From: Reclinomonas americana ATCC 50394
Lineage: Eukaryota
Direction of reading: 5' to 3'
Length of the DNA: 57,288 nt
NCBI GenBank assembly: GCA_048213135.1
Contig: PS015014.1
Coordinates: 1 to 57,288 of the forward strand
The notes beneath the pieces are model-generated. The model did not search any database. It saw only the letters and a list, made by a program, of their open reading frames with translations, and was not told the DNA's origin. Below, piece after piece: positions 1 to 57,288 of this stretch. Position 1 is the stretch's first letter. Every line of letters begins with the position of its first letter. Position numbers and translations under genes: made by a program.

Positions 1-370
1 GAAGAGAGAAGAGCGTCACCTCCACGTATGCAGCGAAGAAGAGGCACCTCGATGCAACAGACGCACGCTTTCACGGCTGTGGATGCACTGACCGGACTCG
101 GAGGCGAATCATCCTCGCCCACCAAGTCCGTCGACGATCCCACTCGCCCACCATCGTCGCTCTCATCGGTCAATCGGTGCGCCGCAATGCCCGCACTGGC
201 ACTTGCCGCTCCGTGTCGCAGAGCACGCGACACGGACTTGGCAATGCTCTGCGGATCGATCCTCAGCAATCACATCAATGCAATCATAAAACAAATAGCG
301 CTTGTCCTCACCGCCGTGGCAACTCCATCGTCGGAGGCCGCTGATGATGCCGACGAGGAGACAGCGGTGG
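1..370 (+). CDS. Fragment of an unknown protein-coding gene (runs into the 404-423 gap)
   Basis: Open frame ending at a GTGAGG donor-like site near 371; no recognisable family. Confidence 0.3.
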
Positions 371-706
371 TGAGGCCCACTCGCTCCTCCTTGTTGCTCT
401 GTGNNNNNNNNNNNNNNNNNNNNTGTGTGTGTGTGTGAGTACGACATGTGCAGCGGAAAGACACACAGCTTCGAGTGCACACAGGAAGCAGCCGCACAAC
501 CGCGCGTGCAGACACGAGGAGCGAGAGAAGGGGAGGGGAGGGGAGGAGAGAAAGACACGCACCATTGCACCAGACGGGTTACCAGCTTTCCGGACTGGAA
601 ATTCCGCGCGTCACCCTCTTGCATTGCCGTTGCGGACAAAACAAATCGCATCGTTGTTGGAGAAGGAACGGGTCGTGCCTGCGAAATCAACACAACAGCC
701 AGTTAC

Positions 707-3700
707 ATGGAGGACTCGTCCAGCGACAGCAGCGGTGCTGTTGCGATGGCAATGCAGGCGTCGTCCAGCGATTACGTGCCGAGCAGCAAGTCCCACCAGC
801 AGCGCTTGGTGGCGGCGGCGACTGCGGCGGCCGGTAAGGGCTGCGTGCCGGCCCGAACCGCCCTCGGTATGGTGTACGAGAAGGTGCAGCGGTACATCAC
901 CCGCCTGGTGCAGCTCTCCGTCACGCAGAAGGAGCTGGCGCACGCGGTGCCGCCACCGGCCCTCACTCGTGCGGTGAGCTCTCACAACGCGACAATGGGG
1001 TGTTTATTGTTGACCGGAAATCGAGAATCGCCTCATTCTGCTCTCTCTCTCTGTGTGCCACAGAACATGACGGCGGCTGAGGCACGCAACATGCGAGGAT
1101 CGCTCGAGTGGTACATGACGGCGCTGGCCGATGGCGGCGCGTTCGAGGAGCTGAGTCCGTCGTCGTATTCGGCTGCGACACTCTACATGGATCGGGCGAC
1201 GACCAAGGTGCTCGATCGCCTGGCGCAGCTGGGGGAAGTCGATGTGGAGCAGGTGCCGACGCGTGACGGGCGACGCATGACGCTGAGCGAGCTGAGCTCC
1301 GACGAAGCAGTGGCGGCGTTTGAGCGCAGAATCGATGGCCTGCTCGATCTCACGATGAAGAGCATGTGTGAGGTGGTGTGGGGCCTGAAGCGGCGATGCG
1401 CGGAGCTGGAGCGCGACATGTCCAGCATCATCGCCTCGGCCCTGCCGCAAGGCGAGCCGGCCACGATCGGACTCGAAAGGCGAGTGTCGATCGCCGACGA
1501 TCCGAACGGTCAGCGATTTGCGATATCGAAACTGCGGCAAGAGCTGATGGACAAGGACCGCGACATGGCCAAAATGACCAAGCGCATCTCGGAGCTCGAG
1601 TTCATGCTCAACTCGAAAAACACTGGCCTCAAGGCCGTGCGCACGTCGCTGTACAGCCAAGTGGTGCGTATTTTCGGTGCCCTGCAATCGGACATGTATC
1701 GATGCAATACTAATCTAGGCATGCAGGTCGGCCTCAAGGAGCAGTTGTACCAGGCGTGCGATCGACAGGTCGAGTTTGAGCCGGAGGTGTTTGACACATT
1801 CGACTGGATGGGTCTGGTCGAGAAGGTGACGACGCAAGTTGTCGAAGCGGCTGGTATCACCACCGGCTCCTCTGGCGCCCCGTCGGTCGCCTCCTCCGCC
1901 AGCGGTGTGAGACTGCCGGATCGAGAGGCTCTGCTGCAGAACATGCAGGCAATCAGCAACGTTGCCGAGCAGTTCTCGCGTGATCGTGCGGTCATGGCCG
2001 CCAATCACCGCAAGGAGATCGAGTCGCGTGACAGGTTTGTGGTTTTTGACAGGGCTTTTTCCTCTCGCCCTGTTTCTTTTTTGCTTTTGCAGCTGACCTG
2101 GAGCTCGTGTTCTTTTCGCAGCACGATTATCGAGCTGCAGGAGCAAATGGCAGCTCTGGAGAAGGAGCTGGACAGCGCTCGCGAGGCACTGCACAATGAC
2201 GGCCAGCTGTTGTTCCAGGAGTCGAACACGTTCCTCACCGATCGTGGCAGCTCGGTGTTTAGTCTGGTGCCCCCGCCACCGGTGCCAGCCACTGCGGCGC
2301 CGGTTTCCAGCGAGTCTGCGGTGAAGGAGCTCGAAAAGTTGCGCCGGTCTTGCACATGCACGAGGGAGTAACGACGCCAGAGATCTCACCTCCAAATCGA
2401 TGATGACAGGCAACTGAAGGACATGCGCATGCACTACGCCAAGGAACGCGATGCATGGAACAAGAAGGTCGTGTCGCTGGAGGCGAAGCTCTCCGGCTTC
2501 GACAAGGAGAAGCAGTCGGAGGTGCGACGTGCCCGCGAGACCGAGTACGCCAAGCGATTCGAGGTGCAGGTGGAGGCCGAGCGCACCAAACGCTCTCTCA
2601 CCGCCGAACTCGAGGCTCTGAAGAAAGAGAAGGCGCTGGAGGAGCAGCGCTTCAGGATCGAGCTGGAGTCGCTGCAAAAGCGCGTGGATGTCGATCGCCG
2701 TGCAGCGATGCTCAACTTCCGCTCCGAGTTCGACTCGCTGTTGGCCAATCACGACCGCGAGCGACAAGGTTTGTGCGCAAAGACGGATTGTTGTCGCTAG
2801 CGTACAATAGCTGACGATGGCAATTCTCATACCTCAGAGATTGAGTCCAAGCAAGAGGCGGTGATTGCTGAGCTGCGACAGACGATCTCCACCATGCAGT
2901 CATCGGTGCGGTGTTCTCTCTCTCGTCTCTTCATGGAAGTTGTAGTCTGACCCTTGGTTTCCCGCAATAGGACGCACAATCCATGTTGCTCGGTGTCGCC
3001 GAGTCGCTGGCGGAGGGCGCCGACAATCCCAGCTCGCCCGCTGATCCGCTCAAGTCGGGCGCCGATTCCAGCGCGCCATCGCGAGGCAGGAGAAGTGTGC
3101 CTGCCGTACGCATGAGCCAAGGCTCCATTTTCTCCACTGCACCACCGAGCCAGCGCACCAGCCGCTCACACTCGCGCACGAATTCAATCGACTCGACTGC
3201 CACCACGGAACGACAGCCGTTGCGTCTGCCTCCGATCGCCGCCCGCCTCACGCTCATCAAGTTCCCCGTCGCTCATTTATCCGATCCACTTTTCCCCCAC
3301 AGAATGGCGGCAGCGTGGTTGGAGTACCGCCTCACTCATCTGGTGGAAAAGTACAACACACTCCGACGAGAGCACGAGGAGCTCCGTTTGGGTGTGCGAC
3401 AGTTTGTCGACGATTTCGAACAGCGTGTGGCTGCGGCGACCGCAGCACAGCAGCTGAAGGACGAATCAGAGGCTGCAGCGGAGGCGGCGCAAAAGTCACG
3501 CAACAAGAGCACGGTTCCGCGCGAGACAAAGGAGCCGACGTTGGATATGAACGACGTGTTCCCCGATGGTGCTGCCTCGGTGGAACCGTTGTTGTCGGTG
3601 CTCAGCGCACTACGAGCGCGTGTGCTGGCGTACACGTGCGTGGGTGAGCGGTACCCGGAGGAGCCGCCAGCCACGCTGGCCGCACCCGAGCTCCCCGCAC

Positions 3701-5008
3701 CTCCTGGACCGCCGGCCGGTCACGGACGACGAAGCGGCCGTCGTGGAACGAATGTCTCACTGATGTTGGTGGAGGACAAGGTCTGCGTCGCACTTGTGCA
3801 CCTTGCGCTTCTCGATCGCCACAGGACTTACCTTCCAGCTACAACAGGATTCACCAGTGGAGAGCCCACAAGAGAGTCCAGTCAACGCAGTGTCAGAACC
3901 CACGGCTCCCAAGTCCAAGTTGAGTCCGCACATTACTGAATTCCCGAATTCTCTCCAACTCACTCGCTTACTCTTGTACTCCCCCTCCAGGCCTGAAGAT
4001 GAGGACAAGGCGCCTCGCAAACCGCGTGTGGGACCCGATGGCGTGCCGGCGTATGCCGTCATGACACGCAGCACCAAGGTTCGCACTGCTACCCGTGCAT
4101 GTAACTGGCAGTGTGATTTATATGCTCACGAGCTTGCGTGCTTGTCAATCAGTTGCGCACGGGTGCCGAGCAGCCACCACCCAACACCAACACCAACATG
4201 TTCCGACTCGACACCACTGGAGCACCGGTGGCCCGACTGGCGAGCATTGACTCGCCGCTCACCGACGACGAATCGCAGCCTCTGTCGCGCAAGGCATCCG
4301 GTTCCAACGGACAGTCGTTGTGGCGCACTGGTTCGGATCGCGAGAGTGTGTCGGCCTTTGGTGTGGCGCAGGCCACAGTGGCGACGGCGGTGGCAGCCTC
4401 CACCTTTGCCAGTGCTGTCAATGCCAGACGGCTCCAGTCGGCCACTCCGTCGCAGAGCTCTTCCACGACTCCCACGACAACGGCGTCGACGACGACGACA
4501 ACGACCACAACTGTGCAGCGCAGTGTCTCGGAACCAACATCGCCGCGCTCGACACTTGTGTCGGCCATTGCAGAGATCCCCAAGTGAGTCTCATGTTATC
4601 CTTGCCTGCTATGACGACGATCATTTGACGCTCACCGTGCACGTGTGTGGTCTCGGCAGTGCGCTCATGTCTGCGATCAATGCCTCCACGCGAGCGGTGC
4701 TGTTTGGACGTGGACGCAGTGGGTCATCGTCCACTGGCTCAACTCCCGTGCCGACTGCCACGATAGCGTCGGCCGCCTCACCGACCGTGACCAGCACGAG
4801 CGACATTGTCGCCGCCGGTATGCGGGCACGTGGCTCCTCGTTCGGCAACGGCAGTGTTCTGCCTCTTGTGGGCGGTGAAAGTATCGGCACACTGCGACGG
4901 ACAAGCAACGAGCAACAGCAACTGGCCGTTGTGACGATGGAGGAAGCCCCACGGCCGGCAGGGCTGCCTGCCGCCCGTTCTCGACCGACGTCGGGAACCA
5001 GAAAATAA
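707..5008 (+). CDS. Multi-exon coiled-coil protein with Ser/Thr-rich C-terminus, unknown function
   Basis: Exons join across GT-AG introns (e.g. SQV|VGLKEQLY; KSK|PEDEDK); heptad-rich segments such as KLRQELMDKDRDMAKMTKRISELE; TAA at 5006-5008. Confidence 0.65.
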
Positions 5009-5165
5009 CTTGTGCTTTTTCTTTCTTTTTCTCTGTCTCGTTTTCCCTGTATGTGCTGTTAATGCTGCAGTGAGGTAGCGCTATAGTGGCAGGTGGTGCC
5101 CGTAAAGTTTTGCTTGGGTTTTCTTGAAAAAAAGTCCGCTGCGTCCTCATCTCTTCCTGTACTGC

Positions 5166-8156
5166 ATGGCAGCAGCCACGGTTGAGTTGTCTCACTCACA
5201 TCGCACGCCCGTTCCAGAGTGCCTCACCTGAACTCTGTGATGTGTGCAGGATGTGGAGCTGCGTGATCTGCGGCTCGCCGAGTCGAGTCGCAGTGCCGAC
5301 ACTGATGACACCGACGAAGTGGTGTCGCCGAGTGCAGCCGAGGACGAGCTGCTTCCACGTCGCACCGGGGACGAAGTGGAGAGAATAGAACACGCAAGTG
5401 GCGGTGGCGATCGCAATGCGTCGTCGTCCAAGGAGTTGTGTTCAGATGTGTGTGTGTGTGCATTGTGTGGCAGGTGTTGATCGTATGTGGTGATGCAGAC
5501 AAGCACAGCAGGCAGAGGCATCGCAGCGCTTCTCGTCCAAGTGGGCGCTCTTCTTCTCGGTGTTGGGAGTGCGTACACTGTCGATCTGTTTTGTCATGCA
5601 TCTGTCTGTGTGTCGCGCTGACTCAACTGGTGCGATGCAGAGTGCTGTGGGGTGAGAGGCCCGCATGCAGCTTGTTTCCGATCACTCTGTCGCTCTCTCA
5701 CTCGCTCACTGTGCTTTCTTGTTTCGTCCAGCACCGGGAACTTGTGGAGGTGCGATTGTCTGTTGTGCACTCTGTTGTTCGAGCCCTGCCTGACTCGATC
5801 TGCTTTGCAGATTTCCGCGCATCGTCGCCGCCAATGGAGGCAACGGCGCGCTCTTCTGGCTCATCATCTGGAACGTCTTTCTCTTCCTCTGGGCCATTCC
5901 GTTGGTGCGGGCACACGCTTGTGACGAGACCACACTTCACACTGAAGACTCATTCTCTTGTTCTGCGCCGCAGATTCTTGTCGAATATGGTGCAGGCAGA
6001 CAGTTGCGTGCCCATCGATGCAGTGATGTCGTGTGTGTTGAGCATGACCTGATTCTTCCACACGAACTCCACAGAGCACGGAAAGGAGCAGTTCGTTGCA
6101 GGGGAATGGTGGCGTTGTGCACCGTCACGCTCAATGCTCATGTCGCGTGTCACAGGTGGGCGTGTTTTCGCACTTTGTCGGCGATCGATATCGGTGGATG
6201 GGCTGGTACATTGTTCTCACCAATGTGGTGATTATGGTTCGCCGAGTTTTCTCTCTCCTCCCTCGTCGCTGGGCGATTTACCTTCATTTTTCTGGCGTAG
6301 GCCTACTACGGCACACTTACAGGTTGCTTGATGTTACCCCTGGACGTCATCTGCGGTCGCCACTCACTGTTGCACGTGCCGCAGGATGGTGCATCTACTA
6401 CTCGGCCGTGTACATTTTCGTGCCGTTGCCCGAGTCGATCGACGATGCCTCCGTACAGTTCAGCAACTTTCTCGACTCACCATGGCCCGTCGTCCTCAAT
6501 CTGGTCGTGCTGCTCCTGGGTCTGCTGTGCTGCTGGAAGGGAGTCAAAACCATTGAGCTGGTACTCGCGCATCGACGTCGTTTCATGCACAGGAGGGAAT
6601 CGATCTCACTGCGCTGCATCGTCGCAGGTCAATCTGGTGCTCGTACCTGTGCTGCTGCTCATCATGGTGGGCCTCACCCTCCGCACTATCTTCATGAGTG
6701 TCGACGGCATTGCGTATCTGTTCTCGCCCGATCCAAGTTGCGTCGTGCTTTGCCACGGCACGTGAATGTTGTTGTGGCGCGCGCACCGACGAGCTGTGTG
6801 GGCGTGCAGGTGTGCTGATCGATCCCAGAGCGTATTTAGAGGCGCTGGCACAAATGACGTTTGACACGTCGGCTGGAACAGTGAGTTGCAAGCGCAAGCG
6901 CATATGCCAACTCGTTTTCTCACCTCGCACATCCACGACCGTCGCGTAGGGTGTGCTCATGACCTACGCCACGTATTTCAACGAGCAGGACTCGGTCAGC
7001 GGGTGCGTTCTGCTGTTGCTGCCACAATGCCGGAAGAAATCACAGTCACTCATTCACTAACTAGGCTTTCGTGGTTGACACCAATCGGTAATAATGTGGT
7101 GTCGCTGCTGGCGGCACTGACCATGTTCTCTGCTGGCTTCGCCGTACTCGGTCAGAATGGGCTGGACCGCGCCGCGGTGATTGCCCAGATGAAGGAGAGT
7201 GGTGTGGCCGGCACCGGCCTCGTCTTTCACTTTGTGCCGCAGCTCTTCTCGCAGATGCCCTTTGGCCGCCCTATTGGTGCGCGCATGTGTGTGTGTGCGT
7301 CGCTACTAGATTGCGCACTGACCTGCATTTCTTGTGGTAGCCGTCGTGTTCTTTGTGGCACTGAGCTTCGCAGCCTTTAGTTCGTACATTGCCGGTATCA
7401 TTGTGCCGCTCAAGGTCGGCTTCGATATGGGTGTGTCGCGCGGTCGAGTGGTCTTGATTGTCGGTGCCATTCTGCTGGTCTTTTCGCTGCCGAGCTCGTT
7501 CAGTGTCTCGTTCCTGGCCAATCAGGTGCGCTTACTTGCAATGGGGCCAAGGAACGCAGCTGACGCTGACCATCCTCCTCTAGGACAACACATGGGGCGT
7601 TGGTGAGATCCTGTGTGGCATCTTTGTGGCCTGGTTGGCAGTCGGCGGACCGGGTGGCGTGCGCCAGTTCCGCGAGACTGTGATCAATGTGGCAGCGTCG
7701 GATCGCGTCGGTCGCTGGTTCGATTTCATCATTCGCTTTGTGGTGCCGATCGAGACCGTCATTCTGTTTCTCGCGTACACCATTCAGGTGCGCTGCGCAC
7801 CGCACCACGCTTCCTTGTGACAGTATGCTGTTATTTTTCACACTCGCCACCACAGATGGCACTGGAAGACAACTGGTGGGATCCGTGGGCTGTCGAGTCG
7901 CTGGCCACCTGCTTGATCCAGTGGATCATTGGTGAGTCTCACTTAACCTCCCGCGATCGCCCGTGTGTGTCACTCAAGAAGCGATGCATGACGGGCAGGA
8001 TTCGGTGTGTGCTTTGTAGCACAGTGGATGTACTCGCGCAAACATCCGACGAGAGCCGCCGCTCGGCACGATGCGGTGGGCAGTCTGTCGTATGAGCGCG
8101 GGACGGAGCTGCAAGACAGGAGACACGACGAAGAGGGCGATGCCAACATAACATGA
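5166..8156 (+). CDS. Sodium:neurotransmitter symporter (NSS/SLC6, LeuT fold) family transporter
   Basis: Spliced TM1-2 signature RFSSKWALFFSVLGSAVGTGNLWRFPRIVAANGG...WAIPLILVEYGAGR; EALAQMTFDTSAGTGVLMTYATY; GTGLVFHFVPQLFSQMP; FFVALSFAAFSS. Confidence 0.92.
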
Positions 8157-8246
8157 CGGGATTCACATAACATAAAAAGCGAATCCCCGCACCCTTTTTC
8201 CCCTTTTCTCTCCACTTACTCTCGCAAAACAACCACAAAAAAACAA

Positions 8247-9432
8247 TCACCGCCTGCTGCCGTGCGAAATCTGATACCGCTGCAGCAGTGCCTCCGCCAT
8301 CTCACGGTGGTCAAACGCAAAGTCCACTGAGTCGAGTCCTTCCCGAGTCAGCGGAATCCAGCGGTAACCCATGGCCTACACACGCATGTGAGCATGTGGG
8401 AACTGGCCTTGAGAGGGAAAAATGGGACATCGGACGCAACATCGTCGCCGGGGCACAACGACGCAAAGCTCCTGACCTCCACGTGGTAGCAAATGGAGAC
8501 CTGCGCAGCGCACCGTGAGAAAAACAATACAAGCAGTACACGCTGGCGGACAGACGCACCACATGCTTCCTCTTGTCGCGTGACGGGTGCCCGAAAACAC
8601 CGACCACAGTCGGATTGCTGCCGACCAAATTCGTCTCCTCGTGCAACTCGCGCAGAACCGCATGCACCGGATCCTCGCCGTACTCCACATACCCGCCTGC
8701 GGCAAGGGCGACAAATTTATAAGTCCCAGAGAATCAAAAGAGTTAGCTCCTGACTAAAAAGCACAAACACACCGGGCAATGCGAGGACTCCGCGGAATGG
8801 ATCACGTCCACGAACTATCAACAGCAACTGCGGCTCGCACGACTCGTCGTCGCCGGTACGCACCACTCCCGCATCGACCTGCACACACAAACACCGGTGT
8901 CAGTCTGTGTGAGCCTTCTTTTCTCGCATTTCGCGGCGATGAGAAGTTTTCACGAAACTGTCAGTGCGGGGTTCCGGAACACGGGCTCATGTGGCGGCAG
9001 TGGCGGGTACTCGTGACGTGGTGGCAGCACGAGCACAGTCTGTGCTGGTGTCGCCACTGGTGCAGTAGCAGCAGCAGCAGTGGCGGTTGAGGTACCATCG
9101 TCAGCAGTGGCGGCGGGAACGGCCACTGGTGCAGTGGAGTCGCCTGGCGATGACGATGTGGTGCGCACTGATGATGACGATCGATCATCCTCATCGTCAT
9201 CGTCAGTGTCATCAGTGTCATCGACGACATCGTGCACGCGCAAGTCATCGTCGGCAAACGCAGCGCGCTTGCTGTGCTGCAGCATCATCGCCGAAAATGG
9301 CATCAGTGGTGGCGGCGGCGGGGGTGTCGCGGGGGCTGCAGTTGCGATTGTCGCGGGCTGGCTGCTGGGGCCAGTAGTGGAGAGGGCCAGTGACGGGGGG
9401 AGGACAACAACAAAGTCCGCGTCGCTCACCAT
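8247..9432 (-). CDS. Nudix hydrolase (ADP-ribose pyrophosphatase-like) with acidic/low-complexity N-terminal extension
   Basis: Spliced FRNPALTVDAGVV...GRDPFRGVLALPGGYVEYGEDPVHAVLRELHEETNL (Nudix box), RDKRKHVVSICY, GDDAMGYRWIPL...FAFDH; 5 exons. Confidence 0.92.
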
Positions 9433-9525
9433 CGCACACGAAACGCAGAATGAAGGATGACAGAAGGTCGCGACTCGCGGTGATCGGAGTCCGACGATTG
9501 TCTTTGTTGTTGTGTGTGTGTCGCG

Positions 9526-10529
9526 ATGCGGCTTGAGAAGTGCTACTTTTGCGGGTCCACCGTGTACCCGGGTCACGGCATGACCTTTGTGCGCAACGAC
9601 TGCAAGGTGTGTGTGAGCGCGCGGCGAGAATGGCACAGACGCAGACAGACAGACACTGTTGATGGAGATCGTGTGCATGCGCGTGCGTGATACGCATGCA
9701 CCTGCACCGAGTTGAAGATGGCGGTGGTGGGAGGGCAGGATGGCAGGCAGCGAGTGTGTGGGCGTGCGTGTGTTGTGTGTACATGTGCACATTCACATCA
9801 CCCGCCAACTCACGCACACACACTTATTTGTGGAGGAGACTCGCTTGTGCTCGCTGCTGCTGTTGGTGGGAGGTCCCTTATACATATGCCTGGCGCACAG
9901 ATTTTCCACTTTTGCCGGTCCAAGTGCCACAAGAACTTCAAGATGAAGCGCAATCCACGCAAGCTGCGCTGGACCAAGGTGTTCCGCAAGGCCGCTGGCA
10001 AGGAGTTGGCTCTTGTTGCGTCCCGCTCTCACTCTCTCGTTCCTTGTGTTCTTCAAGGGCCGCCATCTTATGCGCGCGCGTGTGTGTGTATCAGGACACG
10101 ACTTTCGAGTTTGAGAAGCGGCGACACAGACCGGTCAAGTACAGCCGACAGCTGGTGAGCGACACGATCAAGGCGATGAAGCGTATCCAGGAGATCAGAA
10201 CACGACGCGAGCGCGCCTTTATGGAGAAGCGCTTCCGCGCGGCCGAGAAGCAGCAAAAGCGACAGACGCTGCAGGATATCGCCAAGCACGTCAACCTCAT
10301 CCCCTCGCGCACACTGCGCGAGCGTGCCCGCATGCGCGTGCGCGCGCTTCTGGCCAAGCGCACAGACGCGGAGATGGCCGAGGGCGGTGCGGGCGGTGCG
10401 TCGGGAAGCGGAGCCGAAGGCGACGCTGCGGCGTTCATGGACTTTGAGAGCGACGGCGACGACGATGATGATGAGGATGAGGAGGGTGAGGATGAGGACG
10501 ATGGTGTGGAAATGGTAGAGGTTGAATGA
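9526..10529 (+). CDS. RLP24: Ribosome biogenesis protein RLP24 (RSL24D1)
   Basis: [53 protein letters not shown]...[16 protein letters not shown]; introns 9607-9900 and 10015-10094; acidic tail. Confidence 0.96.
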
Positions 10530-10611
10530 AAGCCTCTGCGATGTTGTTGTCACCGCGCGAAGATCCAAGGAATTTTCTCACGTTTTGCGAAAAAAAACTT
10601 GTGTGCGCGCA

Positions 10612-11658
10612 ATGACTTCTCACCCTCCCAACAAAGTCGTCGGCTTTGTCACGTACGTGGTCGGCCCGTGGCATCTGTGGCTCCCGGTGGTGCTCCTTGG
10701 CGCCGTACTGCACGTGTGGTCGGCGGCCACCGTGGATGATCCACTCGCGATCACCACCTTTGTCGCCTTCATGGCACTCTATCTCTCCATGTACCTGTGG
10801 ATCCTGGCCGAGAACAGGTGTGTGTGCGCATGTGTGTGCATGGGACGGANNNNNNNNNNNNNNNNNNNNAAAACACGAACCGGTCAATCATGCTGATCAG
10901 CACAAACGAAAACGAGACAAGAGAGCCACAGTAGACCGCGGCCGCACGCTGCATCGAGGCATCGTCACGATATGATCACAAAGCACACTGGCTCTTTTCC
11001 ATGGATTACGCACCAGCACATCGGGGAGCGTCGAACACTGCCCGCCGGCACCCATCAGATCGAAAAAGGATGCTCGGAATCCCGACACCGCCAGTGCCGA
11101 CCACGAACCGGTGGCCTCCACCGGCACCTCCTCCCTGTTCAACAGCGCCACAGCCAGTGGCCATGCAAGCATGCGTGCCAGCAGACCGCTGGCGATGAAC
11201 GGAACCACGTTGAATGGCAGCCACTCATCGCGCCTGCGAAAAGATGCATGAGGATTCCGCACCGATGCCATTCGCCTCTCTCTCTCTCTCNNNNNNNNNN
11301 NNNNNNNNNNTGCGAGAGGGAGAGAAAGAGAGACGCAGAGAGTTGGGAGGCGGCGCATATGTTCACTCCGAATTCCTCCGTGTTTCCCATTGCCGCCGCC
11401 GTATCTCTCTCCTTTTGCCTATCTCTCTCTGCTCCTCGCCGTCACGTGTCCATTTCCGGTGTATTTCCTGCTTGCATTGCGTGCGTGTCGTCCACGTGTC
11501 AGATTGTTGACGCTGATCTCCTTGCGGCCACAGGTGTAACAGCAGGCGACTCTGCCGCGGATCAAGGAGACGATGACTCGTTGCCGGGTGATTGGGAGAT
11601 GGTGGAGGTGCCGAGCGATGCCAGCATGATGCTGGAGAAGACGCAGAAGCACTGGTGA
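10612..11658 (+). CDS. Small multi-pass membrane protein, unknown function; middle exon lies on an inverted contig
   Basis: Exon 1 (MTSHPP...WILAENR, phase 2) joins the reverse-complemented exon 11233-11014 (RDEWLPF...PDVL, phase 2 in, phase 0 out), then the exon from 11503 (IVDADL...QKHW stop). Confidence 0.6.
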
Positions 11659-11966
11659 TCTGTCTTGTGTTGTTGTTGGCTGTGTTGTTTGATTGTGTGT
11701 GTGTCTGTTTGGCTGTTCTGGGAGGCGCGTGTCTGGGCTTTGCCGCCGCTGCTACCGCTGCCTCCGCTTCTGTGCAAAATTTGTGTTGATAACTTTGTTG
11801 GTGTGTGTCGCTGCGGTGTGAGAGTTGTGCCCTTTTGTGTGCATTTCGTTTTTGGTGTGGGCCCCCCGCCGCAGTCGCCTTACTTGTATGTGTGCTTCTA
11901 TGTGTCATATGTTCTTTATTCTTGCCACCCCCCCTACCCCTCTCTCTTCCGTCTCTTTCTGTTCCC

Positions 11967-12076
11967 TCAGCTGCTGCCGGTGCATGCCACTTGCACGGCA
12001 AGCACACCACACGCCATGGCCACCACAGTGTGCAACAATGCAAGGGCCACGAATGAGAGTTTGCGAATGTCCGTGC
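11967..12076 (-). CDS. Probable last exon of a membrane protein whose 5' part is hidden in the 12136-12155 gap
   Basis: Pyrimidine tract plus CAG, then TDIRKLSFVALALLHTVVAMACGVLAVQVACTGSS stop. Confidence 0.3.
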
Positions 12077-12189
12077 TGGTCATGTGAGGGGGGGGGGGGG
12101 GAAGTGAGGGGGATGAAGAAGGAGGAAGGCGAGAGNNNNNNNNNNNNNNNNNNNNTGTATGTGCGTTGTGATCTCGCTGTTTTCCGTAG

Positions 12190-12561
12190 CAAACTGACAT
12201 CGTGCCGCCGCTGCAGTGCCAGCAAATTCTGGAAAAATACGAGGACAAGTTGCTGAAGGTGCTGAAGAAGTGGACCGACACCCAGTTCATGCATCGCTTC
12301 TGTGTGGAGGTCACCGGTCTGTGCCCCGACCGGCAGATTCTGGAAATGACGCCAGAGGAGGAGGCTCCAGCTGCCGCCGCTCCTGCTGCTGCTCCAGCGG
12401 TCGACAGCAATCAAGAACAGCAGCAGCCGCCAGAAGAGCAGCAACCACCGGCGGCTGTGGAGGCATCGGCATCAGAGACTGCTGGAGAGGAGCCAACACC
12501 TTCCGAGCAGCCAGCCTCTGAGAACAACGGCAGCAGCAGCAGCACACACGAGGAGTTGTGA
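12190..12561 (+). CDS. Last exon of a saposin-like/Canopy-like ER luminal protein
   Basis: CQQILEKYEDKLLKVL...FCVEVTGLCP saposin-type Cys spacing and C-terminal HEEL ER-retention signal; 5' exons not visible (gap). Confidence 0.6.
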   Translation, partial: QTDIVPPLQCQQILEKYEDKLLKVLKKWTDTQFMHRFCVEVTGLCPDRQILEMTPEEEAPAAAAPAAAPAVDSNQEQQQPPEEQQPPAAVEASASETAGEEPTPSEQPASENNGSSSSTHEEL

Positions 12562-12944
12562 CAGCTCGCTGCATGTAGGCTCTCACATTTAGAGACGGGG
12601 TGAATGAAATTATTACTTGATTGCAGAGCACCGCAGAGTTTCTCCCTCACGCACACGCGTACACGCGTGCTTAGATTCTACACTTCTCTTCTTCTGCATA
12701 CACACGCAAGTCCAAGCCTCCACTAGTCGACTGATGATGGCCAGTGTCCCAAGAGCAGCTACTCGCTGTCCTCATTGCACCGCCGCCGCCACCCCCCATG
12801 CACAAGCAGAAACCAGTCGCAGCAGCAGAAGAGGGTACACACTCACACACTCACCAACACACACGCACACATACACACAATGCAGCAAAGGAGAAAAAAA
12901 CGGGTCCATCAACAAAGCAAATCAAGCAGCAGAGGCTTGCATGC

Positions 12945-13765
12945 TTAGTGGTGGTCGCCCTGCAGCTGCTTGAGCACAAAGACCTGTCCGCAGTCAGAGC
13001 ACTCGTACGGCTTGTCGGCAGACACCTTGAAGAACTTCAGAGGATCGTGCAAGCCATCTGCGAGTGTCGAGAACATAATGGGTCAGACACTCGATCTCTT
13101 TGGAGCGATAAGGAAGATGCAGCAAAAATCACCCTTGCAGTCTCCAGGGCAGCCGACAATTCGCTCGCTGAAGTAGCTGTGCACCACCACCGGCTTCTCC
13201 TTGGTGCCAAAAGGACCACTGTATGCACACCGACGGAAATCAACAACAAATATGCGGACACACACTCGCGGACGACGACACGCAACGTCAGCACGCCATC
13301 CCAGAACTCGCTTCCCTTCTCAATCTCCAGGCGGTCCTGGCCAGTAGCCTGCTCGATATCGGTCGGCTGGTGGTCAGGATCGGTGCTGGCCGGCGGGCGC
13401 GATGCTGAGGGAATCAACGGCGGCATCAGCGTGACCGTCCAAGATGCATGCAAAGGAAGATGAATAGTACACACGAANNNNNNNNNNNNNNNNNNNNNNN
13501 NNNNNNNNNNNNNNNNNNNNNNNNNNNNNNNNNNNNNNNNNNNNNNNNNNNNNNNNNNNNNNNNNNNNNNNNNNNNNNNNNNNNNNNNNNNNNNNNNNNN
13601 NNNNNNNNNNNNNNNNNNNNNNNNNNNNNNNNNNNNNNNNNNNNNNNNNNNNCACACACACACACCTGCGGCTGATGGGGCAGCAGAGCCAAAGGCACGG
13701 CTTCGCATCATGACCGCGAGGCCGGTAGTGTACTGGCGACGAGCAGCAGAGAGAACACGCTCCAT
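12945..13765 (-). CDS. COX5B: Cytochrome c oxidase subunit 5B (yeast Cox4 homologue)
   Basis: Transit peptide MERVLSAARRQY; PTDIEQATGQDRLE; GPFGTKEKPVVVHSYFSERIVGCPG; HD...KPYECSDCGQVFVL zinc site. Confidence 0.93.
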
Positions 13766-14274
13766 TGTGGACACTGCTTGGTGAAAAGGGGAGAGTGTGA
13801 GAACACACTGCAACTCGTGATGCTGCTTGTGCGCGTGTGCATGTGCGTCTCTATGTGTGTGTGAGAGAGAAAGCGAGGAGTGGGGAGGAGGAGTAGAGGA
13901 AAACGCAAACACACATCGCAAACCAGATGGCGCACATTGCCAACAGCACGCCCACTCTCTCACTTGTACAAGCACGCACACGCACACACATAACCCTCTC
14001 TGGTGCACGGAGAACACATGCAACACGAGCTGCGTGCTTTTTTCTGTTTGTTTGACCGGTACAAGCGGTGCGCATGCTGATAACCCCTCACAAGTTCATG
14101 CACTCCTGCAGTGCATCGTGCAGCAACACACACGCAACGCACACACACGCACACACACACACACGCCCTGCGCAACGCACCAGCAGGAGATGCGATTGTG
14201 ATTCGATGAATCAGGTCCGTCGACTGGACACCTGTAGATCAAGTAAAGTGATTTTCTAGTGGGGGCGAGAAAAG

Positions 14275-17200
14275 ATGAGCACGGTCGCCGCTGCCGAGGA
14301 GCATGTGGCAATGGAGGCAATGTGCCCGCGTTCAGTTGCGTCCTGCTTCAGAGGAACACAGAAACACACAAGCACACACACACGCACTGTATACGCGAGT
14401 GCGTTTCTCGAGGAAAAACCGAAAACTGGTGGCAGTCCGCTCTTTTCCACCACGCGCCTTGCTCCTCCTCGCCCATCCACGCACACACACACACTGTGCA
14501 CGACTCTTTCCTTGGCACCACGTTCGCTAGCTGTCGCCGCGCACTTGATAAGAGACAACTAACGAAGAAATCGTGAACCGCACAGCGCGCCCTTGCTGGC
14601 ATCGCTGAGGTGCCGGTGGACCGCTCAACAGTGGTCCCTGACTTGCACGACCGTATTCAGTTCCTGCGCAAGTGAGTCTGTCTCCCTCTCTTGATTGATA
14701 CCGGGAAACGGAACGCGGCGATTGGAAACTGATATTTTTGTCTGCGCAGGTTGGTGGCCGACTTGGCCGGCGAGTTTGAACGCGAGGAGCACACATGGAG
14801 GGCCGAGTCGCTGCGATACGAGCGGCAAATCGCCGTTGCGTCTTGGTGCCAGCTCAGCGTGGCATAAAACCGTGATTTGTTAATGTTTCTCGGCGATACG
14901 TACACAGGAAGCCGCAATCCAACAGCAGAAAGTACGAGAGTTTGAGACGGCACGGCGCATGGAGATGAGACTGGAAAATGAGCGAGATCGACGAGTTGCG
15001 CACACGCTGCGGGCAGTCTCTCGATTTTATTGTCTTCTCATCGCTGGTGCGCACAGGACCAAGCTCGCAAGATGGAGCAGATGCGAGAGGAGGTGGAGCG
15101 CATGAAAAGCAAGTGCGACATGGACCGGCAGGCCCTTCGACTGCTGCAGCGACAGGATCGGTCCGCCGCGCTGTTGGACAACTGTCGTACTGCAGCGCAC
15201 ACTGGTTTGCAATTGCGTGTTGCAGTCGTCGACTACTATGACATTGTGCGCTAACTTTTGCTCGAATGCAGCACTGCGCGACTGGGTGAATACGCAGCTG
15301 GATGAGATACTTGCAAATCACAAGGACCTGGTCGCCTCAGTGGCCGAAGCGGTGCGTCGCGGGATGACGACACCTCCTTTTTCCTCCGCCGCCCGTTTGC
15401 CTAAAGAAACTCGCAACTTGTTCATTGCAGGCGCGCTTCTCCCGCGATACGGACTCGAGTTCGTCGGAGAGTATGGATGATCGGCTGGAGGGATCTGGTG
15501 TTCGTTGCGTTGTCGTTGATCGCCAGTAGTGCTACGTGGAGCCTGTGCGTGCTCACTGCGCACAATCGTACAGAGTCGGTGCTGCAGAAAATGCTGGTGG
15601 TGCAACACTTGATCCGCTACATCACTCACCTGGAGAAGGAGGTGAGCGACCGAGCCGAAGAACTGCGTCAAGTTCGCCAACTGCTGTCGGCTGCTGCGGT
15701 CTGTGTGTGCCACACTTCCCGCATGCCTCTGCACTTGTGCACTGACGATGCCGCGCGCGCAGCCCCTTGGTGACTTCGAGGCGCCGCCGGAGAGACCCGA
15801 GCTGATGCAGGGAGAGGCTGCGGAGCTGTACCGCAGCGCTCTGCAACAGATCTACGACACGGTGCAGCAGAGTGAGAAGCGGCGGCAGTCGATGTGTGCG
15901 GCCATCATGCCGGTCACAAAAAGCAGCGGCGCCGTGCGCGCCACGGGTCGGTTGCGTAGCAAGTCCACAGTGATCATCGAGGAGAACAACACCGAGGTCG
16001 ACGACATCGAGGCCAGCTGCAATGACGACGTGGGAAAACCAAAAACAGTCAAGCTCGACCGCATACAGTCCGCAGGCGGTGCCGTCGCACACGGCAAATC
16101 CCGGAGCGTCGACATTTCCGTGCCGGCCTCATCGCCGACGGCGGCGACAACAGCGCCGGTGGAGAATCGGCGGCGGGCGAAGCATCAGCGTCGAAAGTCA
16201 CTCTGCTTTGTGCCCACCACGGCCGGCACCCGAGTCAGTTTTGACGAGGCCGACGCCACCGGACCAACAACACCGCCACCACCGACCAGGTCGGTCAGCG
16301 ACAACCAGTTGCATGACGACGCCGCTCCATCGCAGCTGGCAGACAACGATCCACCACCAGCAGCGACGCAACAGCCATCACAGCCACACGACGAGGGATT
16401 GGGCCCAGAGGACTCGTCGTCGACAATGCCACTCAGCGACGACTCCACCGACGCCTCGTCTGGCCGGACGGTGGAGGAGCGCAGCAGTGGCCGGGTCGGA
16501 TCGAGTGGCTCCCGCAGCGCCAAACTTTCACCGCCACGACTGCCCGGTGAAGCCGCTCCAGCCGTCGACGCTGCGCCGCCGTGGAAGCCACCGCCGGTCC
16601 AACTGCCAGCTCCGCCTCGCGACCGACCAGTCCTGCCACCGCTTGGTGTCTCCACGGACTTGTCGCCCTCCAGGAATCGACTCAAGGAGGCTGCCAAGTT
16701 ACTTGCACATCACACACCACTCTCTCTTTCTCTCCTCACTGTGCTGTCTGTGACGCTGACGCTCGCTGCGTAACAGGTTCAACGGCACCATCATTCCAGT
16801 GCAGTTCAGTCTGCGCTCGAAGACCGGCGAAGAGATTCCCGCAGACGACATACAACCAGAGACACAGGCGGCAGCGGCGGCACTGGCGGCCGATTCAGCC
16901 GCCGCCGCCGGTTTCGGCGGCCGCGCACCACTCTCCATCTTGCCACTGTCACTCACCGATGCCGTGGTGCCGCGACCGGAAAACATCATCTCCATTCCAC
17001 CACACCAGCTGTTGTACCTGCAGCAGCAACAGCAACAGCAACAACTGCAACAGCAGCAGCGCGCTGCGGCGGACTGGCGACTAAGCTATCGATCGCCCTC
17101 GCCGGTAATGCCGCTGTCATCCACCGCCAACAACAGCAGCAGTCTCCGCGTCAGTCACGATCGCTCGCTGTCGTTGTCGGTGCCGGCTGGCGATCGCCTC

Positions 17201-17503
17201 TGGTCCATGGTCCTGGAAGGCGACGATACACGCAGTCTCGCACTCTCCGCCACTTCCCTGATGGTGACAGCGACTGGAATGGCGGAGAAAGAACAGGGAG
17301 TGGTGGTCATGGATGCGCCACGGTCGCAGCGACGGTCGACGAGCTCCCGCATCGATGCACTCGAGAGTCGATCGCGCTCACTCTCGCCCACGCCACCATC
17401 CAGTGCACACTCAGCCGCGACCCTATCGCCCCCACCCAGTGCCACCTCGGGGTCGTCCACGCCACTGCCGCGCATTGCTCGTGCGAGGCGGCAGGAGACG
17501 TAA
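14275..17503 (+). CDS. Multi-exon protein with N-terminal coiled coil and long disordered S/P/Q-rich C-terminus, unknown function
   Basis: Joinable exons (LHDRIQFLRK|LVADLAGEFERE...RQIA|EAAIQQQK|DQARKMEQMREE); long ORFs 15703-16773 and 16799-17503; polyQ; start uncertain. Confidence 0.6.
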
Positions 17504-17605
17504 AGAAAAGAGAGCGAGAGCGAGAGAGAGGGAGGGAAAAAAGTAGTGAAAGCAACGCACTACGTGTTTGTTTCGTTTCCAGCTCTATGCATCGGTCACC
17601 TCGTT

Positions 17606-18729
17606 TCACTCGCCTTCATCGCCCTCGCGCACACGAGACCAGTTGGGACTCGGCCGGTCGGGAGCGAGCCAATTGAAATCCTGCACACAATCCCACTTGT
17701 TGACATGCGACTGCAGTCGACTGTCGCCGGCCAGTTCGGCGATCCCCTTCCACGGCCCGAACTGAAGCCGCGTACACCGTTCAATGATGGGGTTCGAGCC
17801 TGCGTGGATATGGAAGACACAGTCGGTTGTGTCGTGGATGCGGAACTGTGCACTCGATAGTATGAGAAGAGAACAGACGAGGACCTTGTTGTCAAGGCAG
17901 CAAAGTGCACCTGATGCGCTGCGATGCGGAACGTGCACGACTGGCACGACTCCACGTACACACTGCCGCACACACCGCCGAGTTCGACGGTGCAATCGCG
18001 CAATCCAATAATGTGCGCAGCCGACGCCAGCACATGCCACTCCACCGAGGCACCCTGCAGTTCATGCAGCACCAGATCCTTGCCGGCCGGCGACGCGCCA
18101 GTCCACTCAGCCGAGCGCAGACACGAGGCAGCCGGCACCTCTGCGGCCGTCAACACCACCGCGTTGGCATTGCGCAGCGACTCGACACTGCGCACAGCCG
18201 GCGGCGCACTCGACGAGGAAGAAGTCGAGCCTCCGCCATCGCCCGCAGCCGAGCTCTCGGTCTTCACCACACGTCGCGAGGCAAACGAAAACTTCTTCTT
18301 CGGCACCGCCCGCTCACGCGCACCAGTCACCTCCCGCGTCAGATCCTCCAGCAGCTTCTGCACTTGCCGAGTGTCGTACGGCGTCAGAAAATAGGCCGAG
18401 CTCGAGAACAAGTTCGACAGCGTGGCCACGCGATCCAACAAGCCCACAAACACCGACTCCTCGCCCGCACCACCAACAGTCGACAAGACCGCGCGTATCC
18501 CTGTCGATCACCGCAGGTGAGAACAAAGACAACTCCCATTGCTCCATCTCTCTCACACACACACACACACACCCTGCGCCTCCTCCTGAATGCGAGTCAA
18601 CACCGCCGCCGCATTCTCCGACGGATCTGCCTTCTCCTCGCGCTCACGTCGACGCTCTTCCACCACTCGCTGTCGTTCTTCCATGCGTTCGCGCATGCGA
18701 GCTTCAATGCCCGCCGCCGCCGCTGTCAT
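17606..18729 (-). CDS. TBCC: Tubulin-specific chaperone C
   Basis: LTPYDTRQVQKLL...PKKKFSF; GSVYVESCQSCTFRIAAHQFRIHDTTDCVFHIHAGSNPIIERC; NKWDCVQDFNWLAPDRPSPNW. Confidence 0.94.
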
Positions 18730-18910
18730 GGTCGAACCCTACGATGTGCGCAAACCTCAGCACACTAACAGACACACACATATATGCACACACACACACT
18801 ATGCACACACACGCACCGCAGCAGCTTCGCTCATGGGAACAGGTGGCAACTAAAGTGACAACTGACGCCTCGATCGACTGACCGTTCTCTTGTTTCACAT
18901 CCTCTCTCTC

Positions 18911-20094
18911 ATGTTCCTCTCGCGACTGTTGCGGTTGAGGCCGGTGAGTGAGAGACTTGCACGCGCGCGCGTGTGTGTGTGTGAGAGAGAGGGAAACAGT
19001 GCATCACTGACGAGAAGATGCAGACTGTTGGCGCATTGACTGCGGTGGGTGTGGCGGCCTCCACCACTGTGCTGCTGGCCAGTGGCGATGGTGAGGCAGT
19101 GTGTGTGTGTGTGCAGTGGTGTGCGTGTGTGAGCTGACGAGTGTGTATGTTACAGAGGAAAAGGACCGCGGTGTGTGTGCATGCATTGTGTGTGCGTGTG
19201 TCTGAGTGTGCTTGTCTCACGTGTGATGCAGTGGTTCGTGGTGCTGTGCGCATCGACTACATGCACATGGTGCAGTTGCAGGTGAGCACGCGCGCGGGGG
19301 TGTGACTGCGTGCATGTGCGAGCGTTGCACTCACTTCCCACACACTGCAGGATCTCAACTTTATGAATGTCGTTGCGTGCCCTCCTCCGTTCTCCCTCCA
19401 TCCTTCTCCTCGTTTCTGCGTGCTCACTGACGATGCTCCTTTGTGTATATTGCAGGTGCACGGTATGATTCGCCTTTCCTCTGTTCCTCCCATCAATATC
19501 ATCAATGTGATCGCGCGCAGGAGGCACCGTGTTCAAGGTCATGGACGAGGCTGCGGGTGTGGTGGCACATCGATTCGGCCGTGGCCCCATGCTCACTGTC
19601 AGCACCGACAAACTGGAGTTCAAGTCGTTTCGTCGTCACGTATTGACTCGATCGCTTCGGGATCACGCGCAATTCTCACGCACTCTGGTGGTATAGTGGT
19701 GTGGTCCCCAACGATCTGATGGTGGCACACGCACGTCTCACGTTTGCGTCGCCGCGCTCGTGCGAAGTCGAGGTCGTCGTCACGTCGGAACACTTGTTCA
19801 CGGGTGAACAGCGGTGCGAATCGAGTGTGTCTGCATATCTCTCTCCCGGTTTTCGTTTACCAACAGCGCACATTTTTGTGCAGAGTTTCGAGTCGGGCAT
19901 TTTTCTACTTTTCACCGCTCAGCAGCAAACTGCAGCTGCCGACGTACATACCCATCACGGAGGAGGAAAAGCAGCTGTGGGAGGAGGGACGCCAGCGATA
20001 CGAGGAGAAGAAGGCGAAACGGGCGGCGGCGGCGGCCAAAGCACGCGGACAAGTGGCGGACAGTGCCACTTCTCGCCCACCACACAAAGAGTAA
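18911..20094 (+). CDS. Hotdog-fold acyl-CoA thioesterase (YciA/ACOT7-like), probably mitochondrial
   Basis: Spliced DLNFMNVVHGGTVFKVMDEAAGVVAHRF...TVSTDKLEFKSGVVPNDL...RSCEVEV; PITEEEKQLWEEGRQRY; N-terminus MFLSRLLRLRP resembles a transit peptide. Confidence 0.88.
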
Positions 20095-20422
20095 GGCATG
20101 ACTGCTTGCACTGTATCACAACTGTGCGCCGTACATGACACCAGCACTAATATGTCTTATGAACTCGTCGGAAACAGTTCTTGTCCGCCAGGTGCGAACG
20201 ACGGCGTTTCCGAACATCCTGCTATCGTTTCCGCTGCCGTTCCGACCTTGCGTGCACGGATGTGAGCGTGTGAGTGGGAACCTATAGTGAACTGGCAGCA
20301 CCATTTGTTACATACAGTGGTATTACGACTCCGCACGTACTTATTGCCCATTTCCCCCACGGGACAACAGCCGGCGCATTTCACCAAATTTGTCGCGTTG
20401 TTTCTTTTTTTTCGTCATTGTC

Positions 20423-22575
20423 ATGAGTGGAGGCAACGTGCCACCGCCGTCTGACGACACTGGTGACGACAGTCGACACAACCCCTTCTCGTACCACCAC
20501 TACGTGTTCCTCCCGAACGACCCGTCGCCGTCACCAGGAGTGATGCAGGTGGATCATCAACAGTTCTATCCGCCTCCACAACCACCACCACCACCACACC
20601 CACTGCCGCAGCCACCACAACAGCCGCTGCCGCTGCAACAGCCACCCCACATTGTGATGCCGGCGTACCAGTCTCCGTACCACCCGCAGCCACCGCCGCC
20701 GGGTAACACCGCCGTCATGTCGGTGGGTTGGCCACACGAGTCCAGTTGGACTCAAAATGGGAGCGTGTTCCCTATCCAGCAGCCGCAGCCGCCGCCGCAG
20801 TATGTGCCCCAACCGGTGAGTGACACACACGCACACGCACGCACCTCTGCAGTGGCGTGTTCTATTGGTCGCACATCACTGTGTGGCGAGTGGACAATAA
20901 GGAAACACGCCCAGAGACTCTCCTGTGCTGCACTGCACCATAGGCACACTTGCTGGTGTTGCGTGCAGCGTGGTGACACACGAACATTAATGCAGAATAC
21001 GCACACGCACACACATTACGGCTTAGCGCACATTCATTGCAGCACTGCGTGATTCTCTTTTCAATGTCGTGTCTGGTGTCATTTCTTTTGCCTCAAACTC
21101 GACCACAAACTGATCTCGTGCATCACACCGTGTAAACAGCCTGCCCACTACGAAGCCGTGCCGTATGGACCGGCTCCTAGCCAACACAACCATTTCGCCA
21201 ACCCGGGCACTGCTGGTCATGGCTTATGCGCCGCCGGCGGTTGGCTATGGTGAGGGAACACGCGGACATGGCGGGTCCCCCACCAACACCGCCACCACGT
21301 GCACGACGCCAACGAGTACCATGCTGCCTCCGCCACTGCTGCCACCGCAGAGACCGCCACCGCAGCCTCTAGCGTCGGCGGCAGCTGATTTCCACCAGCC
21401 GCAGCAACATGCGCCAGTGGCACTGGCGGACGAGCATGTCCGCGGGCCGTCCGCGGCAGCCACTGGCGCCTTTAGTGGCCTCAAGAGCGAGCGCTACCCC
21501 GCTCCTTTTGCAGGTCACGGCCCTAGCGGTGGTCGTCACCAGTCGCAACCCACCTTCGCGCACCACCATCGACCGTTGCAGCATCACTCTGCGGAGGTCA
21601 GGCGCGGCGAGTTTGACTCCTCCACTGAGAGTGACGCAGCCTCCTCCACGACCATGTCGTACGCGGGTGGTGGTGGTGGTGGTGGCGGTGGCACTACTAC
21701 TGGCAGCAGCAGTACTGGTCTTGTCGGTGGTAGTGGCGATAGCGGTGGTGGTGGTGGTGGTGGTGACCGAGATTCGGACTCTGCAGAGTCCAGCTCCCTC
21801 CAGAGTCCGACGTCGAGTACATCCTCTCGCGGCTCACGTCGTCGCGCTCGCACGACAGCCGAGGCACCGGAGGGCTGGGTCGAGGAAGCAGTCGATCTCA
21901 TCAACGGGCGGTGGGTGCGAGAGTTGCCTGCACGGTATCGCGAGTTCTTCTACTGCGGTGGCGGCAAGAAGTCCTCCAAGCGGCGCCAGCAGGATCCGCG
22001 ACCACCGCTGCCACAGATGAGAAGGCCGAGTCGACGAGACGCCCTAAAGGTTTGTGTGTGTGTGTGTGTGTGTCAGACAAAGTGAGAGAGCACGACTACT
22101 GACAACAAGAAGAAAACTCAACTGACGATAACCACTCGCACCGCAGTACGTTAACGAGCGTCTCAACACATCCATTGGCAACGGCAGCGCCAGCTGGCTT
22201 CGTGCGCGCAAGGACGCCCGACTGGACGACAAGACCCGCAAGCATGACGTGCAGTATCTCGAGGCCGAAATGCGCCGACTGCAAGCAGAGGGTTCAATGC
22301 CGTTGGCACCACCGCTGCCACCACGCCGCCCGTCTGCCGCCGCATCCAGTCACAACTCCATGGACGACAGCAACGAGTACGACGACGACGTCAACGGTGA
22401 CGACAATGATGACGACGACGACGACGTGGAAGTGGATGCTGACGTCCAGATGCGACCCTTCCACGGTGAAGACGACCAGCGCTATGCGGATCACCACCGC
22501 GCAGAGAATGGAGACGAGGAAGACGAGGAGGAGGAGGAGGAGGAAGACGATCGGGACGATGACGGGTACAGATGA
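20423..22575 (+). CDS. P/Q-rich protein with a central basic W-containing domain and acidic tail (possible transcription regulator)
   Basis: Three exons (donors at about 20816 and 22050); composition only, no recognised family. Confidence 0.55.
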
Positions 22576-22629
22576 GTGGTAGAAAAATAATAAGGTGTTG
22601 CGACTGTACTGCTGCGTGTCTCCCAGCGT

Positions 22630-25600
22630 CTACATGCGCTTGCTGGAACCAAAGGTGGAGGTTTTCGGGCCGTGGCGCACTGAGCGGCGCTTGGCGGGTG
22701 GGCGGGGTGGCGCTGCAGCGGTCACGAGTTAGCAGATGTCGCAGTTTTCACCCTTATCATCATCACATACCGGCGACCACCAGAGGCCTGGTTACTTCGG
22801 CAGCGGCCGCTGCCATTGGGGAGCCTGACACAGGTGCACGTTGCTGTGGCCGAACCTTGGTGGCAGCGATCGGTGGGAAGCGCGACGGAGTTGTCTATAC
22901 CGCTAGTGAGCGTCGGACGAAAACAGGAACGCGGACAACATGAGAGCATCAAGCACGCACGCACCAGTCGCGGTGAATCAGGCCGACTGTCAGCAACAGG
23001 TGGTAGCTGGTCACTGCCACGGCTGCCGATGCTCTGCAACTCCATTTCGTCGCCACTGGATGCAGATGGCCCTGCTGGCACACACACACACACACACACA
23101 CGCACAAACAGAAGTGAAAAAACTGTCAGAACGCACACCATGCAGCAGTGTGCATACCGCCTGCATGTCGATCGCCGTTGTGTCGTTGGAAAAACAGGGC
23201 GTCGTCGGATCCGCGACGAGGGTGCTGCGCAGCTTCCGCCTACCGTGGTGCACCATATATGGTAAGTCGATGAAATGATTGGAAAACAGATGCGAGGCAG
23301 TGTGGTAACCTGACGGTGAACCGGCGGTGGCGGGTGTGCTATTTTCTTCAGGTGCTCCAGGCGTGCGATAGGATCTGTGCGCGCGGAAGTGAGTGGTACT
23401 ACACGAGCGCATACAAACACGCACATGCACACACCTTGCATTTTCTTCCGCCGCTCCTTTCCATGTGCAAAGTACGCAAAGCGTTTGTCGCGCATCATCA
23501 TGGCCTCCACCACTGCCGGGTCCGAGATGTGCCTACCCCCATGGACACGCATCGTCAATAGAGAGCAGCACGCTTTTCGGCAAACATTCAACAAATGCGG
23601 GATTGTTGCATACCATTCTTCGGCGAGTTGTTTCAGTCGCTCAGCATGCCGTGCGGCAGCCTGGCTGCTCGTTTCCGACTGGAATGACTGGTCAGTGGCC
23701 CCACTCAGTGGTGTATGCTGCGAGCGCGACGAGGGCATGCTGTGTGGCATTTGCGAAGGCATGTGCGAAGACAAGACGGGTGGTGGTGGTGGTGGTGGTG
23801 GTTGCAGCTGATGATGGTCGGCATACGGATCGGTGCGGAGAGCGTCGGCCTGTGATGAAGCATGCCACGATGGTGGCATGTTCGGGGCGGCGGCGGCGGT
23901 GGCGGCGGTGGCCAATGGTCGCGGTGGTGCGGACATGTCGTCGTCGTCGTATAGCCATCGTGGTGGTGGTGGAACGCCGGGAATGTTGAGCGAGAAGCCA
24001 TCGATGGTACCCTCGGGCATGAAGAAGCTGGAGCGTACACCACACATAGTCCGTGGTGAGGGCAACATTTGTGGAGTGTCTCATACCATGCATAGCATGC
24101 AACACACCTTTCATCGATTTCCGCATAGTCAAAGTCATCGTCGTCTTCGTACTTGATGCCGGCGAAGCGCTTGCGCACACGATAACCCCGCCATGCTGCT
24201 TGGATAGCCACGGCGGCCATGGCACGCAACTCCCTCCACTCGGCCAAATGCTTCTTGACCTGCGCAAGGGGTCAGTCGCGTTACAGCCTCAGCACGCTGT
24301 TGAGGCGCGCTACACGCAACGAATTGTCGGGTCGGGCAGGCGTGTCCCCTCCACGCGGCTTGGATGCGAATCGCGGCCTCATCCTGGGCGGGAGACGAAA
24401 CGTGAGACATGCAAGTGCACGGGGAACAGTGCACATGTACATACCAGCCGTCGGCCACGCAGTTGATCCTTGTTGGCTCGCCAGAAGCGCTGAATGCGCA
24501 ACGTGGCCCGTTCGCGCACAAACGTGGCCTGTCGGTCACGATACCTGCGTTCGGCGTGGTGAGTACTTTGGGGAGTGCTATTGGCTCCCAGCGCACCACG
24601 CAACGAGGTGCAGACGGTGAAGCAGCTCTGGTGTTCGCGTGCGTCAAAATACACCTGCTGCCGCAGCTGCGTATGCAACATCTCGTGCAGCTGCTGTGCA
24701 TGCTTGTGTTCCCGGTCGAGCCGAATACCGCACAGCTCCTGAGCCTGCAATTAATGGAGGAAGAGACTTGTGTTGAGAAGCAGTCGTCAGCAACGCGCTA
24801 CTGACACCGACACGCCACGCAACATCCGCCTGTCGGTCACTGGCCAAGCGCGACAATTCACGCTTGTGTACACCGCGCAGCTGCTGTCGTTCGTGCACTT
24901 GATTCGCACTCATGTGGTCCAGAGTCGCCGCGGTCCAACCTGCGCACAAGAGTTAAGTTGACACATGTCTTCATTGCCTGACTTGAGGTGAGGAAATACC
25001 TGCAGCTATCAACTGGGATGGAATCGCAATGGCCACCACATCTTCCCAGCGAGCGTAACTGCGATGGAACAGCGGTCGGCGCTGTCGCAGTGCGCGGGCC
25101 ACCAAATGAACACTGCACGCCACAACAACAACAATAGAGAGATGAGGAGACGCCCCGCACAGCACTGTGCCCACCACCACACAGAATCACCTCTTGGCAG
25201 AGCGTTGCAAAAACGCCGACTCGGCCGACTTGCGTGCCGACCGCGTCACCTCCTCCGTGTCGAGCTCAGTCAGGCTCGGCAGCGTGGCAATCACCAGTCG
25301 TCTGTACAACGGATCCTCGCACACAGGATTGTCGTTCACTTGCAACTCGGCGAGACGCGGACAGTGCGACAGTGCGGCGAGGAAGTGAAAGTCGGAAATG
25401 CGGTTAAAGCTGCGACAACATCACTCAAGTGAGACACATCACCTCACACATGCCACATAGTGTGCGTCCAATCGCAACGATAGATTGCAAGTGCGCAGTG
25501 ACACACAGTTTTGCAGCGCGTCCACGCGTGAGATGGAGTTGTCGTGCAGGTGGAGCGCCGTGAGAAGCGGATGGTACGGCAGCGGCGGTGAGCGTGTCAA

Positions 25601-28600
25601 TGCATTGCCGTTGAGCCACAGCTCACTCAGCATCACGTTACTGCGACATCGCAACAGGTTTACGTGAGCAAGAAAAGAGGAAGCAGGAGCAGGGAGGAAA
25701 CAGTAAACACACAAACCGACTCAGGTCAGGGCACTCGGAGAGGCGATTCTCATACAAGATGAGCGTAAGCAGGTGGTGGTTGGAGTAGAAAATGGCGCGC
25801 TCCTGCGACAGACAATGTCAGCACACTGGTTTTCACCTAACCGGATGACAAAGCAGCGCAATTAACCAGCTGCGTGAGTCCATTGCGACCGAGATCAATG
25901 TACTGCAGCTGCGGCAGGCTCTTGATCACTGTCGGATTGACGCTCTCGAGTTGATTGCGATACAGTTTGAGTGTCTTGAGCCGCAGACACTTTTCCAAGC
26001 CTGCACAAGTGACTGTCAGCGTCCATGTACCGCCTTGCAAACACACGGGCGTGCTGAAGCACACCTTCGACTGATGTAATGCGATTGTCTTCGGCAGTGA
26101 GCGACTCCAGAGCGGCAGCGCATCCCTCGAGACCCTGCAGGGATCGGATCTGATTGATGGACACGCGCAGGGTGCGCAGTACCCGCTGTCTCTCGAGACC
26201 ACCGAGTTGAGTCAGCTTGTTGTCGCTCAGTACCAACTCCTGCACGGCGCAGTGTCAGACTCAAGTCGCTGCTGTAGTGGCACACACATCGTCGTCACCT
26301 CCAGCGCCTCGAGACGGGAGAGACCCTCAATGCGCTGCAACTGGTTGGCGTTCAGCTCCAGCGACCGCAAATTCACAAAACTGCATGCACACACAGTGTG
26401 TGACCAACGAGTCGCAATCGGTCGGTCGCCTTGTGCACGAGTTTCTTGCTCACCTGTCCAAGCCACGACCAATGGCCGTGATGTTTTCCACGTTCAACTT
26501 GACTTCGGCGACACGCTGTGGTGCCACAGTCCCGTAGTGCAACGACAACAAAAACTCCAAATCACTTTCGTCGGCGCCAGTCGACGATGCAGTCATGGGT
26601 CGTCTATTACACGGAGAGGAAAAAGTGTGAGAACGTGGTGGCGACGAGGAGCCAAGCGGCTCGGCGATTAACCGCACCCGTCACTCATCGACTCGAGCAC
26701 CGACAGTGAGCGCGACGCGCCAGCAGAGCGTTCTGGAGTGCCAACAAGTGCTCCCACCGAGGCCGAGACGGCTGTCCGCAGGAACTCACGCACAACACTC
26801 TCGACCAGCGTCCTCCACTGACGCTGTCCGGTCTCCAGATTCTACCAGCATGCAACATAAGTACAATGTACACACAGCAGGCGACCAGGTGCACAAAAGT
26901 ACCTGCAGAGCAGCGGGGAGCACCCACGCGATACCACCACGCTCGATCGACGCGCCGAACAGTGCTGCACCAGGGGTGCGCACACAACACAACAGGGGCG
27001 GACACGGTGCGCCAACTCCCAGCATCGTCGGTCGTGAGGTGCCTCGCGCTGACACGGCTCTGACCGCAGCGACTTCGACACGCCGAGCCACATGGTGCGC
27101 ATGTGTTGTGGAGTCGAGCACAGGTAGAATGAGCGCAAGCCGACGACGCTCGGCCTCCGCCTCCGCCTCGGCACGCAATCGTTCAAGCTCCCGCTGTTTG
27201 GCTGCCTCGGCCCTCCTCCTCTCCTCCGCCAAGCGCGCCTCTTCCGCCTTTCTAGCCTCCTCTGCGCGCCGAGCCTCCTCAGCCTTGCGTGCTTCCTCGG
27301 CTTTGCGCGCCTCTTCGGCTTTCTTCCGCGCTGCCTCCTGCCGTTCTTGCTCCTCGCGCTCCTTTCGCTCGACCTCCTCTTGTCGCCGTCGTCGCTGCAA
27401 GTGCGCGAGCACGTGTTTGTGATTCAACACAGCACAAAGCAGCTACCGTCTCGAGAAGCAGAAATACACACTGACCTCCATCTCCTCACGCAGCCGCCGC
27501 TCTTCCTCTGCACGACGTTCGCGCTCCATTCGCTCTGCCTCCTGCTTCCGTGCCTCGGCCAGCAGCCGCTCCTGCTCCAGTTGTGCGGCCTCCTCTTGCC
27601 GACAACGTTCCGCCTGCATTCTCTCTGCTCGCCACATATCCAACTCGGCCATGTACGCGCGCAGTGCCTCCACGTTACGCTGCTGCTCCTCCTCTCGCTC
27701 CATGAGGTACATCTCGCGAGATCTGCAGAGCCAACGCGTCAATCAACCCCGATACTCCACCTCCTGGTTGTGAGTGCGCGCACACGAAACTGTCGAAGTC
27801 GCTCCCCCTCGGCCGCATACTGCACATCCAGCTGGAGTCGCTCTATCTCTCGGAGTGCGGCCTCTTCGCGCTGGCGCTGTGCCTCCTTTTGTCGCTGCTG
27901 GCTTTCCAGCTGTGCTTGCCGATACTCTTCCTCCACCAGCTGCCGCTTCCGCTCCAATTCACGCTCCTGCTCCTCGATTTTGCGCCTCCGCTCGACCTGC
28001 ACACATTATCACAGACACAGAGAGGGTTGAGCGGTTGCGCCAGCGAAATGTCGGTGATGCAAAGAGAGCAGACCTCGAATGCTTTTGCCTCCTCCTCGAG
28101 TTTTCGTCGACGCTCTTCCGCCTCACGCTCACGACGCGCACGCTCCTCCTGCCGTTGTCGCTGCCGCTGCTCTTCATGTTCCCGTGCCTCTGCTCGTCGT
28201 CTCATCTGCTCCAGCTGCAACCGCAGAGCAGGATTCGTTTCCAAATCATCGGCGTCGAGATCCATGTCAGCGGGGAGCAACGGCGAAGCCGATGATGAAT
28301 GCACGAGCGAGGCCGCTGCGTTCGGCAGCATCGTTGTCGTGATAGCAGCCAGCGACGCTGTCGATGGTCGGCTGGACTCGGCGAGAGGTGTACTCTGCAG
28401 TGACGACGGCGTGAGACACAAAACTGCACGGCCTGTTTGCTCTTCACACCAGCAGTACCTGTCGAAGCGAACGAGCACTCGTCGCAGCCGCTGACCGCGT
28501 ACTCGCCTCGGTGGGACCGGCGGGAACACCGCCAAACACGTCAAACTCATCACTCGTGGCCGACGACGACACGTGAGTGGCGGCAGTGGGCGGCCGTGTT

Positions 28601-29297
28601 GATGACCACTCTGCGCGCGCACACAACAACACCAACACTGCATGAGCCGGCGAGAGTGGGCAACATGTCAAGCACCCCGCAGCAACGCAACCGAATGAGT
28701 CGCCAGTGGCCGGCCGACTCGGCGGTGTGGCCAGCATGCGCGGACCGACCTGACCCAACTCATCCAACATGGACTCCACACGGCGACTGTTCTCCTCAAT
28801 CCGTCGCTGCCTCTCCTCCGCCAAGCGCGCCACCACCTGCACACTCTCGCGCTTCTGCCGCAGCTCAAACTCTGCGGCGGATCAGCAAGTCCATGACAAC
28901 TCACTCTCATACACGCACGGATGACCAACGCAACCTTTCTGCACCGACTCACGCACTCGATCACGCAGTCTCTCCATGCGATCCGGCGCATCCAAGTCAA
29001 TGCCCAGCGTATACGACTCTGGCAGCACCGCCGACGCCTCTGAGCACATGGACTCGCCATCGTCATCATCGTCATCATGATCGCCACTACTACTACACGC
29101 GCGCACATACACACACATACGTGAAGCGAGGAAGAGAGGAGTGAGAACCACCTCACCGTTTGTCGGTCACTCCCATTGAAAAAAACAACACCCTCGTTCA
29201 CTCACCGTGCTCTGGGTGGCCGTGAACTTACATTCGCCACTGCCTGTGCCATGAGCGCCTCCAGATCGTCGTCATCGTCGTCACTCTCCAGCGCCAT
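22630..29297 (-). CDS. LRRIQ1: Leucine-rich repeat and IQ domain-containing protein 1-like
   Basis: Acidic N-terminus MALESDDDDDDLEALM, E/R/K helix, SDS22-like LRRs (LRSLELNANQLQRIEGL), IQAAWRG motifs, EDDDDFDYAEID, AEEW..SDPAVVEAMMMR C-terminal motif. Confidence 0.8.
27225..27335 (-). repeat. 18-nt coding tandem repeat (EEARKA/EEARRA)
   Basis: EAARKKAEEARKAEEARKAEEARRAEEARKAEEARLAEE in the ORF track. Confidence 0.85.
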
Positions 29298-29403
29298 CTG
29301 CGTCAGTGCAGGGCCGGTGTGCGCGTACTGATTGACTTGGGCGTTCAGCAAAGTGTGAGTCACCGCCGTCATTTGTCCACAGTTGGCGCGCGGTCTGTGA
29401 GAG

Positions 29404-32400
29404 ATGGCTTCCGGCCTCAGCGTTGCGCATATGCAGTGCGTTTCTTTCTCCCCTCATGTCACTCACACTGCGTAATGCATTGCTTTGCATGTGCAGGTCC
29501 GACTGGAATCACCACTAGGTAGACGCATTTTTGCATTGCACCTCTCTATCTCTCTCTCTCTCTCTCATGCGCGCGCGCTCTGTTGCAGCTGTGGTGAACC
29601 GAGCGGTGGAAGAGTACAACTCGGGTGTGCCTGCCAAACAGCAAGAGGTGGCCGCCTCAGTGTTGCGTCGCCTGGCGCTGCTCAAGAGCGGAACTGTCAA
29701 TGCGCCGGTCAGTCAGCGTCCCCTGTCGCTGTTCTTATCGACTCTGAGTGTCGTTCTGTGCAACAGGATCGTGTGCACTTTGTGTCGCTGGCGCTGCTGT
29801 GTCGCCGGATTCCGGAACTGTTTCGTGAGGAGGAAGTGGCGAATGCGTTGCTGGCGTCGCTGCGACCGGGCGCCATCAAGAAGGGCTCGCCGGTGTGCAT
29901 GCTGATCACGGCGCTGCTGATGAGGGCGTTTGATACGGAGCCTGAGTGGCCACTGTCGTTTGTGTCGGTCTACTTGGAGGATCTGGTTGGCCCGCAGGTG
30001 CGTTTGTCCTCGCCTCCCCTTTTCACGGGGGAGCAGCGTCTGAGCTGTGGAGTTGGCAGGCGTGGGCCGATCTGGAGCCATCTGCACGCTTCTGTCGCAA
30101 CATTCGCACTGCATTCTGCACTCCAGAACAAGTGCTGGCCATGCAGCGGCAGCAGTTCGATCAGGTTTCGTTGCTGGTGCTTGCACACTCTCAGTGTGCT
30201 TGCTGCAACTTGCTGACGGGATGCGGCGCGTCGCCAGGCGGTGCAGAGCATTGTGGTGCCGGCGTTGGCAGCTGGTGATGCAGTGAGTGCCTTGAGCAGT
30301 CCGTCGGACGTGCCGTCGGCCGCGGAGACAACAATGCTCACCAGGGAGACGGTGGACATGTCGGGCGTGGTGCGCAGCTTTGCATCTGGCCTTGGGAGAA
30401 CGGGGTGTGTTTGCTGACTGTATGGTGTGTGTGTGTGTGTGGTACAGGTGCCCATGAGTGGCATTGTGGTGCAATCGTCGTCTGCGTCGTCGGTACCACC
30501 TCCACCTCCCACAGCGACCTTGAGTGCCGGTGTGGCCGCCGCGGCCCGACCGTCGGCTGCCGCCCTGCTTCTTCGTGGCTCTGCTCCACCACCGTGCGTC
30601 GTTGTTGCATGTTGTTGCTGTCGTGTTTACTCTATGGCCTGACACGGCAGTGTGCGCACAGACTCGGCGAAGTGTCTCCGTTTGCCGCGGCCCTTGGTGA
30701 GTGATTTCTGTGCCATTTTTTGCTGCTGCGGATTGTTGAGCTGAGTGTTGAGGAACAGCTTCACCAGGCGTTCGCGATCGCTTTGCGGTGGCTCGTGCTG
30801 ATGGGAGCCTCACAGCCACCGTGCTGCGGCACCTCGAGGTGCGACGAATGGTGGTGGCGCTGCTGTGATCGAGTGTGATTCGCTCACCTGCGTTGTGATT
30901 TTGTGCAGAGTGCAACTCAGCGACTGCAGCAACTCGACCGCAACGGACAACAGTTTGCGCAGTACACGCAGGAGTCGAAAAACGTGTTGCGCATTCTGAT
31001 GATGGCGGCACATGTGCCGCAGGCTCGTATGCAGGCCATGCCGTACTTGCCAGGTTGGTCGGCACGGCGACGCGTGAGACGAATTCACTGCTCACGTCTC
31101 CTTCGTTGCAGCCTGGTTCAACATGCAGGCATTGTCGCGCACAGTCCGCGAGTACATGGACCGTGCGGTGGCCCTCACCACGGGTGAACACCCCAGCGAC
31201 TTTGACATGCTCCAGCTCCTGCTGCAGTATGCGTTCACGAGACCAGCAGAGCAGCACCCGATTTCGCTCTCCGGTGCGTATCTACGCCTCCTCGATGTGG
31301 TTGGCTTTTGCAGCTCAATTCCCCGTGCTTCGCTCTGCAGACATGATGCTGTCGCCTCTTGCCGAAGCGTGTTCCAGGTGGGCGCATGCCCTCATCACGC
31401 GCGCGCAGCCTCTGGCGAGCTTTGGTGCGCATCGTTTCTCGCGCCATGTCGCTCTTATTTTCCCTTATGCTTCCTCTTCCCTGCAGCCATGCGCTGCACT
31501 CTTCTCAACGAGCTTAATGCCGAGCGTCACCCGCTCAACATGCGCATGCTGGTCACCGTATTCCGTGAACTGCCACCTGGTTTGTGTGATGGGTAGTAAT
31601 TGATTGAGAGGGTGCATGCAACTGCGACGTAATCATATCTCTCGTGTTGTGCAGGCAAGGCCGAGGCCGATTTCGCCTATGTCATGCAGGAGTTGTGCGC
31701 CACTCCGTCGTTCCATGCACCGCTGGGCGAGGTACTCCTTCGCTTTGCGCAGACTCTCCATCAGTACGGCGGAGGTGTGTGGCTCTCGCTTCACTACTGC
31801 GGCCGGTCTGTTTGGTTTCACTCCACCAACTGACTTTTGTGCACCTCTCTAGTCTCCTTCCAACTCCGTCCCATGTGCGCTGGCCTCACGCTACACCGCG
31901 TGGAGATGCTTACGCAACCACCAGAAGACCGCAAGCTTTGGCTTTTCGCGCTGGCTCATTTTATCGCGTTTTTCTCGTTTTTGCGCGCCACGGCTGCCAA
32001 CATCAACTGTTGCGTGCAGCACACCAAGTGTGTGCGCGTGCGTGTGGTTGACGCTGAATCGCATCGCTTGCTCATACCATGAGTGTAGGGCGGGAGTTTC
32101 GCGAGGAAGTGCTGCTCGTACAACTGGACGCACTCAAGTGGACACACGAAGTGGTACCACTCCACAACGCCGAACGGCATCTGACGCAATCCGAGGCTGC
32201 GATCTTGATTGCCAAACTGCTCCTGTTGTGTCCGCCCTCTGCCGTCTTGATTCCAGCTGAGGTATGCGTTTGAAGTCCGCTTGCCAAACGTGCTGCTAAC
32301 ATCACGATGACAACAACAACAATTGTAGCGCTTTGGCGAGGCGGATGCTACCTTGTTCCACAGCGCCTTTTCACAATTGCCTCTGCTGGAAGATGTGCTG

Positions 32401-35400
32401 ATCGAGCTCATGTTTGTCACGTACGTTGCTGTCGCCGGTGCAGCTGCTGGTCTCTGCCACTGTGTTTTTAAACTTGTCTTGTTTTCGTGTCAGTGTACGC
32501 AACAAGTTCCTGAGCGAGGATGACTGCCTGCAGTTCACCGAGGAGGTTCTGCTACGCGCACTCGAATACGAGGCTTCCACGCGTCCCACACCCGCCACTC
32601 CACCGAGACCATGCGTGTCGATGCAGAATCACTCGGTGTACTTCAAGGGCCTATTTGAGAAGCTGCCTCGTTGCGTTCAGCATCTTGCCGTCCCCACCAA
32701 GTGCGGCTTCTCATCGCAAGACGACACAGTGTACAAGTTGCCGGACTTTGGCGGCGAGAAGCTCGAGCCTCCAAAGAGCGGTGGTCACATCTATCGACGT
32801 GAGGCGTATATGCGAGCGTGTCGTGTTGGTCTGCTGTGCGCAGCGGCCGACTTGGGCACTGCGGCGAGCTACTTGTGGGAACAGGTGTGTGGGCGCTCTC
32901 CCCCTCTTTCTCCATCTCTGTTCGAGCTCACCCGAAAACAGCATCACACGGTTCGCATGCTGATGGAACGGTGCATCATGAGCGACTGGGTGGTGGACGA
33001 GACGACGGCGGAGAGTTCTGTGGATGATGAAAAGGTGCGTGTGTGGTGCGTTCCCCGTATCGAGCTGTGGTCGCGCAGTTGATTGTCTCGCGCAGGCCAT
33101 TAGCCTGTGGGGCACATATCTGGTGGAAAAGAATCGTTTGTCTCCTCTTCCCGCTCTCCGCTGCTCGTGCCAATGTCTGTCTCATTCTCCATGTCCAGAC
33201 GAGCACGAGCTGGGACTCGCCGACTTTGAGATGGTGGATCCCAGCACGTGGAGTCAGCAGGTGGTGTTTTGCAAGACGCCGTATGCATTGACACGGATCG
33301 ATGCCGAGTACATGGGTAACATTGTGCGCTTGGAGGAGCGGTTGCGTCTCGGGCGTCGACTCCGAACAGTACGTGCGCCCGGTACGTATGCGTCGTTGCT
33401 GCTTCACACACCGCCGGTCGAAAGAGTCGATAGTCACTGACTGTTGTTCTGTAGATTTTCTCGTGCAAGTGTTACAGGGTCAGAGTGAGAGCAAGGTTAT
33501 TGTATGGCTGGCTGCCATTATCAAGGTGCGTGTGCGACCATGCGCATATCTCTTTCATTGTGCATGCGCAACTCATTCTCGAGATGCGGACAGGACGAGC
33601 CGATGGTGCTCGACGCAGTGCCGCTTCGATTCATTTGTCAGCTGGCCGTGCATGAACGGCTTGCTGTCGGCAGCTCGCGGTACGCATCCACCAGTCCACC
33701 AACTCCGTTGCTTCGGCAAACACGCTTGTCTCACGCGGGATATTTGTTACACACAGCCGGCTCACTGATTCACTCGTGCGCGTGGTCAGTCGTCTTCGCA
33801 GTCTCTTTCAGGTGTGCTGGTTTCCCGTTTTATTTTTGCTACCCTCACTTTCTCATCGCGGTCCTTGAATCACCAGGTCCCGCCCACTGATGTGGAGAAC
33901 ACGGTGCTGTTGGACGAGATCATTGTCTATCTCTTCCAGGCGCTCTCGAATGGGTGCGTCACGCACCGCAATTCTCTTGCGCTCTTGCTGTTGCTCTTGC
34001 TAACATCTCCCACAGGACGCGTTCCACGCGTCTGAACGTGAAGCTGATCATGACGCTCCTGTTCCTCTCGACTGTGTCGACCGAGAGTCTGGCTGAGAGT
34101 GCCGACATGCCACCGCCCACGCTTGATGTTGCGTCGTGTGCACACGCATGCATGCATTTTTTCTCGCTTGGTCGTCAAGTGTCTCATGTCATGTGTACAG
34201 TGGCTGTCGGCCATGGCTCAGCACAGTGCGTGGCCTCGCGTCGGTCAAGCGTGTGTGCAGCACTGCTTGGCCGCCTGTTCGGTCGAGTCAGATCGGGCCT
34301 CCTTGCAAACACTGCTCGTGTTTGTGGTGGAGCAGCTTTCGATTTCGGATGCCGGCCCCGATGTGTGGATAGTGCGCTACTGTTTGTTAGTTGTATCAGA
34401 CAGCTGTTTCTCCATCCCTCACCCCGTTTCGTTGCTCGTACAGCTGTTCTTGACGGCGGTGTCGACAAGTTTGTGTGTCCGCCGCGAGCTTTCCCCGCAG
34501 GTCAACGCTGGCTTCTTCGCTGCCCTCATTCACCACTTGGTCGTCAGCATTCAGTCTGGCCGTCTGCAGCTGGTGAGTGTGGCATTCGTCAGCAATGGGA
34601 GTGCATCTTCTCGGGAGAACTAAAGTACGCTCGCTTGATGCGCAGCCGGAGAGCGCGGCCGAGTCGCTTCCAACGGTACACATTGGTGCTTCGGTGGTGC
34701 GACTGCCGGAGAAGGCGTGGGATGGCTTGTGTGCAGTGTTTGCTTCAGCCACCGACTCCACTGGCTTTGGCGGCACTCCTCTCCAATTCTTCACCGCCGC
34801 CGTCAGCTCGACAAACAGCCCTGCGTTCTTCAGCATGCTGTCCCGTCGTCTTGTCGACGCTGTCGACGAGCGACTTGCCGGGCTAGGTGCGTGAGTCGCA
34901 GTGCTGTCGCAACCTTGCGAGGCCTCGTCTATTGACTCGCAAATGCGTAGCTCTGGCACATGCTCAAGCGGTCGACGTGTTGGATGCGCTGAGTATGGCT
35001 CGCACTCCGCCGTTTGTTGACGCTTGCAGCAACGCGTTGCGCCAATTGGCTGGACAGCGCGACATTGTGTCGCTGCTGCTGCAGAGTGTTACCGAAGTGC
35101 GCGCGTCGCCAGCAGTGCATCCGTTTATCCTGTCGCAGCTGGAGCAGTCGTCGGGCGAAGGTTCGGCAGATGTGTGTTCACCACCACGTCGTCCCTCTCT
35201 CTTTGTTTTTGAGGCGCGTGCGATTGTTGCGTAGCTGTGAGCACAGCAGCGAGGCTAGCCGCCGGGGAGCTCTTCGGCTCCAGCGGCCGTGTGGGCATTG
35301 CGGCTCAAGGCACCGTCGGCGTTCGGCGACGATTCAACCTCACAAAAACTCCCAGTCGTCGTTGCGTAACGCCGCACACCGAGTCCCATGATGTAGTCCT

Positions 35401-38400
35401 ACTTATTCGTGTACCTTTCTTCACAGCGAGCGCCAAGAATGCGCTTCTCGAAGCGGTACGCCATTTGTCGCTGCGTGGATTCTCGCTTCTTCTCTTACTC
35501 ACTGTTCGTGTCCTCCGTCAGCGACGCGCCTCCTTTGCGGATGCCACCATGTTGCAGACTGGGCAGTCAACCGCGCGCACACGACCACCGCACCACACGG
35601 CAGTGGCAAGTGCCACCGCTGCGCCAGTGCACATTTCTGCAGTGGTGGAGGAGAGCGTGCACTCGTCGGCAGCGTCCACCACGCGCCCATTCCGCATGCT
35701 GCTGCAACTCTCGGAGCAACTCATGCGAGAGCAGAGCGCGTCGGCCACCGCAGCACACGTGCAAGCAGCTCTGACGCACATTGCTGAGCATGGTTGGAGG
35801 CACGCATTGCATCCGCGGAAAGTAATGTGTGGCTCACGCGGTCGCTCGCGTGCAGATGCTCTGGCCAGCTCCCCACGCCTCGTCTCCGTGCTGCTGGCGG
35901 CCATCGAACTGCTCAATCCGCATGACGTTACGGCATCTGTTCAACGAGTACTGCCGGGTCTGGCTCGAGTTCCCGAGTTGCGACAGTTGACCTGCCTCCT
36001 GGTGCACTTCATGGTGCACGCCACCAGTCCGGAGAGTGGAATCGAGCTGCTGCACCGCCTCTACGATCAACATGTTGCGTCGCGTCGCTCCGTACATTTC
36101 GTGTGCGCGATATGCTGCTGATTCAACTCAACAGGCCTCCGGGCAACTGGTGCCGTGGGTTGTACTTGAGTTGCTGCACAACTTGGTCACGCGCTTCCTG
36201 TCCGAGTGCGTGATGGAGTACAAGACGAGAGCCATTGGCAGGTGCGCTTTCCACACCATTGTTTTTAACTCCCGCACTTGTATGCTGTGCGACACTGACG
36301 TGCGCACAATGTGCAGACCAAGTGCCTATGCGGCAAACATGCTGACCCTTGTCCGACACGTGGTTCCCGCGTCGCGTGTGGATCAAGTGATTGCTTGCAT
36401 TGTGCGCACGCCTTACATTCGCGTTCTATCCCGCGGATCGCTTGCTCATTGTTTCTCATGTCTCCCGTCCGGCAGGTGAACACGGATGTGGAAGCGACTT
36501 CGTGGGATGTACTGCTGAAGGTTCTCATTACGGCACGGACGACCACTGACCGCGTCCACGGTCATCGCGGCAGTGACGGTACGTTTGTTGGCTTTACTTG
36601 GTCGGTAATGCCGATGAGTTGAATGTGTGTGTATGTGCGCGCGCGCTAGATGATCTGGAGTCGCGCCAAGTGTATGTCAGACGCTTGGTGGCCAGTCTAC
36701 TTCAACACGCACACGCGAGACACTTGGTATGTTTTTTCTGTTCTTTGCATTACTCTCGTGTGCTTCTTGATGGTTTCATGACGCGTTTCCTTCGCAGAAG
36801 AATGCCAAGGGTGCTGGCGATCACAACTTGAGGACGTTGCTGTCGTGGTTCCGCTCGAACTACACGCTAGAGACAGAGGGAGCATTGGCGGACCAGCATC
36901 TCTCAACCTCTCTTGTGCCGCACTTGCCTTCGGCTGCTACTGCGGTGTGTGTCAGGGGCACATGATGTAGTGCGTAAACGTCTCTTTGCTAACTCGTCGC
37001 GTGCACAGTTCGATGTGCAGGCACACCAACTGTGTCGACAGTTGGCTCAGGTGCACGAGCTGAACTCGCTCCCGTTTGCCACCCTTCGACAGCTGGCGCT
37101 GCATCACCCCGAGACGCTTCTCAGCTTCGCTCCACTGCTGCTGGCCTTCCTGCAAGTGTCACCAAACATGACGGCCGTCGAGTTCAACGAGGGCGGTCAC
37201 ATGCGTATCTACTTGCAGGTTCTGTATATCATGGTCGACTTGCGAGACACGCTGCTGGAGGTACGGGCGCTCTCGGGGTTGATTCCTACGTGTGGTGCCT
37301 GTGTCATTGAGTCCCGCATCATTTGTCGGTGCAGAACGAGGAGGTGCTGGTTGCAGTTCTCGACAAATTCATGGACACCGTGTCGGTGGCGCTGCACTGT
37401 TGCGTCGCAAAAGAGAGAGGTAGGTACATACTCGTCTGCGGTGCTGACATTCGGCAATGGCAGCTCGAGATCGTGCAGAAATCGCCTTTGTGCCACTGCT
37501 GAACAAGTTCTGCGAGTTCATCTGCTACGTGGCCGTGCGACGACCGCACTTGACGCGAGTCCATGCCGATCAACTGAGGTCTGCACCAACTATGCCAATG
37601 GCCGTCTCTCGTAAGCTGAATGCCTGACTATGTGATGTGCAGTCGACTGCGTGACTTGCTGTTGGATCAGCCGCGCATCTCCATGGCGTTCGAGTTGTGT
37701 CGGCGCAGCGCCGGAGCGTTTGATGTTGAAGCACTGGACACTGTCACGTGGCAGCCAGACCGGTTGGAAGAGATTCAACGCACACTGCAACTCACCTCAC
37801 CGGCAAGTTGCGTAGCATTTCTCGCTACGACTCACACCGTGTGCTCCGCGCTCTCCGCGCTCACGTGATTTATTTTTTCATGCCATGCAGGTGACCACGA
37901 ACGGTGCGAGTTGTTGGCGCAAGTGGATGCTCTCAGTATGGCGGCTCCGGTGTTGCACGAGTTGATATGTCCAGTGGTGGCGCCGCTGTGCCACAGCAGG
38001 CATCAGCGGACACGTACTCTGACGTACAAGGTGCTGCGGCGCACTCTCAACTTGTACCCGAGGTGAGGCGTCTCGCTGATCGAGCGTCGGCTGGAGTGCT
38101 TTCGTTCTCACGCCTCCCTATCTCTCTCTCTCGTAGTTGTGCCACGATTGTCTTCCCTGCCTACCTGGCGGCATTCAAGTCCAGCCGACGTGCCGTACGA
38201 GACGACGCTCTGAGTGCAGCAGCCGATTTGTTCCCGTTCGCACAAGGTTGCGTGGTGTCGCGACACACGTGCGTCACTTTCTCTTGTCTGTGGTTTCACC
38301 CCGCGCACACTGTGCAGAGTACTCGCGAGCGGTCGTGACCGAGTCCTTCAAGGTCGGCGACCGTGCCAACGACACAGTGCGCCGCATGATATTGTCGACA

Positions 38401-38418
38401 ATGGGAATCAAGCCATGA
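29404..38418 (+). CDS. INTS1: Integrator complex subunit 1
   Basis: VSLALLCRRIPELF...LMRAFDTEPEWPLSFVSVYLEDLVGPQAWAD...FCRNIRTAF matches my recollection of INTS1 (ENWPEIFVKVYIEDSLGERIWVD...FVDNIQTAF); LPLLEDVLIELM; long multi-exon helical protein. Confidence 0.85.
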
Positions 38419-38511
38419 CCACGGCAACAACAGTAACGATGCACACAGTCTATTGCGGGGCAGTAAAAAGATATAGAATAACACTCTCTAAGAACGGAGG
38501 AGGGGGAATGC

Positions 38512-39634
38512 TCATGAAGCCGCCTTTTGTGCGTCCTTTTCTTCCTTGTCTGCCTGCTGCTCTTTCACCATGCGCTTGATGGCCTGCCACATACACGTGA
38601 GTGCACGCATAGGGGACAGATACACACACAGCAAGCGCGTGCACGTTACCTCCGGCATGTAATTCTCATCGTGCTGCGGCGGAGAAGACGGCGCTTCAGA
38701 AAAACAACAACACAATGCCTGCATGTCGACTCCTTCTCACCTTTGCCAAAACTTCACTGGCCTGGAAATGCCCCGGCCGGTCCATGACCCCGTCGACCAC
38801 CACACTCTTTCCCTCACGGAACAGATCCGGCAGCATCCCGCTGCAATACGTCACGGTCAACAACAGTCACTTTCTCTCCTATCTCTTTCTCTTTCTGCAA
38901 TCTCACCTGTACGACACCTGCGCAGCGACAAACGATGAGTTGAGGAAAACACACCGTGGCAACAATCACACAGCAGAGAACAGCACTCACCTCGATCTCA
39001 TTCTCGAGATCCGTCACCTACGCCAAGCAGCAGTGAGTGACAAGCAACCAACATCGACGCGACAAAGCACGCGAACCGTAAAGTCGATATTCATGCTCGT
39101 CGCCGAGTGCCGCACCGAGCCCTCCACGACCAGTCCACCCAAGCGGAACCGCTTCGCCTGATCGTCAGGCCGCTCCAGCGCCTAGCCACCTTCATCAACA
39201 CCAAACGCACACGCACTCATGCAGCAACACCAAGAGGCAAGCGCCGCGCACCTGCGTCGGTGTCAAGTAGAACGCCACGTTGTCTTCAAAGGCGTTGAGC
39301 ATGAGGAAGATGCCGGTGCCGACGACTGATCGATCAATCAGGAATGCATCACTCGTACAACACACGCACACTCACACACACACACACACCAACAGACGCC
39401 GCGCCAGCGTACATGAACCGACGATTCTGGTTGCGTGAGGTCACGTTGACGGAGGCCGGTCCGCGCGGCGAAGATGCAGAGAAACTGCGCGGAGTGTGAG
39501 ATGCAAAATGTGCAAGTCAGATGCGTGTTTTCTTCGCACCTTGGTGTCTTGCGTGCCCCTGGTGGTGGTGGTGGCGGTGTTGTTGACTGAGAGAACAGGC
39601 GCCGACCAGCGGCCCTCCACACGTGGAAGAACAT
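38512..39634 (-). CDS. ccmE: Cytochrome c maturation heme chaperone CcmE (nuclear-encoded, mitochondrial)
   Basis: Transit-like [91 protein letters not shown] heme-binding motif. Confidence 0.95.
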
Positions 39635-39711
39635 GTTGCAAGTGTTGTGACTGTGGAATTGCGGTCGACAGACGGAGTGGTGCAAGCTGCGTGCATAGCA
39701 ACTGTGAGCAA

Positions 39712-39998
39712 ATGGCCGTGCAGTTTCTGCGCAGTGACACCGTGGAGGGCGAGGAACTGGTGCGCTCACACACACGCAAAGAGAACGACTGACTCTGTTG
39801 TTGTTGTTGTTGTTGTCACTCACTCTCTCTCTCGCTCTTTCGCGCGCGCTCTCTCGTGCTTGCATAGTTGTATTACCAGTACCCGCGTGCAGACACTGCC
39901 GAGTCGCGCATTCTGGAGAAGCTGAAGGGCGTGTTTCTGGCGGCGCGTAATGTGCACAAGGATTTCGCCAAAGATGAGGTGTGTGTGTGTGTGTGAGC

Positions 39999-40066
<68 letters not shown>

Positions 40067-41486
40067 TNNNNNNNNNNNNNNNNNNNNTACGCCTGCAAGA
40101 TGCTCTGGATCAAAACAAAAGAGAAGAGAAGAAAAGAATAAACAGGCGAGACACAGGCGTCTCACCAGCGAGCTTGTCTTGCAACGACAGCAACAGGTCG
40201 ATGGGAATGTATAGGTTGCGCGAGAGGGCATCCAACTGCACGTAGCCGTGTGCAAACGTCTCCGGCGAGAAATCCGTGCACGGCGTGCCACACACAAACG
40301 TGCGCGACGCCACCTCCACCGAGTCGCGCGCCTCGGAGAGCGACGGCAGCGATGCCATTGGCGCTCCCTTGCCACTCGATCCGCTACCACCGCTTCCACC
40401 TCCTCCTCCACCACCTCCCCCACCGCCACCGCTGCCACTGCCGCTGCCACCACCTCCACCAGCCGGCACAGAGACCTTCCACTTGCGCTCAAACAGAATA
40501 CCGTCACACATGTCAATGATCGACTGACCCGTGCTGGTGAACCACGACGATAACATGTCCTCGATCTCGGCCGTCCTGCGTCGCCCCACGGTGCTGGTGA
40601 GTGATCTCGATTTTCTGCAATCCGCGAACAAGAAACGCACGCAACTTGCGGACTTTGCCACGGAAACGCAGCATGATGAACGAGTTCTGCGAGCTGTCCG
40701 AGAAGCACACCAACCGTCTCCGATTGCGCCTTCTCTCCCACAGGTCGTAAAGGACGAAGGACAATGCGTCGAGGTGGGCCGACGGACCCTGGTAGATGGT
40801 GCACACGGTGGCCAACGTGTGCAAATCCTCACACCGGATGTCGGTGCGTGCCACCAGACAGTTGTGCACGAAAAACGCCGACCCACATACTTCCATGGTA
40901 NNNNNNNNNNNNNNNNNNNNTAAACGCAACAGTTCAGCCATCTCTCTAAGCGTGCGGCTCGACGAGAAGCAACCAAAGATCTCCGACTCGCCTCGTGTTT
41001 TCCTGCGACGCAAAACGAATACACAAAGTGAGGCGCTACTCTTCCCAGCTCGCGCCTCCCTCGGACCGCAACACACCTGGCCATCCACACCGGCACATCG
41101 ACCGTCCCTCTGCACAGCGACACGACGACGCGGGCACAGAAAAAGTTGGAGGTGTCCAGACGACTCGCAGCCCCGCGACCCTCCAGAGCGGCCGACGCCG
41201 AACCCGACGCCGACTCAATGACATTGGCAAACACACTCGCCTGTGCGAATTCCACATCGTCGTCGCTACTGGCCTCGTCATCGTCGTCCACCATGCTGCC
41301 CATGAGGTCGTCGAAGAAGAGGGGTGCGTGACTTGGCGTGGGGGCGGTCGACTGCAGCAAGTCCTCTTGCTGCATCTGGTCGAAACCGACTCGCTTGTAC
41401 ACGGTCTCCTTGACGCGGATGACAAAGCGCAAAAAGTGCTCAAACAAGTCGGTCATGACGGTGAGGCCGGGAGGCTCGTTGCTGGG
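39712..41486 (+). CDS. INTU: Inturned-like tri-longin protein (CPLANE); downstream exons on two inverted contigs
   Basis: + exons ELLYYQYP...LEKLKGVFLAA; reverse-strand pieces GSAFFVHNCLVARTD..EDLHTLATVC, PETFAHGYVQLD..NLYIP, LFEHFLRFVIRV, EIFGCFSSS follow recalled INTU longin 1-3 motifs. Confidence 0.65.
40002..40062. repeat. (GA)n microsatellite adjacent to an assembly gap
   Basis: About 30 GA units directly visible. Confidence 0.95.
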
Positions 41487-41879
41487 NNNNNNNNNNNNNN
41501 NNNNNNNNNNNNNNNNNNNNNNNNNNNNNNNNNNNNNNNNNNNNNNNNNNNNNNNNNNNNNNNNNNNNNNNNNNNNNNNNNNNNNNNNNNNNNNNNNNNN
41601 NNNNNNNNNNNNNNNNNNNNNNNNNNNNNNNNNNNNNNNNNNNNNNNNNNNNNNNNNNNNNNNNNNNNNNNNNNNNNNNNNTTTTTCTTCAAAAGTGGGG
41701 CTGCTCATTTTCGATCTCTCACTCTTTTATGTTGCGCTGCTGCAGAATGGACATGTTCCTCCTGTAAAAGAAGTAGTAAATCATCCAACTGGCATTTGTT
41801 TCGAAAAGAACGTCGCACTTCGTCCTGCATTGAGCATCAACGGGACATCGCCGACTCACGAGCCCCCATCGCTGCACCC

Positions 41880-44800
41880 ATGGACGATCTCCTGAAGCAG
41901 CGCCTGGAGGCAGTGCTCCACATTGCCCACCAGAAGAACTGCTCCATTGAACAGCTGTCAGCCGTACAGAAGGATTGGATCGAGGCCGGATGTGTGCAGG
42001 TGAGCTCCAGAGAGAGAAGAAGAGATACAGAGGGAGGGAGGAATGCACACCACCAGCGCACTCGGCAGAAGAACACGCAGTCGAAAAAGAGTGTGAAGCT
42101 GTCGCTCGTGCACATTCACATCAACGAGGCCATGTACGACACCACGCTCATCCCGACTTGCGCGCCAGGTGGCCTCTCTGGAGGACGAAGCACGTGCATT
42201 GGACGCTATGGCTGAACTGCTGCTGCAGCCGTCGCTCACGCGTGTCGTGTTGGGTCAGTGTGCGCGGCCGTGGTTGCCGCTGTTGTGCGTGCGTCTGTGC
42301 TCGCGCCACCGACTGCCCTCCACTGCCGTGCTGTTGGCACTGACGGCCATTATCCGCGATGCATCACCATCTCGCACAGTGGAACGGTTTGCCGTCTGTG
42401 TAGGGAGCTTGTGAGAGACAAGAAGAGGGAGTCCTGATCGAATGGTGATTATGATGCAGAGTTGTGTTGGACTTTTTCGAGAGCACTCCGCACGTGTCGG
42501 ATCTCGTGGCACAGGCGCTTGCCGTGAATGATGTTGCGTGTGTGTCTGTTCTCTCTCTCCCTCTCTCTTCTCTACCTTCCATCTTGCTCATCGCGACACG
42601 GGCAGGAGACAAGTCTGATGGATCTGGTGACGGTGGCGCATCGGTGTGTGCAGTGGCACGCTTCGCACTTTGCCAGGCGATGGAACTGCGGTGTGTTCGT
42701 GCGACTGCTGGACCACCCGAATCCGCGTCTGCGTGTGCCTGCAGCTCGGATATGCCGTGCATTGGGCTTTCTCAGTGCCGAGCAGCTGGTGGTCGCCACC
42801 AATCGCGACTCGGATCAGATGGACACCGCGTTTGTGGCGAGTGAGGTGGACGAAATGTTGAGTAGCTCGTATTGGCAGTTGGTGGCATGCCCTCAGGTTT
42901 CTCACGCGGTCGCCCGACAGAGTGGAGCTGTCGGAATCGGTCGACAAGCTGGCCGTGTCGGAGACGGGTGCTGACGATGCAGCCTCGTCGCAGTCGCTGC
43001 GCCAGCAGCTGGCGGTGCACATCGAGGGATCCTCGCAGCTGGTGTCTGTCGAAGGCGTTCCACTGTATCGCAAGAAGAGTGCTTCGTCGTCGGCTTCACA
43101 TGCCAACAGGTGAGGTGTTTGTTGCTCTTCATGATGGCGCACGGGAATACGGGATTGTGTGACACGATGCGTGTTTTTTTTTGCACAGTTCGTCGTTTGT
43201 GTCGACCGAGACGTCGGCGAGCAATCTGCGCATGCTGGCGCTGGCGGTGAATCGATCGAATGCAGTGTTGCTTCGCGGACCCGGTGGCTCCGGCAAGACG
43301 CTGCTGGTGGAGCACTTGGCTCATGTCACTGGCAATCATGGTGACTCACCTCCGTTTGTGTGTGCTCCCGCCAGAGTGTGTGCTAACATGCACTTCAATC
43401 TCTCCTTTTGTTGCGCTCAACAGACCTCATCCGCGTGAATCTTGACGACTCATTCGACGCAAAGGACCTGCTCGGCACGTACGTGTGCACGGAGACACCG
43501 GGTGAATTCAAATGGCAGCACGGTGCACTCACCAAGGTCGGTGCCTTGCACTCTTGCATTCCTTGTCATCATTCTCTGCTCACCCTCATCGACACTGACA
43601 GGCGGCAGTGGAGGGCCGGTGGATTCTGATCGAGGACATTAATCTCGCCTCCTTCGATGTGCTCTCCATGTTGGTTCCCATTCTAGAATCGGGCGTGATG
43701 CGCATTCCCGGCAGTGATGAGGTGCACTACGCAATGAGCACGTGAGTGCGTATCGTGTTGATACTCACCAGTGTGTGTGTTTCGTTTGTTATCACAGCCT
43801 GTTCCAGTTCATCAAGGCTTCACGATGTTGGCCACGGAGACGGCCGATGCGGGGCGCTTCAAGGGTCTGCTGTGGTGTTTTTTTTTTACGCAGCGCTTCT
43901 TTGTTTTGTGTGCACTCATTGCGTAAACTGTGTCGCGCAGAAATCCCCACGGACAAGTACTGGTGGCCGGTGTATGTGCAACAGATACCACCTGCTGAAC
44001 TGCCCGATCTTGTCGCGCACCGTTATCCAGAAGTGCAGCTTGTAATTCCTCGTATGATTGGTGAGTGCATGCTGAGTGGAGAGAGAGAGAGAGACGTGAT
44101 GTTGTTCACACAGAGTGTTTATTATGTCTGTCTGCAGCCACGTACGAGTTGATGTGCCGCATGTCGGACAGCCGAGCGTGGAGCGTCGGCGGTCCGACGC
44201 CAGGTGACGATGGCAGTGCTGCGGCCGCAATGTCGCCGCTGCAGGGCACCGTCGCTCGCAGCATCTCGCGCACTTTTTCTTTGCGGTGTGTTCCGTTCAT
44301 GCTCCGCGCGCTGGCGGTTGCGGCTGCTCAGCTTAACATGCCGTGCCGTGCTGCAGAGATCTGATGAAGTGGGCCAGTCGTGTGGCTCGCTTGCAAATGT
44401 CGCATGGCGATGTGTCGTACGTGACAGAGGCGATGAAACAGGTGCGTGCGAGTCTGCCTCCGCCCCTCGCGCACCACAGTGCCTCTCGCTCACCAGCCGT
44501 GCAGGGTGTTTTGCTCGAGGTCATTGACTGCTTTGCCGGCATGATCAATCGATCAGAAGTGCGACACCATCTGGCGCAGGCCGCGGGTCGCTTGTGGGAT
44601 CTTGGCTCCGATCAAATCAGCTACCTGTTGTCGCAGCGCAAGCCGACGCTCTCTGTGCGTTTTTCGACAGTCTTCTGCATTGATCGTTCATTGGTTTGTC
44701 GACCGACCGCGTCGTGCACAGGTCGACAAGGGTCACGTACAAGTGGGTCGAGTGTTTCTGCCATCGCGCCGACCGGATGGACAGCTGTTGCCACCCTTTG

Positions 44801-47800
44801 CGCAGACCAAGCAGGCGTTGTTGTTGCTCGAGCGGCTGGCTGCGTGCACCTTTCTGCGTGAGCCGGCGCGTCTTCTCATCGCACCACGCCCTCTCACTTC
44901 ATAAACATCACTCGCTCACTCCGACGTACTGCAGGTCCTGCTGACGGGCGAGACCGGCACCGGCAAAACTTCCATTGTACAGTACCTCGCGAGGCTCGTT
45001 GGAGCCAAGCTAATAGCACATAATCTTAATCAGGTAACACGTGACTCGTTGTTTCCTCGCCTTCCTCGTCGACGGTCTTGTCCTCTGAAATCATTGCCTC
45101 TCGTTTCATCGTGCAGCAAACCGACAGNNNNNNNNNNNNNNNNNNNNTCGGACTTTGTTGGCGGCTTCAAGCCCATGGACTCTAAATACGCGTGCACAGA
45201 GTTGGTCGCATCGTTTGACCGGCTCTTTGGCAAGACTTTCTCGCGGAAAGCCAATGCTCGCTTCCTCGATCAAGTTAAGGCGGCACTGGCCAACAAGCTA
45301 TACACGAAGGTTTTTTGCCAGCGGAGACGCGCGTGTGTGTGTTGTTCATAAACTCACCGCGATACGTCTCACTGTGCAGGCTGTGCAACTGATCCGCTCC
45401 TCCATTCGGAGTGCCTACTCCAAGTTGCACACTGGGACCGCCGACGGAGCGTCGTCGGAGGGTGTGGGCTCTGGCCCCAGTGAGGCAGCTGCCACGGCCT
45501 CGAGCGAGCGCACCAAGAAGCGGCAGAAAGGGGTGGTGGGTCAAATGTGCCTGGACGATGTGCTGTGCTCTTGCCTAAATCCACGCCGGTTTTGTGTCGC
45601 AGAATGGACACTCGGTGGAACCCAAGTCGGCCAAGTTGTGGTCCAAGTGGGAGGCACTGGAGCGCGAGTGCGACAAGTTTGACGTGCAAGCAGAGGGCTT
45701 GCGTACGTCGTTTGCCTTCCACTTTGTCGAAGGCTCTCTGATCAGTGCCGTCCGTGAGGGCCACTGGCTGCTGCTGGACGAGATCAACTTGGCCTCTATG
45801 GAGACGCTGGAGCGATTGAGTAGTCTCTTGGACGGTGAAGAGGTGTGTGCTATGGAGCGCTGGAGAGTGTGTTTTGTGGACGCGCCCAGGATTTTTTGCT
45901 TATGTGCACACAGGGTACCATCTGCATCACCGAGAAAGGCGAGACGGAGCCGGTGCGGAGGCATCCAAACTTTCGCATTTTTGCGTGCATGAACCCGTCG
46001 ACCGATGTGGGCAAGAAGGATTTGCCGCCGGCACTCAAGAATCGCTTCACCGAGTTTTTCGTCGAGGTGAAGTGGCACTTGGTTTTTTTTGTTGAGGGGC
46101 GTATGGACGACAGCAACTGAATGGATTGGACACACAGGAATTGCTGGATCGCGAGGATCTCGAGGTGGTTGTCGACTCGTACCTGCGAGACACGGGCATC
46201 CAGCGGTCGGCAACAGCCGTGGTCGACTTTTATCTGGACGCGAGACGCTTGGCCGAGGTGCGTCGCCCGTGCATTCTTCACTGTCTCCTGCACCCACCGC
46301 TAATGGCGCATTGCGTGTTGACAGACGAGTTTGGCCGACGGCGCCAATGCCAAGCCACACTACAGNNNNNNNNNNNNNNNNNNNNCTTGCGCACCCTCAC
46401 TCGCGCACTGCAGTATGCTGCTCTCTGCGTCAGCACATACGGTGTGGAGCGGGCGTTGTACGAGGGTATCTGCATGAGCTTCCTCACGCAGTTGGACGCG
46501 GCGAGCGCCACCATTCTGCTGGAGGTGATCCGACGACGCATCCTCTCTTCGTCTACGTCGGCGGCCCTGAGTCGACTGAGTCAGGCTCCGAGGTACGCGG
46601 CTTGGCATCCATCCATGTGCAGCTGATTCAGTTTTTCTGCGATACTCACTGTTGCTGTGCAGACCTCCGCAACCCGAAGGCTACGAGCTGTTCGAGTACT
46701 TTTGGTTGGAGCGCGGTCCGAGTGCAGTGGCCACCGAGGCCGATTTGGCGCGCTTCATCTTGACACCGTCGGTGCGCGACCGCTTGAAGAACATTGCGCG
46801 TGTCATCATGGCCAAGCGGTTCCCCATTTTGCTGCAAGTTTCGTTCTTGTCGTGGGGGGCGTTGTGTCGTACTTGTGCTGAAGTCTATGTTGCATTCGCC
46901 AACCAGGGCCCCACAAGCAGTGGCAAGACCAGCATGATCGAGTACCTGGCCCGACGAACGGGCCACCACTTTGTTCGCATCAACAATCACGAAAACACCG
47001 ACATTCAGGAGTACTTTGGCCAGTATGTGTCGGATCCGACCACTGGCCACCTCGTGTTCCAGGACGGTGTGCTCGTCGAGGCAGTCAAGAAAGGGTGAGG
47101 CCGCCGCCGTCATCTTTTCGTACTCGACGCTCGTGTATTGACGAGCGATGCAGACACTGGCTTGTTCTGGACGAGCTCAATCTGGCGCCATCGGAGATCC
47201 TCGAAGCGCTCAATCGGCTGCTGGATGACAATCGGGAACTGTTCATTCCCGACACGCAGGAGATTGTCCGTCCGCATCCCCAGTTCATGCTGTTTGCCAC
47301 CCAAAACCCACCAGGCTTGTACGGTGGTCGAAAGGTGTGTGGCCTGTAGAGCTCCGTTCGTTTGTGCATGTGTGGTGCTGATATTTTTGAGGCACGCACC
47401 ACAGACTCTGTCACGAGCCTTCCGCAATCGCTTCCTGGAGATCCACGTGGATGACATCCCAACAGATGAGCTGGAGACCATTTTGCATCAGCGCTGCCTC
47501 ATTCCCATGTCGTACGCCAAGAAGCTGGTGGAGGTGCGTCGTGACTCGAGTAGGAGGGAGATCAGGAGCACCGTGAGGTAACATGCGGTTGTAACGTGCG
47601 CAGGTGATGAAGGAGTTGCAGAAACGTCGCCAGGGCAGTCAGGTGTTTGCCGGACGGCATGGTTACATCACTCCGCGTGACCTGTTCCGCTGGGCCGAAC
47701 GTCGCTCTGCGTCCTACGATGCATTGGCACGCGAGGGCTACTGCATTCTGGCGGAACGGCTGCGTAAGGACGACGAGAAGGAGACTGTGAAAGTGTGTGA

Positions 47801-50800
47801 CTGATTGCGCTGTTTGTGTGTGTGTGACCGATGATGTAGTCTGAGCTCACCGACTCTTGTTGCCTCGTGCAGATGGTCATTGAGCAAGTGCTGCGCGTCA
47901 AGCTTGATGTCGACAAGATGTATTCGTGCGAAGACAACACCATGTTTGATGTGCTGGAGGAGAAGCTTCGATTGCATCCCAGTGGCGGTGCGTGCATCTG
48001 TCGCCAGCACACTTGTGCTTGGAGATCGGTGAGACTGAAGAAGACATGTGTGCACTGCAGGTCTTCGCGGAATCGTGTGGACCAAGTCGATGAAGCGTCT
48101 CTTTTCGCTGGTCGGCACTTGCTTGAAACACAAGGTGTGTTCTCCGTGGTCTCTGCTTGCTTCACGCTGCAGCCGTGTATTGACATGACCGCTGCAGGAA
48201 CCCGTACTGCTGGTTGGCGAAACCGGGTGCGGCAAGACCACTGTGTGCCAGCTGTACTCGATCCTGTTGGACCAGCCGCTGCACATTGTCAACTGTCACA
48301 TGCACACGGAGACTGCCGATTTCCTCGGCGGGCTACGACCGGTGCGGCGGAGGGCGGCGATTGGAGCGGAACTCACCAGTGCCATTCGCTACTGTGTCGA
48401 TCGGTGTGTTTTGTGTTTGCGAGTAACCACTGAGTTTCGCTCTTGCTTGCTTGCTCACGGTTACTGACTCCTCAGTAATGCCGCCGTATTTGCCGACTGC
48501 GGAGTGAACTTGCCTCTTATCCACGACTCGCCTTCTGTGGACGCCACGCTGGAGGAGTTTGAGCGTTGCATGGCCAGCATCACGGAGGACATGGTGAGTG
48601 GTGTGATGTGGTTGGACATGTTAGCACTCCTCACTGACGTACATGCAGCTGGTGTCGATTCCTGCATTGCGAACGCAGCTGGAGCACGTTCGGCGAGAGG
48701 CTGCACGCTACAAGGCTCTCTTCGCGTGGTACGATGGTCCCCTGGTGCAGGCCATGGTTCGCGGTGACATGTTGTTGGTCGACGAGATTTCCCTGGCCGA
48801 GGATGCTGTGCTGGAGCGCTTGAACAGTGTTCTCGATCCGAACCGCACGGTGCTCCTGTCGGAGAAGGGTGGCGCGGCGTTGTCAGAGGTACAGGCGCAC
48901 TCGGACTTCCGCATACTGGCCACCATGAACCCCGGCGGCGACTTTGGCAAGAAGGAGCTGTCGCCGGCGTTGCGCAGTCGCTTCACCGAAATCTACGTGC
49001 CGGCGTTTTCATTCCAGGAGGACTTTGCCGTCATCATTGCTGCTCGCCTATGCGACGCCGAGTTGGCACTCCTCGCACCGTGCATGGTGGCGTTTTTCGA
49101 GTGGTGCTGGAGTGACGCTGCGCGTAATCACATTGTGTTGAGCATGCGTGACGCGGCTTCGTGGGTGGACTTTGCCAATCATGCGTTTGTGCGACTCGGT
49201 GCGACAAGACGAGAGTGCTTCCTACACGGCGCATTCGTTACGGTCTTGGACGGCATTGGTACGAGCAGCACCATGTCACGAACAACGATTCTGGCCACCC
49301 GCCGGCGCGCAGTGGCGCACCTGCTCGCCGTCTCGCAGTCGATCCCGCTCGGTGAGTCATTGCTTCCACCACCACCACCTCCTCCTCTTCCTCCTAGAAG
49401 CAACATCTCATGCATCAGCATACCACAGACGCCGACGGACGTGATGCGTATTTGACGCAAGTCGACACGGAAGACGCCTTCTTGTCGCAGGTGTTGAGCA
49501 GCGACGGTACTCTGCGATCGGCTGTCACCGAGCGCACCACCTTTGGAGTGCAGCCATTCACACTGCCTCTCGGCCCGCACTCGGTGCCAGCTTCGTTGCA
49601 CTACACGTTGGCGGCACCCACCACCTCGGTGAATGTATTCCGCATTCTGCGCGCCCTGCAACTGCGCAAACCAGTGCTGCTGGAGGGAAGCCCAGGCGTG
49701 GGCAAGACAAGTCTTGTGCAAGCAATCGCCAATGCCTCCGGGCATCGCGTGGTTCGCATCAACTTGAGCGAGCAGACCGACGTGATGGATTTGCTGGGCT
49801 CTGATCTGCCAGCGGAGAGTTGAGTCCATTGCCGCAGTAGCAGCAGAGTCCGAATTCCTTGCCGACTGACATTGTTTGCCCAGGTGGACGTGGTGGCGAT
49901 TTTGCGTGGTGCGATGGTGTGTTCCTGCGAGCGCTGAAGAACGGCGACTGGATTCTGCTGGACGAATTGAACTTGGCGCCGCAGCCGGTGTTGGAAGGCC
50001 TCAATGCTGTGCTCGACCATCGTGGAGAGGTGTTCATTCCGGAACTCAACCAGCGCTTCACTTGCCCGCCGTCGCTGCGCATTTTTGCGTGTCAGAACCC
50101 ACTGCAGGTGCGCGTGTTTGCGTGTTGTGGATGGTAGTCATTCTCTGACTGATTTTCTGTCCATCGCAGGAGGGAGGCGGTCGCAAGGGCCTCCCCAAGT
50201 CATTCCTCAACCGTTTCACCACCATTGCTGTCGAGGGACTCGACGAGGGCGATTTGCAGTTCATTGCGACAGTCATGTTCCCAGCCATTCCGCGACCGGT
50301 CCTCGACTCGATGATTCGCTTCAACTGGCTCATGCATCAGGTGCGCACGCAAGTCTGGTGTCGTTCATTGTCGTTCCATGAGTCCAGTTGTTCACGCTGC
50401 TGGTCTNNNNNNNNNNNNNNNNNNNNTGACTGGGTCGTGTTGGAGAACGCCAACCTCTGCAATCCCACTGTGCTCGATCGCCTCAATTCGCTCTTTGAGC
50501 CGAATGGCGTGCTGGTGGTGAACGAGCGTGGAGGAGGCGGTGTGTCGGGCGACGAGAGGTCTGTTTTTTTGTTTCACCAATCGCTTGCGTTGATCGATGA
50601 CTTATTGGTTGTTGTTACCACGCAGTGTCTCCAACAATGTGCTCATCCGTCCACATCCCGATTTCCGCCTGTTCATGACCATTGAGCCGAGATACGGAGA
50701 GGTATCTCGTGCCATGCGCAACCGCGGTATTGAGATTGCACTGCTGGAGCCGAGCACCAACTCGGTGGACATGCTGGCGCTGCTGCAGCAGAATGGCGTC

Positions 50801-53800
50801 GCCCACATTCAACTCGCGCCACGCTTGATCCGGTAAGAATTCTGTTTGGGTGGAAAATTTGTGTTTTCTTACTGCTATTTGTCTCATTCCATGTGCATTC
50901 GTGTCAGGCTACACGAAGTGCTGGTGCGACGAGTGATGCCAAACTACATGCGCTCCACGGCCGGTCCTCGTTTGCTGGTGCGCCTGGTCCAGTTGATTAC
51001 CGAGGCTGTCGGCAACGGGTTCAGTCTGCGCGAAGCGACCAACCTTGCAGCGTCATCAATCTACGCCCCCGAGCCTGGTCTCTCGGCAGCGGTGTCGCAG
51101 GCCGTCGACGAAGTTCTCTTTGTGGAGGCTGGTGACGCACACATGCAAGAAAGACTGCAACCAGTGTGGTTGAGTCGTCTGTACGACATGATGGCCGAGT
51201 CTGCTGTGTCACGCACACTGCGGTCGGTGGCGCCTCTCACCAGCGTGCCGGAAGCCGACTGGCAGCTGATTAGCACTGCCGCTATGCGCGTTGCCGTCGA
51301 GTGTGCCACGACTGGCGAAACCAATCTCCGTGCCGCGTTGTTGGACAGCGCGACGCTGGCCACGTCGAGTTCGCTCACCCGCGTGCTTGTTGCGTGTCGC
51401 TTTTTTTTCACTGCTTCCATCTGTGTCGGAGTCTCACGTTGCCTCTTGTGTTTTCGTCTTGGTTCGCAGTTGGACGGCGGTGCTGCATTGTTGCACACGG
51501 TGGCGCAGCATCCACTGCGACAGTGGGTCGACGAGACGCTCGACGAGATCCTGTCCGCGGTCGGTGCTGAGGGCCAGTTGCGTGCACTCGCTTCCACCGC
51601 CCACTACACTCTCTGCACAATGGCTAACTCAAGAGTGCACGCACACGCACACACATATACGTACATGCAGGTGGTCTGGCCAGTTGTCGCTGCGTGGCGT
51701 CGAGTGGTTGTCGTTGCAAGAGCACATTGCGCGCCGAGCTGCATGTGCGCCACACGTGCGACAACTCTGGCAGCGCTACACCAACAGTCGGAGTGCCTGT
51801 CTGCTACTCGTCTCGCGACTTGTGNNNNNNNNNNNNNNNNNNNNGCACAACTGGGAGGGCACACGCGCACAGCATGACATCTTGCAGATCGTGCATTTGC
51901 GCACCGGCACCCAGGCGACCATTCGACTCCGCACCGCTGCTCAGCGCACCACCGGCGTGCATCCACAAGCTGTCACGGGTGGTGCACAGAACCTGCAGCG
52001 TGCTGCTGACGCCGCCGTCGAAGCCGTCAATCACCGCTGGTGTCGACAGGCACAAACCGAGAAGTTCATCAATCTGCTGCAAGACAACTCCCAGCGCCGG
52101 AGCCGGTGTGTGTGCGAGCTGCTCGGCACAGCGTACGTCGCGGCTGCAGAGACGAGCCAGCGCGGCCAGCACCACATTGTCGTAGGCCAGCGCCGTGCGG
52201 CTGACGTCACGGAAGCGCAGTTCTTCCAGACGCGACTGNNNNNNNNNNNNNNNNNNNNTCCTGCGATGCCGTGGCGTGCTGTCTGCCACACTCTCCCCGG
52301 ACCAGTGGTGAGTTTTTGCGCGCGTGTGTGTGCGTGTACCTATCTTCCATGCCACACCTCACACTTGGACGCAACTGCAGGACTGCTTTCCACGCGGCAT
52401 TCGACGCGTCGCTGGGTGCGGTGGCTCGTCTGCAGGAGTCTCTGTTTGGGCGTGCCGGACTCGACATGTCGCGAACTCGATTCCGCAAGCAACTGGGACA
52501 GCCGTCGCCGGCATCCTCAGCCGAGCTGCGCCGATGTGTCGCCGAGGTGTCGGCGTCCGAGGTGCAGTGGTGAGTTGTTCCCCCTTACCCCACGACAGCA
52601 TTTCTTTTTTTTTGTAGTTTGCGTCGTGCCTCAACGCGCACCTGATGCAGGAGCCAATCGGCACAAAGTGTTGACTTGGTGTTGCTGGAAGCGCAACTGG
52701 GCGACTCTGCTTTCCGCTCGCTGATGCTGCAGTCACTGGCCACGGCGCAAGTGCTGGCGCTCGACAAGTTCCGCGACGATTCGGCGGGCGAGGCGGTGCT
52801 GCGTGCTCTCCGCGACACTGTGCAGCGTGCTGCCGGGCGTTCGGCGGTGCAGTCTGTCGAGACACTGACGCCTTCTCGCCGTGCCGAAAGAATCAATGAC
52901 GCGTGTTCGGCACTGCGGTCGCGGCTCTGTGCCCGTGCTCTGAACATGCAGCAGCAAGCCGTGCTGCTTGCGCAGTTGCACTCGGCGGTGCTTCTCGATG
53001 CACTCGAGGACCGAAGCGCATCGTTGCCCGGCTCGGACGCGATGCTGCGCTCACGCATGGCCACTGTGTCGGCTGTGGTTGACGAGGCGTGCGAGTTGTC
53101 GACCCGCAACCCCGCCGAACTCGCATCGTTGCAAGTACTGCGGTGGCACGGCGAGCAACTGGCCGCAGTCAGCAGTGTGCGTGGCAAGTCGCTGAGTCAC
53201 GCCGACTGGCTCACACTGCTGCTGCACGTGCGCCGTGCCTGGTTCGAGAACTACTGGGACCAGTCGCCGTCGTCAGAAACTGCTGCGCAGGTTGGTGTTC
53301 TTATTTGTTGTCGACTACTACTACTTTGTGAACATGCACACTGACGACGGAGATGATGTGCAGTTGTTGGTTGGCAATCGATTCGTGGACAAGCGGTACA
53401 ACGATGTGGGGCCTGGTTTCTCTCTACGGCTGGCTTTTGGTAGTCTTGCCACGTGGTTCACCACGCCGCTTCGCAACGTGGCGGCGGTGACTCGTGAATT
53501 TGGCGGCATGGCAACGAGCATCATGCGCTTCCGGTCGGCTGCCGCAAACCATGCCGCCTTTGCCGACATGCTCACCGCCACGACTCTGCTGGCCGAGGCA
53601 CATTTGAGTATGCTCGGTGCCTGGAGCCCCAAGCAGCGCGCCAGTGTTGGTGAGTGTTCTCCTCTCTTCTCGCTTCACGCGCGGTCAGCTCCAGATTCGT
53701 TTACACGCACCCGCACCCGCATGTGCAGGAATGGCGCACAGCACACTTGTGCGTGAGACCGGGACGGTGTACGGCACCCTGCTGCAATCATTGCAGGGAA

Positions 53801-56800
53801 GCCAAGGAAATGGAGCCTCGTGCGAGGAGCTCGGCCAGTTGCTGCTCCGCGTTGTGGCGCAGCTGACAGACGTGGATGCGGGAGATGTTGATCGTGGAGC
53901 AATTGAGTTCGTCAGCACCATGATGAAGCGACACGTGGCTCCTGCTGTTGCCGCACTGCGTTTGGCACTGTCGCTTGTCGCGCGCCCCAGCTGCACACCA
54001 CGTGATGTCGCCTGGATGCAGATTCACATTGGTCGACTGTGGGCTCACACCGGCATGCTGCGCTTCCACATGCTGATTCCGTCGCATCCGGTGGATCCGC
54101 TGCGCAAGCGCGCTCTCCGCCTCTCACAGTTGGTGTCTGCTCGCGGCGAAGTCGCCGTGCTGGACCGTCTGCTCGGTGCCATCTCGCAGTTGGAGAATGG
54201 CACACTGTGGCACGCCGATGCGGACGAACTCGGCCGCACTTCGCACCTGCTGGCACAGCAAGTGGACGAGGTACAACGCAAGCTCGTCGTGCGTGGCGAT
54301 GGCGCCTCGGTGCGCTTCCCCGATCTGTACCGCGACCTGCACCAGTTCGCGGCAGCCAACATGGATGCGAGTCGCTTCCACACGTTGCTGGAGGGCTTCC
54401 AGCAAGCCATGTCTGGCGCTGCTGGTTCGTGCCTCTCTCTGTTGTCTGTATCTTCGTTGTCACTGCTCATACAGTGGGGTCGACATGCACAGGCAGTGCG
54501 CCTCGTGCCGAAGAGGAGGTGTGGCAGGACAGCGTATGGACCGGTTTGCGCCGCATTCAGGCGCGCTATCCGGAGTTCGGCGACATTGTGGAGCCTCTCT
54601 GCGCAGCTGTGCTGGATTGCAAGCATGGTGTGCGCATGGTGGCGTCAGCAGATCGCGCCGTACACGCAGCGTCGGCATTGCTCCCGCTCGTCACTGTGCC
54701 GCTGATTAAGAGTGTCGAACACGGTTCGTTCGTGGTGATCTCTGCGTGAACTCTCGTGGTCAAGAAATCTTTATTAATGCTGGTGCCGCGCAGATCGCTA
54801 CGAGGCCATGCTTGCACTCGTGTCGGACCTGGTGGAGCGACGTGTTCATCTGGAAAATCTGAGCGTGTTCCCGTGGGCCTTTGTGCGTCTCACCGAGGTT
54901 GTGCGCGTCTTGCGTCGCTCCACGCTGTCGTGTCGGCGAACCGAAACCGAGGCTGTGTGCCGGCTGGTGCGTGTGTTTGCCGATGCTATTGAACACGTGG
55001 CCGGCACATACGAGGAGGAGGAACAACGGCGGCGTGATCAGCGACGAATGCACGGAATGCTGGACGGACTCAAGGGCAAGCCTGAGGAAGAGAAGGAGAA
55101 GACCGCGGAGGAAATCGAACAGGAGGAGGTGAGTGTGCGCTGGCGGTGTTGCCTTGGTGTGTCGTAAATCTCACGTTGTGGGTGGTGTGTCGCCCAGATT
55201 GCTGTGCATTTCCCGTCGTTCGAGGCCGAGTTCCAGCAGCTGCTGATCCCACGCGAGGAGCGCGATGAAGACGATTCTGCGGCTGCTCGCTCGATGCCCG
55301 TTGAGCAGTTGGCAAGAAACGTGCGTCTGACGCTGACGCAGCTCGACGAGGCCCTGGCACAATTTGCTCGGCTCTTTGTGGCTCACTTCTCGGCACCGAC
55401 CGAGTCGCCGCCACCGACAACTGTTGGTGAGTGGTGTGCTGCACTGCTCTGTGCAAACGACACTCATTTCTCGTTTCCGTGCAGCAGCAGCAGCGGCGGT
55501 GGACAAGCACGCGGATGCACTCGACGTGCGAGCGCTCACCGTGTTGCAGTTGTACGCGCGAGGAGACTATCTGTCTGTGTTCGCGCAGCTTGACGTGGAA
55601 TCGCTGCGCCAGGTCGAAACGCGTGCCTCGCACATGTGCACCACTCTCGTCCATCAGCTCACTCAGGCGCCGTCGACGCAAGTGGAGTCGTCTTCTTTTT
55701 CCGTCGATGGTGCGTTACAGATCACACAGATGGTGGCGCTGCCAGCAGGCCAAACACAAAACTCATGCATCTTCTATTTGTTCCAGCCATGTACGACATT
55801 TACCGCGACTCGAACATTGCCGAGGCGAAGTTGGTCATTGAACCGCTGAACAAGCTCATGGATCGCATCCGTGAACTGCTGGCCGAGTATCCCGACAATG
55901 CCATTCTGCTCATGCTGGAGGATCTGTGTCGATGCGTCCTCGGGTCGCCACTCAATGGGCCTGTGATGCGTTTGGTGCACGGTGTGGAGACTCTGCTGAC
56001 CAAGGCGCTGGAATGGTGTGTGTGTTGTCGCTGTTGTCTCTGCAGCTATCTCCTCGTCGTCGTCACTCAATGCTGGGGATTTCTTTGTGCGTTCGCGCAT
56101 CAGGGAGTCATACGCAGCCAAGCATGTGTCATTGGCCGCGCAACTGGATTCGCTGAGCAAGCTGGTTCTGCGTTGGCGTCGACTTGAGCTGCACTCGTGG
56201 CAAGGCTTGTTGCATCGCACCGAGAGGGAGCACGAGCGGCAGGCCCTCTTGTGGTGGAAGCGTCTGTTTGATGTGACGAACGCCGCCGGCGCCAGTAGCA
56301 CAGCCGCTGCCAGCGTTGATGGCGGTGACGAGGAAATGCGGGACGACAGCGGTGCCGCTGCCGCAGCTGCTGGCTCGGCTGGCCCTTCACGACTCATGTC
56401 GATGTTCCAGCTGGTGGAGGAGTTTATGCAGACCAGCACGGTGGGCCAGTTTGCCGTTCGTCTGCACATGCTGCAGTCCATGTCGCAATACTTGCGACTG
56501 GCTCTCGATGGCGCTGGTCAGCAGGACAGCGACTTGTCGACGGAGCTGCGGTCGAAGATCACAGTGCTCGACAATGTCGTCCAATTCTATCAGCTCTTTG
56601 CGCCCATTGTGGAGGAACACTTGCGGGTTCGTTTCCTCGCATTTTCTCTCTTCTCTCATGAATGCGAGTTTCTCACCATTGTATTTGTGTTTGGATCATC
56701 TCCAGAATGCCCAGGCACCGCTGTCAAAGCAGGTGCGAGAGCAGGGTCAACTCGTGCGGTGGAACGACTCGACGTACTACACACTGCGAAACAGCTCGCA

Positions 56801-57288
56801 AAAGGCACACCGCATCCTCACCAAGCTGGCGCGCAAGTACAAGGAGACGCTGGTGACCGCTGTACGGCCATTCTACGAGTCGTACTCGCTGGCTGCACAA
56901 TACGCCAAAGTGGAGGCAGTGGCTGTCGGCAAGCGGCGGTCACGACGTCGGCGGCAGACGGCGGCGGCGGCATCGGAAGACGTCATGGCGGCTGCGCAGC
57001 GTCGTGCGTACGAAAAAGCCGTGCTGGCAACGTTGTTCCGTGGTGGGCGTGTCGAACACCTGGGCGACGCGCTCGCACGACTGTCTGGCCTCGGTGACAT
57101 CCTCTCCCGTCTCCCCCAGTTCGTGGTGAAGGCGGCCAAGAAGTGCAACAAGCTTGTCACCACCGGTCAGCTGCGTGCCATTGCAGAGGCGTGTACGGAG
57201 ACGGTGGACGATCTGGCCGTGAGCGTGATCACCAGGTTTGGCGCATACGTCTTTGTGTGCAGTTGTCCACGCCCGCGTTATTCTCATG
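41880..57288 (+). CDS. MDN1: Midasin (Rea1) AAA ATPase, 3' end beyond window
   Basis: Tandem AAA modules: GPGGSGKT, EPVLLTGETGTGKT, QGPTSSGKT, GETGCGKT, EGSPGVGKT, WVVLENANLCNPTVLDRLNSLFE; linker motifs YDIYRDSN, WRRLELHSW, STVGQFAVRL. Confidence 0.97.

Follow-up and report, generated by a model that had tools for sequence, protein, structure and literature searches.

Pairing between the 5' splice site and the U1 snRNA can depart from its usual alignment, and both a shifted register and a bulge at +3 (or +2) have been described experimentally for human U1 (PMC4856993). In the parts of that study drawn on here, the +2/+3 bulge is documented in Figure 1C and Table 3 and is predicted at 68 of 201,541 human 5' splice sites, 54 of them retained after curation, and shifted-register sites are traced to Roca & Krainer 2009. 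At the latter, cleavage takes place at a GU one base upstream of the position that the U1 arm would specify, +5G is absent, the intron-side consensus has moved by one base, and exon -1G is dispensable, with proof from suppressor U1 (PMC4856993). U1 arms that have co-evolved with the donor are reported from Entamoeba (ACAAAC for GUUUGU) and Mastigamoeba (ACGUAC for GUACGU), while the portion of the same preprint used here gives a standard U1 arm for Thecamonas, which prefers +4C, and for five Mamiellales with GYGCGY donors (bioRxiv 10.1101/2022.06.08.495308).

In a stretch of Reclinomonas americana ATCC 50394 DNA (contig PS015014.1, positions 1 to 57,288; the whole 57,288 nt are called the window below), what is a rare exception in human is a major donor class with a strict consensus of its own. 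Ordinary donors here read AG/GTGCGT(G/C/T) or GTGCGC (slashes outside brackets mark splice junctions), with CTGAC/CTCAC words close to the intron 3' end, and resemble the AG/GTGCGT(G) donors and CTGAC branch motif of Mamiellophyceae (PMC2483917, PMC3879977), although intron density is far higher here and the passages of those two accounts used here do not mention a second, shifted class. Donors of the second class carry exactly one extra base, T, after GT. A preliminary description had listed about 30 of them, and all 31 coordinates (23 plus, 8 minus) carry the words given, including GTTGCGC at 29422; it was also right that donors are used routinely in two registers, since shifted donors occur in 25 of 190 to 28 of 193 predicted introns (13-17%, about one in seven) in 10 predicted gene models, essential genes RLP24 and MDN1 among them, the introns away from the three or four fixed by homology being predictions from 57 kb. 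The parallel that it drew to the rare shifted or bulged donors of mammals was likewise apt, given the human frequency cited above. The human shifted-register test oligonucleotide ACA/GUCAAGUAUA (PMC4856993, Table 2) has the same layout as the Reclinomonas shifted donors. The latter are, however, a major class, where the parts of that study used here give a handful in human, they read GUU(G/U)CGU rather than GU(U/C)AAGU, with +3 nearly always U, and they are predictions from sequence, in contrast to the suppressor-U1 proof in human.

Introns were predicted with a purpose-written Viterbi gene finder that by construction yields only GT-AG introns. In a neutral parse the donor was any GT, with a length prior, an acceptor matrix and coding and intron Markov models as the other inputs; in a learned parse the donor table was trained from the gene finder's own output. 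Predicted introns had a median length of 71 nt and a density of about one per 200 coding bases. The neutral parse placed donors at 23 of the 31 listed sites (16/23 on the plus strand, 7/8 on the minus strand) and the learned parse at 25, and further shifted donors were found at 32009, 42857 and 27790 (neutral parse) and at 40645 (learned parse only).

Table 1. Shifted-donor introns and listed donor words in the window (plus-strand numbering; minus-strand sites are named in the text by the coordinate of the donor G). "New" marks sites additional to the preliminary description.
Feature	Coordinates	Strand	Donor	Length (nt)	Parse	Remarks
Intron	6003..6074	+	GTTGCGT	72	neutral	without +5G alternative
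Intron, SNF-like transporter part	6737..6809	+	GTTGCGT	73	neutral	without +5G alternative
Nudix-gene intron	8376..8440	-	GTTGCGT	65	neutral	one +5G alternative
Nudix-gene intron	8879..8958	-	GTTTCGT	80	neutral	without +5G alternative
RLP24 intron	10015..10094	+	GTTGCGT	80	neutral	
COX5B intron	13219..13286	-	GTTGCGT	68	neutral	
Thioesterase intron	19372..19455	+	GTTGCGT	84	neutral	followed by 7-nt exon (19456-19462)
Thioesterase intron	19627..19696	+	GTTTCGT	70	neutral	
LRR/IQ gene intron	24260..24320	-	GTTGCGT	61	neutral	without +5G alternative
LRR/IQ gene intron	24745..24823	-	GTTGCGT	79	neutral	
LRR/IQ gene intron	27723..27790	-	GTTTCGT	68	neutral	new
LRR/IQ gene intron	28611..28691	-	GTTGCGT	81	neutral	
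LRR/IQ gene intron	28872..28934	-	GTTGCGT	63	neutral	less certain because of canonical GTGCGT and GTGAGT alternatives 18-22 nt upstream
Intron	29422..29496	+	GTTGCGC	75	neutral	+7 not T
Integrator-1-like gene intron	30165..30246	+	GTTTCGT	82	neutral	
Integrator-1-like gene intron	32009..32088	+	GTTGCGT	80	neutral	new; several GTG alternative donors close by
Integrator-1-like gene intron	34128..34200	+	GTTGCGT	73	neutral	
Integrator-1-like gene intron	35361..35426	+	GTTGCGT	66	learned only	neutral parse took in-frame GT 6 bases upstream
Integrator-1-like gene intron	36074..36134	+	GTTGCGT	61	neutral	
Integrator-1-like gene intron	37399..37463	+	GTTGCGT	65	neutral	
Integrator-1-like gene intron	37807..37890	+	GTTGCGT	84	neutral	
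Integrator-1-like gene intron	38247..38317	+	GTTGCGT	71	neutral	zero stop-free alternatives
Intron	40576..40645	-	GTTGCGT	70	learned only	new
MDN1 N-terminal intron	42533..42605	+	GTTGCGT	73	neutral	region poorly conserved
MDN1 N-terminal intron	42857..42920	+	GTTGAGT	64	neutral	new
MDN1 intron	46838..46906	+	GTTTCGT	69		in frame, stop-free
MDN1 intron	49819..49883	+	GTTGAGT	65		best junction by homology
MDN1 intron	51389..51469	+	GTTGCGT	81	learned only	
MDN1 intron	51577..51670	+	GTTGCGT	94	neutral	
Donor word	3919..3925	+	GTTGAGT		neither	candidate 72-nt intron, in frame, stop-free
Donor word	5181..5187	+	GTTGAGT		neither	word present
Donor word	5435..5441	+	GTTGTGT		neither	ambiguous; learned parse takes same-frame GT at 5438, 3 bases downstream
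Donor word	14335..14341	+	GTTGCGT		neither	region without confident gene model
Donor word	14835..14841	+	GTTGCGT		neither	read-through runs into stop
Donor word	24598..24604	-	GTTGCGT		neither	candidate 60-nt intron, in frame, stop-free

The shifted class has a stricter consensus than the ordinary one and lacks its preference for exon -1G. Strict shifted donors, from which 29422 was left out, read GCGT (18), TCGT (5), GAGT (2) or TGGT (1) at +4 to +7. The claim that they are the ordinary words with an extra T is only partly right, GTGT being absent and yet present in 18 ordinary donors at +3 to +6, beside GCGT in 16 and GAGT in 5. Position +5 is C in 23, A in 2 and G in 1 (n = 26), a poor match to the canonical register (+5G in 1/26), and C precedes the GT of the motif in 23/26 shifted versus 21/57 ordinary donors. 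Of the 28 G+6/T+7 donors with a base other than G at +3, 26 have T there (GTT 26, GTA 1, GTC 1). Exon -1G was found at 4 of 25 shifted donors (16%), compared with 45 of 57 ordinary G+5/T+6 donors (79%; Fisher p 2e-7) and 79 of 101 donors with +5G (Fisher p 1e-8). This loss of the -1G preference is absent from the preliminary description. Median intron lengths are alike (72 nt shifted, 70 nt ordinary), phase distributions are similar, and introns of both classes have branch-like CTGAC/CTCAC/CTAAC words about 10-35 nt before the (C/T)AG, as judged by eye and unscored. U12-type introns have an RTATCCTT donor and a TCCTTRAC branch site; by eye these features are absent from the shifted class, with its GTT(G/T)CGT donors and CTGAC/CTCAC words in the 3' regions.

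We favour the reading, at a probability of roughly 0.6, that these are genuine U2-type GT-AG introns, which the machinery of the ordinary introns recognises with a one-base offset in register. As expected of U2-type introns, excision at 10015, 46838 and 49819 yields protein collinear with homologues. Reading the shifted donors from the next base on, so that G+1 stands in the -1 slot, brings back the ordinary consensus. The recognition motif U-(G/U)-C-G-U would thus lie one nucleotide farther from the cleavage site (G/U-UGCGU, not G/UGCGU): intron G+1 would fill the slot of exon -1G, U+2 would be the sole mismatch, and U+3, G/U+4, C+5, G+6 and U+7 would occupy slots +2 to +6, the identity of the extra base fitting the requirement for U+3 in the +2 slot. 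The GU for cutting would be set later, at the U5/U6 stage, as at human shifted-register 5' splice sites. We infer that the snRNAs pair in this shifted register and that both classes share U1 and U6; the similarity of 3' signals, lengths and phases points to a single spliceosome. The log-likelihood of exon positions -3 to -1 in the shifted class rose from -118.8 under the unshifted ordinary matrix to -102.0 under the matrix moved by one base. The latter value is not separable from that of a model with no -1 constraint and ordinary -2/-3 (-100.2), which counts against a shifted register, as does the fact that the class is no simple copy of the ordinary one, with its excess of C and missing GTGT-type words. 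Nor do positions +8 to +10 favour it, as they fitted the ordinary matrix equally well shifted (-100.6) and unshifted (-99.3).

It is also conceivable, though unlikely, that G+1 and U+2 pair normally, that one U of +2/+3 is bulged, and that pairing with U1 (and U6) resumes at +4. Removal of one T does convert GTTGCGT, GTTTCGT and GTTGAGT to the ordinary GTGCGT, GTTCGT and GTGAGT, the word form (GU + U + ordinary +3 to +6) is that of the human bulge documented in the sections of PMC4856993 cited above (though found here in 25-28 of about 190 introns, far from the human frequency), and -2A is retained at its unshifted position (13/26 shifted, 22/57 ordinary). A bulged helix should, however, profit from -1G no less than an ordinary one, so the drop in -1G speaks against it: canonical pairs on both sides of the bulge, exon side included, are not what is found. 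The unshifted exon matrix is the worst fit, and A or C scarcely ever occurs as the bulged base. Nearest-neighbour duplex energies, calculated with the 5' terminus of standard U1 as given in PMC4856993, argue in the same direction, with a stable duplex only for shifted donors carrying -1G (-5.9 kcal/mol); GUUGCGU and GUUUCGU donors without -1G, the condition of most sites, reached -0.6 to -1.4 kcal/mol in the best register, compared with -4.0 for GUUGAGU and -8.9 for AG/GUGCGUG.

These weak duplex energies mean that a standard U1 accounts poorly for the shifted class, which also counts against the reading favoured above. A dedicated or co-evolved RNA, be it U1, a second U1-like snRNA or an altered U6 region, that matched G-U-U-G/U-C-G-U directly would accommodate the poor pairing, and also the strict consensus (C+5 in 23/26, G+6 and T+7 being fixed by class definition) and the scant use of single-base variants of the word (2/36, 1/28 and 2/28). 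Entamoeba and Mastigamoeba offer precedents for such co-evolution, and Entamoeba donors (GUUUGUU, U1 AACAAAC) resemble the shifted ones in having U at +3 and a signal that stays strong out to +7 (bioRxiv 10.1101/2022.06.08.495308); as far as described there, they nevertheless use a single near-universal register with G at +5, whereas two registers occur within the same genes here. We hold a dedicated RNA to be still less probable than a bulge. Thecamonas and the Mamiellales, with their standard U1 arms, count against it because, among published donors, theirs are the most similar to the ordinary ones here, and 3' signals are alike in both classes by inspection. A search of the 57,288-nt window for snRNA genes gave no match.

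Whether the rare mammalian accident has become a true second donor code, with about one in seven introns readable solely out of register and dedicated machinery in support, is doubtful. Such machinery might be a U1/U6 arm that has co-evolved to (G)UUKCGU, an additional snRNA of the U1 type, or a change in checking by U1C/Prp8; the preliminary description had suggested a variant U1/U6 or relaxed U1C/Prp8 proofreading. If it were so, the organism would offer a natural system that uncouples site recognition from the choice of the bond to be cut, genome-wide, and introns in essential genes would be among those readable only in the shifted register. The class split of donors defined by LUC7 reportedly separates exon-side from intron-side matches. 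Donors are divided into classes there as here, but LUC7 classes, in the part of the account used here, have one register (PMC11842720), while the intron-side motif is displaced by one base in Reclinomonas.

The existence of the class would be in question if GTTGCGT were merely a frequent word or an element near true donors, with gene models misplacing the junctions, which we consider very improbable. GTTGCGT was the top donor heptamer of the neutral parse, with 18 among 190 introns versus 1.03 expected from its share among all GT sites (p 5e-17), and this ranking is free of circularity because GT was the only donor knowledge supplied. Ten of its 42 copies do fall in predicted sense-strand exons, but 18 were used as donors, compared with 0-1 for permuted words (GTGTCGT 0/21, GTCGTGT 0/17, GTGGCGT 0/17, GTCGCGT 1/13); GTTGCG(A/C/G) was used in 2/36. 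The start of GCGT was sharply bimodal, at +3 in 16 introns and +4 in 19, falling to 3 each at +5 and +6 and thereafter to background. The proposed peak of G+6 and T+7 was also present: G+6 occurred in 29/53 GTT donors versus 30/137 others, T+7 in 37/53 versus 40/137, and both jointly in 26/53 (p 1.5e-13 against the 9.4% of dinucleotides that are GT in the interior of introns). Training on intron interiors only agreed with the neutral model: of 187 introns, 17 had GTTGCGT and 25 a shifted donor. When the reversed window was parsed as a control, 11 introns were predicted, none of them with a shifted donor. Reading-frame continuity by itself rarely dictates donor choice in this GC-rich DNA: a frame-compatible +5G alternative was absent at 9/28 sites, and at least one stop-free alternative of any kind existed at 26/28, any alternative being absent at just 2.

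Against misplaced junctions stand three, at 10015, 46838 and 49819, whose exact position is set by alignment to homologue or solved-structure sequences. The RLP24 exon upstream of 10015 corresponds to residues 28-64 of human RLP24 (6lss_7), its 38th residue being 65, and the exon downstream of 10094 begins at residue 66; no second stop-free, frame-compatible GT/GC-AG pair was found nearby. Excision of the MDN1 46838 intron restored ...LLQ/GPTSSGKT and improved the alignment score in 119 of 120 midasin homologues, with a mean gain of 31.9 versus 15.2 for the runner-up of 67 candidates. The MDN1 junction at 49819 was best in 91/120 homologues (mean margin 22.2), with no +5G alternative donor. 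Homology supports the thioesterase 19627 junction more loosely: the flanking exons map to residues 198-230 and 242-270 of ACOT7 (4zv3_A), and extrapolation is gapless once the split codon is included. Excision at 19372 in the same gene gives ...NV/VHGG. COX5B is fixed on the acceptor side only, the exon downstream of the 13286 intron opening precisely at GPFGT, residue 79 of plant COX5b (7jro_e), while the exon upstream of the donor gave no alignment. The NV/VHGG of the thioesterase gene is presumably a hot-dog fold motif. A homologue search with the Nudix gene gave no matches. Several shifted donors had been described as forced by conserved protein; this stands for RLP24 and both MDN1 introns, more loosely for 19627, and for COX5B on its acceptor side.

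A recently spread introner family starting by chance with GTTGCGT would yield many copies with an identical 7-base start, and such families with fixed donor words are reported from Micromonas (PMC3879977), but it is scarcely credible here: blastn-short comparison of all 193 predicted intron interiors found no matching pair among the 28 interiors of the shifted class, which are thus not near-identical, the few matches to shifted-class introns were only 17-18 bases long, and lengths and 3' ends were as in the remaining introns.

Six listed sites, the last rows of Table 1, lie outside both parses. The word at 3919 was read through by both because its candidate intron is in frame and stop-free. 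The GTTGCGT at 14835 is probably a real donor, to judge from the reading frames: removal of a 73-nt GT-AG intron links ...RYERQIA to EAAIQQQKVREFE..., continuing into the predicted gene that begins at 14959, and by inspection joins two open coiled-coil frames. The minus-strand candidate intron at 24604 has CTCAC and CAG close to its 3' end.

The window (57,288 bases, 57.8% G+C, 13 runs of N) is eukaryotic and extremely intron-rich; the evidence comes from this one 57-kb window, protein homology and the literature. Introns were predicted with a Viterbi gene finder that combined 3-periodic third-order Markov coding scores, an intron composition model, a 20-base acceptor matrix, a log-normal intron length prior and a donor model scoring every GT equally, a donor-blind design chosen because the result must not be assumed beforehand. 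Run without the length prior, this neutral parse fused neighbouring introns into 250–520-nt gaps and was discarded. With the prior it converged on 195 introns of narrow length distribution (median 71 nt, mostly 58–95 nt), and removal of four weak gene models (11599–12087 (+), 14088–14476 (-), 21584–21901 (-) and 51845–52238 (-)) left 190. These lie in approximately 38 kb of predicted coding sequence, 43 of them in an Integrator-1-like gene alone, and all are our own predictions, apart from the three or four whose junctions homology fixes.

The preliminary description had listed 31 donors (23 plus, 8 minus) of a shifted class, in which the donor motif is displaced one base into the intron, with G at the sixth and T at the seventh intron base (+6 and +7); ordinary donors such as GTGCGT and GTTCGT carry G at +5. 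All 31 coordinates bear the words claimed, a minus-strand coordinate being that of the donor G in plus-strand numbering. The neutral parse used 23 of them as donors, with extra ones at 32009 (+), 42857 (+) and 27790 (-), while a learned parse, the same gene finder with a self-trained donor table, used 25 and placed 40645 (-) in the class as well. Shifted donors begin 25 of the neutral parse's 190 introns and 28 of the 193 from the learned parse, spread over 10 predicted gene models; were the remaining six listed sites real, there would be 34 sites in all and a share of about 17%. A control with the intron model trained on interiors only, which excludes donor leakage, yielded 187 introns with 17 GTTGCGT and 25 shifted donors, and, run on the window reversed, the trained models called 11 introns, none with a shifted donor.

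GTTGCGT is the commonest heptamer beginning with GTT (42 copies on both strands; GTAGCGT, GTCGCGT and GTGGCGT have 2, 13 and 17) and the top donor heptamer of the 190 donor-blind introns, with 18 uses against 1.03 expected from its share of all 7,764 GT sites (p = 5e-17). GTTTCGT served as donor five times in the neutral parse, against 0.29 expected. Word controls show that the shifted motif is specific (see table). Away from donors, 10 of the 42 GTTGCGT copies fall in predicted sense-strand exons and 5 inside introns (e.g. 3219, 29662 and 33341 (+)); such copies may be cryptic sites that go unused, or may mark introns missed by the models.

Donor use of GTTGCGT and control words (donors/copies), and log-likelihood of exon positions -3 to -1 at shifted donors under four models
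Measure	Word or model	Value
Donor use	GTTGCGT	18/42
Donor use	GTGTCGT	0/21
Donor use	GTCGTGT	0/17
Donor use	GTGGCGT	0/17
Donor use	GTCGCGT	1/13
Donor use	GTTGCG[ACG]	2/36
Donor use	GTTGC[ACT]T	1/28
Donor use	GTTG[AGT]GT	2/28
Log-likelihood	Ordinary matrix in place	-118.8
Log-likelihood	Background	-107.0
Log-likelihood	Ordinary matrix moved one base	-102.0
Log-likelihood	-1 free, -2 and -3 ordinary	-100.2

Donors with G at +3 (n = 97) continue with C, A or T at +4, G at +5 (67%) and T at +6 (52%), and 64% have G as the last exon base (-1G). The 53 donors with T at +3 are a mixture: 15 have G at +5, in the ordinary register (e.g. GTTCGT, GTTTGT), and 26 have G+6/T+7. Enrichment of G+6 among GTT donors had been set in advance as the test of the proposal, and it is clear: 29 of the 53 GTT donors have it, compared with 30 among the 137 remaining donors; T+7 is found in 37 of 53 and 40 of 137, respectively. 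The joint occurrence of G+6/T+7 in 26 of 53 GTT donors compares with 9.4% for the GT dinucleotide in intron interiors (p = 1.5e-13). GCGT starts at +3 in 16 introns and at +4 in 19, and 0–4 times at positions further in than +6; registers displaced by two or three bases were rejected, with GCGT at +5 (3) and +6 (3) equal to background. Starts above background are confined to +3 and +4, which leaves exactly two registers that differ by a single base. T is the added base; donors with G+6/T+7 but without G+5/T+6 comprise 26 GTT, one GTA, one GTC and eight GTG, several of the GTG donors having G+5 anyway. The shifted consensus is stricter than the ordinary one, positions +4 to +7 reading GCGT (18), TCGT (5), GAGT (2) or TGGT (1), compared with GTGT (18), GCGT (16), GAGT (5), TTGT (4) and TCGT (4) at +3 to +6 of the ordinary class. 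Introns of the two classes have median lengths of 72 (shifted) and 70 nt, matching phase distributions and, by eye, the same CTGAC/CTCAC words and (C/T)AG acceptors at their 3' ends.

Intronic (GT)n tracts may account for part of the ordinary-class GTGT excess. GTGTGT occurs 231 times in the window, 120 of them inside predicted sense-strand introns, and because the tracts concentrate there the choice among tandem GT donors is blurred. The donor word GTT-GTGT brings a second in-frame GT three bases downstream, and in-frame GTs 3 or 6 bases apart were seen at 5435/5438 (+), 35355/35361 (+) and 8559/8562 (-). The donor picked at such pairs differs between the neutral and learned parses, or between the preliminary description and the parse; they could be alternative 5' sites.

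Several shifted junctions had been described as forced by conserved protein. This holds for RLP24 and for MDN1 at 46838 and 49819, more loosely for the thioesterase at 19627, and in COX5B for the acceptor side only. For MDN1, all GT/GC-AG pairs that preserve the frame between adjacent tblastn segments were put to a vote of 120 midasin homologues (the best 56% identical, query exon 48679–49440). At least 50 of the 120 agreed on one pair at five junctions (45835, 47095, 47335, 49819 and 50108). Among these, 49819 (GTTGAGT, acceptor 49883) belongs to the shifted class; 91 homologues voted for it, by a mean margin of 22.2. Allowing GC donors added noise only. The 69-base GTTTCGT intron at 46838–46906 (+) is in frame and stop-free, so that the ORF reads through it, and if retained it would be a 23-residue insert in the MDN1 Walker A region, exposed by homology only. 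Taking it out improved the alignment in 119 of 120 homologues, with a mean gain of 31.9 against 15.2 for the runner-up of 67 candidates. Candidate introns at 3919 (+) and 24604 (-) are likewise multiples of three without a stop and ORF-transparent. In RLP24, the 38-residue upstream exon corresponds to residues 28–64 of the human protein, with its last residue at 65, and the downstream exon continues from 66; no alternative stop-free junction exists there. The exons flanking 19627 correspond to ACOT7 residues 198–230 and 242–270, which by extrapolation is gap-free once the split codon is counted. For COX5B, GPFGT aligns at plant COX5b residue 79, and the upstream exon gave no significant COX5B alignment against solved structures. 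Exon-by-exon Pfam coordinates are too coarse for a junction test: the RLP24 match breaks off at profile position 63 of 66, and neither the Nudix nor the thioesterase exons were informative. ORF continuity alone is weak evidence because stop-free alternatives are plentiful in this GC-rich DNA; a frame-compatible +5G alternative is absent at just 9 of 28 shifted sites, and an alternative of any kind at just 2. The thioesterase gene has an apparent 7-nt micro-exon, GTGCACG (19456–19462 (+)), between 84-nt and 58-nt introns, encoding VH(G) of the ...NV-VHGG-TVFK motif.

The exon side differs sharply between the classes. -1G precedes 4 of 25 shifted donors, against 45 of 57 G+5/T+6 donors (p = 2e-7) and 79 of 101 G+5 donors (p = 1e-8), and position -1 over all 34 candidate shifted sites is A (11), T (10), C (8) or G (5). 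Set against G/UGCGU, G/U-UGCGU fits a shift of the whole recognition helix by one base, a reading favoured by the need for T in the added position, the loss of -1G and the restriction to exactly two registers. G+1 would then occupy the slot usual for -1G, U+2 would be the sole mismatch, U+3 would fill the +2 slot, and the cut would be made at the only available GU. Passages of PMC4856993 tell a 'shifted register' of human U1 apart from a 'bulge +3 (or +2)' register, and the arrangement proposed here would correspond to the former. If a helix bulged while its canonical pairs on the exon side stayed in place, the -1G preference should be retained or strengthened; neither is observed, and the bulge reading is therefore placed second. 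Cutting one base downstream, to give UU...GG introns, was rejected: it would often alter the mRNA, since G follows the acceptor in just 14 of 25 cases (hand count). The GT further in, at +6/+7, was rejected as the true donor, since its context is never donor-like and it would give the wrong frame at homology-fixed sites. U12-type introns were rejected on inspection of the introns' 3' ends by eye, and the shifted introns are not an introner or other repeated family, because no two of 28 share internal sequence.

Nearest-neighbour folding against the standard U1 arm, as printed in PMC4856993, gave -0.6 to -1.4 kcal/mol for GUUGCGU and GUUUCGU donors without -1G, -4.0 for GUUGAGU and -8.9 for AG/GUGCGUG. 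Because the standard U1 duplex with shifted donors is weak, recognition either depends in good part on proteins and U6 or involves a U1 arm that differs in this organism. Both the register and the RNAs that would read it are assigned here by inference. The window has no snRNA genes at Rfam gathering thresholds, and at E <= 1 just four weak unrelated matches.

Passages of bioRxiv 10.1101/2022.06.08.495308 report co-evolved U1 arms in Entamoeba and Mastigamoeba, and standard arms in Thecamonas and in five Mamiellales, the latter with GYGCGY donors similar to the ordinary class of this window. The ordinary donors (AG/GTGCGTG with CTGAC) also match reports on Ostreococcus and Micromonas (PMC2483917, PMC3879977), passages of which make no mention of a shifted class. 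In human, bulge +2/+3 donors of the same word form were predicted at 68 of 201,541 sites (54 after curation) and noncanonical registers together at 2.1%, according to passages of PMC4856993, whereas the displaced register here takes in 25/190 to 28/193 predicted introns. We found no published description of a comparable shifted donor class in any organism, which is not proof of absence. Noncanonical 5' splice-site registers are a known phenomenon; here such a register would define a major donor class, strict in its consensus and lacking -1G.

U1 marks just the neighbourhood of the cut, and how the exact bond is chosen is still debated on the basis of engineered substrates and of human exceptions that number a few dozen. 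An organism with 13–17% of its introns in a displaced register would give hundreds to thousands of natural test cases, the predicted introns having a sharp consensus, lacking -1G and lying in housekeeping genes such as RLP24 and MDN1. A gene finder trained on one donor matrix only will put about 1/7 of junctions in this genome in the wrong place or fail to find them, and would read through stop-free introns such as that at 46838.

The source organism seems, from its predicted proteins, to belong to a poorly sampled lineage without a close relative in protein collections. No protein homologues of the Nudix-box exon were found (longer proteins searched), the LRR/IQ exon as protein query had no match, and an Integrator-1-like exon searched against 1.84 billion representatives gave one weak match (E = 2e-5). 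One exon of an 8-exon nuclear gene at 38512–39414 (-) matches the CcmE domain (PF03100, E = 1.8e-5), which belongs to the bacterial-type (System I) cytochrome c maturation pathway; the match suggests System I maturation in this eukaryote. The predicted gene at 707–8156 (+) probably joins two: one for a long protein of coiled-coil/low-complexity type, and one for a membrane protein that weakly matches the SNF sodium symporter family (PF00209, E = 0.0026, failing Pfam's cutoff). Models 14959–17503 (+) and 16185–18834 (-) overlap at 16185–17503, where one must be wrong; the minus-strand exon 17707–18498 carries TBCC_N and TBCC domains, giving Pfam support to the 5' part of the minus-strand model.
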